From positions 64,001-128,000 of the IMG/VR virus record IMGVR_UViG_3300002835_000001: 64,000 bases of DNA; one strand, given 5' to 3'. The notes under the pieces were generated by a model. It saw only the letters and a program-made list of their open reading frames with translations, did not search any database and had not been told where the DNA came from. The position numbers were made by a program, and so were the translations under genes. The stretch comes from a virus. Taxonomy: Duplodnaviria; Caudoviricetes. Positions within the stretch are counted from its first letter, which is position 1; each line of letters begins with the position of its first letter. Positions 1-64,000 of the stretch are shown one piece after another.

Positions 1-51
1 ATTAATGGTTGGTGCGGTTATTATATTTTGGTTAATATTACATCCTGGCAT
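1..51 (-). CDS. Partial CDS running off the window start (MPGCNINQNIITAPTIN...), probably another small adhesin-head paralog
   Basis: Manual translation from ATG at 51; N-terminus resembles MPLNVNGNII of the neighbour; no stop before the window edge. Confidence 0.5.
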   Translation of the reverse strand, partial: MPGCNINQNIITAPTIN

Positions 52-64
52 AATTATAAATATT

Positions 65-880
65 TTATATTCCAAATCTACCTCTGTCTACGTTATAGTT
101 TTGTAAAAGTTCTGCAGCGGATAACGATCTGTTATAAATTCTAGCAATGGCGATATGTCCATTAAAATTATGAACACCGTCAGTTAATCCGGCACCATAT
201 GTTCCTACAACATATGTTGCATCAGGTATGGTACCAGTTTGTGCAAAAGTGTATACCTCCACACCATTTATATAACCTCTAGTTGTTGTACCATCCCACG
301 TTCCCGATATATAACTCCAAGCGTTATTTGGTATACTTCCACTTGTTCCACCTGATCTAGCACTAGTTGTATTGTTCGCCCAATGTAATGACATTGTTGT
401 ACCACCATCAATAGAATCGATAACACCAAAATACATATTACTAGTTGCGGAAATCACACCACCCCTAATTGTACCCGTTCCAACAGACGCTCTAGTTGGT
501 TTAATCCAAGCATCAACAGTAATTTGTGATGTTGGTTTAGCATTAAAATTATTAATCTGTACATAATCGTTAACACCATCAAAAACAACCGCACCTCCAT
601 TATTGAATGAGAATGTTGGTGAATTTATAAACTGTCCTCGGCAAGCTGATGGAGATAAATCATTCCATTGACTATTACAATTTGTACATCCAGGATTTGT
701 TGCATAATATTGACAACCATAACCACAATCATAATAATTTACATCATTATATGATTGACTACGTCCGGCGTCTAACCATAAGACGATACCATTTTGTACT
801 GCGGTTGGGTAGTTCTGAATTACACCACTAGTGTTAGTGATGTTAGATGATATTATATTTCCGTTTACGTTTAATGGCAT
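65..880 (-). CDS. LamG/concanavalin A-like domain protein (putative virion adhesin head) with a Cys-rich loop
   Basis: LWLDAG, VVFDGVNDYV, TVDAWIKP, WSYISGTWDG, YINGVE, IYNRSLSAAELLQNY motifs typical of LamG-like phage proteins. Confidence 0.8.
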   Translation of the reverse strand: MPLNVNGNIISSNITNTSGVIQNYPTAVQNGIVLWLDAGRSQSYNDVNYYDCGYGCQYYATNPGCTNCNSQWNDLSPSACRGQFINSPTFSFNNGGAVVFDGVNDYVQINNFNAKPTSQITVDAWIKPTRASVGTGTIRGGVISATSNMYFGVIDSIDGGTTMSLHWANNTTSARSGGTSGSIPNNAWSYISGTWDGTTTRGYINGVEVYTFAQTGTIPDATYVVGTYGAGLTDGVHNFNGHIAIARIYNRSLSAAELLQNYNVDRGRFGI

Positions 881-892
881 ATCTTATATTAT

Positions 893-1609
893 TTAAACAC
901 CATATCTTCCTCTTTCGGTTTGGAAGTTTTGTGCTATTTCGTGTCTTTCTAAAACTCTATTATATCCTCTAACGATACCTATTCTACCATTAAATTGTGA
1001 ACTAGGTGAACTATATATTGCACCTATATTAAATTGTCCCGTACCTGAGTATTGTGTTTCAACAGAAGCGGGTGCGGTTTGTTTAATTGTGTTTGCAAAA
1101 AATTGTTTTCTAAATGTTATTCCATCATATGTAAACACCCAATGATACCAAGTATTTGCGGAAGGTCTGTAGTTATTTTGATAATCATTATCATTTGAAT
1201 ACATTCCATATATCATACCTCTTGCACCATCTTGATATAAAATGTGTAACCCTATACCGGTACCGTATGCTCCTTGACCAAATAATCCAAACGAAGATGT
1301 ACTAGCCATGTATACCCATATCTCTAAGGTAAAACTACCTGTAAGAGGCATACTACCGATACTGGCATATCCTGAAGCACTGGATGTTATTGAACCACCA
1401 TTACTACTATCAAATCCGGTAGAATTTAATGTAAAATTTCTACCATTACCACTCATGTCTGTCCAAGTACCACTAGACCCATTGTATGAATCAATATCCG
1501 CAGCGTCAAGATAAAATAACATCCCGTCAGTTATTATTTTATTTTTAAAAATCCCTGCGGATGTTATGTCACCAGTTTGTATTATATTTCCGTTAATATC
1601 TAATGGCAT
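893..1609 (-). CDS. LamG-like domain protein
   Basis: FYLDAADIDSY, WTDMSGNGRN, FTLEIWVY, WYHWVFTYDG, YNRVLERHEIAQNF. Confidence 0.8.
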   Translation of the reverse strand: MPLDINGNIIQTGDITSAGIFKNKIITDGMLFYLDAADIDSYNGSSGTWTDMSGNGRNFTLNSTGFDSSNGGSITSSASGYASIGSMPLTGSFTLEIWVYMASTSSFGLFGQGAYGTGIGLHILYQDGARGMIYGMYSNDNDYQNNYRPSANTWYHWVFTYDGITFRKQFFANTIKQTAPASVETQYSGTGQFNIGAIYSSPSSQFNGRIGIVRGYNRVLERHEIAQNFQTERGRYGV

Positions 1610-4600
1610 TATTCAGGTCTTTTTGGTGTTGCGTCGTTAGGATTAACTTCTTGCAACATAAATTTATATACTTTATTTTGTTTATTATTATATAAGAACA
1701 AATCATTTTCACCCTCCACGATTGTATAGTCACCAATACCATTACTTAAAGATAAATCGGAAGTGAAAAGTGTGTTCCATCTAAATGATGCGGAACCCAA
1801 ATTTTGTGTACCATTAAATCCAGGTGTTACGCCTGTTCTAGTTATTTTAAGTATTTCTTCATAGTTAGTACTTGATGACGATTTGAAAAACCAACCTGTA
1901 GTGTCACCCGCTTCAGCATATTCAACAAATGTTGTTTGATGACCTGCGGTAAAAGTGGGTGTGGCTGTAGGTCCTGAAATTGCCGATCTAAATGCCATCA
2001 TATGATTATTATTGTCATAACCTGAAAAAACTCCGTAAGTATTTGCACCACCGGTTCTTGCAATAACCCTTCCACTTGTAACTGTTAAAGTATTATTAAT
2101 TGAAATTGCAGTACTTGTACTTGCACCTCTTCCTGTTACACTTGCTAAAGTATCTGTTTCAGTATAACTTGTTATATATCCTGCACCATTTGTAAGTTCG
2201 TTATTATTCGTAGGAATAGTTTGATCGCCCGTATTTGTACCTGATGAAGTACCACTAAAATTTGTTGCAGATATTGTACCCGCGAATACAGAGTTACCAG
2301 TTGTGTCAATAGTAAAATAAGTATTAGTACCTACTGTTGCCCAACTTTTACCAATTTTAAATTTATCTGCATCGGAATTATCTATACCTACCGTCCAACC
2401 TAATACACCATTAATATCAAATGAAACAAATGGATCTCCACCTGTTGGACCTAAAGTTCTTAATGCTAAAACGGCATGAGCATTTTCATTAGAACTTGTA
2501 TTATGCATATAAATTACAGGTACATTTGTACTTGCAGGTGTACTATAAGTACTATTACCGTTTTCTATTATAAATCCTGTATTGGTAGTTGCTCCTCTTG
2601 TTATTACATTTTGTAAAGTGGATGTTTCTGTGTAAGAACTAATATAACCGCTAGGGTTAGTTGCGTTGTATGGTGTAAATCCAAGTGCGGTTGTAACATT
2701 ACCACTGGTTATACCGGTTAAATAGGCACTATTATTTGTGAACTGTGAAATGTTCATTGATGTTAACGATCCAGCAGTGGTTGCCGTTGTTGCATTACCA
2801 CTTAATGCACCTGTAAATGTTGTTGCACTCACCGTACTAAATGTTGGAGTGCTAGTTGTTAACAACGCTTGGTTAAGATATGTTCCAAAACCTGTGGTAG
2901 ATGATAATGTAATTTGTGAAGAACCTGAAACAACACCCTCAGTGTTTAATCTTGTTTTAATTCCTGTTGAGTAGTTCGTTGTTGCAGTTAAATCAATTTG
3001 TGATGAACCTGAAACTAAACCTACGGGAATACTTGATATTGAACCGAATGTTATCTGTGAAGAACCTGACACTAAACCACTTGGTCTGCCAGTTATACTA
3101 CCAAATTGTACTTGTGCCGAACCAGAAAAAACACCCTCAGTATTTAATTCTTTTTTAACACCATCTAAAAAATGAACAGAACCAGTATCTAATGTTACTG
3201 TCCGTGTGGATGATATATCCCCACCTCCACTCAAACCAGCACCGGCAGTAATTGAAACTGTTGTGTGATCTATATGTTGATTCGCAACGTAATTTGTTGT
3301 TGCATTATGGTTAACTTGAACTGAACCACTAATAACACCATCACTATTTAATTTTGATTTAACACCCGTTGTAAATGTTGCTGATGATGTATCAATTGCA
3401 ATATCATCCGCATTTACTGTTATACCATTACCCGCACCCACATTAATTGTCCGTGTAGATGATATATCTCCACCACCAGTTAAACCACTACCTGCGGTAA
3501 TTGAAACCGTTGTGTGGTCTATATGTTGATTCGCAACGTAATTTGTTGTTGTGTTGTGATTAACTTGAACCGATCCACTTATAACACCATCTGTATTTAA
3601 TTTAGATTTTATTGTGGTGTCAATAGAAGATGTAAAAGTATTTAAACTTCCCGTTGATGATTCAATTGCAGTTATGTTAGGGTTTGTTATATTTCCCGTA
3701 ACTTTTAAAGTACCTGTTATTTCTGTATTTGAATTAATAGATACCTTAGAACCATTATCGAATATATTTGAAGTTGTTAAATGGTGACCGTGTCCGTTAT
3801 TTTCTACCTTTGTTAGGTAATTCCCATCTAATAGTGGTGCGTTGTCAATATCATTACCTAAAGGACCAAATAACATGATGCTTGCATCATTGGTACCCGT
3901 ATCCATATGTTTAAATTTCCATTGATTTGTTAATGAATCATAAAATAATGAAGCGGTAATGTTTGTTGAACCAGAATCAAAAACGGAAATACCCGCATAT
4001 CTAAATGCTGGGCTATCTGTGTTTAATACAATTGTATTGGTTCCAATTGACACTGCAGATGCAGTAATATTTTCTAAAGATGATGAACCCTGTACAATTA
4101 AATTTTGACTAATGTAAAGTGAACCTGTTATTGTTTGTGTTCCTTGAAAATTATTACTACCTGTTGTTGCATAACTTCCAGTTTTTGCTTCAATTGAATC
4201 TACCCGATTTTTTGTCCCTAATGTGGTTGTTGCAATACTAGAACTTAAACTTCCTATGGATGAACTTAATCCTGATGTTGTAGTTGCAACACTAGAAGAT
4301 AAACTTCCGATGGATGAACTTAATCCAGATGTTGTAGTTGCAACACTAGAACTTAAATCATTGGTTGTTGTTGCAATTGAAGAACTAAATGTACCATAAC
4401 CAGTTGTTCCTGTTAGATTAACTTGTATAGAACCAGATAGAACACTTTCAGAATTCATCTTGTCTTTTATTGTTGTATTAATTGAACTAGTAAATGAATT
4501 TAACGAACCAGTACTCGTTTCAATAGAATCAACCCGATTTTTTGTTCCTAATGTTGTTGTTGCAATAGAGGAAGAAAGACTTCCAATACTTGAACTTAAT

Positions 4601-5961
4601 CCGCTTGTTGTTGTTGCAACACTAGAACTTAAACTTCCGACACTGGAACTAAGTCCACTAGTTGTTGTTGCGACAGATGAAGATAAACTTCCAATACTTG
4701 AACTTAATCCGCTTGTTGTTGTTGCAACACTAGAACTTAACCCTAATGTTGTCGTTGCAACACTAGAACTTAATCCTAATGTTGTGGTTGCAACACTAGA
4801 ACTTAAAGAACTAATACTTGAACTTAATCCGCTTGTTGTTGTTGCAACACTAGAACTTAAACTTTCAATACTAGAACTTAACCCTAATGTTGTCGTTGCA
4901 ACCGATGAAGATAGTGAACTCACACTTGTAGATATACTAGAACTAAATGTTGAATATCCCGTTGTTCCTGTTAATAAAACTTGAACGCTTCCAGATATGA
5001 CTGTTTCCGTATTAAGTTTATTTTTAATTGTTGTGTCAATAGAACTACTGAAAATATTTAAACTACTTGTGGTAGACTCTATAGATGTTAACCGACTGTT
5101 TTGTGTGGAATTGGTTGAATTGTTTGAACTTGTGTAAGAGTTAAATGTAATCTCATCCAACTTTCCAGTACCCACAGGAACACCATTTAAACTTATTGAA
5201 CCCGAAATGGTAAGTGCCCCTGTAATTTCAGTATTTGAATTAACTCTTAGTCCGTTTGTATTTGAAATGGATGCTGTGGCCGCTCCATCTGCAATCCGTG
5301 TTAAATTAAGACCTGTAACCCCACTTGCAGGGATATTAAATAGATTTATACCATCTCCTTTAAAAGAACCTGAGAATGAACCCGTATATGAACCACTAAA
5401 GGATTCTAAACTACCTAATCTATTATTAATAGAACCACTTACGGTATTGTACGAAGAGGTAAAACTATTAAAATCTAATCTAATACTACTACTAGTACTT
5501 TCCAAAGAGGTTAATCTACCTGACGCACTTGATGTAAACGTATTTAAACTTCCTGTTGATGTTTGTAACGTTCCAATTACGGCATTGTTTGAACCAGTGT
5601 AAGTGTTAAGTAATTCTATTGAACCTGTGACACCTTCAATACTTGTTAATTTACTATTTTGTGTGGTGTTGGTGCTATTATTTGAAATTGTAAATAAATT
5701 AAAATCAGTTCTAATACTACCACTATCAGATTCAAGTGACGTTAATCTTCCACTCACACTCGAAGTATATGTGTTGAAGCTAGAGGTTAAAGTATATTTT
5801 GGAGCAAAGGAAGCTGTATCTGCACTGGTAATATTACCAGAAACACTACCATTAATGGTGCCGAGTACGTTTAAGTTACCCGAAACGAGTAAATTATTAG
5901 AAATTTCCCCCGAACCAGATACTGATAGGGAGCCCGATATGTGAGGATCAAATATATTCAT
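1609..5961 (-). CDS. Long tail fibre-like structural protein (1450 aa) with Ser/Thr repeats and a conserved C-terminal module
   Basis: Low-complexity S/T/G repeats; modules shared with the other fibres in the window; C-terminus LGSASFRWNTLFTSDLSLSNGIGDYTIVEG. Confidence 0.7.
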   Translation of the reverse strand: MNIFDPHISGSLSVSGSGEISNNLLVSGNLNVLGTINGSVSGNITSADTASFAPKYTLTSSFNTYTSSVSGRLTSLESDSGSIRTDFNLFTISNNSTNTTQNSKLTSIEGVTGSIELLNTYTGSNNAVIGTLQTSTGSLNTFTSSASGRLTSLESTSSSIRLDFNSFTSSYNTVSGSINNRLGSLESFSGSYTGSFSGSFKGDGINLFNIPASGVTGLNLTRIADGAATASISNTNGLRVNSNTEITGALTISGSISLNGVPVGTGKLDEITFNSYTSSNNSTNSTQNSRLTSIESTTSSLNIFSSSIDTTIKNKLNTETVISGSVQVLLTGTTGYSTFSSSISTSVSSLSSSVATTTLGLSSSIESLSSSVATTTSGLSSSISSLSSSVATTTLGLSSSVATTTLGLSSSVATTTSGLSSSIGSLSSSVATTTSGLSSSVGSLSSSVATTTSGLSSSIGSLSSSIATTTLGTKNRVDSIETSTGSLNSFTSSINTTIKDKMNSESVLSGSIQVNLTGTTGYGTFSSSIATTTNDLSSSVATTTSGLSSSIGSLSSSVATTTSGLSSSIGSLSSSIATTTLGTKNRVDSIEAKTGSYATTGSNNFQGTQTITGSLYISQNLIVQGSSSLENITASAVSIGTNTIVLNTDSPAFRYAGISVFDSGSTNITASLFYDSLTNQWKFKHMDTGTNDASIMLFGPLGNDIDNAPLLDGNYLTKVENNGHGHHLTTSNIFDNGSKVSINSNTEITGTLKVTGNITNPNITAIESSTGSLNTFTSSIDTTIKSKLNTDGVISGSVQVNHNTTTNYVANQHIDHTTVSITAGSGLTGGGDISSTRTINVGAGNGITVNADDIAIDTSSATFTTGVKSKLNSDGVISGSVQVNHNATTNYVANQHIDHTTVSITAGAGLSGGGDISSTRTVTLDTGSVHFLDGVKKELNTEGVFSGSAQVQFGSITGRPSGLVSGSSQITFGSISSIPVGLVSGSSQIDLTATTNYSTGIKTRLNTEGVVSGSSQITLSSTTGFGTYLNQALLTTSTPTFSTVSATTFTGALSGNATTATTAGSLTSMNISQFTNNSAYLTGITSGNVTTALGFTPYNATNPSGYISSYTETSTLQNVITRGATTNTGFIIENGNSTYSTPASTNVPVIYMHNTSSNENAHAVLALRTLGPTGGDPFVSFDINGVLGWTVGIDNSDADKFKIGKSWATVGTNTYFTIDTTGNSVFAGTISATNFSGTSSGTNTGDQTIPTNNNELTNGAGYITSYTETDTLASVTGRGASTSTAISINNTLTVTSGRVIARTGGANTYGVFSGYDNNNHMMAFRSAISGPTATPTFTAGHQTTFVEYAEAGDTTGWFFKSSSSTNYEEILKITRTGVTPGFNGTQNLGSASFRWNTLFTSDLSLSNGIGDYTIVEGENDLFLYNNKQNKVYKFMLQEVNPNDATPKRPE
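4200..4940 (-). repeat. In-frame coding tandem repeat, 7+11 aa units (SSSIGSL / SSSVATTTSGL)
   Basis: Recurrent gttgcaacactagaactt-like units on the + strand with 33/54-nt periodicity. Confidence 0.85.
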
Positions 5962-5982
5962 CTAAATGTGTATTATACTTAG

Positions 5983-5990
5983 ATAAATAC
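5983..5990 (-). promoter_or_regulatory. Putative late-promoter motif GTATTTAT upstream of the 1450-aa fibre
   Basis: Same motif recurs upstream of about ten minus-strand starts (see findings). Confidence 0.5.
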
Positions 5991-6016
5991 TCCAACCTTC
6001 GGTTATAGTAATCGAA

Positions 6017-6823
6017 TTAAATTAAACTTTTTGGGGGTTGTGTTAATCCTGATGGTAGGTATTCGTTGAAGTTTTTATATATATGGTTGAATAATTTAGT
6101 TGCATACTCTTTATTATGTTTTGGTCCTGGATGGGTACCATCAACTCCCAAATCAATAAAAATTCCATAATTACCATCAAATCTATTTGGTTCATTATAG
6201 TCTATTGGGATATTTCTGAATCCATCCCATAACCAATTGCATTTTTTATCTTTTAAAAAATACTTAATTAATAAATGATTTTTATACCAATTTATAAAAT
6301 CTTCATTTTCGTTTTGTAATTCTACTAAATTTTTTTGTATTTTTATACCTTCTTCAGTTTCTTCCATAAATCCCCAAGATGATGTCGGCATAAAAGGTTC
6401 TACATTATTATCCTTAGTATAAAATTCTCTCCTAAATGAGTGTGGGTACATTATTAAAACTAAATCTGGTTTAATCAAATCGTAATAACTCATTAAACAT
6501 CTTACCACAAAATCTCCACTTCTACCGCCAGTCCCAAAATTAAAATTGACACCATTCGGTATTAATTTACAAAATTGATGCGGCCACGTTTCGTAATCAT
6601 TAACCGCAACACCTTCGGTAAACGAACAACCTAATGACATAACTTTAAAACCTTCTTTTTTTATACTATCACCTCTAAATCCTAATTCATTATAGGTGTA
6701 GGTACACAGTCCTGTATTATCTGATCCCGATGTTTTGAATATTTTGTTTTTTCGTTCATCTAATGAATATTTGTAAGATGAAATCTCAAAGGTTTCAGGA
6801 GTCCAATATTTTAATGATTCCAT
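6017..6823 (-). CDS. SGNH/GDSL-hydrolase-like protein
   Basis: YNELGFR followed by LGCSFTEG (block I Ser), NFGTGGRS (block II), HPGPKHN near the C-terminus. Confidence 0.6.
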   Translation of the reverse strand: MESLKYWTPETFEISSYKYSLDERKNKIFKTSGSDNTGLCTYTYNELGFRGDSIKKEGFKVMSLGCSFTEGVAVNDYETWPHQFCKLIPNGVNFNFGTGGRSGDFVVRCLMSYYDLIKPDLVLIMYPHSFRREFYTKDNNVEPFMPTSSWGFMEETEEGIKIQKNLVELQNENEDFINWYKNHLLIKYFLKDKKCNWLWDGFRNIPIDYNEPNRFDGNYGIFIDLGVDGTHPGPKHNKEYATKLFNHIYKNFNEYLPSGLTQPPKSLI

Positions 6824-7873
6824 TTAAATTAATGTTTTGTTAGTGTTATCTACAAACTCATATAGGTTATGAAATAGATTTTGATTTTTCCATATTTTAT
6901 TTAATTCTTTTTTAAATAAATGATGTTCAGGATGTTCGATATCCCATACTTGCTTTAATTTAAATTCACCTTCAGAGAATGTACCCCAATTAGTTATCTT
7001 ACCAAAGAATACGTTTACCTTTTTACCAAAAATAGAATACATCAGGTTATAAAATTCTTTCATTTCCATATAATTAGAATCTTGTACAACGAAGGATGTT
7101 TTCACATTTATTGGTAGAGTGCTTATGAATCTAAGATTACTTAATAAGTTCCCCCAATTACCCCCTAATCTTGTTTTATTTTCATAAGTGTCCTTTGTAC
7201 CCGCATCTATACTAATTTCACAAGTATGTACAAACTTATGAACATTTGGCATACTATCCCACATTTCTTTATTCCACATTGATGCATTTGTGTGAAGGTG
7301 TATAGATTTTAAATTTGGATATTTTTTGGGATTAAAATTTCTTAAATAATTTCTAAACCCAACCGACACAAAAGGATCTCCAGAACCTGTAATGTATAAT
7401 GTTTTTACGTATTGTGAAAAGTAATTATCAATATCTTCAATTGTCTTTTCTACTCGTTTTATACCTTTACTGTCTTCAACAATTAAATCTACCCTACATG
7501 ATGGACATTTGTAATTACAAGTCCTATCAAAATTCATTACCAAATAATCGGGTGTATTATTTGTTACAATCGGACTATTAATGTTTGAATCTGATTTTAA
7601 AGTAACAGGTCCTGATGTTACTCCGTAATTTACTAATTTACTTAAATAGGGACAAAGTTCTTTATTACAATACTTAAATGAACCATCTAATATAGAATTT
7701 CTAATATCAATAATTGGTTCGCTATTATAAACATCTTTTAATGGGATTTCACCAAGTTCTACTTTATTGGGTAACCAAGATGGACAGCACACAAAACAAA
7801 CATTGTTATGTATTTCTAACGATGTAAATGGTACACTACAAAAATAATTTTTTAAATCAATCTTATTACTCAT
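6824..7873 (-). CDS. Radical SAM protein with N-terminal SPASM/twitch-like Cys motif
   Basis: CNYKCPSC (CX3CX2C), ITGSGDPF, SIDAG; N-terminal CSVPF...VCC. Confidence 0.85.
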   Translation of the reverse strand: MSNKIDLKNYFCSVPFTSLEIHNNVCFVCCPSWLPNKVELGEIPLKDVYNSEPIIDIRNSILDGSFKYCNKELCPYLSKLVNYGVTSGPVTLKSDSNINSPIVTNNTPDYLVMNFDRTCNYKCPSCRVDLIVEDSKGIKRVEKTIEDIDNYFSQYVKTLYITGSGDPFVSVGFRNYLRNFNPKKYPNLKSIHLHTNASMWNKEMWDSMPNVHKFVHTCEISIDAGTKDTYENKTRLGGNWGNLLSNLRFISTLPINVKTSFVVQDSNYMEMKEFYNLMYSIFGKKVNVFFGKITNWGTFSEGEFKLKQVWDIEHPEHHLFKKELNKIWKNQNLFHNLYEFVDNTNKTLI

Positions 7874-9043
7874 TTAAATTAAAGTTTTAGGGATTGTTAG
7901 GTTTTCAACTTCATGGATTTTATTTAAAAAAAACTCGTTATATATTTTTTTTCTGTGTTGAAAATTAAAATATAATTCTTGGTTAAATCTACATATATCT
8001 AATACTTTGGGGGCGTCATAGATACTAGCCAGTTCTTCAGCGCTGTTTATAACTTGTGTTATTTTATCTTTACCTAACATCTCATCATAATCCTCATTAA
8101 TCACAGAATTAAATGTCTTGAATCCCATATCTCTTAAGGTTTTAAGATAGTGTTTAGATGGTGAATATATAACAAATGGGACACCTAAATAAATTGCTTT
8201 CCAGGTTTTTTCCGTCAGATGAATTGAATTTGAATATAACATTGTTTCCAATATAATATTAACTTTACTTTTATAATACCATTTGGGATTTATGGTGTAA
8301 AGATACTTTTCCATAACTAAATCAGCGCCATACATTACATCATCTTCTAACTGAATAGGGTTAAAGTTATCTACATCTATGTTTAATTCATTAAGTAATT
8401 CTTTATTTAATAGATTTTTATTTGTGCTATTTTTTACCCAGGAAAATCTAGTGTCATTTAACAACCCCATATGATATAACCTCTCAATTAATTTATATTT
8501 TTCATAACTCATTCTTCTATTTAAACATAAGAATTTTTTATCAGGTATAGTGTTAGGGTTTAATTCAGTTACATATGAATTTAAATGCTCATAGGTAGAT
8601 AAAAAGAAATTAGGAAAAAAACAGGTGTTTAATATAAAATTTCCATATTTTGTTTTACCCATACCAATTTTAGATGAATCGTTATTTACAATTATTAATC
8701 TGTTAAAATCAATTTTATTTTTTTTTAACAGATTAAAAAAATTCAAGGATAACTTATCCACCCAAAGTTCGGCTTCCCCGGAATTATTACACATAAAATA
8801 GAAATTTTCAGATTGTAATTTAATTAGTAACTCAATAAATTCACTAGAATGAGTATGCGCTATGTTTGGGTTATCGGAATTAGTCCATTCGGTTTCTAAC
8901 AAAAAAAATAAAAAATTTAATTTTGTGACATCTACCTTATCGGTGTGGATATTTTTAAATAAGATGTCACTATCTATTTTTTCGATTGAATTTCTAATAT
9001 TTGTATTTGGTAAGATATCACTATACCAAAATTGAATTTCCAT
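7874..9043 (-). CDS. Putative glycosyltransferase (GT10/GT-B-like)
   Basis: KFLCLNRR, ILET...LTEKTWKAI...PFVI...LRDMGFKTF, resembling the ITEK motif of GT10-like phage proteins. Confidence 0.45.
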   Translation of the reverse strand: MEIQFWYSDILPNTNIRNSIEKIDSDILFKNIHTDKVDVTKLNFLFFLLETEWTNSDNPNIAHTHSSEFIELLIKLQSENFYFMCNNSGEAELWVDKLSLNFFNLLKKNKIDFNRLIIVNNDSSKIGMGKTKYGNFILNTCFFPNFFLSTYEHLNSYVTELNPNTIPDKKFLCLNRRMSYEKYKLIERLYHMGLLNDTRFSWVKNSTNKNLLNKELLNELNIDVDNFNPIQLEDDVMYGADLVMEKYLYTINPKWYYKSKVNIILETMLYSNSIHLTEKTWKAIYLGVPFVIYSPSKHYLKTLRDMGFKTFNSVINEDYDEMLGKDKITQVINSAEELASIYDAPKVLDICRFNQELYFNFQHRKKIYNEFFLNKIHEVENLTIPKTLI

Positions 9044-9774
9044 TACAATAATGTTTTAGTTGTTTTTCTTTGGTCAAATTCTTTATAAAGATTATCATAT
9101 TTCTGTTTAAAATTATCATCGTTCTCCATTACTGAATTAAAATGTTTACTTGAATTTATTTTTTCCATTTTAAAATCTCTATTTAGTTTTTTTGACACCC
9201 AATTTTCTAATTCCATTAAATTATCAATATCAAACCAAATAATATTTGGATTGTCATTTGTGAGTTCAACTACTGGTGTAAATAATATATCTAACATATT
9301 TTTAGTATAGGGTTCTTTTTTTGAAATTTTTAACTTAGTTAAAAAATTATCAATAACTTTAGACCTATTTTCCAAATTATAAATGTCATTTGATGTGATA
9401 TTATCAAACATATCATTAGTTGTTAACTTTGAAAATTTATCAGCAATATCAAATTTATTTTTTCTGTATAATTCATCTATAATGTGTTTCCATAAAGATA
9501 AAAATCTATCATAATTGTTTCTTCTTATTGAAATAATTTGATTGTTTACACCAAATTTTTCTTGTAATATATATAATGATTCATGTGCGTGTGCTAAACT
9601 ATCCGCCAATTCTTCATTATTCATTTTTTCCCATTCATTTATTTTAATCAACTGATTATCAAGGTTTGAATTGAAATGTTCTATTGGTATCTTGTTTTTT
9701 AGACACGTAATCATAAATGATGTTGAAGCACATCTTGGTAAACTTATAAAAATAAATTTTTTATCTATTAACAT
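9043..9774 (-). CDS. Sulfotransferase family protein
   Basis: N-terminal FIFISLPRCASTS (5'-phosphosulfate loop); RRNNYDRFLSLW (3'-phosphate motif). Confidence 0.65.
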   Translation of the reverse strand: MLIDKKFIFISLPRCASTSFMITCLKNKIPIEHFNSNLDNQLIKINEWEKMNNEELADSLAHAHESLYILQEKFGVNNQIISIRRNNYDRFLSLWKHIIDELYRKNKFDIADKFSKLTTNDMFDNITSNDIYNLENRSKVIDNFLTKLKISKKEPYTKNMLDILFTPVVELTNDNPNIIWFDIDNLMELENWVSKKLNRDFKMEKINSSKHFNSVMENDDNFKQKYDNLYKEFDQRKTTKTLL

Positions 9775-10454
9775 TATATTAAATGATTTCCCTTTTCAAA
9801 TCTCTTTTCAAAATTTTCCCAAATGAATGATTTTAATTCGTCATTTACAATTATCTTATTTGGTCGTTTGGATGTTTTATTTGTGTGATTTATAATTAAT
9901 CTTTCTCCAAATCTATCTTCTATAAAATCTATAAATTTATCAATTTCACTAATGTCAAATTCGTAGGTACATTTTTTATTAGATTTGTAAAATCTTTGAG
10001 AGAGTAGAGTGTCAACCGCACCTCGAATTGGTAATTTACATTCAAAATTTTCTTTTACCAGTTTAAACCAGCATTTCCTAAATCCATCATAATCATTACT
10101 CACCAAATGTAAATTATTTAAAAAATCGGTATCAAATGTTTTATAGATATATTCATTATCAACATCCTCCCAATTACGAATTGCATTATATTCGCTTTCA
10201 AATTCTATATTATCCCAAATAAAATTTAAGGCACTTAACCATCTAAATAACCAATTACGAGTTATACAAACAGTTTCTTTATTACCCCATTGTTCTAAAC
10301 ATCGATTTAAAGGCGCATGATGGTGAGATGTTTTATCATTCTCATCAATTAATTCTAAATTTAATTTTGAGTTTCGTAATGAACTTTCAATGGAGTAACT
10401 AGCGCACTTTGGAATTGAAACCCAAATAAGTTCATTATTAATTAAATGAGACAT
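9774..10454 (-). CDS. Sulfotransferase family protein
   Basis: LIWVSIPKCASYS; TRNWLFRWLSA. Confidence 0.6.
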   Translation of the reverse strand: MSHLINNELIWVSIPKCASYSIESSLRNSKLNLELIDENDKTSHHHAPLNRCLEQWGNKETVCITRNWLFRWLSALNFIWDNIEFESEYNAIRNWEDVDNEYIYKTFDTDFLNNLHLVSNDYDGFRKCWFKLVKENFECKLPIRGAVDTLLSQRFYKSNKKCTYEFDISEIDKFIDFIEDRFGERLIINHTNKTSKRPNKIIVNDELKSFIWENFEKRFEKGNHLI

Positions 10455-10456
10455 TT

Positions 10457-10759
10457 TTATATAATTGTTTTAGTTGATTTAAACCCTTTTAAATATTCAT
10501 CTTCAACTTGTTTCCACTTTCCTAACGGACACGATCCCTTTTTATCTAAATATGTTTTGGGTGTGTATACTTTACCTTTTAATGGACAACCACATTCTCC
10601 ACATTTTAATGACCATTCTTTATTTTTATTTTTAAAAAATTCTTGTTTAGATGGACATTCTAAACAAATATCAAACCTACTATCTGCTAAGTTTTTTAAT
10701 TCATTAGAGTGTATAAGTGTATTGTACCACGCGATTGAAATTTCTTTGAAATCTATCAT
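10457..10759 (-). CDS. Small Cys-rich putative metal-binding protein
   Basis: CLEC...CGECGCPL..K...CPLGKW pattern (6 Cys), DUF6171-like by recollection. Confidence 0.55.
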   Translation of the reverse strand: MIDFKEISIAWYNTLIHSNELKNLADSRFDICLECPSKQEFFKNKNKEWSLKCGECGCPLKGKVYTPKTYLDKKGSCPLGKWKQVEDEYLKGFKSTKTII

Positions 10760-10760
10760 A

Positions 10761-11333
10761 TTATAAGAGTGTTTTTTTGTAACTACTTTTTTCTTTTATT
10801 GCAACCCAATTAACTAATGTATATCTATTACCATTTTTAACACCAGTTACTCTGTGTTCAATATCTGATAAAAAAACGATAGTGTTACCTATTCCCTTTT
10901 CTACTTTCATTATTGAACCATCGGATAATTTTAATTCTAAATCACCTTCTTCATATTCATCATTTAGTTGTATAACTAAAGAACAATATCTTTCGTGTTG
11001 TGTAACTTCTTTTCCTGTAATATCTTTATGCCAAACAAAAAAATCACCATCTTTATATTCTGTGAATTGAAATTGACTATTTTTGTAATCTAAATCGAAT
11101 CCTTTTATGGTGATATTTTCATCTAATAATTTAGATATTTTTTCTAATATAAATGGAAATTTTTGATAATATGGATAAAACACCACATTTGATTTTCTGG
11201 TATCATAAGTTGGGGAATCATAACCAATAGTTTTTGCTGGATTTAGTATTAAATTTTCTAATGTGAAATTTAGAACTAAATTACATTCTTCTTTTGTTAA
11301 TAAATTTGATATAGATTTATATGTAAACGACAT
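10761..11333 (-). CDS. 2OG-Fe(II) oxygenase (prolyl-4-hydroxylase-like)
   Basis: QFTEYKDGDFFVWHKD (HxD), YEEGDL, HRVTGV, RYTLVNW. Confidence 0.85.
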   Translation of the reverse strand: MSFTYKSISNLLTKEECNLVLNFTLENLILNPAKTIGYDSPTYDTRKSNVVFYPYYQKFPFILEKISKLLDENITIKGFDLDYKNSQFQFTEYKDGDFFVWHKDITGKEVTQHERYCSLVIQLNDEYEEGDLELKLSDGSIMKVEKGIGNTIVFLSDIEHRVTGVKNGNRYTLVNWVAIKEKSSYKKTLL

Positions 11334-11339
11334 AACTTT

Positions 11340-11870
11340 TTATATTAATGATTTTGTTTTTTTTGTTATATAGTTAACCGGCATCCAATGTAGAAAAAAT
11401 TGTAATACTCTTTGGGTTTCGTCGCATTCTAAAGGATTTCTCCAATGAACGTTTTTATCGGCATCAAATAATAATATTCCGTCGCCTATATTTGTGTGAT
11501 GTGAGTATTCTTCACCACCTATTTTAGCAAATAACGGCCATTCTTTGTTTATTGTTGACTCTAAACATATGGACATTGTTACACTTATATCTGTTCTATC
11601 TATATGTTTTGTTAAAAATGCACTATTGAAATACTCTCTGACATATGTGTTTACATTATCTAAATGTTCGATTTCATTATTGAATTCTAATACTTTTGGT
11701 TTTAGAATATCTAAATATTTATCAAAATTATATGAAGGTCTAAACCCAAAGGAAGCATTGGTATCTACTACTTTATCACCAGAAGCGTGATTTATCTTTT
11801 CAATATCAAATTGTTTAGATAAAAATACACATTCCTTCTTTGAAAGAATATTTGGAATGAAGTAAATCAT
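11340..11870 (-). CDS. 2OG-Fe(II) oxygenase-like protein
   Basis: YVREY...LTKHIDR (HxD), SVTMSICL, HWR, QFFLHW. Confidence 0.7.
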   Translation of the reverse strand: MIYFIPNILSKKECVFLSKQFDIEKINHASGDKVVDTNASFGFRPSYNFDKYLDILKPKVLEFNNEIEHLDNVNTYVREYFNSAFLTKHIDRTDISVTMSICLESTINKEWPLFAKIGGEEYSHHTNIGDGILLFDADKNVHWRNPLECDETQRVLQFFLHWMPVNYITKKTKSLI

Positions 11871-11888
11871 AACCTATTATTTTTAGAA

Positions 11889-11978
11889 TTAACTATTTGC
11901 TGTTACAATTAAATTACCAATGGTAGTTAAAGTTGTGTTCAGTACGTTGATTTCTGTGTTTGTTATTATAGTTGCCAT
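11889..11978 (-). CDS. Unannotated 29-aa ORF MATIITNTEINVLNTTLTTIGNLIVTANS
   Basis: Manual translation; fills most of the gap between two co-oriented genes; A-rich leader aaattaaaataatATG like its neighbours. Confidence 0.6.
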   Translation of the reverse strand: MATIITNTEINVLNTTLTTIGNLIVTANS

Positions 11979-12002
11979 ATTATTTTAATTTTTATTATTT
12001 TA

Positions 12003-13502
12003 TTAACTCCAACATATTCCTTGATAACCATTACATGTTGGACCCCATTGAGGACCACTACAATATGGTTCGTTTTTTGGACAAGTCGGACAAGTGCCCC
12101 CCCAACAACATCCCACTGGACAACCAGGTCCATTATGTTCAATCGAAACAAACGATTCATTATTTGTTGATGTGGTCTTAGTTAAAAATAAGTGTGTTCT
12201 TTCTACTGAAATAAACCAACCGGTAAATACTTTTTTAATTTGTGTAACAGATACTACTGTTTTTCTAACAAAATCCATTAACCCATCCGTTGTGTTTAAC
12301 AATAAAACCGCATCTCCAGATACCACATCAAATAAATTTTCAAATTGAACTTCATTATTTCTTTCAATCAAATACGAAGAAACTCCAGTATCCTCCCAAG
12401 TACTATTATCGTCAAAAGTTAATTGATAAAAATATGATAATTTATTAACTCTTTTTAATGCATTAATTTTGTTTGTTGAATATGTTGTACCACTTAGTAA
12501 TGTTTCATACGTTATTCCAAAATTTGCGGTATAGGATGCATTATCTGTACCATTTGGATTTGGTATATCAATTGTTTTAATTAAATCATCAACATTTAAA
12601 TCTAATGCGGTTTTAAATGTGCCGTCAGCCATTTCTACTAAATCAGTATCTAACAGTTTTGGTAACCAGTTACTATTTACAGAAGTTGTATAACTATCTC
12701 TATATTCTGAATTTATCTCATAAGTTTCTGAGTTATATTCTACATCAGTAAAAAATATATTTTCATTTAATTTAGTATATTGTCCTATATGAATTGATTG
12801 TAACGTCGGTGGGTATAATATGTTTAAACTTCTAACTACCTTTATGTGACCTTCGTAACTATTAGTGGTGTTACAGTAGTTTTCCATTAAAAAATATTCA
12901 GATGTAACATTTTCTAAAACCACATCTAATTCTTCTTGTGTTGTTACTTTATAAAATTTAGGATAAACCTCTTTATCATAGCCAGGATACCTTGATTTTA
13001 GAATAAAATTAGGGTGTACACCATTATCTGTTATTGTTGTTATAGTATTAATTAAAGTGTTGTTTTCATCTATGTAAGCAAATTGTGAACCGAACGATTG
13101 GGATTGGATAAGTTTCATAAATTCAACCTTATCTCTACAATAGGTATCATCTACCAACGCAGTTGTATCATATGCACTTCTGATAATTAATGTTTCATCA
13201 TTATCCTCTATAACTGGGATAGTAATCGACAAACCACCGATTGCGTGGTATTCATATGTAACGGAACTTCCTGTGTAGTGTGTTTCTAATGTTTTATGAA
13301 AATATTGAATATCCCCAACGTAATGTATATTTTGGAAATTATTATCAGTAACAAATTGGTATAAATTTGTTAAATCCAAACAATCCACATCATCTTCAAC
13401 TTTGGATGCGTTATCCCAACCAACTGCGGTGTTTATTTCGATGGGTTTTAAATTACCATCCTGATCGTACATAAAGTCCGAACCTATTAATACTGTTCTC
13501 AT
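12003..13502 (-). CDS. Fusion of a circularly permuted ATP-grasp-like domain, a Hint domain and a C-terminal 8-Cys peptide
   Basis: N-terminal GSDFMYDQDGNLKPIEIN, FILKSRY, LMENY; Hint block A LLDTDLVEMADGTFKTALDLNVDD, block F VERTHLFL, block G IEHN; then GPGCPVGCCWGGTC... Confidence 0.7.
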   Translation of the reverse strand: MRTVLIGSDFMYDQDGNLKPIEINTAVGWDNASKVEDDVDCLDLTNLYQFVTDNNFQNIHYVGDIQYFHKTLETHYTGSSVTYEYHAIGGLSITIPVIEDNDETLIIRSAYDTTALVDDTYCRDKVEFMKLIQSQSFGSQFAYIDENNTLINTITTITDNGVHPNFILKSRYPGYDKEVYPKFYKVTTQEELDVVLENVTSEYFLMENYCNTTNSYEGHIKVVRSLNILYPPTLQSIHIGQYTKLNENIFFTDVEYNSETYEINSEYRDSYTTSVNSNWLPKLLDTDLVEMADGTFKTALDLNVDDLIKTIDIPNPNGTDNASYTANFGITYETLLSGTTYSTNKINALKRVNKLSYFYQLTFDDNSTWEDTGVSSYLIERNNEVQFENLFDVVSGDAVLLLNTTDGLMDFVRKTVVSVTQIKKVFTGWFISVERTHLFLTKTTSTNNESFVSIEHNGPGCPVGCCWGGTCPTCPKNEPYCSGPQWGPTCNGYQGICWS

Positions 13503-13520
13503 ATTTTCCTTATTTTATAT

Positions 13521-13528
13521 ATAAATAC
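13521..13528 (-). promoter_or_regulatory. Putative late-promoter motif (AA)GTATTTAT upstream of the ATP-grasp/Hint gene
   Basis: About 19 nt upstream of the ATG at 13502; same motif precedes fibre genes. Confidence 0.5.
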
Positions 13529-13744
13529 TTATTTTTTATCTTTTACCCCAAACTTTATCCATCTATACCAAATCCTTTCATGTAGGTAATATTGAATAGG
13601 TTTGTATACCAATTCAGCCACGCCAAAAGTCACACCAATCTTAATTGAACCGCTTACCCACCACATTATAACAAATCCAATAAGGGTACTTACAATTCTA
13701 TATGAAATGGTTTTGGCTATGTGTCTTTTTCTTTCTACTATCAT
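13529..13744 (-). CDS. DUF2061-like small membrane protein
   Basis: KTISYRIVSTL...ELVYKPIQYYLHERIW pattern; family commonly adjacent to APS kinase. Confidence 0.7.
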   Translation of the reverse strand: MIVERKRHIAKTISYRIVSTLIGFVIMWWVSGSIKIGVTFGVAELVYKPIQYYLHERIWYRWIKFGVKDKK

Positions 13745-14124
13745 TATCCCTTTGTTTGATCATATTTAATTTCACCATCAGGTGTCATGTGACCAGTCCT
13801 AATGGCCGTTCCACTAATCGTCGATATCTCAGCTGGTGGTTCATGGTATATTACATCATAACCAACCCCTCTACCATAATTGATGCTATCAATATCTGGA
13901 ATAATAGATATTTGAATCTTCTGTGAATTTTCTCTAAAGAATGGTTCTTCACTTAGATCCATCATAACTTGCTGTGCTGTCTTGGGGTTATTTTCATCTG
14001 TGGGTACGTTCCGAATTGCAACCCACACATCTTTTCCTTTATCTAATTGTTGGTTAATAAGCCATTCGTGGCCCTTATGCCAATTTTGCCAACGTCCCAC
14101 ATACATTGCGTATTTTTTACTCAT
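13744..14124 (-). CDS. HIGH-superfamily (cytidylyltransferase-like) nucleotidyltransferase
   Basis: VGRWQNWHKGH (HxGH) and ISGTAIR. Confidence 0.75.
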   Translation of the reverse strand: MSKKYAMYVGRWQNWHKGHEWLINQQLDKGKDVWVAIRNVPTDENNPKTAQQVMMDLSEEPFFRENSQKIQISIIPDIDSINYGRGVGYDVIYHEPPAEISTISGTAIRTGHMTPDGEIKYDQTKG

Positions 14125-14555
14125 AATGATAATTTTTTTAACAGTTCATAATATGAATCTGTTTCGTTTTTTATTGTTGTGTCTATATCTATAAAATTTT
14201 CTAATGGTGGTTCATATTCCTCAACGTGGAATTGATTCCTACCCCTATCCTCTGTGGTGTGTACATAAATCTCAACAACCGATGTGCTGAATTTAAACGC
14301 CTCTCTTTGGTCTCTATATGGTGAAACTAGGGATACAATAACATTGTGCCCCTTACTATGCATGAATTGTGCGATGTATTGTGCTCTTTGAATATTTAAT
14401 CTTCTTCCTGTAATGGAATAGTCTTTATTCTTAAAGATGTCTCTTAGGTCATCCCCATCTATGTGGGTAACCTCATCTTTGGGGAAATGTTCCACCAAGT
14501 ATTTTGCCAAGGTTGTTTTTCCTGCTCCGGGTTGTCCTGTTAGCCAATATATCAT
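14121..14555 (-). CDS. cysC: Adenylyl-sulfate (APS) kinase
   Basis: YWLTGQPGAGKTT P-loop, IDGDDLR, GRRLNIQR, VIVSLVSPYRDQR, YEPP. Confidence 0.85.
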   Translation of the reverse strand: MIYWLTGQPGAGKTTLAKYLVEHFPKDEVTHIDGDDLRDIFKNKDYSITGRRLNIQRAQYIAQFMHSKGHNVIVSLVSPYRDQREAFKFSTSVVEIYVHTTEDRGRNQFHVEEYEPPLENFIDIDTTIKNETDSYYELLKKLSL

Positions 14556-14559
14556 ATTA

Positions 14560-14591
14560 CTAATATAGTTAAAATTATTTGAAAAATCAAA
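14560..14591 (-). promoter_or_regulatory. Bacteroidota-type sigma70 promoter candidate TTTG-N20-TATATTAG upstream of cysC
   Basis: One mismatch to TTTG-N19-21-TAnnTTTG. Confidence 0.5.
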
Positions 14592-14705
14592 TTAATGATT
14601 GTAAATAAATGGGTCTCTTTTACGTAATTCTTCTAATTTCTTCTTAAAACGTTTTTTACGTTTATAATCCTCAATTTTTGATTTAATCCATTTAAGTATA
14701 TTCAT
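14592..14705 (-). CDS. Unannotated 37-aa basic ORF (MNILKWIKSKIEDYKRKKRFKKKLEELRKRDPFIYNH)
   Basis: Manual translation; starts 4 nt after the carbamoyltransferase stop. Confidence 0.6.
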   Translation of the reverse strand: MNILKWIKSKIEDYKRKKRFKKKLEELRKRDPFIYNH

Positions 14706-14709
14706 AGTT

Positions 14710-16374
14710 TTATTTATATATTAAATAATTACCAATAACTAATAAATCAATATCGGTATTAAAAAAGGTATACATTGCGTCTTTTGGTGTTAAGACCATA
14801 GTTTTATCTTTAATATTAAAAGACGTATTCAATAATATTGGATAACCAGAACACTTCTCAAACTCCATTAATAAGTCATAAACTAACATATGTTTGTATA
14901 CTGTTTGTATTCTTGCACTTCCGTCTACATGTGTAATTGAAGGTAGTTTATCTTTAAATTCTGGTTTTACCTGAACAATTTGATTCATATAAGGTACATC
15001 ATCAGTAACATCAAAAAAAACATGTTGTTTATCTTTTATAACCATTGGTGCAAATGGTCTAAACTCTTCTCTTTTTTTTACCAATCTATTAATTCTGTCT
15101 TTCATTTCTATTTTAGTTGGGTCAGCTAATATTGACCTATTACCCAATGCCCTTGCCCCAAATTCCATAGAACCTTGAAACCAACCAACTACTTTACCTT
15201 CGTTTAATTTTTTTGCAATATTTCTTACTAATGTTTCCTTAGACATAAATTTATAATACCGATTCCCTTTAATAGCTTCAAGTATTTGGTTCTCGTGAAA
15301 GTATGGGCCAATAAATGGGTTCTTATTAATTCTTTCTTTAAATTTATTGTTATTTATTAAATAATTAATACAAGCTCCTATTGCTGAACCAGCGTCAGAT
15401 GGGGCGGGTGGTATCCACAGATTATTGAAATGGCTATTTCTCACTATCTTACCGTTAGCGGTCCCATTATACGCACAACCCCCTCCTAATGATAAATTTC
15501 GATTATCATTTATCATATAAATCGATTTTAAGACCTCGAAAAGTATTTCCTCATATCTTTTCTGTACTGAGGCTGCTAAGTCTTTATAATGAGGTTCTAT
15601 CCCCCTTTCAGGATCCCTTGGTTCTATCTCCAGTAATTCAATTAACTTCTCATTAAACATTAACTTGTCAGATGTATTCCATGTGAATATGTCCATGTTA
15701 CAAGTTAGTTTACTATTCTTATAGTTAATTAATTTTCTAACTTTATCAATGTAAACATCTGGATTACCATAAGGTGCCAATCCCATTACCTTATATTCTC
15801 CTTCATTTGGCCTAAACCCTAAGAATGATGTCATTGCAGAATAAAATAAACCAATAGAGTGGGGGTATTCCGCCATTGATATTTTACTTATACCTTTTTT
15901 ATCTGCCAACGCCATGGACATTGTTTCATATTCACCAACACCATCTATGGATAAACAAATACCATTATCGAAATTTGAACTATAAAAAGAATAGTAGAGG
16001 TGAGAATCGTGATGGTTAGAATAAAATACCTTGTTACCATATTTTGGTAACAATTTATTTAAATTCCATATATTTTTTTTAATTTTAAAATATGATTTAA
16101 TTGAGTATATTGGATTAGTAAATAATTGACCTTTTATATTATTGATAACCCTCTTTAACTTTAATTTAGGGTTCTCGTAATAACAAATAGCCTCAACCTT
16201 ATCTTTGGTTAGTTTGTATTTTTTGTACACATAGTTTAATGAGTTAATTGGGAAAGAACTATCGTGTTTTATTCCTGTAAATTTTTCTTCTTCACAAGCG
16301 TAAACTAATTGTCCGTTTTTAAATAAACAAACGGATGAATCATGATAATATGCTGATATTCCTATTATATACAT
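14710..16374 (-). CDS. Carbamoyltransferase (NodU/CmcH/TobZ family)
   Basis: GISAYYHDSS, EEKFTGIKH, HHDSH, SIDGVGE, EYKVMGLAPYG, FGARALGNRSILADP, RPFAP, THVDGSARIQT, LLNTSFN. Confidence 0.92.
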   Translation of the reverse strand: MYIIGISAYYHDSSVCLFKNGQLVYACEEEKFTGIKHDSSFPINSLNYVYKKYKLTKDKVEAICYYENPKLKLKRVINNIKGQLFTNPIYSIKSYFKIKKNIWNLNKLLPKYGNKVFYSNHHDSHLYYSFYSSNFDNGICLSIDGVGEYETMSMALADKKGISKISMAEYPHSIGLFYSAMTSFLGFRPNEGEYKVMGLAPYGNPDVYIDKVRKLINYKNSKLTCNMDIFTWNTSDKLMFNEKLIELLEIEPRDPERGIEPHYKDLAASVQKRYEEILFEVLKSIYMINDNRNLSLGGGCAYNGTANGKIVRNSHFNNLWIPPAPSDAGSAIGACINYLINNNKFKERINKNPFIGPYFHENQILEAIKGNRYYKFMSKETLVRNIAKKLNEGKVVGWFQGSMEFGARALGNRSILADPTKIEMKDRINRLVKKREEFRPFAPMVIKDKQHVFFDVTDDVPYMNQIVQVKPEFKDKLPSITHVDGSARIQTVYKHMLVYDLLMEFEKCSGYPILLNTSFNIKDKTMVLTPKDAMYTFFNTDIDLLVIGNYLIYK

Positions 16375-16459
16375 TGTTTTCTATTGTATTTATAATAAAT
16401 AGTATCCTTATTTTTAGTTTCTTTCTACGGGTTTAAAATAACAATATCCTTACTGACAC

Positions 16460-17227
16460 CTATATTAATTTACTTTTTTTTGGTTCTTTATTGATGATTT
16501 CATAAACTTTTTTTGCCCAATATTCGTGAGCGTCTTCACCAAAATGTCCCCTTTTAGAATGTACGGACCATTTAAAATTGGTTTTATTAGTTAAATGTCC
16601 AAAAAAGGCTTGGTCGGTATTGTTAAACCCAATATGTTTTATTTTTTTAGTATCATCATATAACCAAAGATTATTAATGTATGATGAACTTAAAATGTGA
16701 TTTTTATCTACATCTTCTAAACTCAAAAAGGAATGTAACCCATTTAAAAATGTATATTTAATTTTAAAAGTATCTAAAAAAATAGATAAATTATTTACAT
16801 ATATTAAATTTTTTAAATTAGAATATAATATGTCATGAAAATAAACTATTGTATCTTTAAATTTTTGCAATTCCATTTTCATACCTGTTGAAGCGTATTT
16901 TAGATCATACGCTGGATTTATATTACTGACCTGATTAACGTCTGAAAAATATAATTCTTTTCTGTCAAATCCTGACCACATAACAATCACATGTAAATCT
17001 TCTATTTTACGTGATTTATTAATTAATACATTTTCAATTATCCAATCTTGGGTTGTTCTAAAAATGTATTCATTACTTGCACCTCCTACGGCAATATTAA
17101 CATATTCATCTCCAGTCATGTTGGATAAAAATTTACCCCACGATTTTTCATAACAAGATGGTTGATTTGTATATTCTATTTCAGAACCTGCGGTATGACT
17201 ACACCCATTAAATAACATTATCCCCAT
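16460..17227 (-). CDS. SGNH-hydrolase-like protein
   Basis: FNGCSHTAG, NIAVGGASN, VMWSGFDRKE, HFGEDAH. Confidence 0.55.
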   Translation of the reverse strand: MGIMLFNGCSHTAGSEIEYTNQPSCYEKSWGKFLSNMTGDEYVNIAVGGASNEYIFRTTQDWIIENVLINKSRKIEDLHVIVMWSGFDRKELYFSDVNQVSNINPAYDLKYASTGMKMELQKFKDTIVYFHDILYSNLKNLIYVNNLSIFLDTFKIKYTFLNGLHSFLSLEDVDKNHILSSSYINNLWLYDDTKKIKHIGFNNTDQAFFGHLTNKTNFKWSVHSKRGHFGEDAHEYWAKKVYEIINKEPKKSKLI

Positions 17228-20200
17228 TATATTAAATTTCTTAAAATTGGTCCAGTGGCAATTGAGATTTTTTTAGATTTACTACGAAACTGTTCATGAA
17301 TTGTTTCTTTCACCAATGAATCTTTAGTTAACCATTTATATATGTTACCATTATTATTAAAGGTATCTTTAAATGACATGTCACCATGACTATTTTGTCT
17401 TTCCCATTTATATGTTTCTTCTATTTTTGGTGTCATTCCATAGTGTTTCATTTCGTGGCTAATGTTATATTGGTAATTACCCATATCATCAATTTCAAAT
17501 GAAATATTTGCAATATAATTAACAGATATACTACCCCATGATGTAATGTCTTTTTCTGGATCAAATGTTATATTAATTTTAAACCCTTTGAATATCCTAA
17601 ATAAACCATAGAATATTGGTAAAAATTCATTTGCAATGTTTGTACTTAAAAATGAGGTTGACATATCTTCAGTTATTAACTTGAAGTTAATGTTATCGTC
17701 TTGCGGTATATATTCATCAATATTGATGTTTGATGTCTCAAATGTAAAACATTCAGTAATATCTCCATGTCTTTGTGCATTTTCTACAACACTACCTGCG
17801 AAGTCCTTTAATATCTCTAACCAAATATGAAAACACTTAATTCTTACGAAACGATTTAATTGTGTATTTTTGTATCCATGTGTGTACCAATTACCAAATA
17901 CTTGATTGTCCCATATTCTTTCTTGCCAAGCTATTCCGTAAATGTCAAATCTTTCTTGTAAATCACTAAGTGCACTTGGTCCGCAACCCATACCCGGACT
18001 TAATTGATGGATATACTTTCTCACATTATAAATTAAAATATTACTATGATAATAATCGATATGTTCTTCTGTTGGGAATCCGATTAACCAATTAACGTGA
18101 GTCCAAATTTTTTGAGTCAAGTATGTGTCTTTTAGATTGCTTTCAATTTCCCAAATCTCAATTCTTTTTCTCATATCATTAAGAACCTTTTGACTACCTG
18201 ACTCAACCCCGTAACTTAATGCGGTACATCCCGAATCTGCAATCTTATTGATAAATTCTTTGGTCATTCTACCATCACATCTACTGTAACTATTCCAACC
18301 AATATCTAGTTTATTTTCAATAATTAAATCCACCAGTTTTTGAAAATTAGCAAGGTTACCATTTACCAAACTATCCACAAACCAAAATCTTCTAACACCA
18401 TATGTTTCAATTTGATACTTCATTTCCTCAACTACCCTTTTTGGTGTCATAGATCTAAATCTCCAAAAATAAGTTTCAGCACAAAAACTACATTGAGCAA
18501 CACATCCTCTTGATGTTTCAATACTAACACCATCTTTATGTAAATAAGATTCTAAATCGTAATCCGTAAAATCGGCATACGCTTTATCATCTAAATTTAA
18601 TCTACTATTTGAATCACCAATAAAAACACCTTCACTTGGTAATCTCTTTAAATGTGTTTCATCATTTAAAAAGTTTACAAAACTTTCTTCCGCTTCACCT
18701 TTAAAAAAGTAATTAACATACTTTGAAAATTGTGATGACAGTAACCACGCTTCGGTTGACACTGCTGGTCCGCCAACAACAATTGCAACATTGGGTAATT
18801 TCTCTTTTAATTTTTTTACCATTAATAGAGTTGCCTGACTGTTAGTGGTATACATACTGAACCCAATAACGGTTGGTTTATCTAATACAATTTTATCCAC
18901 CGCAGCATTTAAAAACGGTTCTATTTCTTTTAAAAGATACTTATTAAAAAACCAAGAATCTTCCCAATAGAAAAACTTCTCCGATCTCCAATAATCTTCT
19001 CCTGTCCTTTCAATTAAATTATGATATAATTGAACATTTAAATCATATACTTTACAGGCAAATCCTTCCTTTCGTAATGTACCAACAATCTTAGATAAAC
19101 CATATGGTGGGAAAATAACACCCCAACTTGGACATATCGCCATTACAACTCTCTCACGTCCCTCATTAAAATCTTTTAATGCTGTTGGTTCGTTAAAATT
19201 TTGATATTTTAATTGTCCATTAACACCTATATGTGCTGACGCATGATTCATCGGCATTTTAGTTGTTGATTGTACATCCCTTTCTAAAATATGTTTTAAA
19301 ATTAATTGGTCTCTATCCGCACCAATCGATTCAATTTGTTCTTTTAATTTAATTGACTCTTCATTAAAATATAATTTATCAATGAATGAACACGTTGGGT
19401 CAAATCCAACTAATACCGTGTTGTTAGGTAAGTTGTACATAAATTCATTATACTTTTCTTCAATTTTACTTAACCCTATAAATGAGTTGGTAAAATCGGT
19501 ACAATAAATGTTTGATATACTGATATAATTTTTTTGTCCATCGACTTTATCTAATAATGATTTAGGGTTTTGTATTAAATCAATATGTAATAATTCAACA
19601 TCTAACGTTCTAAATTTGTCTAAAAATTCATAAAATAGGTTTTCTCCCCCGAAGTAATCAAAAGTTCGATTTAAACTTAATAAAAAGTTATTTGTGAATT
19701 TTCCATCAATACCAAATACCTTTTGTCCCATTCCTAAAAAATGAAAAAAATTATTATCACTAAATTGGTTAATTAACAGTTTAATGTCTCGTATGTTACT
19801 TTTATAAATTAAATCAATCCACGCTAAACTCTTTTCATTAAAATCATATATGATTAATTTACCACCTTCTTTTAAATGATTACTCTTTAATGAATCTAAA
19901 AATTTAAACCCACCCGCAGGAACCGCAATTGTGTCAAACTTATTATTTTTATACCCATAGGTTAAATTCATATCTTCTGAATTTAATAACCATATTTGAT
20001 TTTTAATTGAATTTGGTATTTGTAATAGCTTAACTTGGTTTATGTTGAGGGTGGTATCAACTGTTTGTGTTTTTAAACATTCTAAGAATCTATCGCTGTT
20101 AGATTCGGGATAATAGTACGTTCTTTTATTTCTTATTGTTTCATTCCAATTGATGATATCAAATCCGTTCTTTAGTGATTCATTAATAAATTTCCACCCT

Positions 20201-20742
20201 TGCTTTTGGTGGTATTGTTTTTCGATTTGTCCCGTATTTTTAATCCATAGTGGTGTGTAGTCATCGTGAAAATTTTCAACACTTCTTTCTATTACAACTA
20301 AATCATCCTCCTCATATTCCCATCCACCATATTCGGGTTTACCTGCTTTTACCCAATTTTTAGTGTTAACTAACACAAATTGATGATGCAATTCATACCA
20401 AAGTTCTTTCCATTCTAATATATGACCCGCAGCCATATAATTTGGATTTTTAAGAATTTCATTTTTAATGTCAAATATTATTGAGCTATCAAAAATACGA
20501 ACTCCCGCCGCCATGAATAATATGTGGTCATATTTTTCATAATTCTCTTCTAATGCTTTATATATTGATTCACTTTCAAAAACGTCAATTGTTTTATTAG
20601 AAATTTCATTGATTCTATAGGAATAGAATTTAGTAAATTCAACCATTCTTTTAGATAACTCTTCGTTATGAAGTGTATCTGAAGGAAATATACAAATTGA
20701 AAGATTAATGTCGTTTATAAAACTATCGTGAATTATGTCCAT
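17227..20742 (-). CDS. Large fusion: unknown N-terminal region, B12-binding domain and radical SAM domain
   Basis: PPYGL, DLN, IGFSMY, VVGGP, GEAE (cobalamin-binding); IETSRGCVAQCSFC; GVESGSQKVLNDMRK. Confidence 0.85.
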   Translation of the reverse strand: MDIIHDSFINDINLSICIFPSDTLHNEELSKRMVEFTKFYSYRINEISNKTIDVFESESIYKALEENYEKYDHILFMAAGVRIFDSSIIFDIKNEILKNPNYMAAGHILEWKELWYELHHQFVLVNTKNWVKAGKPEYGGWEYEEDDLVVIERSVENFHDDYTPLWIKNTGQIEKQYHQKQGWKFINESLKNGFDIINWNETIRNKRTYYYPESNSDRFLECLKTQTVDTTLNINQVKLLQIPNSIKNQIWLLNSEDMNLTYGYKNNKFDTIAVPAGGFKFLDSLKSNHLKEGGKLIIYDFNEKSLAWIDLIYKSNIRDIKLLINQFSDNNFFHFLGMGQKVFGIDGKFTNNFLLSLNRTFDYFGGENLFYEFLDKFRTLDVELLHIDLIQNPKSLLDKVDGQKNYISISNIYCTDFTNSFIGLSKIEEKYNEFMYNLPNNTVLVGFDPTCSFIDKLYFNEESIKLKEQIESIGADRDQLILKHILERDVQSTTKMPMNHASAHIGVNGQLKYQNFNEPTALKDFNEGRERVVMAICPSWGVIFPPYGLSKIVGTLRKEGFACKVYDLNVQLYHNLIERTGEDYWRSEKFFYWEDSWFFNKYLLKEIEPFLNAAVDKIVLDKPTVIGFSMYTTNSQATLLMVKKLKEKLPNVAIVVGGPAVSTEAWLLSSQFSKYVNYFFKGEAEESFVNFLNDETHLKRLPSEGVFIGDSNSRLNLDDKAYADFTDYDLESYLHKDGVSIETSRGCVAQCSFCAETYFWRFRSMTPKRVVEEMKYQIETYGVRRFWFVDSLVNGNLANFQKLVDLIIENKLDIGWNSYSRCDGRMTKEFINKIADSGCTALSYGVESGSQKVLNDMRKRIEIWEIESNLKDTYLTQKIWTHVNWLIGFPTEEHIDYYHSNILIYNVRKYIHQLSPGMGCGPSALSDLQERFDIYGIAWQERIWDNQVFGNWYTHGYKNTQLNRFVRIKCFHIWLEILKDFAGSVVENAQRHGDITECFTFETSNINIDEYIPQDDNINFKLITEDMSTSFLSTNIANEFLPIFYGLFRIFKGFKINITFDPEKDITSWGSISVNYIANISFEIDDMGNYQYNISHEMKHYGMTPKIEETYKWERQNSHGDMSFKDTFNNNGNIYKWLTKDSLVKETIHEQFRSKSKKISIATGPILRNLI

Positions 20743-21415
20743 ATAATGTATTAGTGTAAGTTATTGAATCGTTTAATAATTTAGGATTAATCCATCCATG
20801 AACAATTACATGGTATCTATCTTCGTTAGAATTATTCCAAACCGCGTGTTCATTTCCTAAATCAAGGAATACACCTCTACCTTTTTTAAATGGGACTAAT
20901 CCATGGTCTTTAAATACGAACTGACAACCCTCAGGGTTGTTTATTGCTATATTAAGTGGTCCAAAAATTCTTCCTTTACCATCGGTGTGAGGCATAACAA
21001 ACCCGCCAGACTCTAACTTCATAATTCTAACTCTATCATATTGTTCATATCCTAATGATTTTATAAAGTTAGTTAATTTTGGGAGATATTCGCAAACATC
21101 GGTCCAATGATAATTCGCCTCTTCTTGCGTGTTGAATCCGTATCTGTCGAAGTGTTCTGTCTTAGTCGAATCGATTCCGTGTAACGTCACTGCGTTCCAT
21201 CCTTCGTGATTATATGATTTAAGTTTATCTTTATCCCTATGTTTGACAAAATATGTTTTTTCTAATAATTTAATTTCTTCTAACATCCCATCAAAATCAT
21301 TATCAAAATCAATCACAGAGTACGGCCAATTACAATTTGTATCAAATATATTTTCAGGTATACCATTAGATGTCCAACTATTAGTTAACGCGTCATCAAA
21401 AAAATTTTTTATCAT
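20723..21415 (-). CDS. Aspartyl/asparaginyl beta-hydroxylase-like 2OG-Fe(II) oxygenase
   Basis: RVRIMKLESGGFVMPHTD, HAVWNNSNEDRYHVIVHG. Confidence 0.8.
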   Translation of the reverse strand: MIKNFFDDALTNSWTSNGIPENIFDTNCNWPYSVIDFDNDFDGMLEEIKLLEKTYFVKHRDKDKLKSYNHEGWNAVTLHGIDSTKTEHFDRYGFNTQEEANYHWTDVCEYLPKLTNFIKSLGYEQYDRVRIMKLESGGFVMPHTDGKGRIFGPLNIAINNPEGCQFVFKDHGLVPFKKGRGVFLDLGNEHAVWNNSNEDRYHVIVHGWINPKLLNDSITYTNTLYGHNSR

Positions 21416-22386
21416 ATTAATTTCTTTTTTACCAACTCTGGGCTTCTTTTACTTATCATAACATCTGTTGCACAATGACAAATATGCCATGGACAGGTAA
21501 TAGGACCAGTTGGCCATTTTATTTCCTCTAATTTATTAATATTACCAAGATTAAAACCAACACAATTACCTCGTTTTATTTCACCATCGGCAAAAATAAA
21601 TAAAGATTCTAATCCAATGTCACATTGATACCCAAAGAAATTACTTAATCCTTCATTAATGTAGTCAACAGCATCTGCTTTTGTATCAACGGTACCGTCA
21701 GATAAAATAAAATGTGCACCAATTAATGCTGTTTTATTAACTGTTGGTATTAATGTTTTTGTGTTAACTCTATTGTCACCTTTAAACCATTCTAATTGTT
21801 CTTCAGTATAAACCAACGTATCTCTATCGAGTTGGTCCCAATCAAGTATTTTTACTGCCTCCATATTAAAATATTGCATCACATCACTTTCCTTAGTTGT
21901 ATTAAACATATTAACGGCAACCTCCCAATGTTTTGGATCCATCATAATCCTTAAAGAACAATAACAATTATCTACAGATGCTTTAATTTTTTCAAGAACT
22001 TTATTCTTATCACCATATTGTGGATGATAAGAAAATACTATATAATTAACATATTTTGATAGTTCTGAATAATATTCAACATTCCTTGTCCCATTTGATG
22101 TTAAACCAACTGTACTTCCCTTTTCATGTATCATTTTACACAAATCAAGTAAAAATGGTGACATTGTTGGTTCACCTCCAGCGATTGATACGTGTATTTT
22201 TGGATATCTTACAAATAATTCATCGAAGAACTTTTTAACCTCCTCCCAAGTGTAACCATGATTATGTCCACTATGTAAAGCATCGACACAATAAGCGCAT
22301 TTATTAGAACATATTGTATTAATTACCCACGTTACCTGTAAAACGTCAGGATGGTTATTAATTACTTCATTTATTTTTACTCTCAT
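21412..22386 (-). CDS. Radical SAM protein with C-terminal Cys cluster
   Basis: CSNKCAYC, GGEPT, TSNG; C-terminal CDIG...GNC...CPWHICHC. Confidence 0.85.
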   Translation of the reverse strand: MRVKINEVINNHPDVLQVTWVINTICSNKCAYCVDALHSGHNHGYTWEEVKKFFDELFVRYPKIHVSIAGGEPTMSPFLLDLCKMIHEKGSTVGLTSNGTRNVEYYSELSKYVNYIVFSYHPQYGDKNKVLEKIKASVDNCYCSLRIMMDPKHWEVAVNMFNTTKESDVMQYFNMEAVKILDWDQLDRDTLVYTEEQLEWFKGDNRVNTKTLIPTVNKTALIGAHFILSDGTVDTKADAVDYINEGLSNFFGYQCDIGLESLFIFADGEIKRGNCVGFNLGNINKLEEIKWPTGPITCPWHICHCATDVMISKRSPELVKKKLI

Positions 22387-23363
22387 TAATCAAAAATTTT
22401 AATACTTTCAATGCCGTTAACTTGTGAGAACACTTCTCTGTTCCATCTAGTCTTACAACTTTCATCTCCTATTGCCCACGCTACGGATGGTCCCGATGGT
22501 GTAAACCATTTAGAAACATCCGACTCAATTGACAACATAGAATCGTCAATAATTATTCTTCCCAATTTATATCTACCTAAAGATAATTTGTGCATGTTAT
22601 CAATCGGTACTTTTGATTGAACCTCTGGTGATAGAGATAAATACCAACCATAAAAACTCTCACGAATAGTATTGGTCATATCAGGACCAAAGTTCATCCA
22701 TGTTTCGGGAGCAAATCTAATTTGTGGTCTAACTTCATCACGTGCAATAACCTCCCAATCATTTTCAGGTGCTATTGATAGATAGTCTTTTCCTAATGTA
22801 TTATAACCACAATATAATCCACCCCATTCAAATCTATCTTCTAAAAATAACTTATCAATTTCAGTCACTGGTTCGTGTAAACCTGCAGGTAAGAAATCAT
22901 ATAAACAACTAAAATTTGGGAATTTGTGATGTAATCCATGTATGGCAGTTTCGATCATGTGAATAAATTCATTTAAAGATAAAAACTTATCGTGTAATTC
23001 ATATGACCACTTTTCTTTAGTTTGTAATTCTACGATTCTATCACCATACACTTCAAATTCTTCATGAAGATAGTTTAAAATAACACTATCTAATTGGTTG
23101 AAATCTGTGAACGTTGGTAGAACTTTATCATAGTGTTCATTAATAAAAACTAACACTCCGTTAATTTGTTCCATTAAATAACCAATGTTATTCATTTCAT
23201 TGTTGGTTATTCTGGCCTTAATTTCCATTTCTTTTTCTAAAGATTGTTTTGTCATAGATACCCATCTATCAACGACCGGATTTTGGTCATATAGATTATA
23301 CGCTACTGGTAATGTACCTCCGTCTTTTGTTGTAAATACAACTTTTAATACTGCCTTTGCCAT
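22386..23363 (-). CDS. Hypothetical protein within the radical SAM cluster
   Basis: 325-aa ORF, stop/start coupled to neighbours; LHEEFE...LNEFIH; no family recognised. Confidence 0.6.
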   Translation of the reverse strand: MAKAVLKVVFTTKDGGTLPVAYNLYDQNPVVDRWVSMTKQSLEKEMEIKARITNNEMNNIGYLMEQINGVLVFINEHYDKVLPTFTDFNQLDSVILNYLHEEFEVYGDRIVELQTKEKWSYELHDKFLSLNEFIHMIETAIHGLHHKFPNFSCLYDFLPAGLHEPVTEIDKLFLEDRFEWGGLYCGYNTLGKDYLSIAPENDWEVIARDEVRPQIRFAPETWMNFGPDMTNTIRESFYGWYLSLSPEVQSKVPIDNMHKLSLGRYKLGRIIIDDSMLSIESDVSKWFTPSGPSVAWAIGDESCKTRWNREVFSQVNGIESIKIFD

Positions 23364-23365
23364 AA

Positions 23366-24643
23366 TTAAAATAATTTAAATAATTCCTCGAAGGTTTTTT
23401 TATGATTTAGATTTCTATATAAATCTATTTTTATTAGGTATTCATCAAATTCCTTCATAAGTGATGAATTATCTTCTGAGTTCATTAAGTTAATCATTTC
23501 TGAAAAATTCCAAACATTTAGAATGTCTTTTTTTGATTCAACATAATCAGTTAACTTTTTAGTTATTACCTCTTTAACATGTTTGGGTAATATTTTTGTT
23601 GATAAGTAATTTGGTCCCCACAACACTCCTGTGTGGAATATGGTTTCGTGTTTTTTTCTTACAATTATCTTTTTATAATTTTGTGAATCCAACCAATCTG
23701 CAAACTCGGGTAGATAAAATATATTCAATGCTTGTACCGTATATAATATTTTAAAACTCATATTATCAGATGCATTATCGTCATACCTTCTTAAATTGTT
23801 TTCAATAACACTAAAGTTTGATGGATATCTAACATATTCTGTTACCTTATCAATACCGTCGATAGATAAAAATAACTCAACCTTTTTAAAATGTTTCCAT
23901 AACTCCATTAATTCCGGATCGTAGATGGTTGCATTTGTGTGATAGTTAACTTGTATGTTACCGGCATGTCCTCTCTTAACCATCTCTTTAATCATTTCTT
24001 TATGTTCCTTAATTAAAAGAGGTTCTCCACCTGCAAATATCATCAACCTCATATTACCACAACTCTCATAGAAATCCTCTAAAAATTCTTGTCTCTTATA
24101 CCACTCAAAATTATCAAGATTAATTGTTGATTTATGTTTCCAATCCCACTTAGCATTGGTTTCAAGTTCGTTAGATAACCTCTTAGCTTCATTCAACCAC
24201 TTAGAACTATCTTGTGGTCTACACATCACACATGCCAAATTACACGTGTTACCCAATCTAAAATCTAACGTATATAAATCATTATCAATAGTACCATCAT
24301 CGTGTGTGTTTCTTACAATTTCATCAACAAGTTCTTTAGTTAGTAAATCGTCCCATAGTCTATTCTCATTATTTCTGTGACTCTTAACTCCCACTTCTTC
24401 TTCTTTCCAACAAACATCACATCCTGTAAACTTTTTACCATTCAGTAAAGCCAATCTAGCTTCTTTAAAGTAATCACTATTCTTAGCATCGTTAATTGTG
24501 CTATGATTTAAATTAACTCCTGTGTTTGGTGATGATACACAACAAAGCAATGCCGTACCGTCAGTATATGTTGCGGTATGTACCCATGGTAAAACACAAA
24601 AAGTTTCACTATTATTTCTGTCCTTGTTTTGCATAATGTGCAT
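23366..24643 (-). CDS. Twitch/SPASM-domain radical SAM protein
   Basis: FCVLPW...LLCC...CDVC; LGNTCNLACVMC; GGEPL; SIDG. Confidence 0.88.
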   Translation of the reverse strand: MHIMQNKDRNNSETFCVLPWVHTATYTDGTALLCCVSSPNTGVNLNHSTINDAKNSDYFKEARLALLNGKKFTGCDVCWKEEEVGVKSHRNNENRLWDDLLTKELVDEIVRNTHDDGTIDNDLYTLDFRLGNTCNLACVMCRPQDSSKWLNEAKRLSNELETNAKWDWKHKSTINLDNFEWYKRQEFLEDFYESCGNMRLMIFAGGEPLLIKEHKEMIKEMVKRGHAGNIQVNYHTNATIYDPELMELWKHFKKVELFLSIDGIDKVTEYVRYPSNFSVIENNLRRYDDNASDNMSFKILYTVQALNIFYLPEFADWLDSQNYKKIIVRKKHETIFHTGVLWGPNYLSTKILPKHVKEVITKKLTDYVESKKDILNVWNFSEMINLMNSEDNSSLMKEFDEYLIKIDLYRNLNHKKTFEELFKLF

Positions 24644-25937
24644 TTAAATGTTCATTTAATTCAACACAAACATCTTCAAATGTTTGTTTTCTATTCTTAT
24701 CTAATATTTTAGTATATGATAAGAAATTTTCTAAGTATAAATCGGAACCAGGTATTCTATCTTCTTTTAATAAATTGACAATCGCATATGTACTATTTTT
24801 GGTCATGTCATGTGATTCCACTTTATGTTTATTATTTTTTATATACGTTTCAAGTTTTAATCTTGCCGCATCTTTTATTTCCTGTGGTAAAATTTTAATA
24901 TCCAAATATTTTGGGTGTGTGTCAATTAGGAAATCAATAAAAATATTTCTACCAAATCTAACATTCACATCTGCAACATAATCAATAAGTTTATCTATAT
25001 CGAATATGTTGTATAATTGGACAACAGGTGATGCACCTAAATGTATATTTTTCATCGAAGCTAACTTCTCAAAATTAGTACTAATTTTCTCCCAATGTGA
25101 TGGATATCTAATGTAATTATTCATTTCACCGAATCCATCTAAACTTGCGTTTATATCGACTCTATCAAATTTAGACAATACATTAGTAAATTTTTCAGTT
25201 ACGTTTGAACAGTTAGTGTTGAAGAACATTACAATATCTTTTCTACCTTCTTCAATACACTTCTCCATGAAATAATAGTTATTCTCAATAAGTGTTGGTT
25301 CTCCGCCTGTCATGTACACTTTCTTAAGTGTGGGTATCATAGATTCAACCTGACTCCATAATAAATCACTCTCAAACCACGTATCTTGATTCTTTAAGTG
25401 AACCGGACTACCTCCATATTCTGATTTATAAACCCTTTGATATTCTTCGTCTTTGTCCCATAATTCAAAGTGTTCTTTGGCTATTGAACTAGAACTATAT
25501 GGGTTACACATTCTACATCTAAAATTACAAAGGTTACCCAATCTAAGGTCTAAATAAACGGGACTTGATTCAATTACACCATCATTTTCCATTGCTTCCT
25601 TAACCAAGGCGTCCATCTTATCTGCACCGATTCTCCAAATCCATTCTTTGGTCATCATATCTCTATAACCCTCCCTACCTATCTTATTTTGAAGGTCACA
25701 TTTCATACAGGCATCAACTTGTTCACCTGCAATCATTTTTCTTCGTACTTCTCTTACAGTATCTGAATTCCAAGCGTCTAAAAGGGTTGATGTTGAGGCG
25801 TGAAGTGTTTTTCCATCGGTCTGTAAGTCGGTATTGTTTGCACCTCCTTCGGCTATACAACAATACTTAAACTTACCGTCACTATTAACCATCGTACTAA
25901 CAAATGGTACAGCACAAAATGTTTTTGATTTTTCCAT
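24612..25937 (-). CDS. Twitch/SPASM-domain radical SAM protein
   Basis: FCAVPF...YCC...CMKC; LGNLCNFRCRMC; TGGEPT; ASLDG. Confidence 0.88.
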   Translation of the reverse strand: MEKSKTFCAVPFVSTMVNSDGKFKYCCIAEGGANNTDLQTDGKTLHASTSTLLDAWNSDTVREVRRKMIAGEQVDACMKCDLQNKIGREGYRDMMTKEWIWRIGADKMDALVKEAMENDGVIESSPVYLDLRLGNLCNFRCRMCNPYSSSSIAKEHFELWDKDEEYQRVYKSEYGGSPVHLKNQDTWFESDLLWSQVESMIPTLKKVYMTGGEPTLIENNYYFMEKCIEEGRKDIVMFFNTNCSNVTEKFTNVLSKFDRVDINASLDGFGEMNNYIRYPSHWEKISTNFEKLASMKNIHLGASPVVQLYNIFDIDKLIDYVADVNVRFGRNIFIDFLIDTHPKYLDIKILPQEIKDAARLKLETYIKNNKHKVESHDMTKNSTYAIVNLLKEDRIPGSDLYLENFLSYTKILDKNRKQTFEDVCVELNEHLNAHYAKQGQK

Positions 25938-26023
25938 ATATTCTATATTAATATATACATTTTAATTGAATTTATCAAGGAGTTAATTATATGATTTTTC
26001 TCACATAATTGGTCTGAAAACGG

Positions 26024-27421
26024 TTACTTTATGTTTTTTATGAATGTGATTAATTCTGGAAAATAATCCAAACAATTAATATTTCTTCTAATTTCATATT
26101 GTATTATAAATTCTTTGAAATTTATACGTTCTTTTGTTAAATCAACAATTGGTTCGTTGATAAAATATTCTTTTAATCTAGTTATTTTTTCAATCTCTTT
26201 AAATGAAAACCCCACATCGTCTATTGAGTGTGGTTGACTAAAATTTAAACTTATTTCACATGAATTATCTTTCATGTATTTTTCAAATTGTTCAAAATAA
26301 TCATGGTTTATGTAACCCGATAATAATTTAAAACTTAAAAACGATGGGTATCTTAAATAAGATGTATCCAAAATTATTGCAGAATTCCAATATCTATTGG
26401 GGTTGAAATGTTTTAATTTCAATTCATGTACTTTCTTAATCAGTTGGTTATATGAAAATATACTAAAGATATTAAATGTGGACATTACTACAACGGTAAC
26501 CTTATCCAATTTATGGAGAATTTTTTCTATGTTTGAAATTAAATTGTTAAAGTTCAAACCGTGTCTAATATATTCCGCTTGTTCACCATATGTGTCACAT
26601 GATGTGTAAATTATACACTCCTTTACTCTACCTTCATCTATTATTTTACCAACTTTTTCTATTAACTTATCTATTAGTTCGTCTTCAACACCTAAGTTAC
26701 TATTAATAGATAATTTAAGTTCTTTGTTTGGGGTTTCTTGTTCTAAAATAAAATCTATTACGTTCCAAAAATCTTTAGATAATAATGGTTCTCCTCCTGT
26801 CATTCTAAATGTGTCTAAATTACTATAAAGTTTTGGCCACCACTCCCAAAATGCATTAACGTATGGATTATTTTCTGAATGTTTATATGGTTTTGTTTTA
26901 TTTTTTTCAATTTCATCTAAACCATTAAACTCCATAGATGGTAATTTGTATCCACCATATTTGTTAATTTCTTCCATCCATTTAGATGAATATAAAGGAC
27001 CACAATAAGCACATTTAAAATTACATACGTTTGAAAAACTTACCTCTACGTATTTTGGTATATAATCTTCTCTCCAATGTAATTTACTAATATCTTCAAA
27101 GTGAGGTTCAGACCACGGTTCCGCCGATTTAAATATCCTATCTGAAAATGATGTTGAGTTGTCTTCGATATTCCAACAATATTGACATTCGGACGGGCGT
27201 TTACCCTCCAACATTTCTTTTCTAGCTTGTTTTTTTACCTTACTATTATGTAATGCTGTTGGGTTTCGTTCTAACTCCTCTAAACTTATTTTATGTGGTG
27301 CTGGATGGTGACAAGAATGTGTCATTCCGTTGTGCAAGTGCATAGTGACCTGAGTCCATTTCGCTAAACAGAATCCACAACCAATTTTATCCAACTTTAT
27401 TTTAGTTTCGTTAAAATTCAT
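26024..27421 (-). CDS. Twitch/SPASM-domain radical SAM protein
   Basis: FCLAKW...HSCHHP...CQYCW; FSNVCNFKCAYC; TGGEPL. Confidence 0.88.
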   Translation of the reverse strand: MNFNETKIKLDKIGCGFCLAKWTQVTMHLHNGMTHSCHHPAPHKISLEELERNPTALHNSKVKKQARKEMLEGKRPSECQYCWNIEDNSTSFSDRIFKSAEPWSEPHFEDISKLHWREDYIPKYVEVSFSNVCNFKCAYCGPLYSSKWMEEINKYGGYKLPSMEFNGLDEIEKNKTKPYKHSENNPYVNAFWEWWPKLYSNLDTFRMTGGEPLLSKDFWNVIDFILEQETPNKELKLSINSNLGVEDELIDKLIEKVGKIIDEGRVKECIIYTSCDTYGEQAEYIRHGLNFNNLISNIEKILHKLDKVTVVVMSTFNIFSIFSYNQLIKKVHELKLKHFNPNRYWNSAIILDTSYLRYPSFLSFKLLSGYINHDYFEQFEKYMKDNSCEISLNFSQPHSIDDVGFSFKEIEKITRLKEYFINEPIVDLTKERINFKEFIIQYEIRRNINCLDYFPELITFIKNIK

Positions 27422-28812
27422 TATTTCATTTTGACATTTATGAATTTAGTATTTGGATACAAGGTATCGTCTATATTATCAATATCTAAAACATCTAAAA
27501 TTTTGTTTAGTCCATCTTTTTTATAGTTTATCTTACCTTGTTGCATTTCGGTAACAAATCGTTTTTCGTTTCTTGCGGTTGTTTCACCTTTAGCCCATCT
27601 ACCGTTCATGAAACCTTCATCTACGTGTGGTAAACAATAAAATCTACCTTCTCTTCTATATGGTAATATATTTTCAACTACTTCAATATTTTCTTCAATC
27701 ATATTCACATTTGACACTTCTAATTGTTCGGAGAAATTATATCTTAAAACTAAATCATTCTCTCCATCAATTGCATCCATAACATTTTCTTTAAATGTAT
27801 TGAATATTTTAACATCAGCAATTTTACCTTTATATCTGGTATTTGTTTGATTACAAAACCCAAGAAGGAATGGTCTAATTGCGTCATGTGATCTTAAATT
27901 GTTTACAGGAAATGGTATTTCACTTTTAACACCATTCATTTGTGCTGTTAAAGTATCATTAATGTAAAAGAACACTTCATTTGTTTCACTTTTAAATGAC
28001 ATTGTTACCCAAGTCCATAAACCCTCAAACCTTTTTCCCCAATTATAATGTCTCATATTACTCTTATCAAACAATTGCATAGTAATTGCTCTTGAGTTGT
28101 TAAAAGACAATCCCCAAGTCCATGAACCATCTTTTCTAAGTAATGGGTATTCAATAAAACGTTTTTCCGCGTCTCCAACTAACCAAATTGGAACCTTCTC
28201 TGGTTGTTGTTCTGCATTAAAAAGTATTGATATTGTGTGGTCATTATGTAAACAGGAACTAATTTCTCTGTTTGTTTCTAATACAACTAATGTATCTTCA
28301 CCGTTGAATATTCCAACATTTTTATTTTCATATTTTTTAAAGACTTTGCCGGTGGTATAGTTTTCAAAATAACATCTCCAAAATAAATCATCGTCTTCTT
28401 GCCCCCAATCCCAATAATCGTTAGAATAACCATTTATATTATATGCTTGTTCTTTTGTGAATAGAACGACTCCACCAAAATATTGGTCATATCCTAAATT
28501 GTAATTATATTTAGATAACTTAGTTGCAATGTGTAACGGATCTTCGGTTGGGTATGAATAGTCACATTCCTCATGAGATAACATATCTACGTCATGCCAC
28601 GCAACATAGTCACATCCGTCTTCAAAAGCATGGTGTGCTGCGATGTTTTTCATGGCACCTCTGTTAAACAATTTATCGTCTACTTGATGTCCAACATAAA
28701 ATGTGTGGTCAATACCTTTCTCAGTTAAATGTTTTGATAGATGTGGTATTAATCTTTCAATGTGTTCTTTTCTGTTTCTATATGGTATACAGATTCCTAA
28801 TTTATGACTCAT
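27421..28812 (-). CDS. GT7 (beta-1,4-galactosyltransferase-like) glycosyltransferase with an inserted LamG-like domain
   Basis: IPYRNR, FNRGAMKN, HDVD, YFGGV, INGYSNDYWDWGQEDDDL; insert with WTWVTMSF, FYIND, GKIADVKIFN. Confidence 0.8.
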   Translation of the reverse strand: MSHKLGICIPYRNRKEHIERLIPHLSKHLTEKGIDHTFYVGHQVDDKLFNRGAMKNIAAHHAFEDGCDYVAWHDVDMLSHEECDYSYPTEDPLHIATKLSKYNYNLGYDQYFGGVVLFTKEQAYNINGYSNDYWDWGQEDDDLFWRCYFENYTTGKVFKKYENKNVGIFNGEDTLVVLETNREISSCLHNDHTISILFNAEQQPEKVPIWLVGDAEKRFIEYPLLRKDGSWTWGLSFNNSRAITMQLFDKSNMRHYNWGKRFEGLWTWVTMSFKSETNEVFFYINDTLTAQMNGVKSEIPFPVNNLRSHDAIRPFLLGFCNQTNTRYKGKIADVKIFNTFKENVMDAIDGENDLVLRYNFSEQLEVSNVNMIEENIEVVENILPYRREGRFYCLPHVDEGFMNGRWAKGETTARNEKRFVTEMQQGKINYKKDGLNKILDVLDIDNIDDTLYPNTKFINVKMK

Positions 28813-30230
28813 ATCGATACTGTTACGTGTGTTTCGTTGTTCACCTTGGCGTGTCCAATTTCTTTATATTTACAATTATTTAATCCATCTTCTTTTGTAT
28901 TTTTAGAACCTCTCAAAAGTTCATTATAATATTTCATTTGATTAAATCTAGTGGTTTGTTCCTTCCATGAACCATTTACAAATCCATTTTCCTCATGAGG
29001 TGTTAATCGAAATGTGCCGTTTCTTCTATGAGGAATAAAAACACTTTTTGTTTCTTCAAAATCATAACTTACAATTTCACAATTGTGAATTTGACCATTA
29101 TTATTGTTTCCCGATAAATCAAATAATTGATATCCCTTTATAAATTTAGCGTCATAATATAACTTTAAATTGTCCGTAGATTTATATTCACCAAATTCTT
29201 GAGTTAATCCAAAATTTTTATTTTTTGATATTTCAAGTATTTCATTTTTTTCCAAAATCTTATCAAATACTGCAAATGAATTAATTAATCCACTAAAGTG
29301 TTTTGATTCGTCTTCTTTTTCGGGATTACCAATACCCATATAGAATTTTTTTTGTCTTTTATAATTAAACAATTCATTTACATATGTTTTTGAACCGATT
29401 AATTCACCGTCTTGATAAACATTAATAATTTTTTCGTCTGGATTAATTGTAACGCACATATTTGTTTTGTAGTTAACTTTCTTTTCTGAATTAACGTATA
29501 TTACATTTAGTTCGTCATCATAAATCTCAAAATTATATCTACCATATGAATTATAAGATATTAATAAGTCGGCACCCGGTACACAAAATGCGGCATATGT
29601 ATCGTCATATTTCTCATGATGACATTTAATGTCATCAGGATAAAAAGATATAAAAATGGTAAATGGTTTACCCTGACATATAATATTATTACCTTCAACA
29701 TATGAGTTGTGTCCGTTAAATTTTAATGCTGCGGTGTTACCACCCATCATTTTAATTTCTTTGGTATCTAACGGTAAACGATTTAGAATACATCTAAATA
29801 ATAAATCATCGTCTTCATAACCCCACCCCCAATATTCGTTTGAGTACCCATTAATTTGTTCAAACATATCAATTGGAATCATAGTAACACCCCCAAAGTA
29901 TTCGTCGAATAATGTTCTTTCAAAATTTTTGGGTGATATAAAATTTGTGGCTAAATGTAATGGCTTGTTTGAATAAGAATAATCAACATCAACCGGTACC
30001 ATGTCAACGTCATGAAATACAACGTAATCACATTTTAATTTCTTTGCATAAAGAAATCCGATGTTTAATAATTTACCTCTATTAAAATTTTTAGCATCGT
30101 CTTGTTCGACTATAATTAACTCATAATCAATTCCTTTATTTTTTAAAAATAATTTAATACGTTTTTTAAAAATAATTAAATGATCATACCTATTTCGATA
30201 TGGAACGATGATACCCAATTTTTTATTCAT
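28809..30230 (-). CDS. GT7 glycosyltransferase with an inserted LamG-like domain (paralog)
   Basis: VPYRNR, FNRGKLLNIG, HDVD, INGYSNEYWGWGYEDDDL; insert LKFNG...VYQDGE...FAVFDKIL...DLSGNNNNG. Confidence 0.8.
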   Translation of the reverse strand: MNKKLGIIVPYRNRYDHLIIFKKRIKLFLKNKGIDYELIIVEQDDAKNFNRGKLLNIGFLYAKKLKCDYVVFHDVDMVPVDVDYSYSNKPLHLATNFISPKNFERTLFDEYFGGVTMIPIDMFEQINGYSNEYWGWGYEDDDLLFRCILNRLPLDTKEIKMMGGNTAALKFNGHNSYVEGNNIICQGKPFTIFISFYPDDIKCHHEKYDDTYAAFCVPGADLLISYNSYGRYNFEIYDDELNVIYVNSEKKVNYKTNMCVTINPDEKIINVYQDGELIGSKTYVNELFNYKRQKKFYMGIGNPEKEDESKHFSGLINSFAVFDKILEKNEILEISKNKNFGLTQEFGEYKSTDNLKLYYDAKFIKGYQLFDLSGNNNNGQIHNCEIVSYDFEETKSVFIPHRRNGTFRLTPHEENGFVNGSWKEQTTRFNQMKYYNELLRGSKNTKEDGLNNCKYKEIGHAKVNNETHVTVSI

Positions 30231-30470
30231 TTACTTTTTCTTTGGTTTGTCTTCCCGATTCTCATCTTTAGATGTCGATTCAACCTCATTTTCTAACACC
30301 GATTTATGCCATTGATGTAAATAAAATTGGATTCTACTGCTCCAATCTTCTTTGTCAATCTCTTCAAACCAAATTGTTAATGCATCCATTGAATTGGCAA
30401 TTTTTTCTAGTGCCTTTACTTTACGTTGTTCTAAAAGTAATTGTTCCGTTTTTTCTTCTTTTTCTGTCAT
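30231..30470 (-). CDS. Hypothetical protein (79 aa)
   Basis: ORF coupled to both neighbours; no family recognised. Confidence 0.55.
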   Translation of the reverse strand: MTEKEEKTEQLLLEQRKVKALEKIANSMDALTIWFEEIDKEDWSSRIQFYLHQWHKSVLENEVESTSKDENREDKPKKK

Positions 30471-31318
30471 ATTGATATTATTTTTTTAATTAATTTATTC
30501 CATTGTTTATATCTTTTAAATTCGGGTTCTCCGTATGAATGTTCAATCATAAAATCTTTATGGTTAACATCAATTTTAAATTTACTTTTTCTTAAACTGT
30601 GGTACATCGTCGCATATTCATTTGAGTATGCATATTCTTGTTTCACATCAGCAACTGATTTAATCCTATCAATACAGGTTTTATCCCACTTGAAGTGGTG
30701 TACTTGCACATATTCATTTGGATTAATTAGTGGGTGGTTCCATCCTTGCCATTTCCAAGTTGTTTGTCCATCAATTTTGGTATAGTGTTGACCTGATGTA
30801 ATTTCAATATGTCCTTTCATTACGCATATCTTATTAGGACATGCTTTACTCATTGGGTATCTAAAAAATCCCATAACGGGAAATTGTTCAAATATCAGTT
30901 TGTCTTCTTTTATTTCAGAAAACTCTCCATCTTCACCTATTCTATCAATGAATCCACCTCTAACAACATCCCACCCATTCTCATCACAATTACTAATTAA
31001 TTTTCTTAAATCATCTTCAGGATATAAATGAAATTCATCAATGTCGGCAACTACCCACCAATCATTTGGTTGTGTGTTCTTAACAAAATTATATAATTGT
31101 GTAACCTTCTCCCAATCAAAAACTCTATTCTTAATAACCTTAATAATTTTTACATTATCATGATTATCAATCAGTTCTTTAACTTCATTACCTAATAGCG
31201 GGTACATCTCGGTTTCATAAACGGCAATGTTTATTTCATCAACATATTTTTTATAATGATTAATAAAATGTGGTAGTAAATTTGTTCCGTGACCTATAAC
31301 AGTAACTAATCGAATCAT
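30467..31318 (-). CDS. GT2-like (GT-A fold) glycosyltransferase
   Basis: WWVVADIDEF (DxD); HFINHY near the N-terminus; HHFKW. Confidence 0.65.
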   Translation of the reverse strand: MIRLVTVIGHGTNLLPHFINHYKKYVDEINIAVYETEMYPLLGNEVKELIDNHDNVKIIKVIKNRVFDWEKVTQLYNFVKNTQPNDWWVVADIDEFHLYPEDDLRKLISNCDENGWDVVRGGFIDRIGEDGEFSEIKEDKLIFEQFPVMGFFRYPMSKACPNKICVMKGHIEITSGQHYTKIDGQTTWKWQGWNHPLINPNEYVQVHHFKWDKTCIDRIKSVADVKQEYAYSNEYATMYHSLRKSKFKIDVNHKDFMIEHSYGEPEFKRYKQWNKLIKKIISI

Positions 31319-32061
31319 TTTTTCTTATTAATAATGGTTATACCACTTGATGATGGTTTATCCATTAATATACGAAAATTATGTAAATTAATCAAATTAT
31401 AGTCGGTATTTTTTTCAAGTTCTTTAACAAACTTTGCCGGACCATTAAATTTATGGTGGTCTTTTTTTGAATCTTCGGAAACAATTAACGTTTCTTCATA
31501 GTTCTCATCTGTATCGTGTATAATTATTATACCATTATCTGACATTATCTTTGAATATAATTCAAAATCGGTTTTAACTCCTTCATATGAGTGGTCACCA
31601 TCAATGAATAGTACGTCTATTTTAATATCTTGTCTAACAAAAAAATCATAATACGCGTCGACAGAAGTCGATTTAATAAACCTCGGATAAAAATTTGTCC
31701 TGTAGAATGATTCTTCATTATCCAAATCGTTTGGACCACCAATACCATTGCAAGCGTCAACAACGTAAGTAACCCCAATGTTACCCCAATTATAGTCTCC
31801 ATTTCCTTCAAATATATTTTGTTTATGTAAATCAATTCTCGCTTGTGTCATGATTCTTGGTATAAACCCTCCTCCTGACCCTATACAGACGCAAATTTTA
31901 CCTCTCATGTGTTGGATGATAGAATATACCAAAAGGCCGTCACCCATGTGTAAATCGGTTGCACCGTGTGTCCAACGATATGGTACCGGTTCATCACCAT
32001 TGTTGGTGATATTCTTTTTTATAAAATTATCATTTGTTATCATCTCATCCAATTTGGCCAC
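31315..32061 (-). CDS. Class I SAM-dependent methyltransferase (Methyltransf_24-like)
   Basis: CIGSGGG, IDVLFIDGDHSYEGVKTDF, IIIHDT. Confidence 0.8.
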   Translation of the reverse strand: MAKLDEMITNDNFIKKNITNNGDEPVPYRWTHGATDLHMGDGLLVYSIIQHMRGKICVCIGSGGGFIPRIMTQARIDLHKQNIFEGNGDYNWGNIGVTYVVDACNGIGGPNDLDNEESFYRTNFYPRFIKSTSVDAYYDFFVRQDIKIDVLFIDGDHSYEGVKTDFELYSKIMSDNGIIIIHDTDENYEETLIVSEDSKKDHHKFNGPAKFVKELEKNTDYNLINLHNFRILMDKPSSSGITIINKKK

Positions 32062-32765
32062 AAATGTCGTGGTGTGTGTCTTCTACTTATACTTATCATC
32101 TTACCTTCCAATAATTTGTACAATTTAATGTCTCTTTGTATTTCTATATTTGCAGACTTACAACTTATCTGTATTGATATTCCTTCACCAGCACCGCTTA
32201 TTTCTTTTTTCAAAGGTAAGTCTGAATATTCTTTTACTACTTGTAATTTCTCATAATAGTGATAAAATGAATTTACATCAAACCCATCTTTGTTTATTAT
32301 CAAGAAATATTCCCACATTGTTTCAAAATTAAAAAATGGTGGATATAATTTAGATGCATAATCAACATATGTTTTCCATTCAGGATTGGTTTCATTTACT
32401 AAATCTTTTACAATACCTTTTTTTGCACTATGATTCAATAAGGTATCAATATATGATACACCTTTATTAAAACTATATGTTTTTAATGATTCTAAAAATG
32501 AATAATCTGTGACGTGTGTGTCCGCATCAAGTAAAATGCAAATATCATGATTTTTTAAGATGTATTTTGGTAATATCATCTTATCTGAATATGACTTTAA
32601 GTGTCTATCATATTGGATTACAGTTACTTCTGTAAATTCTTCAGGTTTATCTGTTAAAACGTATACCGATAAACCCACCTTCAATAATTCTTTGATTTTT
32701 TCTTTGGCTCCTTTATAATAATAGTCTTCACCAAAACAAAATATTCCAAATCCTATGTTGTTCAT
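32040..32765 (-). CDS. Putative GT-A glycosyltransferase-like protein
   Basis: FCFGEDY, VYVLTDKPE, ICILLDAD (DxD); context of glycosyltransferase genes. Confidence 0.4.
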   Translation of the reverse strand: MNNIGFGIFCFGEDYYYKGAKEKIKELLKVGLSVYVLTDKPEEFTEVTVIQYDRHLKSYSDKMILPKYILKNHDICILLDADTHVTDYSFLESLKTYSFNKGVSYIDTLLNHSAKKGIVKDLVNETNPEWKTYVDYASKLYPPFFNFETMWEYFLIINKDGFDVNSFYHYYEKLQVVKEYSDLPLKKEISGAGEGISIQISCKSANIEIQRDIKLYKLLEGKMISISRRHTPRHLWPNWMR

Positions 32766-32800
32766 AGGTAAAATATAAATAATTTATATTAGAATGTAAA

Positions 32801-33385
32801 TTACATAGCACCTAAAAACATTCCCGTAAATAAAAAGTAATCTGAGTAGAATCTACCAACACCCCCACCAAAATATGGTCGAACGCTAACATAATCACCT
32901 ATACCTAAATAAATGATACCATGTGTATGAATACCATCTACGTGATTCGCAACGGAACCATGACCATATATGTTTAATGGGGTATATCCTTCATTCCAAG
33001 AGTCTACACCATTTTTACCAAATCCAAAATGGATATATCCGGATGTTGAATTGTTATCATTGTGATAATATGCTTGTGCATAAAAATAATAATGACCAGC
33101 TAATGGTGCGGTGAATCTACCTGTTGAATTGCTAAAACCAGAACCAACTTGTGTTGAGGTATAACCCATTTGACTGCCAACTTCTCTCCACGCTGTTCCA
33201 CCAAAATTTGCGGAGTACATCCACGTAGCTACAGTTCCACGGGCATTAAAAGATGGTTGTCCCGATGCCCGTAGGTTTGTACCAACACTTAAATTACCAT
33301 TCAAGGATACTCCCGTATCAAACGCACCTGAGTTTTGATTTATTGTTGATTCAGAATATGTTGTATCTCCTACGTATATTGCCAT
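32801..33385 (-). CDS. C1q-like globular domain protein
   Basis: PSFNA...FSNSTGRFTAPLAGHYYF...LGIGDYV...FTGMFL. Confidence 0.75.
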   Translation of the reverse strand: MAIYVGDTTYSESTINQNSGAFDTGVSLNGNLSVGTNLRASGQPSFNARGTVATWMYSANFGGTAWREVGSQMGYTSTQVGSGFSNSTGRFTAPLAGHYYFYAQAYYHNDNNSTSGYIHFGFGKNGVDSWNEGYTPLNIYGHGSVANHVDGIHTHGIIYLGIGDYVSVRPYFGGGVGRFYSDYFLFTGMFLGAM

Positions 33386-33388
33386 AAT

Positions 33389-33973
33389 TTAACCTATTAA
33401 ATATCCACAAAATAATGTATAACTACCATAAAGTTTACCAATTGTACCACCCCAACAAGGAATCACGCTAGCGTAATCCCCAACGCCTAAATTCATTATT
33501 GCCGATACATTTATACCATCTGAGTGATTAACTAATTCCCCATGACCATAAATATTATATGGTGTTTGACCATTATTCCAACTCACATTACCATTTAATG
33601 CCAATTGATAATGAACATACCCCGATGTACTATTGCTATCAATATAATAGTATGTTGAGGAGTGAAAATAATACTTCCCCGCAACTGGCGCTGTGTATCT
33701 ACCAGTAGATGTGCTGAATCCATATGATCCAGCACCTTGTTGAGATACTCCCCAACCTACGGGACTCCCCAATTCTCTACATCCTGTTCCACCAAACGAC
33801 GACCCATAAATCCAAGCACCACTTCCATTTGCATTAAATGCCGGTTGAACACCAATCGTTGTTGAATAAGCCGAGGGTGATGGTTGAACCAAATTACCGG
33901 TCAACGCTAACGCACCACTGGCTCCAGCTATTGTATTGTTACTATATGTTGCTCCTCCTAAATAAATTGGCAT
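33389..33973 (-). CDS. C1q-like globular domain protein
   Basis: PAFNA...FSTSTGRYTAPVAGKYYF...LGVGDY...FCGYLI. Confidence 0.75.
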   Translation of the reverse strand: MPIYLGGATYSNNTIAGASGALALTGNLVQPSPSAYSTTIGVQPAFNANGSGAWIYGSSFGGTGCRELGSPVGWGVSQQGAGSYGFSTSTGRYTAPVAGKYYFHSSTYYYIDSNSTSGYVHYQLALNGNVSWNNGQTPYNIYGHGELVNHSDGINVSAIMNLGVGDYASVIPCWGGTIGKLYGSYTLFCGYLIG

Positions 33974-34263
33974 TATAAAAAGGGATCAGGTGATGGGTTT
34001 ATCATGTCACCATACACATCTGGTTGTACTTGACTTCTTTCTTCAGCTGAAACAATGTTTGATGCCATAACAATTTCTTCTTTTGACCCAGATATTGTTT
34101 CACCCGCAGCTAATTTTCTTGTTATCTCATTACTTACAATTTCATCAATTGCAGATTCACATCTTGCAAATACAAAATTTTCAAACCAATCTTGTGGATC
34201 TACTGCAACCCATCTTAATGCTTTCTCTTGTGCTTCTGTTAATGTTACTGTGTACTGTGCCAT
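33973..34263 (-). CDS. Small acidic protein in the C1q cassette (possible fibre assembly factor)
   Basis: 96-aa ORF between C1q genes; role inferred from position only. Confidence 0.5.
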   Translation of the reverse strand: MAQYTVTLTEAQEKALRWVAVDPQDWFENFVFARCESAIDEIVSNEITRKLAAGETISGSKEEIVMASNIVSAEERSQVQPDVYGDMINPSPDPFL

Positions 34264-34294
34264 ATTTTTTGTTTTTTATAAATATAATTAATTT

Positions 34295-34888
34295 TTAACC
34301 AATTTTCCACCCCCAAAATCCTGTGTGTGCTCCATAAAGTCTAGTTGTATTTGCATTAATATAAACTCTAATGTCAACATAGTCACCCGCGGCTAATGAC
34401 ATAACTCCCGATACACAAATACCATCAGGATAATTTCCGGCAGCGCCATGTGTATAAATTGTATATGGTGTTTGACCATTATTCCAACCTAATCCACCAT
34501 TTTTTGCAAATTGTGGGTGAATATAACCGGCACCAGTGTTGTATGGTGAGGAAAGATCGTTCAACATATAAAGATTCATCATAAAATGATAATAACCCGC
34601 AGATGGTGCTGTGAATCTACCTGTTGATGTACTAAAATTACCTGTTCTATCTGTTGTTACCCATGCAATTCTTGAATCTAATATATTCCACTGTGCCGCA
34701 CCGTTCCAACCAGAATCGTTTGGGTACCTCCACGCATTTAATGATCCGTTTGCTCTAAATATTGGGTTGTTAATACCTCTTCTATGCCAACCACTAATTG
34801 CTAATGATGTGCTTGGTAATGACAATGTACCAGATGCTGGCGTAATTGTTTTGTCCCCAAATATTGTACCTTCTACATTTAATGGCAT
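34295..34888 (-). CDS. C1q-like globular domain protein
   Basis: FSTSTGRFTAPSAGYYHF...LAAGDYVDI...FWGWKI. Confidence 0.75.
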   Translation of the reverse strand: MPLNVEGTIFGDKTITPASGTLSLPSTSLAISGWHRRGINNPIFRANGSLNAWRYPNDSGWNGAAQWNILDSRIAWVTTDRTGNFSTSTGRFTAPSAGYYHFMMNLYMLNDLSSPYNTGAGYIHPQFAKNGGLGWNNGQTPYTIYTHGAAGNYPDGICVSGVMSLAAGDYVDIRVYINANTTRLYGAHTGFWGWKIG

Positions 34889-34889
34889 A

Positions 34890-37800
34890 CTATATTTTTT
34901 CTAAAACAATTTTAAATTTTTCTCCGTTATTATTGTTAATAATATACAGATTTTCTACACCTTCCTGTATAGTCCACGTACCTTTTGTTCCATCAATATC
35001 ATTTCCTTCAGGTTTATTCATGTTACTTAAGTGCAAGTCATTCGTATAAACGTTAGCCCAACCGAGTGATGCTGAACCTAAATTATATGAGTTATTTGAA
35101 CTTGGTAATAGGTTAGTGTGTGACCTAACATTACTGTCACTAGTACCTATAGAAAATAAGACAGTTCCCAAATCTTCTGAATCATAAAATCGGATACCAC
35201 CATATGATGATTGTGCACCCATGCGGATACCTGTATGCCACCTCAAATCTAATTTAGCATGATTACCTCCAAAGTTTTCCTTATTAGTACCTATGTAATA
35301 ATTAGTAATCGCATCAGTATCACCACCACCAAAAAATAATCTTGTGGAATCGACTGAACTATGTGCATTATTTGAATAGTTTCCACCTATAACCAAATAT
35401 CCACTTGTAACGGCATTACTTGATAGGGTTCCAGTACTACCGGCAGTTGTTGCACTTGTTGCGGTTGCGGCATTACCATCAATACTAACACCTGTTAATG
35501 TTTGTGAGGAACTTGCCCTACCTAATGATATTGATGTTGTACCAACGTGGAAAGATGAGTTGGCTAAATTGGCATTTGCAATTGCTGTACCGTTCCAAGT
35601 ACCACTTGTAATTGTACCAACTGTTGTAATAGCTAATGCATTTATTCTTGCTAAGGTTTCATCACCGGTGTTTGTTCCTGAAGATGCTCCACTATAGTTT
35701 GATGATGCAAATGTTCCAGCAATTTGCATATTACCAGATGTTGCGTTTAACGAAGCAATTGGTGCGGTACTTAATCTACCCCAAGTAAATCCTCTACCGG
35801 GGTCCGCATCATTCATTTGTGTTTTAATAGAATAATCTGTAACTGTACCATACTGATACAATGAAGAGTTACCCATACTGATTTTATATGCGTCTGAGTC
35901 CCAAAATTTAATTCCATTTCCATTACCCGCCGTTACGTTATAAAAACTATTTGAATTACTACCGTTTGGTGCGGTTGTTGCTGTAGCGGCATTACCATCA
36001 ATCGATACTCCAGTTAATGTTTGTGATGCACTTGCTCTACCTAAAGATATTGATGTTGTACCAACATGAAACGATGAGTTTGCTAAATTAGCATTTGCAA
36101 TTGCTGTACCATTCCAAGTACCACTTGTAATTGTACCAACTGTGGTGATTGCTAAAGCATTTATTCTTGCTAAGGTTTCATCACCGGTGTTTGTGCCACT
36201 TAGGTTTAGTAAAGAGGATACACTAGCAAGTGAAACAGGTGCGTAAGTACCATTACCAGTTGTACCAAAAAGCCATCCCACACCACTTGATATAGCAGTT
36301 GAACTAAAATTAGCATATCCCGCACCAGTACCCCATTGAGTAGCATAAGCAGCAGTACCATCAATACTAACTCCTGTTAACGTTTGTGATGCACTTGCCC
36401 GACCTAATGATATTGACGTTGTTCCAACGTGGAACGATGAATTTGTTAATTGTGCATTACCGATTCCTGTAACTTGTGCTGATCCGGAAAAAACACCGAC
36501 AGCATTTAATCTTGTTAATATACCTGACGCATAGTTTGTGGTTGCAGTTAAATCAATTTGTGCTGACCCTGATACAACAGATATACCATTAAAGAATGAA
36601 CCTGAATGTATTGTTGTTCCGTTTAATACTTGTGCACTACCTGAAACTGTACCTGAAGGTAAATTAGCTATTGTTTGTGCCGAACTTGAAACAATACCAC
36701 TTGGTATGTTACTTAATCCTGTGTATGATATTTGAGATGAACCAGATATAACCCCTTCGGTATTTAATTCTTTTTTAACCCCATCTAAGAAATGTACGGA
36801 ACCAGTATCTAATGTAAGTGTCCGTGTTGTTGAGATATCACCACCTCCACTTAAACCATTACCCGCACTAATTGATACGGCTGTATGATCAATATGTCTA
36901 TTTGCAACATATCCTGTTGTTGAGTCGTGTGCAATTTGAGATGAACCAGAAACTAGTGTAGGTTTATTTGCGACGTTAGAATATTCAACATACGATGCTG
37001 TTGCTGCGGTGCCTAATAAATTAGTTCCAACACCATTTGCCAATGTTGAAATATCGAGGAAGGCACCTCTTGCATTACCACCTTGTTCAAAAAATCTCAA
37101 TCTATTTTGCCAAACATCTATTGTTACACCATCACCCGCAAGTGTTGTGTTGGTTATTGCTTTACCTAATAATATTTCACCACCCTCGTCTCCACCAGCA
37201 GCATTTACTGTTAATTTATTACCACCAGCAACAATTAATGAACCTGTAATTTCAGTATTATTATTTAGACTAATTTTACTTCCATTATCAAAAATACTTG
37301 AAGTGGTTAAATGGTGTCCGTGTCCATTGTCCTCAACCTTGGTTAAAAAATTCCCAACTAGTGTTTGTGTGTTATCGATACCTGTACCTAACGGCCCATA
37401 TAATAAAATACTTGCGTCATCGGTTCCAACATCTGAATGTTGGAATTTCCAATTGTTTGTTAGTGAGTCATAAAACAAGGACGCAGTGACGTTTGTTGAC
37501 CCAGAATCAAAAACGGAAATACCCGCATATCTAATTGCAGGTGTGTCCGAATTTAGTATAATTTTATTCGTACCAATACTAACGGCTGATGCTGTTATAT
37601 TTTCTAAAGATGATGAACCTTGTACAATTAAGTTTTGAGAGATATAAAGTGAACCTGTTATCGTTTGAGTACCCTGAAATATATTTGAACCGGTTGTTGC
37701 ATAGCTACCAGTTTTAGATTCAATTGAATCTACCCGATTTTTTATTCCAAGAGTTGTGGTTGCAATACTAGAACTTAAACCACTTGTTGTTGTTGCAATA

Positions 37801-39776
37801 GAGGAAGATAAACTTCCAATACTAGAACTTAAACCAGATGTTGTTGTTGCAATAGAACTAGACAAACCCCCAATTGAAGATGTTAACGATGAACTTAAAC
37901 TTGTTATGGTACTTGTTAATCCTGATGTTGTTGTAGCAACACTAGAACTCAACTCCACAATACTTGTTGAAACAGAAGAACTAAAAGTTAAATAACCTGT
38001 TGTTCCTGTTATAATAACTTGAACCGAACCAGATATGATTGATTCGCTATCTAATTTGTTTTTAATAGTAGTATTAATTGAACTACTAAATGTATTTAAA
38101 CTACTTGTTGTTGTTTCAATAGAATCTATCCGATTTTTTGCTCCGATGGTTGTGGTTGCTATTGAACTTGAAAGAAACCCAATAGAAGAACTTAATCCTG
38201 ATGTTGTTGTTGCAATACTTGAAGATAAACCCCCAATACTTGTAGATACCGATGAACTTAACGAACTAATTGTTGAATTAATTGAACTTGATATACTTCC
38301 AATACTACTTGTTAAAGAAGAACTTAAACTTGTAATTGTACTTGTCAGTCCACTTGTTGTGGTTGCAATTGAAGAAGATAAATTTCCTACACTAGAACTT
38401 AAACCAGATGTTGTAGTTGCTACCGATGACGATAAAGAACCAATACTAGAACTTAAACCACTTGTTGTTGTTGCGATAGATGAACTTAATCCTGATGTGG
38501 TGGTTGCAACTGATGATGATAAACTTCCAATAGAAGAACTAAGTCCACTAGTTGTTGTTGCCAATGAACTTGATAAAGAACCAATTGAGGATGTCAATGA
38601 TGAACTCACACTTGTTATGGTACTTGTTAATCCTGATGTTGTTGTTGCAATACTTGAACTTAATGAACCAATACTAGAACTTAATCCTGATGTTGTTGTT
38701 GCAATACTTGAACTTAATGATGTATTTCCACCTAATAATGAACCAATACTTGTAGATACTGAAGAACTAAATGATTGTAAATCAATTCCGTCAACATTAC
38801 CTGTTAAATCTATTGAACCACTAACAATTACTGTATCACCAAAAACTATGTTGGTTCCACCTGATGAAGTTATTTTAAAACCATCTTGTATTTGTGTTGT
38901 TCCCTTTATTGATATAAGACCATTTGTTGGGTCAAATAATATATCCCCACCGCCCGATGATTTTAATTCGATGTCACCATCGGCAGATTGTAATATAATT
39001 GAATCCGAACCAGCTTCTAATATTTTAATTGATTGACCTGTGTCAGTTGTAATTGTAAGTTCCTGTGAGGTACTTCCCAATACTTTGGTACCGTCAATAT
39101 ATAATGACCCTGAAGAAATGTAAACGTCTCTCCATTGATGTGTCGTACTACCTAAATCGTATGTATTATCTACTGATGGTATAATCGAACCAGATATGGT
39201 TTGACTACCTTTAAATAAGTTACTACCAGTCGTTGCGTAATTACTTTCAATCGTTGTTAATCTATTACTTTGTGAAACATCTGTTAAAGCAATTGATGAA
39301 CTTAATAATCCTAATGAACTTGATATTGAACTTGATATTGACGATGTATATGATTGAAATGTTGTTTCATCTAATTTACCTACTCCGACCGCAATACCAT
39401 TCAATGATAAGGTTCCTGCAATTGCTACCGAACCTGTAAATTGATGTACATCGTTGTTATCGTTACCAAACATAGATGAACCACTAGCGAAACTTGTAGT
39501 CATATAAGTTACCGATGAACTTACAATATAGTTGGTTGCAATAATTGACCCTGTAACGGATAAATCACCTTGAATTTGGGTATTTTTATTAACGGTAAAA
39601 CCCGTTGATGAAATTGATGCTGTGGCGTTTCCGCTTGCTATTTGTGATAGGTTTAGACCTGTAACACCTGATGCCGGAAGGTTATATAAACTTCCACCAT
39701 CCCCTTTAAATGAACCTGTAAATAGGGAAGCTGTTATTGAGCCTGAAACCGAGGCGATTGAACCGTAAAATTCCAT
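34890..39776 (-). CDS. Long tail fibre-like protein (1628 aa)
   Basis: Ser/Thr repeats, shared fibre modules, internal duplication; C-terminus NSYNLGSASLGWANVYTNDLHLSN...WTIQEG..NLYIIN. Confidence 0.7.
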   Translation of the reverse strand: MEFYGSIASVSGSITASLFTGSFKGDGGSLYNLPASGVTGLNLSQIASGNATASISSTGFTVNKNTQIQGDLSVTGSIIATNYIVSSSVTYMTTSFASGSSMFGNDNNDVHQFTGSVAIAGTLSLNGIAVGVGKLDETTFQSYTSSISSSISSSLGLLSSSIALTDVSQSNRLTTIESNYATTGSNLFKGSQTISGSIIPSVDNTYDLGSTTHQWRDVYISSGSLYIDGTKVLGSTSQELTITTDTGQSIKILEAGSDSIILQSADGDIELKSSGGGDILFDPTNGLISIKGTTQIQDGFKITSSGGTNIVFGDTVIVSGSIDLTGNVDGIDLQSFSSSVSTSIGSLLGGNTSLSSSIATTTSGLSSSIGSLSSSIATTTSGLTSTITSVSSSLTSSIGSLSSSLATTTSGLSSSIGSLSSSVATTTSGLSSSIATTTSGLSSSIGSLSSSVATTTSGLSSSVGNLSSSIATTTSGLTSTITSLSSSLTSSIGSISSSINSTISSLSSSVSTSIGGLSSSIATTTSGLSSSIGFLSSSIATTTIGAKNRIDSIETTTSSLNTFSSSINTTIKNKLDSESIISGSVQVIITGTTGYLTFSSSVSTSIVELSSSVATTTSGLTSTITSLSSSLTSSIGGLSSSIATTTSGLSSSIGSLSSSIATTTSGLSSSIATTTLGIKNRVDSIESKTGSYATTGSNIFQGTQTITGSLYISQNLIVQGSSSLENITASAVSIGTNKIILNSDTPAIRYAGISVFDSGSTNVTASLFYDSLTNNWKFQHSDVGTDDASILLYGPLGTGIDNTQTLVGNFLTKVEDNGHGHHLTTSSIFDNGSKISLNNNTEITGSLIVAGGNKLTVNAAGGDEGGEILLGKAITNTTLAGDGVTIDVWQNRLRFFEQGGNARGAFLDISTLANGVGTNLLGTAATASYVEYSNVANKPTLVSGSSQIAHDSTTGYVANRHIDHTAVSISAGNGLSGGGDISTTRTLTLDTGSVHFLDGVKKELNTEGVISGSSQISYTGLSNIPSGIVSSSAQTIANLPSGTVSGSAQVLNGTTIHSGSFFNGISVVSGSAQIDLTATTNYASGILTRLNAVGVFSGSAQVTGIGNAQLTNSSFHVGTTSISLGRASASQTLTGVSIDGTAAYATQWGTGAGYANFSSTAISSGVGWLFGTTGNGTYAPVSLASVSSLLNLSGTNTGDETLARINALAITTVGTITSGTWNGTAIANANLANSSFHVGTTSISLGRASASQTLTGVSIDGNAATATTAPNGSNSNSFYNVTAGNGNGIKFWDSDAYKISMGNSSLYQYGTVTDYSIKTQMNDADPGRGFTWGRLSTAPIASLNATSGNMQIAGTFASSNYSGASSGTNTGDETLARINALAITTVGTITSGTWNGTAIANANLANSSFHVGTTSISLGRASSSQTLTGVSIDGNAATATSATTAGSTGTLSSNAVTSGYLVIGGNYSNNAHSSVDSTRLFFGGGDTDAITNYYIGTNKENFGGNHAKLDLRWHTGIRMGAQSSYGGIRFYDSEDLGTVLFSIGTSDSNVRSHTNLLPSSNNSYNLGSASLGWANVYTNDLHLSNMNKPEGNDIDGTKGTWTIQEGVENLYIINNNNGEKFKIVLEKI
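35440..36200 (-). repeat. Internal duplication of about 75 aa in the 1628-aa fibre
   Basis: SGTNTGDETLARINALAITTVGTITSGTWNGTAIANANLANSSFHVGTTSISLGRAS.SQTLTGVSIDGNAATA twice, near-identical DNA (about 35445-35680 and 35970-36200). Confidence 0.85.
37745..38760 (-). repeat. In-frame Ser/Thr 7+11 aa tandem repeat
   Basis: Repeated SSSIATTTSGL / SSSIGSL units. Confidence 0.85.
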
Positions 39777-39793
39777 TAATTTATAGTTTAACT

Positions 39794-39801
39794 ATAAATA
39801 C
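39794..39801 (-). promoter_or_regulatory. Putative late-promoter motif (AA)GTATTTAT upstream of the 1628-aa fibre
   Basis: About 18 nt upstream of the ATG at 39776. Confidence 0.5.
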
Positions 39802-39834
39802 TTAGGGAATGGGTTATGTAGAAAAAAAATTCAA

Positions 39835-40224
39835 TTAGGGAACCATTTGGGGTGGAACATTATCAACATCAGGTACTGGTAGAATTTCCGTTCTCCACAA
39901 TTGATTTTCTTCGTCCCAAATATGTACCTTACCCTCTTCTTGTTCAGGAGATTCGATAGGTGCAATCCAAATTTGATTAACCGTATCTAAAGACCATGAA
40001 TTATATGGTTTGGGTGGTAAAAAGATATCTAATTCAGGTAGATACCAATACCCAATTGCTGCATATATTTTTCTTATATTACCATTATACGATGTTTGAA
40101 TCCATGTCCCACCTAATTGTAAATCATTGGATAAATAATCATTTCCTCTATGTTGTTGTTCGTCAGGAACAACTAAAATATCAACAACTACGTTGTTAGA
40201 ATCAATTCGTGCAAAATGTGCCAT
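39835..40224 (-). CDS. Small phage protein typically paired with glycine-rich fibre proteins
   Basis: MAHFARID..NVV..ILVV, WIQTSYN, PPKPYNSW.L...W.AP; role by recollection of phage gene neighbourhoods. Confidence 0.5.
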   Translation of the reverse strand: MAHFARIDSNNVVVDILVVPDEQQHRGNDYLSNDLQLGGTWIQTSYNGNIRKIYAAIGYWYLPELDIFLPPKPYNSWSLDTVNQIWIAPIESPEQEEGKVHIWDEENQLWRTEILPVPDVDNVPPQMVP

Positions 40225-40225
40225 A

Positions 40226-41869
40226 TTATGTGTATTTGTATCTTATTATTACTATTCCACTTCCGCCGTCTCCACCTTTATTTGTTGCATTATAGTGTGC
40301 ACCACCGCCGCCACCTCCACCACTATTTGTGCCTCCGTTGCCACCTGGAGTATTAGCCCATGTACAACACGCACCTCCACCACCTGCAGCACCTACACCA
40401 ACCGATTGTCCACCACCTAGTGCAGTACCTAAAGCACCACCGCCACCACCGCCAATACCACCATATCCACCTGTTGATAGTGAATAACTACCTCCACCAC
40501 CTCCACCACCAAAGTAAAATGGTTTACCTAAAATTCCTGTAAATTTACCCGCACCACCATTGGGTTGGTTGTTTCCATCAGCTCCCGCCGCTCCCGCTCC
40601 ACCACCTCCACCGGAGTAATATGCGTTACCTTGAAAACCCCCTCTGAATCCTTGACCGGAAGTACCCGCACCTGAACCATATGTTCCTGGAGCCACAAAA
40701 TCGTTATTATAACCTGCGGACCCACCGCCTGAACCTCCTGAGTTACCAAAATGTATACCTAACCCTTGTGTGTTATATGATACACCGCCCCAACCACCAC
40801 CTATAGCAGTTAAACCATTAAATGATGAATTACCTCCATTACCACCTGTTACCGTTGGGTGTCCTCCTGTTGTTCCAGCTGGCGCACCCGCACCACCTCC
40901 ACCAACAGTTATTACATATGAAGTTGGGGTTAAAATTGTTGTTCCTGTTAGAACACCTCCACCACCTCCACCACCACCCATATTTGTTCCACCTCCACCG
41001 CCACCAGCGGCAATTAGATATTCAACTTCTATTGAACCTGAACGAAGTGATGAAAGGGTAAACGTACCACTACTATTAAATCTATGTACTCTATATTCAC
41101 CAACAGTTGTGATAACACCACCTGTTGCAACTATTTTTTGTTGTTTAAGTGCTGCCCCTTCAACGGTTACTGTTGCCGATTCTAACTTTGCCTGTCTATT
41201 GTTTAATAGGTCAGATATTGTTGGTTCCGAACCATCACATAAGTCAACTCTTGGTTCAAAAAATTGTAATCTTGTTGTGTTATCACCACAATAGTAATGA
41301 TAAGTTCTATGATTAAGAGTTGTTGTACTAGGCCCGAATTTCATATCGTTACCTACGTTACATCCATTAATACCCGACACTTTACCACTACCTATAACCC
41401 ATCTACCTGTATCTGCGTGTTGATTTGAGACCGGATAAAAATGCGGAAAAACGTGACCAACAACTAAATACCATACATTTTGAGTAAAGGTACCGGTACC
41501 AACACAATCCCAATATGGGTTACATTCTTCACCACCATCTGATAATCTTATAACACATTGTCCACCACCATTTGTACCTAAGTAAAATGTTCCACCTGCA
41601 GAAGATGATGTTCGTTTAACCCAAACAGACATTCTATATAATTTTGTGTTATCAGCACTAAAAGAACTATGATTCCAACCACCATCGTCAGCAGCACTAC
41701 CATTCGCTCTTGTTTCCCATAAAACAGAACTATTACCAAAAGGGTCTGTGCCCATTACTCTTTCGTTTTCATCCGTACTACCATTTTGACTAAAAGAACC
41801 TATTCCACCTGAACCAGTTGTCCAAGAGTATGGATCTAAAATGTTTGTTTTCCTATAGAATATTGGCAT
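40226..41869 (-). CDS. Glycine-rich domain protein (putative adhesin/fibre tip)
   Basis: HRFNSSGTF, VEYLIAAGGGGGG, many GGGGGG runs, terminal GGDGGSGIVIIRY. Confidence 0.7.
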   Translation of the reverse strand: MPIFYRKTNILDPYSWTTGSGGIGSFSQNGSTDENERVMGTDPFGNSSVLWETRANGSAADDGGWNHSSFSADNTKLYRMSVWVKRTSSSAGGTFYLGTNGGGQCVIRLSDGGEECNPYWDCVGTGTFTQNVWYLVVGHVFPHFYPVSNQHADTGRWVIGSGKVSGINGCNVGNDMKFGPSTTTLNHRTYHYYCGDNTTRLQFFEPRVDLCDGSEPTISDLLNNRQAKLESATVTVEGAALKQQKIVATGGVITTVGEYRVHRFNSSGTFTLSSLRSGSIEVEYLIAAGGGGGGTNMGGGGGGGGVLTGTTILTPTSYVITVGGGGAGAPAGTTGGHPTVTGGNGGNSSFNGLTAIGGGWGGVSYNTQGLGIHFGNSGGSGGGSAGYNNDFVAPGTYGSGAGTSGQGFRGGFQGNAYYSGGGGGAGAAGADGNNQPNGGAGKFTGILGKPFYFGGGGGGGSYSLSTGGYGGIGGGGGGALGTALGGGQSVGVGAAGGGGACCTWANTPGGNGGTNSGGGGGGGAHYNATNKGGDGGSGIVIIRYKYT

Positions 41870-41883
41870 ATAAATTAAATATT

Positions 41884-42711
41884 TTAAACTCCAAACCTTG
41901 ATCTTCCGTTATTATAATTTTGTAAAATTTCGGTTGCCGTTAACGCTCTATTATAAATTCTCACAATTGAAACACCACCATTAAACCATCTTTCACCACT
42001 TGTACTAAATCCTCTACCAATATTTACATTACCCATAGTTCCCGTCCAATTTGCAAAAGTAAGACTTGACGCATTAGTACCATTATAATAACTTAAAAAA
42101 CTACTTGCACCTGTTTTAGTAATAACAGCACAATGTATTCCCGACGAACTTAATCCTGATGGTACAACATTGACACCATTATAATTACCTGCAGCGTCTC
42201 CAACAACCCATCCTAATGTTCCATTTGAATCTTGTTCTAATCTAGGTCCAATATTACTATAACCACTAGCACCTCCATTAAACACTAACCAATTACAATC
42301 AATTGGGTTTCTATAGTTAGAAACTGAATCTGATTTAAACCAAATTTCCACAGTAAAGGTTGAAAATGAACCCACATTACCAACACTTACAAAATCAGGA
42401 GACCCACTAAAATAAATTGACCCTCCTCCATTATTGTAAGAGACTGCCGTACCACCATTAAATGTTCCGTCATATCCATTACCACTCATATCTTTCCATT
42501 GAGTGTTGCAGTTTGTACAACCGGGATTTGATGAATAATATTGACAACCATATCCACAATCATAATAATTGGATGTATTGATATATGATGCATTATTTCC
42601 AACATCTAACCATAATACCATTCCCCGTGTAATTACTGCAGGACTTGCCGCCTCACCTGTTGGATTAAAATTTGTTGCCGAAAAAGTATTCCCCCCAATT
42701 ATAATTCCCAT
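41884..42711 (-). CDS. LamG-like domain protein with a Cys-rich loop
   Basis: LWLDVG, WKDMSGNG, FTVEIWFK, IYNRALTATEILQNY. Confidence 0.8.
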   Translation of the reverse strand: MGIIIGGNTFSATNFNPTGEAASPAVITRGMVLWLDVGNNASYINTSNYYDCGYGCQYYSSNPGCTNCNTQWKDMSGNGYDGTFNGGTAVSYNNGGGSIYFSGSPDFVSVGNVGSFSTFTVEIWFKSDSVSNYRNPIDCNWLVFNGGASGYSNIGPRLEQDSNGTLGWVVGDAAGNYNGVNVVPSGLSSSGIHCAVITKTGASSFLSYYNGTNASSLTFANWTGTMGNVNIGRGFSTSGERWFNGGVSIVRIYNRALTATEILQNYNNGRSRFGV

Positions 42712-42720
42712 AAAAATATT

Positions 42721-43497
42721 TTATCTACCAAACCTACCTCTTGTTGCTTGATAATATTCGTTTATTTCATAAGGATGTAAAACTCTATTATAAAGTGATA
42801 TCATTCCAATGTCACCCCAAGGTTGACTTGATGCATTTGGGTTATTTTGGTCTCCGTTGTTGTATGCACCAACAGAACAGAAACCATGTTTAAATCTTGC
42901 GTTTGAGCTTGAAATTGACCCCCGTATAACTCCCGCAGTTTCATTATAACTAAAAAGATGATAAGGTACCTCAGCGTCATACCATCTCCAAACTAACATA
43001 TCCCAATTTGAAGTATTATATGCTGGTAAACTTTGTTGACTAAATCCATTACTATTAAAACCGGTACCATTTGTATTATCATACATACCGATAGCCCATG
43101 CTCCTGATTGAATAATCACTTGGTGGTCGGGTCCTGAACTTAAACCTCTCAATAGTGTTCTCCATTCAGCAGTACTATTCTTAACTCTTGTCCAACAAAC
43201 ACATGTTACATTACCCGATAATGGTACGTCTGAACTTGTTTTCTTTGCACAACCATATGAACCATTGAAGTCCATATACTTTGGTCCTGATGAATTGTAT
43301 GCGGATGCGTTTATAATAAAATTATATCCATTTCCACTTAAGTCATTCCATGCGGTTCCACTACCAGGATATGATTCTACATCGCCAGCATCTAAGTGTA
43401 AGACCATTCCGTCCCGTGTAATTTTTGTTTTGAATATACCACCACTAGTGATGTCACTTGAACTTATTACCTTATTGTTTTTAACATATAGTGGCAT
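42721..43497 (-). CDS. LamG-like domain protein
   Basis: LHLDAGDVESY, WNDLSGNG, LYNRVLHPYEINEYY. Confidence 0.75.
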   Translation of the reverse strand: MPLYVKNNKVISSSDITSGGIFKTKITRDGMVLHLDAGDVESYPGSGTAWNDLSGNGYNFIINASAYNSSGPKYMDFNGSYGCAKKTSSDVPLSGNVTCVCWTRVKNSTAEWRTLLRGLSSGPDHQVIIQSGAWAIGMYDNTNGTGFNSNGFSQQSLPAYNTSNWDMLVWRWYDAEVPYHLFSYNETAGVIRGSISSSNARFKHGFCSVGAYNNGDQNNPNASSQPWGDIGMISLYNRVLHPYEINEYYQATRGRFGR

Positions 43498-43498
43498 A

Positions 43499-45892
43499 TT
43501 ATATAATCTCTGTTAAATCTATTTTGAACTTCTTACCGTTCTTATGATTTATAATATACAGATTTTCTTGACCTTCCTGTATAGTCCAATCACCTGTTGT
43601 TCCATCTATTTCATTTCCACCTTCTTTACCTTCGTTACTTAGGTGTAAGTCATTGGTATATAAGTTGGCCCATCTAAGTGATGAACTACCTAAATTGTAT
43701 GAATTGTTTGCAAATGGAACCATATGACCATCTGTTTGAATTCTGATTCTTTGTACGGCATTTGACCAAAAATCTATATTTCCATTTTCTGTGTAAATAT
43801 TTAAACCTCCAGCTCCTGCCCACGATGATGCGTTTTGGTTTCCAAGCCAAATGTAAGCATTACGAGTACCCGCCTTAAAGTTCACTTGAACATATTCATT
43901 AGTCCCGGCTGATGTATTTTCAAATCTAACCATTTCACCACTTCCACGAGCATGTAATGTTAATGCCGGACTCACACCTACACCTAAACTACTAAATTGT
44001 ACTGCGTTACCCGTACCAACACTTTGGTTAATTGTATATGCGGTAATATTTGTGGCAGTACCACTAATATTCATAGATTGACCACTAAGTAATGCGGCCG
44101 CCGCTGCTGCTGTATAACTTCTATAATAGTAATCACTTGTATTATGTCCAGCAAAATAACCCATACCCGATGCATTTCTTTCAGATCCACCACCAGATGC
44201 ATTGAAATAGTTGTTAACAATATAACCGTTTGAGTCAGCAACAACTATTCTATTTGCAGTTCCGCTTGTTTGTGATGGTGTAAATCCACCGGCAGTCGTT
44301 GAATTTGTGGCCGATGTTGCATTTCCACTTAATGCTCCAGTAAATGTTGTTGCACTTACTGTTGAGAATGTTGGTGTTGATGTTGTTAATAACGCCTGAT
44401 TTAAATAAGTACCAAATCCCGTTGTTGATGTTAAACTAATTTGTGAAGAACCCGAAACAAGTCCTGATGGTATACTAGATATAGAACCAAAAGTTATTTG
44501 AGATGATCCAGATACGATACCAGACGGAATTCCAGTAAGAGAACCGAATGTTACTTGAGCACTTCCAGATATAACACCGTCCGCATTCATTTTGGTTTTT
44601 ACACCCGTAGTAAATGTTGCGGATGTTGTGTCAAGACTAATTGTCCGCGTAGATGATATGTCACCACCTCCACTTAAACCATTACCGGCACTAATTGATA
44701 CTGATGTGTGGTCAATGTGCCTATTTGCAACATATCCTGTTGTTGAATCGTGTGCAATTTGAGATGAACCAGAAACTAATGTTGTTCCTGTTGAGCTAAA
44801 TGTTCCATTAACAATTGTATTTGAAAGCATCGTAATCGTTGTTCCATCATCACTAATATTGCTATTGGTTAAATGTTCAATTCCTGTACTTTTAACTAAT
44901 CTGTTTGATGTGATATACGATTCATTACCTACATTATTATATGTCTCTGGACCCATTAACAAGACAGATGATGTAACTGAAGCTTGATTTTGGTGAACAA
45001 ATAGCCATTGATTATTAATTGAATCAAATAAAATTGAACCAGATACCTGTGGTGATGACCCACTATCAATAACTGCAAGTCCACCGAATCTAACGCTTGG
45101 ATTCAAAGCGTTAACGGTTATAATGTTATCGGCAATATTAAGAATTGATGAACTAACGTGTTGAATTGACGATGAACCAGCGACAATTAAATCTTGAGAG
45201 ATGAAAAGGGATCCGGTAATTGTTTGTGAACCTTGAAATATATTTGAACCAGTGGTTGCATAACTACCTGTTTTTGCTTCGATAGAATCGACCCGATTCT
45301 TTGTATTAAGAGTGGTAGTCGCAACTGAACTAGATAAACTTCCAATACTTGTAGATATACTTGAACTGAATGTTGAGTATCCCGTTGTTCCTGTTATTTC
45401 AATTTGTGATGAACCTGATGCAATACCTGATGGTTTTGAAGCGATATTATCCCAAGTTGTTTGAGTTATCGAACCACTCAACACATATCTACCATCATAT
45501 GATGATGTTAATTGTGATGAACCTGATACAATACCTGAAGGTATTCCCGTTAATCCTGAATATGTAATTTGTGATGAACCTGATACCAATGGTGTAACCG
45601 TTGATACGATACTACCTGATATTGTTTGATTACCAATAAAAGTATTTGAACCCGTAGTTGCTAAACTTGAACTATATGTGTTAAAAGAAGATGTTAACAA
45701 ATAACTTGGAGCCGAGGATGCTGTTAGAGCGTTTGTAATTGAACCACTCATTGTTAAATCACCCAATGTTAATCCTGTCATTCCTGATAGGTCGAGTGTA
45801 CCTCCTGAAAATGATATATTTGAACCACTTCCTGAAATAAATGATACTACATTACCCGAATTGTCTTTAAATTTAAATGCTCCGTTTGCCAT
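43499..45892 (-). CDS. Tail fibre-like protein (797 aa)
   Basis: Shared modules; C-terminus NSYNLGSSSLRWANLYTNDLHLSN...GDWTIQEGQENLYIIN. Confidence 0.7.
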   Translation of the reverse strand: MANGAFKFKDNSGNVVSFISGSGSNISFSGGTLDLSGMTGLTLGDLTMSGSITNALTASSAPSYLLTSSFNTYSSSLATTGSNTFIGNQTISGSIVSTVTPLVSGSSQITYSGLTGIPSGIVSGSSQLTSSYDGRYVLSGSITQTTWDNIASKPSGIASGSSQIEITGTTGYSTFSSSISTSIGSLSSSVATTTLNTKNRVDSIEAKTGSYATTGSNIFQGSQTITGSLFISQDLIVAGSSSIQHVSSSILNIADNIITVNALNPSVRFGGLAVIDSGSSPQVSGSILFDSINNQWLFVHQNQASVTSSVLLMGPETYNNVGNESYITSNRLVKSTGIEHLTNSNISDDGTTITMLSNTIVNGTFSSTGTTLVSGSSQIAHDSTTGYVANRHIDHTSVSISAGNGLSGGGDISSTRTISLDTTSATFTTGVKTKMNADGVISGSAQVTFGSLTGIPSGIVSGSSQITFGSISSIPSGLVSGSSQISLTSTTGFGTYLNQALLTTSTPTFSTVSATTFTGALSGNATSATNSTTAGGFTPSQTSGTANRIVVADSNGYIVNNYFNASGGGSERNASGMGYFAGHNTSDYYYRSYTAAAAAALLSGQSMNISGTATNITAYTINQSVGTGNAVQFSSLGVGVSPALTLHARGSGEMVRFENTSAGTNEYVQVNFKAGTRNAYIWLGNQNASSWAGAGGLNIYTENGNIDFWSNAVQRIRIQTDGHMVPFANNSYNLGSSSLRWANLYTNDLHLSNEGKEGGNEIDGTTGDWTIQEGQENLYIINHKNGKKFKIDLTEII

Positions 45893-45922
45893 TTTTATAA
45901 ATAGTTCATAGATTGAATTAGA

Positions 45923-46651
45923 TTAAAGTCCGAATCTACTTTTTTGAGTATTATAATTTTGTGTGACCATTGAACTTGTAAAACCAATACCTTTATAAAC
46001 TTTAACAGAAGATACCCTCATATTACCGTAGGTTCCACCCGCATTACCAATTAAAAGGGGTTCACTAGAATTGTTAACAGATTTACTAGTGAAATCACTA
46101 GAATCAACTAATGAGCCATTTACATATAGTGTAACTGTATTTGATATTCTTGTTACCACCCCGTGCATCCATCCGTTAACAATACCAGAATTTGAAACAC
46201 CACCTTCATATACACCATCGTTGGTATATAATCTAATGGCATTACTACTAGTTGATGTCATAACAATCCAATTTGATGCTGGCCATTTTGATGGAAAAGT
46301 ACCTATTATACCCTGATATGGTGTGGCTACCGATACAATATAAACCCAAACTTCAATTGTGAATTCTCCAGTGCCAAAACTCCAATTTGAAGAATATGGA
46401 ATTGTAATATAATCATTACTACCGTCAAGATTAATATAACCTTGATTATTACTACTAAATGTAGGTCCGTTTATTAATGTACCATGATTATTTTTTCCAG
46501 ACATATCATACCAATCTACACCAGAACCCGAATAAGATTCTAATGCCGATGCGTCTAAATGTAAAACCAATCCTCTTTCGATTATGTTTTTATAATCACC
46601 CACACTAGCGTGTGTTCCATCATATATGTGACCCCCAATATTAAACGGCAT
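45923..46651 (-). CDS. LamG-like domain protein
   Basis: LHLDAS, WYDMSGKNNHGTLINGPTF, LDGSNDYI, FTIEVWVY, LYVNG. Confidence 0.82.
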   Translation of the reverse strand: MPFNIGGHIYDGTHASVGDYKNIIERGLVLHLDASALESYSGSGVDWYDMSGKNNHGTLINGPTFSSNNQGYINLDGSNDYITIPYSSNWSFGTGEFTIEVWVYIVSVATPYQGIIGTFPSKWPASNWIVMTSTSSNAIRLYTNDGVYEGGVSNSGIVNGWMHGVVTRISNTVTLYVNGSLVDSSDFTSKSVNNSSEPLLIGNAGGTYGNMRVSSVKVYKGIGFTSSMVTQNYNTQKSRFGL

Positions 46652-46661
46652 AATTTATATT

Positions 46662-47984
46662 TTATAATCCAAATCTATTTTTTTGTATATTATAATTTTG
46701 TGAAATTTCGGATAATGTTAAAATTCTTTCATATAATTTATATGAACCTAAAGTCATATTTGTATAACCACCATAACCAGGTGATGTACCATATAAATTA
46801 TATGTCCCTATTGAATGACAAACGATAGATGGTCCACCATTATATGTTGTACCTGTAAAACTACTATCAAGTGAACCATTAATATAAAATTTGTATTCAT
46901 TATTTTGTGTTGTGACAGTAATATGATACCAAGTTCCAACAGTTAAGGTTGCTTGTGAAAATGAATCTATAATATATGCTGAAGTATCATACCAAATAAA
47001 TTTCAATTTATTATTTGATGCGAATTGTAGTCTTAATTCAGGATTACCGCCAGAAGCGTCAGCCAAAGTCCACCAATATGAACCATTTCCTGTTGCATTA
47101 AATTTAACCCAAAACTCTGTTGATATGATTGAAGACGTTGAGCCGGCAAATAATGACGTAGGTAAATTTAACCAATCATTTGTACCGTCAAATATCAACG
47201 ATCCACCATTTGATGAACTATATGTTGGCCCATTAACTAACGTTCCTGTATCATTTCTTTTACTAGAACGTATATATTCTAATGTTAAATCTGTAACTTC
47301 AGTACCAGACGCTTCTCCAGCAATAATACAACATCTATCTGTAGCCGAACATGCAACATCTGCCTTAATTGCTGTCCAAGGACCTGTTTTGGATGTTGAT
47401 GAATATTGAACACTTAAATTAGTCCCACTTCTCACCCATTTAAACCAATATCCTGTTGTTGCACCTCCGCCACCTGAAATTGGTGAGTGATATTGGCCAT
47501 GATGTGATGCACTATACCCATTTGGAAATCCTGATGTACTTAATGATCCACCATAAGGCCCTGTAGGATCTGCCGAATATCCATTAAAGTCAAAATGGGA
47601 TACATTTGTACCATATATTATGGCAATGCCTCTAAAATCACGAGCCCAATATGCAACGACTTCAAAATCTTCATTTGCATTAAATGTCCTATCTAAAACC
47701 ACCGCAGAATAACCTCCTTGTGCCTCCGGCTCAGAACTCCAAACTCTACCACCATTTAATAAAGTTCCTTTTATGTGAAATGTTGATGGTTGTCTCCATC
47801 CTGTTGCGAAATCTGAATTTGTTATTGAACTACTAAGGTCATTAACAACTGTTCCGGTTTCAGGATAAGAATCGGGAGCACCTGCATCCATATGAAATAT
47901 TAAACCTCTATTAATTACATTTTTGTAATTTAAAGTTTTAACTATACTACTATTAACAATATTTCCATTTATATCTAAAGGCAT
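46662..47984 (-). CDS. LamG-like protein with an extra inserted beta domain (440 aa)
   Basis: FHMDAG...about 190-aa insert...GTLVNGPTY, FDGTNDWL, WYHITVT, YINGSL, LYERILTLSEISQNY. Confidence 0.75.
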   Translation of the reverse strand: MPLDINGNIVNSSIVKTLNYKNVINRGLIFHMDAGAPDSYPETGTVVNDLSSSITNSDFATGWRQPSTFHIKGTLLNGGRVWSSEPEAQGGYSAVVLDRTFNANEDFEVVAYWARDFRGIAIIYGTNVSHFDFNGYSADPTGPYGGSLSTSGFPNGYSASHHGQYHSPISGGGGATTGYWFKWVRSGTNLSVQYSSTSKTGPWTAIKADVACSATDRCCIIAGEASGTEVTDLTLEYIRSSKRNDTGTLVNGPTYSSSNGGSLIFDGTNDWLNLPTSLFAGSTSSIISTEFWVKFNATGNGSYWWTLADASGGNPELRLQFASNNKLKFIWYDTSAYIIDSFSQATLTVGTWYHITVTTQNNEYKFYINGSLDSSFTGTTYNGGPSIVCHSIGTYNLYGTSPGYGGYTNMTLGSYKLYERILTLSEISQNYNIQKNRFGL

Positions 47985-47985
47985 A

Positions 47986-48237
47986 TTAGTGATGTGTTTC
48001 TTCTTTAAGCCATGTTGGCGTGTTTAATATTTCAATAATTTCATTATGTGTATATGGTCCTTGTTTTGTTGTTAAATTAGAAACGCTAAGTGGCATTTCA
48101 TCTGAATCATATTTCACAAAAGTTAATGTTTCGTCAACTGATTTTCTAACGGTACCAGATGACGTTTCTTGAACTTCGTTGAAATCAATTTTATCTAATT
48201 CACTTACATCAAAAATTATATATTTTCTATTTTCCAT
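47986..48237 (-). CDS. Small phage protein (83 aa; start revised to MENRKYIIF)
   Basis: ATG at 48237 follows the upstream stop at 48239; the longer track ORF overlaps the fibre gene. Confidence 0.55.
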   Translation of the reverse strand: MENRKYIIFDVSELDKIDFNEVQETSSGTVRKSVDETLTFVKYDSDEMPLSVSNLTTKQGPYTHNEIIEILNTPTWLKEETHH

Positions 48238-48238
48238 A

Positions 48239-50905
48239 TTACGATTTTTTTGGTGTTGCAGTTGACGGATCTTCTTCCTGTAAAACAAAAGAGTAAACTT
48301 TATTATTTTTATTATTATATAAATATAATTTTTCTTCACCCTCAACAATTGTGTAATCACCAATACCATTACTTAAACTTAAGTCAGATGTATAGACAGT
48401 ACCCCAACGTAATGATGACGTTCCTAAGTCTTGTGTTCCATTTGCTGCCGGCCGAACCGTTCCGACAGATGTTATTCGTAATCTTTCAGCTGGTGAACCA
48501 CCATTTATTCTTGTACCAAATGATAGATATGATGCATAATCTCCACCGGTTGAGTTTTCTTTACCTCCTTTAATGTAGGAGAATGTGTTAATAATTGAAC
48601 TAGTTCCGCTAAAATATCCAGCAAATGAAATACCTCCACCAGTTCCAGTTGTTGCGGATGTGGTGTCAAATACTCTTATTGTGGTTGTTACGTCTCCTTG
48701 ACTTACATTAGGACCATCAACCGCAAGTCTGAATCCTTGGGTGTCGGTAGTTCCAAGACCTAGGTTAGCAGACTCATTTAAGGTCATTGCAGTTGTAAAG
48801 TTGATGGCATTACCTGTAGTTCCTGATGGGGCTTGTTGCCAAAGAAATGCACCTGTATTTTCTAAATAAAATCTTGAAGCTGCAGCAGTGTTAATATATA
48901 TATTGTTGCTACCATTAAAATAAGTGTTGTTACCAAAAAGTGCATTGTTAAATCCATCATTATAAACAGACATTCTTGCACCTATTTGAATTACCTTTGA
49001 ACTTTCGCCCCATGAACTAGGTGTGACACCTACACCAACGTTACTTGTTGTTACTAATGATCCAGTTACAGTTGTGTTTCCATTAACATCTAATTGTGAG
49101 TTTGGGGTATTTTTATTTATACCAACAAATGTACTATTACCATCAATTACAATATGATTTTTAGTAAAGTCATTTGAAACAATATATGTTTTACCATCTT
49201 GACCTTGGCCAAAATATGAACTCATTGTTGATCCTGAGTTTACGGCATTTCTAACTCTTATAAAGTTTCTTGTTCCTGATGTATAATCTCCATTCCAAAA
49301 TTCACCCATCACATTCTGTGTTGAAACAGAACTTGTATATATATTTAATTGTGTTGAGGAAGGACTATTAATTGATATGTTACCTGTTGTTGATATACTA
49401 CCAGTAAGTATTGTATCACCATTATTCTTTAATTTTAAATTTGTTAAACCAGCACTATTTTTAAAATTAAGGTCAACATTAGAATCAATACTTATTTCAG
49501 GGTTACCAGATGCCCCCGAAGTATCGAATATGATTCCTTTGTCTACACCTACTAATACGCTACCTGTAATTGATAAACTACCACTAATTCCAATTCCACC
49601 TCCAGTTTCGCTTATAATACTATCACCAACATGTTCATTACCCGTACCTTTTAATATCCGATTATTCGTAGGGTAACTTTCGTTACCAACGTTGTTGTAG
49701 GTCTGTGGACCCATTAACGCCACGGATGAGGTTATGTTGGTACCATCACCTCTATGTATAAAAATAAATTCGTCCTGCACCGCATCATATAAAAAAGAAC
49801 CAGAACCACCAATTGATCCGCTATCAAATACGCTCAAACCAGCAAATCTAATTGCAGGATTTGCGGTGTTTAAGTTTACAATGTTTGCACCAATGTTAAC
49901 CGCAGATGCTGTTATATTTTGTAAAGACGAACTACCTTGTACAACTAAATCAGAACTAATATATAAACTACCAGTAATTGTTTGTATACCTACAAAGTTA
50001 TTACTTCCTGTTGTTGCATAGCTACCTGTTTTAAATTCAATTGAATCTACCCGATTTTTTATTCCTAATGTTGTTGTTGTAATTGAACTAGATAATGTAT
50101 TAATTGAATTTGATATCGATGAACTAAATGTTGAATATCCCGTTGTTCCTGTTATATCGATTTGTGATGAACCTGAGGCAATCCCAACTGGTTTATTTGC
50201 AATATTATCCCAAGTTGTTTGGGTAATACTACCACTTAACACATAACGAGAATCGTAACTACTTGTTAATTGTGATGAACCTGAAATAATTCCACTAGGG
50301 ACGTTACTTAATCCAGTATATGATATTTGTGAAGAACCTGATACCAATGGTGTAACCGTTGATACGATACTACCAGTTACTACAATGCCATTACCAAAAT
50401 GAATTGCATTTCCGTCTGATGATAAAATTCTATTTCCGGCATATATTTGTGTGCTACCTTTTAATGCAATAATTCCCGTTGTTGGGTCTAAAATAACGTC
50501 TCCACCACCTGAAGTTGCAAGTGTAATATTACCATCATTACTTTGTAATGTAATTGTATCCGAACCCGCTTCTAATATTTTAAATGATTGTCCAACATCT
50601 GTTGTAATCTGTAATTCTTGTGATGTACTACCTAAAACTTTTGTACCATCAATGTATAGTGAACCTGAGGATATATAAACGTGTCTAAATTGTTGAGTTG
50701 AGCTACCTAAGTCATACGTGTTGTTAACGGCAGGTAATATTGAACCACTTATTGTTTGTGTTCCTTTAAATAAATTACTACCTGTTGTTGCGGTTGAACC
50801 AGTTAAACCATTAAATGATGCTGTTGTTGCAAACACATTTAAATCGGTAATTGTGGTTCCGTTTAAACTTAAACTACTGGTGAGTTGAGGTCCGTCTATT
50901 CTCAT
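48239..50905 (-). CDS. Tail fibre-like protein (888 aa)
   Basis: Shared modules; C-terminus LGTSSLRWGTVYTSDLSLSNGIGDYTIVEG, paralogous to the 1450-aa fibre. Confidence 0.7.
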   Translation of the reverse strand: MRIDGPQLTSSLSLNGTTITDLNVFATTASFNGLTGSTATTGSNLFKGTQTISGSILPAVNNTYDLGSSTQQFRHVYISSGSLYIDGTKVLGSTSQELQITTDVGQSFKILEAGSDTITLQSNDGNITLATSGGGDVILDPTTGIIALKGSTQIYAGNRILSSDGNAIHFGNGIVVTGSIVSTVTPLVSGSSQISYTGLSNVPSGIISGSSQLTSSYDSRYVLSGSITQTTWDNIANKPVGIASGSSQIDITGTTGYSTFSSSISNSINTLSSSITTTTLGIKNRVDSIEFKTGSYATTGSNNFVGIQTITGSLYISSDLVVQGSSSLQNITASAVNIGANIVNLNTANPAIRFAGLSVFDSGSIGGSGSFLYDAVQDEFIFIHRGDGTNITSSVALMGPQTYNNVGNESYPTNNRILKGTGNEHVGDSIISETGGGIGISGSLSITGSVLVGVDKGIIFDTSGASGNPEISIDSNVDLNFKNSAGLTNLKLKNNGDTILTGSISTTGNISINSPSSTQLNIYTSSVSTQNVMGEFWNGDYTSGTRNFIRVRNAVNSGSTMSSYFGQGQDGKTYIVSNDFTKNHIVIDGNSTFVGINKNTPNSQLDVNGNTTVTGSLVTTSNVGVGVTPSSWGESSKVIQIGARMSVYNDGFNNALFGNNTYFNGSNNIYINTAAASRFYLENTGAFLWQQAPSGTTGNAINFTTAMTLNESANLGLGTTDTQGFRLAVDGPNVSQGDVTTTIRVFDTTSATTGTGGGISFAGYFSGTSSIINTFSYIKGGKENSTGGDYASYLSFGTRINGGSPAERLRITSVGTVRPAANGTQDLGTSSLRWGTVYTSDLSLSNGIGDYTIVEGEEKLYLYNNKNNKVYSFVLQEEDPSTATPKKS

Positions 50906-53900
50906 TTCTTCTTCTTTTTATTTTCTAATTTTGTAACCTTATCGTTCAACTCTTTAATTGCTTCAATTAATATTGCAGTCACTTTAGAGTAGTCTAATAG
51001 TTTTATTTTTTCTTCTTTATTTGATAAAACAATATTTCTATGTGATATCAATTCTGGTTGTACTTCATATACCTCATCGGCAACCATACCGATTTGTCTT
51101 GTTCTATCTTCACTATATTCTTCTAACCAATCAAATGTATAACCATTTAATTTTTCAATTTTATCTAATGCATTTTCAATTCTAACAAGATTTGTTTTTA
51201 ATTTTCTATCGGATGTTGTGTTAAAATTCGCAGCATCTACATCACCTGTTACAACTAATGAACCTGTAATTCCAATGTTAGTTGTTGCGTTATAATACGA
51301 ACCTGTCTCAACAAATAAACCTGTACTTCTTGCTCCACCAGTTGTTAATATTGCTTTACCTGCAGTTGGAGTTGCAAAATCAATTTGCATTGTATTTTCG
51401 GATACTGCAGTAATTGTTTGTGGTATTAATATTTGATTAGACGAATCATATATATCAACATTTGGGTACTGATATCCTAAATAATGACTGATAACCCACG
51501 ACCCTGTTGCGGAAGAATTTGTATATAAGAATCTATTACCATAAAAATCATTTGAACTTGTTGTTGCAAATCCTAAATTAATAATTTGTACCGATCCCGA
51601 AATAATACCAGGTGGTTTTGATGCAATATTATCCCAAGTTGTTTGTGTAATTGAACCGCTAAGAACATAACGTGTGTCATATGAACCTGTTAATTGTGAG
51701 CTACCTGAAACTATATCTGACGGTATTCCTGTTAATCCAGAATAAATAATTTGTGATGAACCCGAAACAACTCCACTTGGGAGTTGAGCAGAGCCTGACC
51801 ACACACCGCTACCATTTAATACTTGTGAACTTCCACTAACAATACCTGAAGGTATTCCTGTTAAACCACTATATGATATTTGACTACTTCCTGAAACTAA
51901 AGGTGTTGTTGTTGATACAATACTACCTGATATAAGAACTGAACCCGTAAATTGGTGTGTATCATCTAAACTATCTCCGAATTTTGTCGAACCTGATGAG
52001 AATGATGTAGTTAAATAAGTTACTGATGATGAGACGATAAATTGTTGTGCAATTAAATTACCTTGAACAGTTAAATCTCCCGTTATATTACCACTACCAC
52101 TTACATTTAATGAACCAGATATTTCAGTTTTAGTATTAATTCTTAAACCATCGGTGCTCGATATTGATGCGGTAGCCGAACCTGTTGCAATTTGTGATAA
52201 ATTTAAACCTGTTATACCACTTGCCGGTATGTCATATAAACCAGCCCCACTACCTGTGAATGAACCTGTTATAAATCCAGCAGCATATATGTTTGTTAAT
52301 CTAAGTTCCCTATAAGAACCAACCATTTCAACACCACCATATCCTGGATTAAGAACGATTGCACCATTAGAGTTAAGATATGTTTGTGAAAATATATTAC
52401 CTTGTATACTAAAGTTTGTTGCGGAATCACTTAAATTAAATGTTCCACTAATAAATTCAGATCCCGTTATATAAACGGAACCACTAATTGTTTGATTACC
52501 AATGAACACATTTGAACCGGTAGTTGCATAACTTCCTGTTTTAGATTCAATTGAATCAACCCTATTTTTTGTACCAAGAGTTGTTGTTGCAATCGATGAA
52601 CTTAAAGAACCAATACTTGTAGATACACTAGAACTAAAAGTTGAAAACCCTGTTGTTCCTGTTAACTCTACTTGAACCGAACCAGATATAACATTTTCAC
52701 TATCTAATTTACTTTTAATTGTTGTGTTAATAGAACCAGTGAAAGAATTTAATGATGAAATAGAACCAGTTATACCTTCAATAGAATCAACCCGATTTTT
52801 TAAATTAAGTGTTGTTGTTGCAACACTAGAACTTAATGAATTAATACTAGAACTTAATCCTGATGTTGTAGTTGCAACTGAAGAAGATAGTAAACCCATA
52901 CTTGAACTTACTGAACTACTAAATGTTGAATATCCTGTTGTTCCTGTAATATCAATTTGTGAACTTCCAGAAATCAATGTTGGTCGATTAACTAAACCAA
53001 AATAATCGAATGCTCCTGTTATCGAATTCGCAACTAAATCTCCGGCAACTGTTATTGTTGTTCCTGTTTCTGAAATAATTGATACATCGATATGATCCCC
53101 ACCTACTGACTTAACAATTCTACCATTAATTAAATTAGGCTCATCACCTAATGAACCTGTATTTCTTGGACCAGCAAGTAACATACCTCCTGAGTAATTA
53201 CTACCACTTACATTTTGATAAACCCAATGGTTATGTAAACTATCCCAAGCTAAAGATGCGGTACCGCTTGCACTACCACTATCATATACTTTTAATCCAC
53301 CGAATCTTTCTGCTGGTTCAAATACGTTAACAGATATAAATGAAGTTGCAACATTAAGTTGTGATGATGTTACGTATGAAATTGATGATGAACCAAGTAC
53401 CGTTAAGTTTTGTGTGATTACAACTGAACCTGTAATTTCAGTATTGGTATTGATTCTCAATCCGTTATTTGGTGATATAGATGCGGTTGCACTTCCACTT
53501 GCGATTCGTGATAAATTTAATCCTGTAATTCCGCTTGATGGAATATTATATAGTTGACTACCATCTCCCGTAAATGAACCTGTAAATGAACCTGTATTAT
53601 AAGATGATGTGAATGTATTAAAATTAGTCCGTATACTTCCACTTTCAGTTTCAAGTGAATCTAATCTACCATTTTGTGTATTATTAATCGACGCAACACT
53701 TGAACTTAAACTTCCGATTGAACTAGATATTGAACTACTTAAATTATTAGTAGTTGTTGCAACACTAGAACTTAAAGAATCAATTGAACTTGATAATGAA
53801 GAACTTAAACTTGTTATTGTACTTGTTAATCCACTTGTTGTTGTTGCAATAGAGGAACTCAATGAACCTATACTTGTAGATATACTTGAACTAAATGTTG

Positions 53901-55824
53901 AATATCCTGTCGTCCCTGTTAATAAAACTTGGATACTTCCAGATATAACACCATCACTATCTAATTTAGATTTTATTGTTGTATTAATAGAACTAGTAAA
54001 ACTATTTAAACTTCCTGTACTATTCTCAATATTATCTAACCTTGTATTTTGATTACTGTCTGTTGTGGCAATTGAGGAAGATAAACTTCCGATTGAACTA
54101 GATATTGAACTACTTAAATTATTAGTAGTTGTTACCACCGAACTTGATAAACTTAAAATACTAGAACTTAGTACTAATGTTGTTGTTGCAACAGATGAAC
54201 TTAAAGAACCTATTGATGAACTTATTGAACCGCTAAATGTTGAATATCCTGTGGTTCCTGTGATTAGTATTTGACTACTACCGCTTACAATATTAGAACC
54301 CACATAATCAATACTACCAGCACTTACCGATCCGCTAATTATATGTCCACCTTTTGCAACATTAACATAACCAGCAACAGGTGTTGAGAAATATATTCTA
54401 ATGTTATTAGTATCTATTGATTCTATTTTTTGTGGAAATATAATACTTCTATTTGTATCCCAAATAGTTACAATTGGATAATCTGAATTTAAATTATGTT
54501 CTAATGACCAAATGTCGCTTGATGAAAAATATTGAGATAGTCCACCCGGTCCTGTACCCAACGATGCAATTACTTTACCTGTTTGATTACTAGGAAATGT
54601 TATTGTTGCATTGTTAATATCTATTGTTGTGATTTGTGATGGTAATATAACACTACCATTAGAATCAAACACTTGAAATATTGGATATCTTTGACCTAAA
54701 TTATGTTTAAATGACCATGTTGTTGCAGGTGTTGTTTGATTTAACACCGCATATGCACCATCTGTAACTGAAGTAGTTCCACCACCCGCACCAGCATTTA
54801 ATGCAAATGCTGCGGTTAACGCATATGATGCACTTAACACATTCATCGAAGATGTTTGTGATGTTAATACAACACTTGATGTAAATGTATTAAGAGAATT
54901 AACCGAACTAGATAATGTTGTAATGGAACCTGTAATAGTATCCATTCTATTATTTAAAGATGATGATAATGTTGTTGTGCTAATGTTTAATTCTTTAACA
55001 TAACCATTACCATTTGTGTCCGTAATTGATGTTGTAATTTCAACACCTCCTGTTGGTATAATTTCAAACGCATCTGAACCTGTTGCACTTAATATTGGTG
55101 AACCCGAAACAAAAATATCTTTAAAATGGGAACCAATTGATACAAACGCAGTGCCTGGTACTGACTCACTAACATTTAAACCAGTACTATCATCAAATTG
55201 TAATTTTGTAAATTGTTTGTTATATGTGTTACCCTCAACATCTGAACCTGAAATTTGAAATGGAACATTTATTAATCCAAGTGCACTACCACTAAATGCA
55301 GATGCACTTACCGAACCTGATGATAGTATATTAAAACTAGTAAATATACCTCCATTTGGTACTACTAAGTTAGAAGATTCAATTCTAACATTAGAACCAC
55401 TTAAAGGTGCAATTCTATTAACACTTAATAAACCATCTATTATAACTGAACCTGTAATTTCAGTCTTAGTGTTAATTCTTAATCCATCTGTTTGTGAAAT
55501 TGATGCAGTTGCACTTCCATCCACAATTTTGTTTAATTCTAATCCAGTAACACCACTTGATGGTATATTATATAATTGACTACCATCACCTTTAAATGAA
55601 CCTGAAAAATTTGATGCTGTTACATTTCCTGTGATGAAAATTGAACCTGTATTAACCGTGTTTGTTGAGATTAATTCCTCAACTGATGGTCCGAGAGAAC
55701 CTGAAACCGCCATGTAAACTTTACCGTCGGTAGTGTTTAATGCCAATTCACCTAATTGTAGGTTTGAGTTTGTTGGTTTTTGACCTGATACACTACTCCT
55801 ACGCAGTTTTACTATTTGTGCCAT
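50902..55824 (-). CDS. Long tail fibre (1640 aa) with an Mtd-N-like N-terminus and a C-terminal peptidase S74 intramolecular chaperone
   Basis: MAQIVKLRRS...GELALNTTDGKVY; TSDRKLKTN...ALDKIEKLNGYTFDW...IGMVADEV...PELI...LDYSKVTAILIEAIKEL. Confidence 0.82.
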   Translation of the reverse strand: MAQIVKLRRSSVSGQKPTNSNLQLGELALNTTDGKVYMAVSGSLGPSVEELISTNTVNTGSIFITGNVTASNFSGSFKGDGSQLYNIPSSGVTGLELNKIVDGSATASISQTDGLRINTKTEITGSVIIDGLLSVNRIAPLSGSNVRIESSNLVVPNGGIFTSFNILSSGSVSASAFSGSALGLINVPFQISGSDVEGNTYNKQFTKLQFDDSTGLNVSESVPGTAFVSIGSHFKDIFVSGSPILSATGSDAFEIIPTGGVEITTSITDTNGNGYVKELNISTTTLSSSLNNRMDTITGSITTLSSSVNSLNTFTSSVVLTSQTSSMNVLSASYALTAAFALNAGAGGGTTSVTDGAYAVLNQTTPATTWSFKHNLGQRYPIFQVFDSNGSVILPSQITTIDINNATITFPSNQTGKVIASLGTGPGGLSQYFSSSDIWSLEHNLNSDYPIVTIWDTNRSIIFPQKIESIDTNNIRIYFSTPVAGYVNVAKGGHIISGSVSAGSIDYVGSNIVSGSSQILITGTTGYSTFSGSISSSIGSLSSSVATTTLVLSSSILSLSSSVVTTTNNLSSSISSSIGSLSSSIATTDSNQNTRLDNIENSTGSLNSFTSSINTTIKSKLDSDGVISGSIQVLLTGTTGYSTFSSSISTSIGSLSSSIATTTSGLTSTITSLSSSLSSSIDSLSSSVATTTNNLSSSISSSIGSLSSSVASINNTQNGRLDSLETESGSIRTNFNTFTSSYNTGSFTGSFTGDGSQLYNIPSSGITGLNLSRIASGSATASISPNNGLRINTNTEITGSVVITQNLTVLGSSSISYVTSSQLNVATSFISVNVFEPAERFGGLKVYDSGSASGTASLAWDSLHNHWVYQNVSGSNYSGGMLLAGPRNTGSLGDEPNLINGRIVKSVGGDHIDVSIISETGTTITVAGDLVANSITGAFDYFGLVNRPTLISGSSQIDITGTTGYSTFSSSVSSSMGLLSSSVATTTSGLSSSINSLSSSVATTTLNLKNRVDSIEGITGSISSLNSFTGSINTTIKSKLDSENVISGSVQVELTGTTGFSTFSSSVSTSIGSLSSSIATTTLGTKNRVDSIESKTGSYATTGSNVFIGNQTISGSVYITGSEFISGTFNLSDSATNFSIQGNIFSQTYLNSNGAIVLNPGYGGVEMVGSYRELRLTNIYAAGFITGSFTGSGAGLYDIPASGITGLNLSQIATGSATASISSTDGLRINTKTEISGSLNVSGSGNITGDLTVQGNLIAQQFIVSSSVTYLTTSFSSGSTKFGDSLDDTHQFTGSVLISGSIVSTTTPLVSGSSQISYSGLTGIPSGIVSGSSQVLNGSGVWSGSAQLPSGVVSGSSQIIYSGLTGIPSDIVSGSSQLTGSYDTRYVLSGSITQTTWDNIASKPPGIISGSVQIINLGFATTSSNDFYGNRFLYTNSSATGSWVISHYLGYQYPNVDIYDSSNQILIPQTITAVSENTMQIDFATPTAGKAILTTGGARSTGLFVETGSYYNATTNIGITGSLVVTGDVDAANFNTTSDRKLKTNLVRIENALDKIEKLNGYTFDWLEEYSEDRTRQIGMVADEVYEVQPELISHRNIVLSNKEEKIKLLDYSKVTAILIEAIKELNDKVTKLENKKKKK

Positions 55825-55849
55825 ATGTATGGTTCTCTCCTATGTGTTT

Positions 55850-55887
55850 GTGGTATATACCACGATTAATTATGACCTATATAGGTC
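55850..55887. promoter_or_regulatory. Two perfect 14-bp palindromes, GTGGTATATACCAC (55850-55863) and GACCTATATAGGTC (55874-55887)
   Basis: Read directly; they lie in the leader of the 1640-aa fibre gene. Confidence 0.6.
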
Positions 55888-55893
55888 TTAACT

Positions 55894-55901
55894 ATAAATA
55901 C
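55894..55901 (-). promoter_or_regulatory. Putative late-promoter motif GTATTTAT
   Basis: Just downstream of a terminator, about 70 nt upstream of the ATG at 55824. Confidence 0.5.
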
Positions 55902-55923
55902 ACAAAAATTAGGATTAAATAAA

Positions 55924-55957
55924 TAAAAAAAGGAGGTTTTTTAGACCTCCCTTTATT
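55924..55957 (-). terminator. Intrinsic terminator after the 811-aa gene
   Basis: Minus strand GGAGGT-ctaaaaa-ACCTCC followed by a T7 tract. Confidence 0.75.
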
Positions 55958-55973
55958 TTAATGTTTTTAAATT

Positions 55974-58409
55974 CTATGAATATGTACCTCCGTCGATTAC
56001 GGTTGAGAATTTAAGTGCTCCATCTGCATTTTTATATCCTAAAATTCCATCAAGAACATCTGTTGATTCCGTTGCTGAAACATAACCTAATACGTTAGAT
56101 GAGTTTCTAAATACAACCTGAGATGTCTTAGTTCCTGCGTCTGCACCTCCACCAGCACTAACCGTTACGTTACCCGCAATTAAAGTAGCACCATCTGATG
56201 CTGTTACTTGGAATTTATTGGTATTATAACTTAATGTTGTACCATTTTCTGTTAATAAACTATCACCAATTGTATTTGCTGAAGTTGCTTTTGGTATTGT
56301 TCCACTTGTTAAACTAACTTCAGAACCTTGTTCTCCGAATGTTGTACCAACAAATTTACTACCTGAATTATTTTGATTAGTTAATAACCAATAATCGTTT
56401 TGTGAATCCCATAACACCGATGAAGAAATACCTGATGAACCTGAATCCATTACTTCAAAACCAGCATATCTCAAGAAAGGAGAATAGGCGTTCATTCTAA
56501 TAATGTTGTCGTCGATTTCAACCGTTTGTGATTGGATAATAACATTTGTTGATGAACCCAAAACTTCCAAATTACCCGATACATATAAATTTGCTTGCAA
56601 TTGTGTATTTCCTGTTACTGTTAGTACACCGTTTACAGTTAAGTTACCATTGTTTGTTAAACCATTTGTGGTTAATGAACCTGAAGTTCTAACGTCTCCA
56701 TCATTTGTGTCAACTTCGAATTGACCGTTTCCGATTTTGAAAACAGTACCATTATAAGTAAATCCTGAACTATCAATTAATGAACCGCCAGCACCTACGG
56801 TTACAATTCTGTCTTGTGTTAAATCTTCAACGGTTGCGGACGCTAATGTTGCTTCACTATCAACATTAATTGTTGATTTAAATTGTGCAGAACCTGTAAC
56901 ATCTAAAGTTGAATTCATACCTACAGCCCCTCTTAATTCTGATGTAGAGTTTACTTGTAAGGTTGATTTTAAAGTTGCAGAACCTGTAACATCCAAACTT
57001 GAGTTCATACCTACAGCACCTTTAAGTTGTGATGTTGAATCAACCTGTAATGTTGATTTTAAAGTTGCTGAACCTGTTACATCCAAAGTTGAGTTAAGTC
57101 CTGTTGCACCTTTAACTTCTAATGTTGAATTTAGAGTTGATGAACCTGTAACATTTAATGAAGAACTAACAAATACACCGTTTACACCAACAAGTGTTGC
57201 TGTTTGTGCATAATCATCTATTTTTAAATAATTTGTGTCATCACCGAAGAAATTTAAATCTGCATTACCCACAAAGTGAATATCTGTATAACCTGAAGGT
57301 CCTGCACTATTATAAATTTCAAAAAGTCTTGAGTCATCTAAATCGGGTTTCAAATATAATGAACCTGTACCTTGAATATTTGTTACTTCAAGAGCACCAG
57401 ATAAATTTAAATTACCATTATCAAAAGTTAAACCACTATAATTTGTTAATAAACCTTGACTTCCAACAACAACCATTCTCTTTTCGGTCAATTGATCATT
57501 GTAAACTGAACCGCTAATTACTGTGATATCACCACCGTTACCTAAGAAAGTACTACCACTTACCGTTAAATCTTCTAAAACCCCTAAATCTGTAAAGTTT
57601 ACTTGATTTGCTTCTAATGTGTTAATGTATGCTGTACCACTTACGTGTAAATTTCTCCAATTTTGAGAAGAAGATCCTAAATCAAATGCGTTGTCCACAT
57701 CTGGTATGATTGAAGAACTAACATCTGCACCGAATGTAACTAAATCTGTTGTTTGGTCACCAATACTAATATTACCCTTTAAAACTATATTACCATCAAT
57801 CGTGGCATTTCCTGTTAAATTTAAATTAGAACCTGAAATATCTCCCGTCACTACTACTTTTCCACCGACACTCATATCAGTTGTTACTCTAACATTTGAC
57901 CCTGAAATTGTGGATCCTGTGATATTGGTAACATTTGCATTACTACCAGTTAAAGATGTGATATTACCATTTGTACTTGTAAATGTTGTTCCTGTTAAAT
58001 TAGAGAAATTACCGTTACTACCTGTAACACTCGTAATGTTAGCATTAATTCCCGTTAAAGAATTGATGGTTACACCTGAAATTGTATTTCCTTCAATATT
58101 ACCTGTTAGGTTAATACCACTATTACCACTTTTATCTAAAATGTATAAGGTTTTTGTATTTGTAGAATAGAAAGGTAATCCGTCCAATGTTGAACCGTGA
58201 GCTCCAACACTAATTTCCGGTGCCGCCGCTCCTTGATAAATTTTAGATACAGGTTTATATCCACCAGCAACTGCTGTGTCTCCAATGAACAATACAGGAG
58301 CGTTTAGATTTTCTATAGAACCTGTTCCCATTACCAATTCACCGACGTTTGCGGTTACGTCTTTTAGTGATAGTATCGAACCTCTTCTGTGTTTAATTAT
58401 TTGTGCCAT
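55974..58409 (-). CDS. Virion structural/fibre-like protein (811 aa) with repeated beta-solenoid-like units
   Basis: MAQIIKHRRGS...GEL N-terminus like the 1640-aa fibre; repeated LDVTGSATLKSTLQV units. Confidence 0.6.
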   Translation of the reverse strand: MAQIIKHRRGSILSLKDVTANVGELVMGTGSIENLNAPVLFIGDTAVAGGYKPVSKIYQGAAAPEISVGAHGSTLDGLPFYSTNTKTLYILDKSGNSGINLTGNIEGNTISGVTINSLTGINANITSVTGSNGNFSNLTGTTFTSTNGNITSLTGSNANVTNITGSTISGSNVRVTTDMSVGGKVVVTGDISGSNLNLTGNATIDGNIVLKGNISIGDQTTDLVTFGADVSSSIIPDVDNAFDLGSSSQNWRNLHVSGTAYINTLEANQVNFTDLGVLEDLTVSGSTFLGNGGDITVISGSVYNDQLTEKRMVVVGSQGLLTNYSGLTFDNGNLNLSGALEVTNIQGTGSLYLKPDLDDSRLFEIYNSAGPSGYTDIHFVGNADLNFFGDDTNYLKIDDYAQTATLVGVNGVFVSSSLNVTGSSTLNSTLEVKGATGLNSTLDVTGSATLKSTLQVDSTSQLKGAVGMNSSLDVTGSATLKSTLQVNSTSELRGAVGMNSTLDVTGSAQFKSTINVDSEATLASATVEDLTQDRIVTVGAGGSLIDSSGFTYNGTVFKIGNGQFEVDTNDGDVRTSGSLTTNGLTNNGNLTVNGVLTVTGNTQLQANLYVSGNLEVLGSSTNVIIQSQTVEIDDNIIRMNAYSPFLRYAGFEVMDSGSSGISSSVLWDSQNDYWLLTNQNNSGSKFVGTTFGEQGSEVSLTSGTIPKATSANTIGDSLLTENGTTLSYNTNKFQVTASDGATLIAGNVTVSAGGGADAGTKTSQVVFRNSSNVLGYVSATESTDVLDGILGYKNADGALKFSTVIDGGTYS

Positions 58410-58451
58410 GTTTTATCTTTACTTTGTTTTATATAAATACTTTATTTTTAA

Positions 58452-59255
58452 TTAGAAAAAACCATCCCCACAATCAATTATGGAATTATTTGACCTATCC
58501 GCCCATGTTCCAAGATTTTGTATCGTTAAAGAGGCCGCAACAACTTGTGAATTTATTTGATTTTGGACAATACTCATTGCACCAGAAACTACTAAAGATT
58601 CAATATTTGGGTCTATTTTTTGAACTAAAGTTGTTTTACCCTCAACAATTAAATCACCCTTTATTCTCATCGATCCATACATACTAAGTGAACCAGTAAC
58701 TTGTAAATCATTTGTTGTTGCGTAAAATGAACCTGTTGGTTTCCAAATATTTGAGTCTTGTACGTTTGCAATTGACGCAGAAAATGAAGATGAAAGGGTA
58801 GTAAAATCACTTTGTCTAATTAATTTTTCTTCACTTCCTAATGGTCCACCCTTCCAATAATCTAAATTTGTGTCCCAAAGTAGTGACCCCGATATCGTAT
58901 TGGGTGATGTTGGGTCTTTTATTAATAAACCTCCATTTACCGCTGATGTACCATTTAATTCTATAACATTGTCACCAATAGCAACTGTCGTTGAATTAAT
59001 GGCTGTTGTTGTACCCTTTACTAAAAGGTTACCCTTTACTGTTAAATTTGAACCTGTGGTCTCTAATGCGTCTTTTAGTGATGCCGTATATAAATTTAAT
59101 CCATCGGAAGATGATCCAAGTGAAACACCTGAGATAAATAAATTATCAGCGTAAACCGCGTGTAGTGCGCCTGAAACCGCCCCTAAGTCTATAACCGACC
59201 CTGAGGGAACGTTTGTGGTATCAATTTGGAGCCAATTTATCTGTTGTAATGCCAT
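58452..59255 (-). CDS. Virion structural protein (fibre-like, 267 aa)
   Basis: NLTVKGNLLVKGTTTAINST...IGDNVIELN...GGLLI...SLLWD module shared with the fibres. Confidence 0.55.
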   Translation of the reverse strand: MALQQINWLQIDTTNVPSGSVIDLGAVSGALHAVYADNLFISGVSLGSSSDGLNLYTASLKDALETTGSNLTVKGNLLVKGTTTAINSTTVAIGDNVIELNGTSAVNGGLLIKDPTSPNTISGSLLWDTNLDYWKGGPLGSEEKLIRQSDFTTLSSSFSASIANVQDSNIWKPTGSFYATTNDLQVTGSLSMYGSMRIKGDLIVEGKTTLVQKIDPNIESLVVSGAMSIVQNQINSQVVAASLTIQNLGTWADRSNNSIIDCGDGFF

Positions 59256-59303
59256 GTAAAACTAAAGTCTTTTACATAAATACTTTTATTCTACTTCTTT
59301 GCA

Positions 59304-59332
59304 TAAAAAAAGGGACTAATGTCCCTTTTTAT
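59304..59332. terminator. Bidirectional intrinsic terminator
   Basis: AAAAAAAGGGAC-taat-GTCCCTTTTT hairpin with A and T tracts on either side. Confidence 0.8.
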
Positions 59333-59334
59333 TT

Positions 59335-59607
59335 TTAAATATATGTTTTGATTATTTTAACTATCTCATCTTTATCTCGGTAATCCCTACCAGGGACAAA
59401 AACAGGACCATCGTCTTCACCATTTAGACTTATAAAAACCGTCGGTAAGGAATTATGTCCAGTTTGTTTAACAACCTTATTCCATATTTCTTCATGTTTA
59501 CTCACTTCAATTTCTGTGTATTCAATACCTTCATTGTTTAATTCTCCTTTTAATACTGAACAATGACCGCACCCGTTTAAAGTGAATATAATAATTCTAT
59601 TTGGCAT
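59335..59607 (-). CDS. Glutaredoxin-like protein
   Basis: FTLNGCGHC, SLPTVFI. Confidence 0.8.
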   Translation of the reverse strand: MPNRIIIFTLNGCGHCSVLKGELNNEGIEYTEIEVSKHEEIWNKVVKQTGHNSLPTVFISLNGEDDGPVFVPGRDYRDKDEIVKIIKTYI

Positions 59608-59912
59608 TATAAATTATCTAAAATATCTTTATAAAATCCGTTAGGTTGTGCACCTTGTGATCTGTTTATTAATTCCTCTCCTTTGTAAACTATAACTGTT
59701 GGTATTGACCTAATACCCATTTCAATCGCAACATCACTATTTTCATCTACGTTGATTTTAATGAATGAGGTATTTGGGTACTCTTTTTCAATGTCCTCTA
59801 ATCTTGGGATTAATGTTTTACAAGGTCCACACCATGGTGCCCAAAAATCAACTAATACATTTTTTCCTTCTAATTGTAATTCTTTTAATTTATCTGCTGT
59901 TACGTTTTCCAT
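59607..59912 (-). CDS. trxA: Thioredoxin
   Basis: VLVDFWAPWCGPCK, IRSIPT. Confidence 0.92.
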   Translation of the reverse strand: MENVTADKLKELQLEGKNVLVDFWAPWCGPCKTLIPRLEDIEKEYPNTSFIKINVDENSDVAIEMGIRSIPTVIVYKGEELINRSQGAQPNGFYKDILDNL

Positions 59913-59921
59913 ATTTAATTT

Positions 59922-60989
59922 TTAAAATCCGATTTTACTTTTATTTGTTGTTTTGAATAGTTCAACATCTACATTATATATATCGGCTAAAGTCATTCCC
60001 TCTGTTACTTCATGGTCTTTTTTAAGATGTTTTAAAAGACTATTTGATTCCTCGACTGATAACTTACTAAACTTGTGTTCAGCAATTAAACGACCCTTAC
60101 GAAGTAACGCTTGGTCGATTTTTTCTCGTTTCATATTAAAGGTGGCAACAATTTGAATAGATAAACAATCACCTAAAATACCATCGGTTAAATTAAGGAT
60201 GTTAGACACTCCCGCAGGTGAGCCATTACCTTCTCTATCTGAAATTACTCTTTCAGCGTCTTCAATTACTAAAATTGCATTTTTATGTTCCATTAAGAAT
60301 GGAATAATTGATGGTTCAGATAACATCTCCGCCATTGATGGTGGAATAAACAGAATGTCCTTTTCTTTAATTAACGTACTAAGATATTTGATGTATGAGG
60401 TTTTCCCCGTTCCAGGATCTCCGTGTAATAATATAATTCCCTTTCCGTTATTTTCGTTTAATTTTTTAACAATTACATCGTGAACTTTAATAAACTCAGA
60501 ACCATAATTTAATTCCAATTCCATTGGTGGAACATATAAATCATATTCTTCAGTATCCATGTGTCCGTGTTCACTTTTAACCAATTGGATATTAGATTTT
60601 TTTCTTGTCTTTTCGAATTTTTTTAATTCTTCGGTTTGTAGTTGTTCTGATAGTTTACCATTCTTTATATCGTAAACAATATCAAGTTGGATTAAGGGGT
60701 CTTTGTCTTTACTGGTGTTACCAATAACTCTAATCATGATTTTCTTCTCATGATTAATATACAATGATTGTGACGATAAATCGTATCTTCTATTTGATGA
60801 AAAAATATTTGTCTCTTCTTTAAATCCTAAACTTAAAAAATAATCAATAATTATTGGGTCGTAACTTAAATTATTAACAAATTTTGATGGTAACGTATCA
60901 TTTAAAATAAGGTAATATTGTTCTGTTGGTATTTCACTTCCGTAAACTGTATCGTATAGAGGATAGTTCTCTGGTAAATGTCTTGTCAT
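59922..60989 (-). CDS. AAA+ ATPase
   Basis: LLHGDPGTGKT (Walker A), LVIEDAE (Walker B), ATFN, DQALLRKGR. Confidence 0.88.
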   Translation of the reverse strand: MTRHLPENYPLYDTVYGSEIPTEQYYLILNDTLPSKFVNNLSYDPIIIDYFLSLGFKEETNIFSSNRRYDLSSQSLYINHEKKIMIRVIGNTSKDKDPLIQLDIVYDIKNGKLSEQLQTEELKKFEKTRKKSNIQLVKSEHGHMDTEEYDLYVPPMELELNYGSEFIKVHDVIVKKLNENNGKGIILLHGDPGTGKTSYIKYLSTLIKEKDILFIPPSMAEMLSEPSIIPFLMEHKNAILVIEDAERVISDREGNGSPAGVSNILNLTDGILGDCLSIQIVATFNMKREKIDQALLRKGRLIAEHKFSKLSVEESNSLLKHLKKDHEVTEGMTLADIYNVDVELFKTTNKSKIGF

Positions 60990-61025
60990 GTTACAATAAT
61001 AAAATAAAATAGTTAAAAAATAAAG

Positions 61026-61328
61026 TTAATTAAGACAAATTTTGTAGTAACCTCTCATATCAATAAAGATATTATCTTCGTTAGTCTTTGATAATTCATC
61101 TTTATTAACTTCAACAGTAAACACAACTTGTCTTAATGATTCAAATTGTTCTTTACTTAAAGTAGGATAACCAAATTTTTGAAAATTCTCTTTAGATAAT
61201 TCTGTCATTCGATTATAAAAAGAGTCAACATCAGAATCTCCAATAAAGTATTGTGTGGCTTCTGTGTTGTTTGAAAAATACAATTTAACTTTTTGAATGT
61301 ATATTAAAATTTCTGCGGATAAGTCCAT
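61026..61328 (-). CDS. Hypothetical protein (100 aa)
   Basis: ORF coupled to the nusG stop. Confidence 0.55.
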   Translation of the reverse strand: MDLSAEILIYIQKVKLYFSNNTEATQYFIGDSDVDSFYNRMTELSKENFQKFGYPTLSKEQFESLRQVVFTVEVNKDELSKTNEDNIFIDMRGYYKICLN

Positions 61329-61852
61329 TAGATTTTTGATATTTGATTAAGTGTTAATTCGACAGCTGTGTTTCTACCAAAAATTTTCACTTCGATTGAA
61401 ACTTTTTCTCCATTTATTTCGGAAATAATTCCTTCGAATGAACTAAATGGTCCTTCAGTAACTGTAATTTGATCACCTATCGAATATTTTAATTTTTTAG
61501 AATCCACATGTTGTTCTAACACTTTATCTACTAAAATACGTTTGATGTCACTATCTCTTAATTCAATAGGAACTCTATTTCCACCCATACCCATAATATT
61601 AGGTAACAATGAGATAGTTTTTAATTCATCTTCATTTAGTTTTTTAGGTGTTTCAAAATAAAGATATCCACTATAAAGAACTTTTTCTCTAATTGCTTTC
61701 TTATTACGAACAACAACAACATTTTTTTCTGTTGGACATACGAATCGAGTAATACTATTCATCTTACCCAAAGAAATATATTTATTAAATTCTTCCGCTA
61801 ACGATCTTTCCTTACCGGGTAGAACTTTTACCAAGTACCATTTTGTTTCCAT
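61328..61852 (-). CDS. nusG: Transcription termination/antitermination factor NusG
   Basis: KWYLVKVLPGKE, LYSGYLY (NGN domain); GDQITVTEGPFSSFEG...VKIFGR (KOW domain). Confidence 0.88.
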   Translation of the reverse strand: METKWYLVKVLPGKERSLAEEFNKYISLGKMNSITRFVCPTEKNVVVVRNKKAIREKVLYSGYLYFETPKKLNEDELKTISLLPNIMGMGGNRVPIELRDSDIKRILVDKVLEQHVDSKKLKYSIGDQITVTEGPFSSFEGIISEINGEKVSIEVKIFGRNTAVELTLNQISKI

Positions 61853-61878
61853 AATATCTTTTTTAAATAAATACGAAT

Positions 61879-62721
61879 TTAATAATTCATAATCAAGAGT
61901 TCGGTACCCATATTCTGTTTACCATCTTTCTTAGCAGCCGCAGCTTTTGCAAAATCTTTTTGTTCCCATTTATACTCATCTTTAGGAAACCATTCTGATA
62001 ATTTAGGGAAGTCATAGTAAGATAAACTAAACTTACCTTTAATATTCTTAATACACTCAGCAAGTCTTGTGTGGTCATTCACATCAAAATCGTGATTGGA
62101 GTAGTAATTCTCAGTCTTCCAATATGGTGGGTCCATATAGAAATAGGTCATTGGTGAATCGTATTTTTCAACGACTTGTTGAAAGTCCATATTCTCAACG
62201 AATGTTAATTTATCGAAGTGTTCGCGGAATTTTGGGTTCTTTAACTTATCCATAAAGATAAGAACCTTACAACGATACTTTCCCTTATAATCTGTGTAAG
62301 CTGCAGTTTCTGGTTTAGAACCAGAGAACACTTGACATAGAACGTAGACATATTTACCCGCAATATCTAAGCTGTTTTCATCGGTGATTACCAAATCGTT
62401 ATTAAAAACCTCTTGTTGGTATTGTTTAAACATTTCAGCGTATTCGGGTGGGGTATCGACCACACCTAATTGTTGACATGGGTATTTTGACAATTCTTCC
62501 CACAATACGTCGTATTGTTTAGACCACTTCATTAAATTAGCATTAAGACGATTAAAGTCATTATAGACAACCGTCTTTAAATTAGGGTACTTACTCAGAT
62601 CCATATTAAAAAAGACCCAAAACATACCTGAAAATCCCTCTACATACGTTTCGATGTCTTTGGGGATGAATGGAACAATCCACTTACCAATACGAGCTTT
62701 ACCTCCAATGTAACTAATCAT
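61879..62721 (-). CDS. dam: DNA adenine methyltransferase (D12 class, Dam-like)
   Basis: YIGGKARI, YVEGFSG, YNDFN, FYMDPPY, ELLIMNY. Confidence 0.85.
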   Translation of the reverse strand: MISYIGGKARIGKWIVPFIPKDIETYVEGFSGMFWVFFNMDLSKYPNLKTVVYNDFNRLNANLMKWSKQYDVLWEELSKYPCQQLGVVDTPPEYAEMFKQYQQEVFNNDLVITDENSLDIAGKYVYVLCQVFSGSKPETAAYTDYKGKYRCKVLIFMDKLKNPKFREHFDKLTFVENMDFQQVVEKYDSPMTYFYMDPPYWKTENYYSNHDFDVNDHTRLAECIKNIKGKFSLSYYDFPKLSEWFPKDEYKWEQKDFAKAAAAKKDGKQNMGTELLIMNY

Positions 62722-62744
62722 CTTTTTCTATTTGTTTATATCAT

Positions 62745-62776
62745 CAAATATACCTTAAATTATTTAAAAAAACAAA
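62745..62776 (-). promoter_or_regulatory. Bacteroidota-type sigma70 promoter TTTG-N20-TATATTTG upstream of dam
   Basis: Perfect match to TTTG-N19-21-TAnnTTTG. Confidence 0.7.
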
Positions 62777-62796
62777 TTAATAGTATATATTTTATT

Positions 62797-62949
62797 ATGG
62801 CATGTAAAAATTGTAAGAATAAGGACGAGTTTAAAAAAGAAATGTACGATTCCACCAAATTGGTCGATAGTTGGGTTATTTGGTTTGCGGTTATTTGGTC
62901 GGGATTGGCAATTTATGGTTTTTATTCATTAATTACCAAGTTTTTATGA
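62797..62949 (+). CDS. Unannotated 50-aa protein with an N-terminal CxxC and one TM helix
   Basis: Manual translation MACKNCKNKDEFKKEMYDSTKLVDSWVIWFAVIWSGLAIYGFYSLITKFL; its TGA overlaps the next ATG (ATGA). Confidence 0.65.
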   Translation: MACKNCKNKDEFKKEMYDSTKLVDSWVIWFAVIWSGLAIYGFYSLITKFL

Positions 62950-63584
62950 AAAATGGAAAATATTTTATAGTACTTTTTTCAAACAAAAAGAAAATTAAAA
63001 TACTTTATAAGTGTATGCAGAAAACCACTGTATATGAGTATTGGAGGGAATTTAAAACCCAAAGAAAACCGCCATTCGTTAAGGTTCAAGGAGGTAAGAG
63101 AAATCAAGATTTAATATTTGAGTTGGCATTAATATTCCCAAACAATAGATGGGTAACTCAGGTATGGGTTAAAGATAGTTTAGGTAGGAATGAACCGGCA
63201 ATTATTGAGGACAATAAGTTTCGTATTAAAGAAATTGTCCCGTATTGGCAGGAAGAGTTGATTTACGATTTTCATACTAAGAAAAGAATAAGATATCATG
63301 AAATGATGGAATACATCACATCAGTTAAAGATATTGCACAAATTTTTACATTAAATAAAAATTTATTTGTACAAATTGAGAATGACGTTAGAATGTTTGG
63401 TAATAAAAATAAATTTGATTCGGATAGATTATTCGACATTGTAAGGGAAGACCTATTGAAAAGAAGACATGGAAATTTTATCTTCGTTAAGGATGTTAAT
63501 ACCCATCAAAGAATTTCATTATACAATTTACTTGAAAGTAAGGGATTTAAAAGAACAGAACTTTTTAGACATTACTCGTATTAA
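62946..63584 (+). CDS. Hypothetical protein (start revised to MKNGKYF)
   Basis: Only long plus-strand gene; ATGA coupling to the 50-aa ORF. Confidence 0.65.
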   Translation: MKNGKYFIVLFSNKKKIKILYKCMQKTTVYEYWREFKTQRKPPFVKVQGGKRNQDLIFELALIFPNNRWVTQVWVKDSLGRNEPAIIEDNKFRIKEIVPYWQEELIYDFHTKKRIRYHEMMEYITSVKDIAQIFTLNKNLFVQIENDVRMFGNKNKFDSDRLFDIVREDLLKRRHGNFIFVKDVNTHQRISLYNLLESKGFKRTELFRHYSY

Positions 63585-63798
63585 AAACAATATCTACTGA
63601 ACCAATCGTTATGTTAAATGAATCTTTTGGTTTCTCCATCTTCATCCCATATTTTTTTTGCATTATATCAAACGCCTTTATAAACTCTTGATTTGATAGT
63701 TCCAATATGATTGTTGTTGATTTCGTTTCGGCATTAATTTTTTCCAATAAGTCACTTATTATTGCCAATTGATTTAATATGTCACCTTTTTTTTCCAT
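63565..63798 (-). CDS. Hypothetical protein (77 aa)
   Basis: ORF track; overlaps neighbours by a few codons. Confidence 0.5.
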   Translation of the reverse strand: MEKKGDILNQLAIISDLLEKINAETKSTTIILELSNQEFIKAFDIMQKKYGMKMEKPKDSFNITIGSVDIVFNTSNV

Positions 63799-63979
63799 AA
63801 CCTAATATCTTTAATATTTTATCTATTATAGATACTTTCTTTTCTGGTTTAAATAAGTCCGTTTTATTTAATTTTTTAATTTCCTCAATCATCTGAATCT
63901 TCTGTATCTCTATCTCCTTCTTGTCCTTCTCCATCTCCTTCTTCAACCAATCCGATGCTTGTTGTAATCTCTTGTCCAT
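63782..63979 (-). CDS. Hypothetical charged protein (65 aa)
   Basis: ORF track; Lys/Glu-rich helix. Confidence 0.5.
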   Translation of the reverse strand: MDKRLQQASDWLKKEMEKDKKEIEIQKIQMIEEIKKLNKTDLFKPEKKVSIIDKILKILGYGKKR

Positions 63980-64000
63980 AGTCGTTTAATAGATTTATGT

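What the first reader, a model, noticed from the sequence alone, without database searches (positions are those of the whole stretch)
65..50905. Four fibre-plus-plug-in-head cassettes: a shared fibre C-terminal module paired with a shared N-terminal motif on LamG and C1q heads
Seen: four fibres (1609, 34890, 43499, 48239) end in the same ~65-aa module, LG.S..RW..(L/V)(F/Y)T.DL.LSN...G.(W/Y)TI.EG...L(F/Y)..N. Each is followed by 2-3 small head genes. These heads have unrelated folds (LamG, C1q) but start alike: MPLNVNGNII, MPLDINGNII, MPLDINGNIV, MPFNIGGHIY, MPLYVKNNKV, MGIIIGGNTF, MPLNVEGTIF, MPIYLGGATY, MAIYVGDTTY. The fibre ending in S74 (50902) and the 811- and 267-aa proteins lack the module and have no head genes directly after them. 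Inference: a modular adhesin system in which heads dock on the fibre tip through an N-terminal beta-hairpin, like T-even gp37/gp38 but with several interchangeable heads per fibre.
Basis: partly seen in the sequence, partly recalled or inferred. Interest (0 to 1): 0.75.

Follow-up and report, generated by a model that had tools for sequence, protein, structure and literature searches.

The report
Plug-and-socket tail-fibre tips in phage
Four tail fibres of this large uncultured phage end in the same small cap domain, and each is followed by separately encoded sugar-binding-type "head" proteins that all begin with one short peptide; this pairing recurs in many aquatic phages, so the heads are most likely clipped onto the fibre tips to set host range.

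Summary
Four fibres end in one conserved C-terminal module. Nine downstream genes (six LamG, three C1q-fold) share an N-terminal peptide, M-[P/A/G]-hydrophobic-x-hydrophobic-x-[G/N]..hydrophobic.

The pairing is general:
- In 61 non-redundant IMG/VR contexts the module always lies at the extreme C-terminus. In 57 of them a gene with the peptide is among the next three genes (first gene 42/61 vs 54/261 background, p 7e-13).
- In reverse, LamG heads with the ~25-29-residue N-terminal extension follow a module-ending fibre (17 of 22). Of 93 LamG heads with a short N-terminus, one does (p 5e-15).
- Conservation is at protein level, and it survives inversion of the head genes.

The module is the last copy of a common fibre-shaft repeat plus a ~45-residue beta cap. 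That cap sits where other fibres carry the self-cleaving S74 chaperone.

Cultured cyanophages carry the module too (P-SCSP1, P-SSP3, S-CAM4). Complete runs of heads never exceed three, which matches a trimeric fibre.

Physical docking is inferred, not shown; the one complex prediction gave no verdict. The principle is known (T2/S16 gp38; KP32 docking peptide), but this pair is not described in the papers I found. The scan has noted similar plug-and-socket cassettes on other DNA (e1-3261988, e1-3542108, e1-5341871).

The parts
1609..5961 (-). Fibre 1 (1450 aa); C-terminal module at about 1612-1899 (subtype without insert, 11-residue tail)
   Evidence: module HMM E 8e-36, 11 aa from the end
893..1609 (-). 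Head 1a, LamG, 238 aa, starts MPLDINGNII; its ATG overlaps the fibre's stop
   Evidence: (Laminin_G_3 E 5e-17)
65..880 (-). Head 1b, LamG, 271 aa, starts MPLNVNGNII; a third head may lie beyond the window start
   Evidence: Laminin_G_3 E 6e-24
34890..39776 (-). Fibre 2 (1628 aa); C-terminal module at about 34893-35186 (subtype with insert)
   Evidence: E 5e-46, 0 aa from the end; cap folded with pLDDT 87-93
34295..34888 (-). Head 2a, C1q/TNF-fold, 197 aa, starts MPLNVEGTIF
   Evidence: Foldseek E 1.5e-8 to C1QL1
33973..34263 (-). 96-aa accessory gene without the motif; a ~90-aa homologue accompanies the C1q-type cassettes in other phages (candidate assembly factor)
   Evidence: no Pfam or PHROG family; only unnamed viral clusters in the Atlas
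33389..33973 (-). Head 2b, C1q-fold, 194 aa, starts MPIYLGGATY
32801..33385 (-). Head 2c, C1q-fold, 194 aa, starts MAIYVGDTTY
43499..45892 (-). Fibre 3 (797 aa); C-terminal module at about 43502-43801 (subtype with insert)
   Evidence: E 4e-50; tblastn finds the module in 84 GenBank phage records
42721..43497 (-). Head 3a, LamG-like, 258 aa, starts MPLYVKNNKV
   Evidence: 34% identity to head 1a, E 5e-33
41884..42711 (-). Head 3b, LamG, 275 aa, starts MGIIIGGNTF
   Evidence: Laminin_G_3 E 1e-12
40226..41869 (-). 547-aa glycine-rich protein starting MPIFYRKTNIL; possible third, divergent plug-bearing partner of fibre 3; conserved in this position in relatives
   Evidence: Gly_rich_2 E 1.5e-10; same order in L004-006, L075
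39835..40224 (-). 129-aa protein (phrog_7759) that closes cassette 3 in this phage and its relatives; role unknown
   Evidence: E 8.5e-35
48239..50905 (-). Fibre 4 (888 aa); C-terminal module at about 48242-48529 (subtype without insert)
   Evidence: E 4e-37, 10 aa from the end
47986..48237 (-). 83-aa gene (MENRKYIIF...) between fibre 4 and its heads, without the motif; similar small genes occupy the same place in L010 and L014
46662..47984 (-). Head 4a, LamG with a ~190-residue insert, 440 aa, starts MPLDINGNIV
   Evidence: (E 7.5e-18)
45923..46651 (-). Head 4b, LamG, 242 aa, starts MPFNIGGHIY
   Evidence: E 8e-17
50902..55824 (-). Contrast case: fibre ending in a Peptidase_S74 intramolecular chaperone (TTSDRKLKTN cleavage motif); no module and no heads after it

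Best explanation
Each cassette encodes a split receptor-binding fibre.

The long gene makes a trimeric shaft. Its last shaft repeat (P..N..Y.LGS.S.RW..YT) is followed by a ~45-residue four-stranded beta cap (SDL.LSN...G.WTIQEG..LY.IN...K.K..L.E), which I call the socket. The one to three genes that follow make lectin-type heads: LamG, C1q/TNF-fold, other small folds and, in some phages, a whole further fibre.

The first ~12 residues of each head form a short amphipathic beta-hairpin, which I call the plug. In LamG heads a second conserved segment, DITS.GIF, follows it. The plug attaches the head to the cap, probably by extending the cap's sheet, so that the heads become the distal, receptor-contacting end of the fibre.

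Because the fibre is a trimer there are three sites. That would explain why runs of heads stop at three and why C1q-type cassettes almost always have three paralogues.

Shown: the sequence features, their protein-level conservation, the two-way co-occurrence and the folds of the heads.

Inferred: virion location of the heads, direct plug-cap contact, and stoichiometry.
For: 1. Module to motif. There are 78 full modules outside the window, all 0-23 aa from the C-terminus. In 61 non-redundant contexts the first downstream gene starts M[PAGST][LIVFM] in 42, against 54 of 261 background genes (OR 8.9, p 7e-13). One of the first three genes does so in 57 of 61.

2. All 25 LamG and 21 of 22 C1q heads behind modules carry the motif; the one exception is a miscalled start.

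3. Motif to module. LamG heads with a 25-29-residue N-terminal extension have a module-ending fibre within 3.5 kb upstream (17 of 22). Among 93 with an ~11-residue N-terminus, 1 does (OR 313, p 5e-15). C1q proteins without a module upstream have other N-termini. Flavobacterium phage immuto has LamG 'structural proteins' without the motif behind a fibre without the module.

4. Four independent ENA/JGI contexts show the same pairing.

5. Selection acts on the protein. 62 of 122 identical residue positions in the nine motifs use different codons. In L035-037 the three motif-bearing heads lie inverted on the other strand, next to the fibre end.

6. The same peptide heads unrelated folds. MPLNVEGTIF on C1q and MPLNVNGNII on LamG agree at 7 of 10 positions. 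It also heads 968-1487-aa fibres in L064, L072, L073 and L076.

7. In the AlphaFold models the cap is a confident four-strand unit (pLDDT 87-93). The head has an N-terminal hairpin at residues 3-5 and 8-10, a disordered linker, then a jelly roll.

8. LamG head homologues form the C-terminal end of long virion structural proteins elsewhere (S-PM2 p176; phrog_8510 and phrog_24074).

9. The module ends the trimeric T7-type fibre gp28 of P-SCSP1u (trimer seen by cryo-EM, PMC10575957).

10. In the analogous P-SSP7 cassette of three paralogues downstream of the fibre, host-range mutations map to those genes (PMC5520035).

11. Complete runs of heads number 1, 2 or 3 and never more.
Against: No structural or biochemical evidence of contact exists. 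The distal fibre of P-SCSP1u was not resolved, and no proteomic detection of a plug-bearing head was found.

Adjacent genes are inherited together, so the co-occurrence could partly reflect cassette descent; the loci are related and the p-values overstate independence.

A few modules have no plug-bearing neighbour (L065, L070, L047/048).

Runs of two heads (8 cases) do not fit a simple three-site rule.

The N-terminal hairpin in the model has low confidence (pLDDT about 50).
Confidence: 0.6

Rival explanations
1. The heads are virion adhesins, but the shared N-terminal peptide does not bind the cap. Either it trimerises the heads' own stalk, or it docks on another common site or on an accessory protein. 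The cap would then be only the fibre's folding nucleus, and the two travel together because they belong to one inherited cassette.
For: The cap occupies the position of the S74 folding chaperone and begins with a related TSD-type motif. Small conserved accessory genes sit inside the cassettes (33973-34263, 47986-48237). C1q domains are trimeric by nature.
Against: The peptide is also found on LamG heads and on long fibres that need no such trimeriser. LamG heads lacking the extension almost never follow the module (1 of 93). Accessory genes are absent from many cassettes that keep the pairing.
Confidence: 0.15
2. The downstream proteins are not part of the virion. They act as assembly chaperones or transient caps for the fibre tip, like T4 gp38/gp57A, lambda/Mu Tfa or the Alteromonas phage chaperone caps.
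For: Genes directly downstream of fibre genes are often chaperones. A trans-acting cap model exists for marine Alteromonas phages (PMC10579305). The 547-aa protein has a weak 'tail fiber assembly' PHROG hit.
Against: The heads have lectin and C1q/TNF binding folds, not chaperone folds. Several diverged paralogues per fibre, and hypervariable head domains next to a conserved N-terminus (Mizuno 2014, PMC3909814), fit receptor binding. Homologous LamG domains are the ends of virion structural proteins. No Tfa or GP38 family hit was found.
Confidence: 0.12
3. The shared fibre end and head start are a nucleic-acid feature, not a protein interface: a recombination junction for swapping cassettes, or a translational-coupling signal.
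For: Head starts lie 1-12 nt after the preceding stop, sometimes overlapping it. Cassette content differs between close relatives.
Against: Half of the conserved residues use different codons, and module nucleotide identity (0.50-0.73) is no higher than needed for the protein identity. The motif persists in an inverted cassette (L035-037) and behind intervening genes, namely an 83-aa gene and a 500-aa halogenase. It also persists across phages whose modules are only 33-40% identical to fibre 2's.
Confidence: 0.03

Closest known systems
T2/T6/S16-type long-tail-fibre tip: gp37 plus the separately encoded gp38 adhesin (PDB 6F45; from my knowledge; PMC12032242 listed)
   Same: The distal fibre gene is followed directly by a small separately translated receptor-binding protein, which attaches to the fibre's C-terminal tip through its N-terminal part.
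   Different: No homology: the heads have no GP38 Pfam hit. Here the heads are LamG or C1q folds. There are up to three heads per fibre instead of one monomer. The attachment element is a ~12-25-residue peptide rather than a folded domain. The fibre end is a different domain.
Anchor-branch receptor-binding systems of Klebsiella podophages KP32/K11/KP34: branching domain of RBP1 plus the conserved 29-residue N-terminal docking peptide of RBP2 (PMC6872550; PMC13352976)
   Same: A short conserved N-terminal peptide on an otherwise variable receptor-binding protein is the sole docking element. It is portable between unrelated binding domains. The partner domain lies on the neighbouring upstream gene product.
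   Different: In KP32 the socket is a T4 gp10-like branching domain near the N-terminus of RBP1, so the complex branches. Here the socket is the extreme C-terminal cap, so the assembly would be end-on. The peptides are not alike (KP32 gp38 starts MLDNFNQPKG). The KP32 pair is experimentally proven; this one is not.
Peptidase_S74 intramolecular chaperone at fibre and tailspike C-termini (T5 pb1 4uw8, endosialidase 4hiz, K5 lyase 2x3h)
   Same: The same conserved last shaft repeat precedes it. The junction motif is alike (TSDxxLxxN). It occupies the same position at the fibre's end.
   Different: The cap has no S74 domain. It lacks the catalytic Lys, and two of the four modules lack the Ser. It is predicted all-beta. 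Nothing suggests that it is cleaved off.
Three-paralogue cassette (genes 37-39) downstream of the tail fibre of Prochlorococcus phage P-SSP7 (Schwartz and Lindell 2017, PMC5520035)
   Same: Three tandem paralogous small genes lie directly after a T7-type fibre gene, in a metagenomic island. Resistance-breaking (host-range) mutations map to them.
   Different: The P-SSP7 fibre does not end in this module, and the profile gives no hit. Only gp37 has a loosely similar start (MPITLNGSGTV).
Complement C1q globular head, a heterotrimer of the paralogous A, B and C chains (PDB 1pk6)
   Same: The fold is the same (rank 38). Three diverged paralogues are encoded together, which suggests a heterotrimeric head.
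   Different: Heterotrimer formation is untested here. The paralogues arose separately within phage lineages. The stalk is a phage fibre, not collagen.

Membership tests
Laminin_G_3 / concanavalin A-like lectin (PF13385) | Profile match above Pfam's gathering score | tested here: met
   Five heads score 49-85 bits against a cut-off of 27.6. The sixth (42721-43497) matches only by BLASTP to a member (E 5e-33).
C1q/TNF jelly-roll domain (PF00386) | Profile match above the gathering score | tested here: not met
   Scores are 18-21 bits against a cut-off of 23.7. The F-T-A-P-x-x-G-x-Y-x-F signature is present.
C1q/TNF jelly-roll domain (PF00386) | Ten-strand jelly-roll fold superposable on solved C1q domains | tested here: met
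   AlphaFold model with pLDDT 75. Foldseek E 1.5e-8, TM 0.77 and rmsd 3.2 to C1QL1 4d7y; more than 400 C1q/TNF matches.
C1q/TNF jelly-roll domain (PF00386) | Trimeric assembly | not testable with these tools
   No multimer model was obtained.
T2/S16 gp38 adhesin (PF05268 GP38, Gp38_N) | Sequence homology to GP38 | tested here: not met
   No such family at E <= 0.01 in any head.
T2/S16 gp38 adhesin (PF05268 GP38, Gp38_N) | Gene directly downstream of the distal fibre gene | tested here: met
T2/S16 gp38 adhesin (PF05268 GP38, Gp38_N) | Bound to the fibre tip in the virion | not testable with these tools
   Needs proteomics or a structure.
KP32-type anchor-branch RBP system | Short conserved N-terminal peptide on the secondary RBP | tested here: met
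   Nine of nine heads here. Two-way association with the upstream domain. No sequence likeness to the KP32 peptide.
KP32-type anchor-branch RBP system | T4 gp10-like branching domain in the primary RBP | tested here: inconclusive
   The Pfam scan of the fibres shows no such domain. No fold comparison of the whole fibres was made. The candidate socket is C-terminal instead.
KP32-type anchor-branch RBP system | Deletion of the peptide or of the socket abolishes incorporation | not testable with these tools
   Requires an experiment.
Peptidase_S74 intramolecular chaperone (PF13884) | S74 domain with the Ser-Lys dyad (SDxRxK) at the fibre's C-terminus | tested here: not met
   No PF13884 hit in the four fibres, whereas the fifth fibre hits at E 1e-14. 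The motif reads SDLSLSN or NDLHLSN, without Lys.
Tail fibre assembly proteins (Tfa / Caudo_TAP) | Profile match | tested here: not met
   None in the nine heads. Only the 547-aa protein has a weak phrog_863 hit (E 1e-7).

The most novel reading that the evidence does not exclude
The cap and peptide form a general end-on joint of aquatic phage fibres. It mounts exactly three heads on a homotrimeric fibre, either one head per chain or a true heterotrimer of three paralogues (as in complement C1q A/B/C). One fibre would then display up to three different receptor specificities, and phages could re-tool host range by swapping heads of any fold behind a 12-residue tag.
Probability: 0.3. Interest if true: 0.8.

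Novelty: new variant of a known kind. Interest (0 to 1): 0.62.

Why it matters
Host range of marine and freshwater phages, including the abundant cyanophages, is set by genes in hypervariable islands next to the tail fibre, and most of these are annotated as hypothetical.

A recognisable socket (the fibre cap) and plug (a 12-25-residue start peptide) would let annotators call the true receptor-binding proteins of many uncultured phages. The module profile hits about 13,000 protein clusters, although many of those hits are to the shaft repeat alone.

It would also explain why the N-termini of C1q genes recruit metagenomic reads while the domains do not (Mizuno 2014). It would predict which genes mutate in host-range evolution. 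And it would offer a small portable tag for mounting foreign binding domains on phage fibres, as was done with the KP32 docking peptide.

The three-head limit, if real, would be the first case of a heteromeric tip on a homotrimeric phage fibre.

Tried and rejected
- Complex prediction: three copies of the last 95 residues of fibre 2 plus the first 32 residues of the three C1q heads. It gave no verdict (scores 0.33, 0.01, 0.00; mark 0.32; controls not run). It counts neither for nor against binding.
- Fold search of the cap against 48,161 PDB representatives: best Z 4.2, a generic four-strand sheet with no informative match.
- Megablast of 18-19 kb of the window against GenBank phages found nothing. 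tblastn of the 499-aa protein also found nothing.
- A scoring matrix trained on the nine window N-termini was too narrow for distant loci (7 of 66 first genes), so I replaced it with simple pre-stated patterns.
- No whole genome is held for this window.
- The P-SSP7 fibre does not carry the module, so its genetics is an analogy only.
- The KP32 docking peptide shows no sequence likeness.
- The S-PM2 fibres lack the module; there LamG is fused to a long structural protein.
- The Atlas search for the 96-aa accessory protein gave only unnamed viral clusters.
- The A1002 'chain-like fibre' paper describes a different rope-and-dimer architecture.
- A literature search for heterotrimeric phage fibres with paralogous chains found nothing.
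- Module tail type correlates with Pro at head position 2 (p 1e-4). I judged this confounded by shared descent and did not use it.

Full report
**What is in the window**

All genes of the region lie on the minus strand. Translation confirms four long fibre genes: 1609-5961, 34890-39776, 43499-45892 and 48239-50905. Their last ~65-95 residues align with 20 invariant columns. There are two subtypes. Fibres 1609 and 48239 have no insert and carry an 11-residue tail. Fibres 34890 and 43499 have an 11-residue insert and end right after the last strand.

A simple pattern, ^M[PAG][LIF].[IVL], picks 10 of 58 minus-strand ORFs, and nine of those are these genes.

Five heads are Laminin_G_3 well above Pfam's cut-off. 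A sixth (42721-43497) is 34% identical to one of them (E 5e-33). The three 194-197-aa proteins fall just under Pfam's C1q cut-off. However, they carry the FTAP..G.Y.F signature, and an AlphaFold model (pLDDT 75) superposes on C1QL1, C1q and TNF-family domains (Foldseek E 1.5e-8, TM 0.77).

The fifth fibre (50902-55824) ends in a Peptidase_S74 chaperone. It and the 811-aa and 267-aa proteins lack the module, and no head follows them.

- An 83-aa gene sits between fibre 4 and its heads.
- A 96-aa gene sits among the C1q heads.
- A 547-aa glycine-rich protein (MPIFYRKTNIL...) plus a 129-aa protein complete cassette 3. They do so here and in close relatives.

**What the module is**

A profile of 65 modules was run against PDB sequences. 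It finds only the fibre gp28 of cyanophage P-SCSP1u at full length (E 2e-33). The distal part of that fibre was not resolved in the cryo-EM map, although the fibre was shown to be a trimer (PMC10575957).

The first half of the module matches, weakly, the segment just before the S74 cleavage site in T5 pb1, endosialidase, K5 lyase and a tailspike. A search of 1.84 billion cluster representatives gave 12,957 hits. It showed that this first half (P..N..Y.LGS.S.RW..Y) is a common shaft repeat, present up to 39 times in giant fibre proteins. Wherever the full module up to profile position 91 is listed, it lies 0-24 residues from the C-terminus.

So the module is the last shaft repeat plus a ~45-residue cap. 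AlphaFold folds the cap confidently as four strands (pLDDT 87-93), and it has no informative fold match.

The cap starts TSDLSLSN or TNDLHLSN, close to the S74 cleavage motif TTSDRKLKTN of the window's own fifth fibre. It lacks the catalytic Lys, and in two fibres also the Ser. It therefore sits where other fibres carry the self-cleaving chaperone, but it is not one.

**Is the pairing more than chance?**

*Forward test.* Scanning IMG/VR with the module gave 74 loci. A module HMM found 78 full modules, all at the C-terminal end. After removing near relatives of the window and duplicates, 61 contexts remained. In these:
- The first downstream gene starts M[PAGST][LIVFM] in 42, against 54 of 261 other same-strand genes (OR 8.9, p 7e-13).
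- A stricter pattern gives 33 of 61 against 29 of 261 (p 2e-12).
- One of the first three genes has the motif in 57 of 61.
- The background itself contains further genuine heads, so the test is conservative.
- All 25 LamG and 21 of 22 C1q heads behind modules have the motif; the exception is a miscalled start.

*Reverse test.* I collected 79 loci with LamG heads, whatever their neighbours. The heads fall into two classes. Those with a 25-29-residue N-terminal extension (the motif plus a second conserved segment, DITS.GIF) have a module-ending fibre within 3.5 kb upstream in 17 of 22 cases. Of 93 with an ~11-residue N-terminus, one does (OR 313, p 5e-15); several of the five extension-bearing heads without a module look like start-calling artefacts. 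C1q-fold proteins with no module upstream have quite different N-termini. Flavobacterium phage immuto has two LamG 'structural proteins' without the motif behind a fibre without the module.

*Independent contexts.* Four contexts taken from ENA/JGI assemblies through the representative search all show the pairing.

*Caveat.* The loci are related, so the p-values overstate independence. Still, the association holds in podoviruses, myoviruses and jumbo phages and across head folds.

**Protein or DNA signal?**

Among the nine motifs, 62 of 122 identical residue positions are encoded by different codons. Module nucleotide identity (0.50-0.73) merely tracks protein identity.

In L035-037 the three motif-bearing heads and two accessory genes lie on the opposite strand, converging on the fibre end. 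In other loci an 83-aa gene or a 500-aa tryptophan-halogenase gene separates fibre and heads. The pairing therefore does not depend on translational coupling or on a DNA junction.

**What the partners are**

The same start peptide heads several kinds of protein:
- LamG domains and C1q/TNF domains.
- Several unassigned 100-270-aa families.
- A short fibre with its own S74 chaperone (L180).
- Fibres of 968-1487 aa (L064, L072, L073, L076).

MPLNVEGTIF on a C1q head and MPLNVNGNII on a LamG head agree at 7 of 10 positions although the rest of the proteins is unrelated. So the peptide behaves as a portable tag.

In the head model it forms a hairpin (strands 3-5 and 8-10, low confidence), followed by a disordered linker and then the jelly roll.

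Homologues of the LamG heads form the C-terminal ends of long virion structural proteins in other phages (S-PM2 p176 with two LamG domains; phrog_8510 and phrog_24074). This is the fused counterpart of the split arrangement here.

Cultured carriers of the module include P-SCSP1, P-SSP3, P-GSP1, P-RSP2, NATL2A-133, S-CAM4 and ACG-2014 phages. Examples:
- P-SCSP1c: a T7-type fibre, then a 150-aa protein starting MAINIDSGKTIF.
- S-CAM4: a 1370-aa virion structural protein, then MPLHIGGRKYY (48 aa) and MSPIFVGNRKIY (775 aa).

**Number of heads**

Complete runs of consecutive motif-bearing genes number 0 (5 cases), 1 (17), 2 (8) or 3 (18), and never more. Eight of the nine C1q-type cassettes tabulated have three heads. 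The paralogues group by phage lineage rather than by position, except among close relatives. This implies repeated triplication or concerted evolution.

A limit of three fits three equivalent sites on a trimeric fibre, or a heterotrimeric head like complement C1q. I could not test this.

**Mechanism proposed**

The shaft trimerises. Its C-terminal cap presents a small sheet, and the N-terminal hairpin of each head adds to it. The heads then form the receptor-contacting end of the fibre.

The sequence facts, the selection on protein, the two-way association and the head folds are shown. Contact, virion location and stoichiometry are inferred.

Indirect support comes from two papers:
- Schwartz and Lindell 2017 (PMC5520035). 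In P-SSP7, three paralogous genes directly after the fibre gene collect the mutations that overcome host resistance. That fibre lacks this module, so it is an analogue.
- Mizuno et al. 2014 (PMC3909814). They saw C1q genes beside pelagiphage fibres whose N-terminal ends recruit metagenomic reads far better than the C1q domains.

**Comparison with known systems**

The principle is known in two forms:
- T2/S16 gp38 sits on the gp37 tip.
- In Klebsiella phages KP32/K11/KP34 a 29-residue N-terminal peptide of the second receptor-binding protein docks on a branching domain of the first. This was proven by deletion and by grafting the peptide onto a foreign enzyme (PMC13352976).

The present pair shares no sequence with either. 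Its socket is at the extreme C-terminus rather than in an N-proximal branching domain. It serves lectin-type heads of several folds, and it appears limited to three partners.

I found no paper describing it. The searchable library is incomplete; for example, Labrie et al. 2013 is not held.

The scan itself has flagged plug-and-socket cassettes on other DNA. These include a marine T7-like phage with socket, plug-bearing adhesin and chaperone (e1-3261988), and an aquatic podophage (e1-3542108). I did not check whether they carry the same module.

**Verdict**

It is a new variant of a known kind of system, of real practical value for annotating host-recognition genes in aquatic phages.

Noticed in passing
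window 33973-34263; L018-L022, L026, L027, L030, L035 downstream of the C1q heads: A conserved ~87-96-aa gene (starts like MAQYTVTLTEAQEKAL) accompanies essentially every C1q-type head cassette. It has no Pfam or PHROG family. It may be a dedicated assembly factor for the C1q heads.
   Followed up: partly
L029, L031-L034, L038-L041 (e.g. L038:4906-6423): A 500-aa flavin-dependent tryptophan halogenase gene (PF04820, E 6e-95) lies between the module-ending fibre and its three plug-bearing heads in one group of phages. This hints at halogenation of a fibre or head component.
   Followed up: no
P0010, P0014, P0096 and others: The first half of the module (P..N..DLGSS..RW..Y) is a shaft repeat found up to 39 times in fibre proteins of up to 5,300 aa. 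In P0096 the last repeat is followed by an S74 chaperone instead of the cap.
   Followed up: partly
L160-L163: Another system has three tandem paralogous C1q-fold proteins (313-325 aa, all starting MATYSSFKKI) with no module upstream. This is a second case that suggests heterotrimeric C1q-type fibres in phages.
   Followed up: no
L094-L155 (e.g. L121, L126, L131): Some phages carry arrays of up to seven tandem LamG genes with a short, different start (M[AS]F.YSPKIVTDGL) and no module-ending fibre nearby. How these heads are attached is unknown.
   Followed up: no
window 47986-48237; L001:10739-11077; L010, L014: A small ~80-110-aa protein (..FDVSELDKIDFNEV.. / ..YTHNEIIEIL..) recurs in fibre-head cassettes, including Flavobacterium phage immuto. 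It has no known family.
   Followed up: no
window 6000-32000: Between fibre cassettes 1 and 2 lies a ~26-kb biosynthetic block: a Nol-like carbamoyltransferase (14710-16374), three radical-SAM-like proteins (23366-27421) and others. Earlier notes of the scan mention shared C-terminal K-T-L-I tags here.
   Followed up: no
window 50902-55824 (about residues 1530-1545) and the four modules: The S74 cleavage motif TTSDRKLKTN of the fifth fibre resembles the start of the cap (TSDLSLSN / TNDLHLSN). This suggests that cap and S74 chaperone are alternative endings grafted at the same junction.
   Followed up: partly
L177:5225-5371 (S-CAM4): A 48-aa ORF consists of little more than the plug peptide (MPLHIGGRKYY...). 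It lies directly after the module-ending fibre and before a 775-aa plug-bearing protein. It may be a competitor, a spacer or a remnant.
   Followed up: no

Follow-up and report, generated by a model that had tools for sequence, protein, structure and literature searches.

A four-residue C-terminal ending shared by unrelated enzymes beside an ATP-grasp/Hint protein of large phages looks like an address or docking tag

In a gene cluster of large phages, enzymes of unrelated families end in nearly the same four residues. The ending appears to be an undescribed address or docking tag, and no comparable tag was found in the published literature or among cultured phages. We are highly confident that it is a functional signal at the level of the protein and that it is specific to one system. 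The selection acting on it as protein, together with the constant company of an ATP-grasp/Hint protein, is what makes it look like an address or docking tag.

The window analyzed here is a 64,000-nt stretch of a Caudoviricetes genome (IMG/VR record IMGVR_UViG_3300002835_000001, positions 64,001 to 128,000). On its minus strand, eight adjacent genes running from 11870 to 6017 each end in [K/N]-[T/S/H]-[L/I]-[I/L] (Table 1). Three further tagged genes lie upstream of this run, and the rest of the window has none. The 11 C-termini quoted in the earlier note, in which the ending was first remarked upon, were all correct on re-reading of the sequence. The ending is also enriched in the cluster: L-[IL] ends occur in 10 of the 18 ORFs between 6017 and 22386 and in 0 of the 38 elsewhere in the window (Fisher p = 1.2e-6). 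The eight genes are, as it had stated, directly downstream of the ATP-grasp/Hint gene with a conserved 29-aa ORF in between; in clade A loci this ORF is found at the same location with 83-100% identity. Downstream of the operon's last gene, which encodes the SGNH-like protein, lie 55 nt of non-coding DNA. A plus-strand ORF (10446-10766) overlying the Zn-ribbon-like gene is probably an artefact of ORF calling. Cofactor (PAPS) supply is the presumed role of the APS kinase and its two small neighbor genes.

Table 1. Genes of the cluster in the window, listed from upstream to downstream on the minus strand, with the tagged share of their families among related phages
Position	Strand	Product	Length (aa)	C-terminal residues	Basis	Tagged share of family
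21412..22386	-	Radical SAM protein; extra tagged gene	324	KKKLI	Sequence and Pfam	
17227..20742	-	B12-binding radical SAM protein; extra tagged gene	1171	LRNLI	Sequence and Pfam	
16460..17227	-	DUF6071 protein; extra tagged gene		KKSKLI	Sequence and Pfam	
13529..14555	-	DUF2061 membrane protein, 126-aa protein and APS kinase		untagged	Pfam	0/22, 0/26 and 0/18 (families 10, 11 and 15)
12003..13502	-	Permuted ATP-grasp (~1-250), Hint (~254-457, ends HN) and Cys-rich peptide (458-499)		untagged	AF2, Foldseek, family alignment	
11889..11978	-	Conserved ORF between precursor gene and first tagged gene	29	TANS (untagged)		
11340..11870	-	2OG-oxygenase-like protein	176	KTKSLI	Tag codons 11343-11354; PHROG matches	15/15 (family 14)
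10761..11333	-	2OG-Fe(II) oxygenase	190	YKKTLL	Pfam PF13640, E=5e-12	83%, n=140 distinct sequences (family 0)
10457..10759	-	Small Cys-rich Zn-ribbon-like protein	100	STKTII	Sequence	79% (family 7)
9774..10454	-	Sulfotransferase-like paralog	226	KGNHLI	Groups with 9043-9774	98% (family 4)
9043..9774	-	Sulfotransferase-like protein	243	TTKTLL	phrog_3347 galactose-3-O-sulfotransferase, E=1.8e-4	98% (family 4)
7874..9043	-	GT-like protein	389	IPKTLI	Weak GT10 lead, atlas score 0.81	
6824..7873	-	Radical SAM protein, twitch-type, peptide-maturase-like	349	TNKTLI	PF04055; NF033640	98% (family 3)
6017..6823	-	SGNH-like hydrolase/acyltransferase	268	PPKSLI	GCSFTEG and DGTHPG motifs read from the sequence	

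The ending is widespread in related phages. In a C-terminus-anchored logo of 532 proteins with equal family weights, position -1 is I in 78% and L in 11%, position -2 is L in 78% and I in 11%, position -3 is T, S, K or N (T or S in about 50% of the tags, K or N in about 39%), and position -4 is K in 48% and N in 22%. The four positions carry about 7 bits of information, against 0.3-0.6 bits per position in untagged families. At least 15 unrelated families, from more than 200 related viral loci, are about 80-100% tagged, while most other families are tagged to 0-10%. The tagged ones include 2OG oxygenases, sulfotransferases, radical SAM, GT-like, SGNH-like and Zn-ribbon proteins. The share per family is bimodal, with 45 of 65 families at 0-10% and 12 at 80% or above. 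The source of the related loci is large uncultivated freshwater phages.

The tag is also confined. In a complete relative of 335,630 bp (G001), the tag is carried by 7 of the 11 genes of the homologous block vs. 12 of 412 elsewhere (p = 3e-8). Among radical SAM representatives it is present in 12 of the nearest 30 and in 9 of the next 120; among GT-like proteins 15 of 16 orthologs at 55% identity or more are tagged, whereas most homologs with at most 34% identity lack the tag (four end in SLI, KLL or GII). The C-terminal tail is exposed and flexible: linkers of variable length precede the tag, and in the AF2 model of the oxygenase with PF13640 (pLDDT 90) the tail (residues 182-190) forms a coil of lower confidence, its block pLDDT being 68.

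That selection acts on the protein was argued in the earlier note from codon variation, which is real in the window and much stronger across orthologs. Among orthologs of 27-97% identity, Leu at -2 is encoded by six codons, Ile at -1 by three, and Thr/Ser by several. All three stop codons follow the tag (232 TAA, 114 TGA, 56 TAG). The next ATG ranges from overlapping the stop of the tagged gene to more than 40 nt away, and for 72 of 402 tagged genes (18%) no ATG lies within 17 nt. Synonymous sites are saturated in comparisons between clusters (dS 0.8-1.7), and both the order of the tagged genes and the identity of the downstream gene vary among phages. Operon-final SGNH orthologs retain x-L-I despite the non-coding DNA downstream, and in one relative (G004) a tagged GT-like gene lies about 60 kb from the cluster, amid untagged genes. 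Since codons, stops, spacing and neighbors vary, and since operon-final and distant genes carry the tag, it is not a DNA signal of the gene junction. A junction or coupling signal kept as nucleotides is rejected on the codon usage and the saturated dS. Dependence on an adjacent start, or a property of coupled junctions genome-wide, is rejected likewise, given the genes without a nearby ATG and the tightly coupled junctions outside the cluster region of G001, where 0 of 96 have a tagged upstream gene.

More broadly, the motif could arise incidentally at the level of DNA or translation, whether from an A/T-rich initiation context, stop-restart coupling, or recombination micro-homology at cassette borders. 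The region is indeed A+T-rich (24.5-28% G+C), the majority of tagged genes touch or overlap the next start, and a single inserted base separates the window tail NHLI from KSLI. The likely hosts are Bacteroidota (the bS21 gene, which bears on this assignment, is present in G001 and in G002, a relative 86% complete), and Bacteroidota do not use Shine-Dalgarno pairing (PMC9723584). A by-product is nevertheless hardly credible and already largely refuted. A/T-richness gives no preference for Leu-Ile over Lys, Asn, Phe or Tyr, and the residues stay constant while the nucleotides around them change. The motif is neither lost when gene order changes nor equally frequent genome-wide, the two outcomes that the earlier note had named as telling against its view. 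Two points have strong support: the protein, and not the DNA of the junctions, is under selection, and the tag belongs to the ATP-grasp/Hint cluster's tailoring enzymes.

The sole universal member of the cluster that is untagged is the ATP-grasp/Hint protein itself, the candidate precursor. Its family is found in viruses only, and the AF2 model has a pLDDT of 82. The Hint region matches inteins, BIL and Hedgehog domains in Foldseek (E ~1e-6, TM by target 0.64-0.76). H456 and N457 do not vary among 34 sequences, giving the C-terminal His-Asn needed for Asn cyclisation. Block A starts with the consensus P-K-L-L-D-T-D, in which Lys takes the nucleophile position instead of Cys or Ser, so that only C-terminal cleavage is expected. 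The N-terminal Cys/Ser nucleophile that splicing needs is absent. Residues 458-499 are disordered, and each of the 46 distinct family members listed has a hypervariable peptide, carrying 6-8 Cys, after the invariant His-Asn. Many of these core peptides have a conserved Cys-Pro-Lys and then an acidic residue. Gene context alone suggests the Cys-rich peptide as the substrate of the enzymes.

The ATP-grasp assignment of residues ~1-250 is tentative. A Pfam search gave no match, and Foldseek matched it weakly to glutathione synthetase (E ~5e-5, TM 0.27). Its atlas neighbors carry ATP-grasp families, the nearest named relatives being TTL/RimK/YheCD/GshA-type ligases. Glutathione synthetase and ligases of the TTL/RimK/YheCD type bind C-terminal carboxylates of peptides or proteins. 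The Mg/ATP-binding E-x-N motif (E22-x-N24) is invariant and sits at the N-terminus, an arrangement implying that the ATP-grasp order is permuted. About 25 ATP-grasp residues, including D9, E22, N24, R108 and K169, are invariant in the family. The protein as a whole evolves fast (dN ~0.75; 0.73-0.81 in seven cross-clade comparisons).

The linkage of the tag to this protein is tight. All eight virus records examined that contain tagged genes also encode a homolog. When 71 loci are lined up on the precursor gene, genes +1 to +8 are tagged to 50-75% and genes beyond 14 to 0-5%; in 70 of these loci at least two tagged genes lie inside eight genes of the precursor. The DUF2061 protein, the 126-aa protein and the APS kinase are the most constant neighbors, yet they are never tagged. 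The tag consensus is unchanged across precursor clades that are only 26-30% identical and does not covary with clade, while the core peptide is hypervariable across the same clades.

We prefer, tentatively, the view that the tag acts in trans and docks the tailoring enzymes on the ATP-grasp/Hint precursor. In this view a peptide-maturation system confined to viruses is built around the ATP-grasp/Hint/Cys-peptide protein as its hub, and the tag would mark the enzymes acting on the system's product. Every enzyme would dock on the conserved ATP-grasp/Hint part, in effect a large 'leader protein', and would be kept beside a core peptide too variable for direct recognition. After modification, Asn cyclisation at the Hint C-terminus would free the peptide. 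The four-residue add-on could substitute for the leader-binding domains that enzymes of ordinary RiPP pathways bear; no RRE or PqqD family is among the Pfam/NCBIfam hits of the eight enzymes, which are to catalytic domains only. Such an add-on would account for the free gain, loss and shuffling of enzymes of any fold. Three points count against docking on the precursor. The tag does not change with the precursor clade; a fast-evolving protein is unusual as the reader of an invariant tag, though its invariant ATP-grasp residues temper this; and some tagged genes lie outside the core block (the three extra genes of the window, and others in G002).

The constancy of the consensus across divergent clades is accounted for equally well by a conserved host reader. 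The tag would then be a C-terminal degron or host-factor signal read by a conserved machine, such as a ClpXP-type unfoldase/protease, FtsH or a chaperone, and the enzymes would be short-lived or handled together. The tag loosely resembles the MuA-type ClpX recognition signal, which is basic, then hydrophobic, at the C-terminus. Full-length ClpP (E = 4e-58) is encoded in three of five related virus records, and among the phage-encoded proteins of the five no match was found to PDZ (PF13180, PF17820; controls positive) or TPR (PF13432, PF13424). We consider a degron unlikely, however, because it leaves unexplained why the tag is restricted to the enzymes of one system and missing from the cofactor-supply enzymes of the same operon. 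The tag frequency elsewhere in G001 is near background, G002 is tagged but has no ClpP match, ClpX is encoded in none of the five records, and the motif is unlike LAA.

Another phage protein, or the enzymes themselves, could also be the reader. The tag might then assemble the enzymes into one multi-enzyme complex, with the Zn-ribbon protein, for example, as hub, or might sort them to the virion or a compartment. Nearly every cluster has the Zn-ribbon protein, and its gene usually adjoins that of the precursor. The radical SAM protein of the operon is the most conserved of the cluster (dN 0.05-0.27, at or below ~0.1 in six of eight comparisons, with dS ~1), an extraordinary constraint next to that on the precursor and one common in hubs. 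Both, however, carry the tag themselves, and G002 lacks the radical SAM protein although its cluster is fully tagged. Sorting fits poorly with structural or packaging genes being unlinked to the tagged block and with the scarcity of tags at a distance. We regard another reader, in either form, as quite unlikely.

Decidedly unlikely, in our judgment, is that the tag serves as a covalent handle, with a cluster enzyme using its carboxylate, or the Lys or Thr of the tail, as substrate. That enzyme would most obviously be the ATP-grasp ligase, extending the C-terminus or joining it to an amine, e.g., the N-terminus of the Hint-freed peptide. The invariant, catalytic-looking ATP-grasp residues are consistent with this, as are the nearest named relatives and the agreeing fold matches. 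Several ligases of that kind act on protein or peptide C-termini, and the strict placement of the motif at the very C-terminus fits recognition of a carboxylate. But linking many different enzymes to a substrate has no evident use, and we know of no precedent for it. The Cys-Pro-Lys and acidic residue of many cores would make a more ordinary ATP-grasp substrate in cis; in graspetides, lactams are formed by ATP-grasp enzymes.

In its outward form the tag recalls several known systems. The peroxisomal PTS1 (S-K-L-COOH, read by the Pex5 TPR) is likewise a motif of 3-4 residues at the extreme C-terminus of many unrelated enzymes, with a basic residue ahead of a terminal aliphatic one, and is likewise an add-on missing from homologs that work elsewhere. 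PTS1, however, is eukaryotic and sorts to an organelle, whereas the phage motif is K-T-L-I, with no TPR match in the five phage records and no known compartment. Class I PDZ ligands ([S/T]-x-hydrophobic-COOH) fit about half of the tags exactly (K-T-L-I, K-S-L-I), but the penultimate residue is free in these ligands and a strictly conserved Leu in the tag, which also often has K or N instead of T or S. The ClpX signals (ssrA LAA; MuA RRKKAI) are also at the extreme C-terminus, basic then aliphatic in the case of MuA; they differ in sequence, and restriction to one cluster is not predicted for a general degron. The cargo peptides of encapsulins and microcompartments, an analogy drawn in the earlier note, are terminal peptides common to unrelated enzymes, but they are about 10-20 residues long, have another consensus and are encoded next to the gene for a shell protein. 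Inspection of the tagged block turned up no shell gene, and the analogy has no specific support.

Closer parallels come from phages and from peptide natural products. The clamp-binding tails of T4 and the acidic tails of T7 gp2.5 and gp4, found on proteins of replication and transcription, are short C-terminal tails shared by unrelated proteins of one phage, and they dock these proteins on one partner. They have a part in DNA transactions and are acidic or aromatic, whereas the tag described here is basic and aliphatic and is found on peptide-tailoring enzymes. The logic of RiPP leaders and RREs, including the protein-like NHLP and Nif11 leaders (PMC12537861, PMC10858898), is similar in that it joins a hypervariable core to a conserved part used for recognition. 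Many tailoring enzymes there need the same precursor, as the enzymes here flank a candidate one. In known RiPPs the binding domain is on each enzyme and the linear motif is on the precursor. The polarity proposed here would be the reverse: the 'leader' would be a 457-aa ATP-grasp/Hint protein, and release of the peptide would be autocatalytic.

Eight abutting genes on the minus strand, from position 11870 down to 6017, share a C-terminal ending of about K-T-L-I, here called the tag: in order they end KTKSLI, YKKTLL, STKTII, KGNHLI, TTKTLL, IPKTLI, TNKTLI and PPKSLI. Their products belong to at least six unrelated groups. Farther upstream, three more genes have the endings KKSKLI, LRNLI and KKKLI. 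Between 6017 and 22386, 10 of 18 ORFs have an L-[IL] ending, compared with none of the 38 in the rest of the window (p = 1.2e-6). The minus strand carries nearly all genes of the window. The DNA is rich in A+T: its G+C content is 24.5-28% over 6-12 kb, compared with about 35% in the left flank.

Features of the window and of related viral records discussed in the text
Feature	Position	Strand	Remarks
Eight tagged genes	6017-11870	-	
2OG oxygenases (two of the eight)			Pfam and PHROG matches
Sulfotransferase-like paralogs (two of the eight)			
Radical SAM enzyme (one of the eight)	6824-7873	-	twitch/peptide-maturase kind
GT-like protein (one of the eight)			weak lead to GT10 at most
SGNH-like protein (one of the eight)			motifs read from sequence
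Cys-rich Zn-ribbon protein (one of the eight)	10457-10759	-	100 aa
ORF opposite Zn-ribbon gene	10446-10766	+	106 aa; probably spurious
ORF directly after hub gene	11889-11978	-	29 aa; rich in T, N, I; untagged
Hub protein	12003-13502	-	499 aa; untagged
Putative permuted ATP-grasp	hub residues 2-246		weak match to eukaryotic glutathione synthetase
Hint fold	hub residues ~254-457		TM by target 0.64-0.76 to inteins, BIL and Hedgehog domains
Disordered part	hub residues 460-499		
Cys-rich peptide	12003-12131	-	last ~43 codons of hub gene
Second modification-gene block	14710-28812	-	carbamoyltransferase, B12-radical SAM, Asp/Asn hydroxylase, several radical SAM paralogs
Fibre-region proteins ending [RS]-R-[FY]-G-[ILVR]	65-880, 893-1609, 41884-42711, 42721-43497, 45923-46651, 46662-47984	-	probably paralogs
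Variant hub protein	L121:3230-5968	+	912 aa; ATP-grasp, extra middle part, Hint
Ribosomal protein bS21	G001:122185-122331		
ClpP	G001:212668-213195		full-length (E = 4e-58)

The tag is carried by only some members of the second block of modification genes, which lies upstream. A second shared C-terminal motif ends six proteins of the fibre region; five of these start with M-P-[LF], and the 41884 protein starts MGIIIG. It should also be noted that naive ORF calling finds, opposite the Zn-ribbon gene, an ORF that slightly exceeds the real gene in length.

When viral contigs were scanned twice, with the GT-like protein and with the radical SAM enzyme as queries, 136 loci from uncultivated phages were obtained, on contigs of up to 335 kb. 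The 2,785 ORFs of this set were clustered, those ending in [LIM][ILM] being counted as tagged. Among the 65 families with at least five distinct sequences, the tagged fraction is bimodal: it is 0-10% in 45 families and at least 80% in 12. Several 2OG and cupin families, two sulfotransferase families and the radical SAM, GT-like, SGNH-like, Zn-ribbon and SET-like families are among the tagged ones, as are others. A C-terminally anchored logo that gives each family equal weight has I (78%) or L (11%) at -1, L (78%) or I (11%) at -2, T, S, K or N at -3, and K (48%) or N (22%) at -4, with a slight excess of Lys back to -7. The last four positions hold about 7 bits of information, compared with 0.3-0.6 bits per position in untagged families; a terminal F or M is tolerated as a minor variant. 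In the complete related virus G001 (335,630 bp), 7 of the 11 genes in the homologous block are tagged versus 12 of 412 elsewhere (p = 3e-8). The shared ending that the earlier note described in the window is thus almost certainly real, and it extends to the related loci.

More distant homologs of the tagged enzymes mostly lack the tag. In a set of 150 representatives of the radical SAM family (50% clustering), the nearest 30 include 12 with the tag and the next 120 include 9. GT-like orthologs with at least 55% identity are tagged in 15 of 16 cases, while homologs with 34% identity or less, from other phage contexts, are mostly untagged (four end in SLI, KLL or GII). Such a distribution is that of an add-on acquired along with membership of the system.

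The earlier note had also held that selection acts on the protein, and had named a mere DNA context for initiation of the next gene as what would speak against this. The outcome is clear, and it goes against the DNA context. Among orthologs the tag residues are constant while the codons vary: Leu is encoded by TTA, TTG, CTA, CTT, CTC and CTG, Ile by ATA, ATT and ATC, and Thr by all four of its codons. The stop codons of tagged genes are likewise mixed (232 TAA, 114 TGA and 56 TAG). The next ATG may lie anywhere between an ATGA overlap and a distance of over 40 nt, and for 72 of 402 tagged genes there is none within 17 nt. The order of the tagged genes, and hence the identity of each downstream neighbor, varies between phages. 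The SGNH-like gene retains x-L-I where non-coding DNA follows, and in the related record G004 a GT-like gene that stands some 60 kb away from the cluster, surrounded by untagged genes, has the tag. Of the 96 tightly coupled junctions that G001 has outside the cluster region, not one follows a tagged gene. A signal in the junction DNA, or one for coupling, is therefore almost certainly not the cause of the tag. Nor is the constancy due to recent common descent, since every gene shows saturated synonymous divergence between clusters (dS 0.8-1.7).

The tag also appears to project from the folds that carry it. In 45 aligned 2OG paralogs of about 20-60% identity the tags line up, and between them and the last strand of the fold comes a linker whose length varies; in a confident model of a 2OG oxygenase (pLDDT 90) residues 182-190 are coil, with a pLDDT of 68 for the block. 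In sum, the tag is an exposed, system-specific C-terminal tail selected at the protein level.

The only constant untagged partner of the tagged genes is the hub protein, whose model (pLDDT 82) has three parts. Roughly 25 residues of the ATP-grasp part are invariant, among them an E-x-N at the extreme N-terminus. The nearest named atlas clusters carry YheCD, TTL, ATP-grasp_3, GshA and RimK families, to be taken as a lead only. In each of the 46 distinct family members listed, an invariant His-Asn precedes a hypervariable stretch of 35-45 residues that contains 6-8 Cys. Where an intein would have its nucleophile there is a Lys, so that by established intein chemistry only C-terminal cleavage, through Asn cyclisation, would be expected. 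In one clade the Cys-rich peptide has a conserved C-P-K at its center with an acidic residue after it, where the fused ATP-grasp domain might form a lactam in cis. Metagenome proteins include 781 members of the family, none of them named; there is a single 2-kb match (a MAG contig) in 185,579 species genomes and none in 50,697 GenBank phage records, where DNA and protein searches gave no cultured relative either. The small ORF after the hub gene keeps its place in loci whose hub proteins share only 63-99% identity, and its own identity there is 83-100%; it is thus a genuine micro-gene under strong constraint.

Tag and hub are linked in both directions. A hub homolog is present in all eight of the virus records with tagged genes examined, the 912-aa variant included. 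Conversely, a third scan of viral contigs, with the hub protein as the query, gave about 70 further loci. In 71 hub-anchored loci the tag is found on 50-75% of the genes at positions +1 to +8 and on 0-5% of those more than 14 genes away; 70 of the 71 hold two or more tagged genes no farther than eight genes from the hub. The 912-aa variant ends in His-Asn-Lys without a fused core; a 50-aa ORF comes after its gene, and the enzymes around it are still tagged. One 211-kb contig (L190 and L217) has two hub genes, one with a full tagged cluster and the other adjoined only by Zn-ribbon and sulfotransferase genes, both ending K-T-L-F. We rejected this pair as evidence of an orthogonal tag or of co-variation, as -L-F is a minor variant within many ordinary clusters.

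The most constant neighbors of the hub gene, an APS kinase, a 126-aa protein and a DUF2061 protein, are never tagged (0 of 18, 0 of 26 and 0 of 22, respectively). They presumably supply PAPS to the sulfotransferases. The tag thus marks enzymes expected to touch a macromolecular substrate and is absent from makers of cofactors.

How might the tag work? It may well be, though we would not call it probable, that it docks the tailoring enzymes onto the conserved part of the hub protein. The docked enzymes would act on a core itself too variable for recognition, and Asn cyclisation would then free the product. The ATP-grasp domain is a natural candidate for the pocket because of its kinship with ligases that grip C-terminal carboxylates. 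The same kinship keeps alive a covalent reading, in which the tag is a substrate for joining; we consider this quite improbable. Its fuller version is very doubtful: the TTL/RimK-like domain would activate the Ile/Leu carboxylate of the tagged proteins and join it to the amine freed by the Hint cut of the Cys-rich peptide, or to another amine, making a phage-encoded protein-peptide conjugation system. On a more moderate view, the system could be a first tag-recruited RiPP-like pathway, in which a universal four-residue tag on the enzymes takes the place of leader-RRE recognition and a protein-sized, self-cleaving leader reads it.

The tag does not co-vary with precursor clade: the same consensus is found in five clades, and it is invariant across clades only 26-30% identical. 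This would suit a degron or a signal for a host factor, as would the presence of ClpP in three of five relatives, but the restriction of the tag to one pathway would be left unexplained, and we regard such a role as somewhat unlikely. A different reader encoded by the phage, or assembly of the enzymes with one another, is unlikely; no PDZ or TPR domain is encoded in the five related records searched. Of the shared docking or targeting signal proposed in the earlier note, the protein-level signal is supported by the variation of codons, stops and spacing, while the docking partner is one that we infer.

The radical SAM enzyme was rejected as a universal reader because it is missing from the related record G002, whose cluster is fully tagged. 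It is nevertheless the most constrained protein of the cluster, with a dN of 0.05-0.27 that in six of eight comparisons does not exceed about 0.1. Its orthologs are 66-92% identical (at least 79% in seven of eight comparisons) where the hubs are about 30% identical. With dS saturated, dN/dS is about 0.05-0.25, and for an accessory gene of a phage such constraint is unusually strong.

Bacteroidota are the probable hosts, because both G001 and G002 have a gene for ribosomal protein bS21 and agree in size and habitat with the bS21 phages described from freshwater Bacteroidetes (PMC9723584). In abundant freshwater phages the system appears to produce Cys-rich peptides that are hypervariable and heavily modified, and the tag offers a simple sequence rule for listing all the enzymes of an otherwise unannotatable, virus-only system. 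If the tag is a docking signal, the organization of peptide maturation would be new and very economical, as four added C-terminal residues would suffice to bring any enzyme into the pathway. This would explain the free shuffling of enzyme sets among these phages, and would provide synthetic biology with a portable recruitment tag.

Arrays of dioxygenases with sulfotransferases have long been noted in (cyano)phages, with neither a shared tag nor a Hint-bearing precursor described (PMC2938197). These arrays and the bS21 phages (PMC9723584) were the closest context in our literature search, which found no account of such a tag or of a precursor combining ATP-grasp with Hint. In function, a PTS1-like or phage-tail-like address at the C-terminus comes nearest. 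As part of peptide maturation such an address would be new and, if the proposed docking is right, the polarity of recognition would be the reverse of that in the leader-RRE systems of RiPPs.
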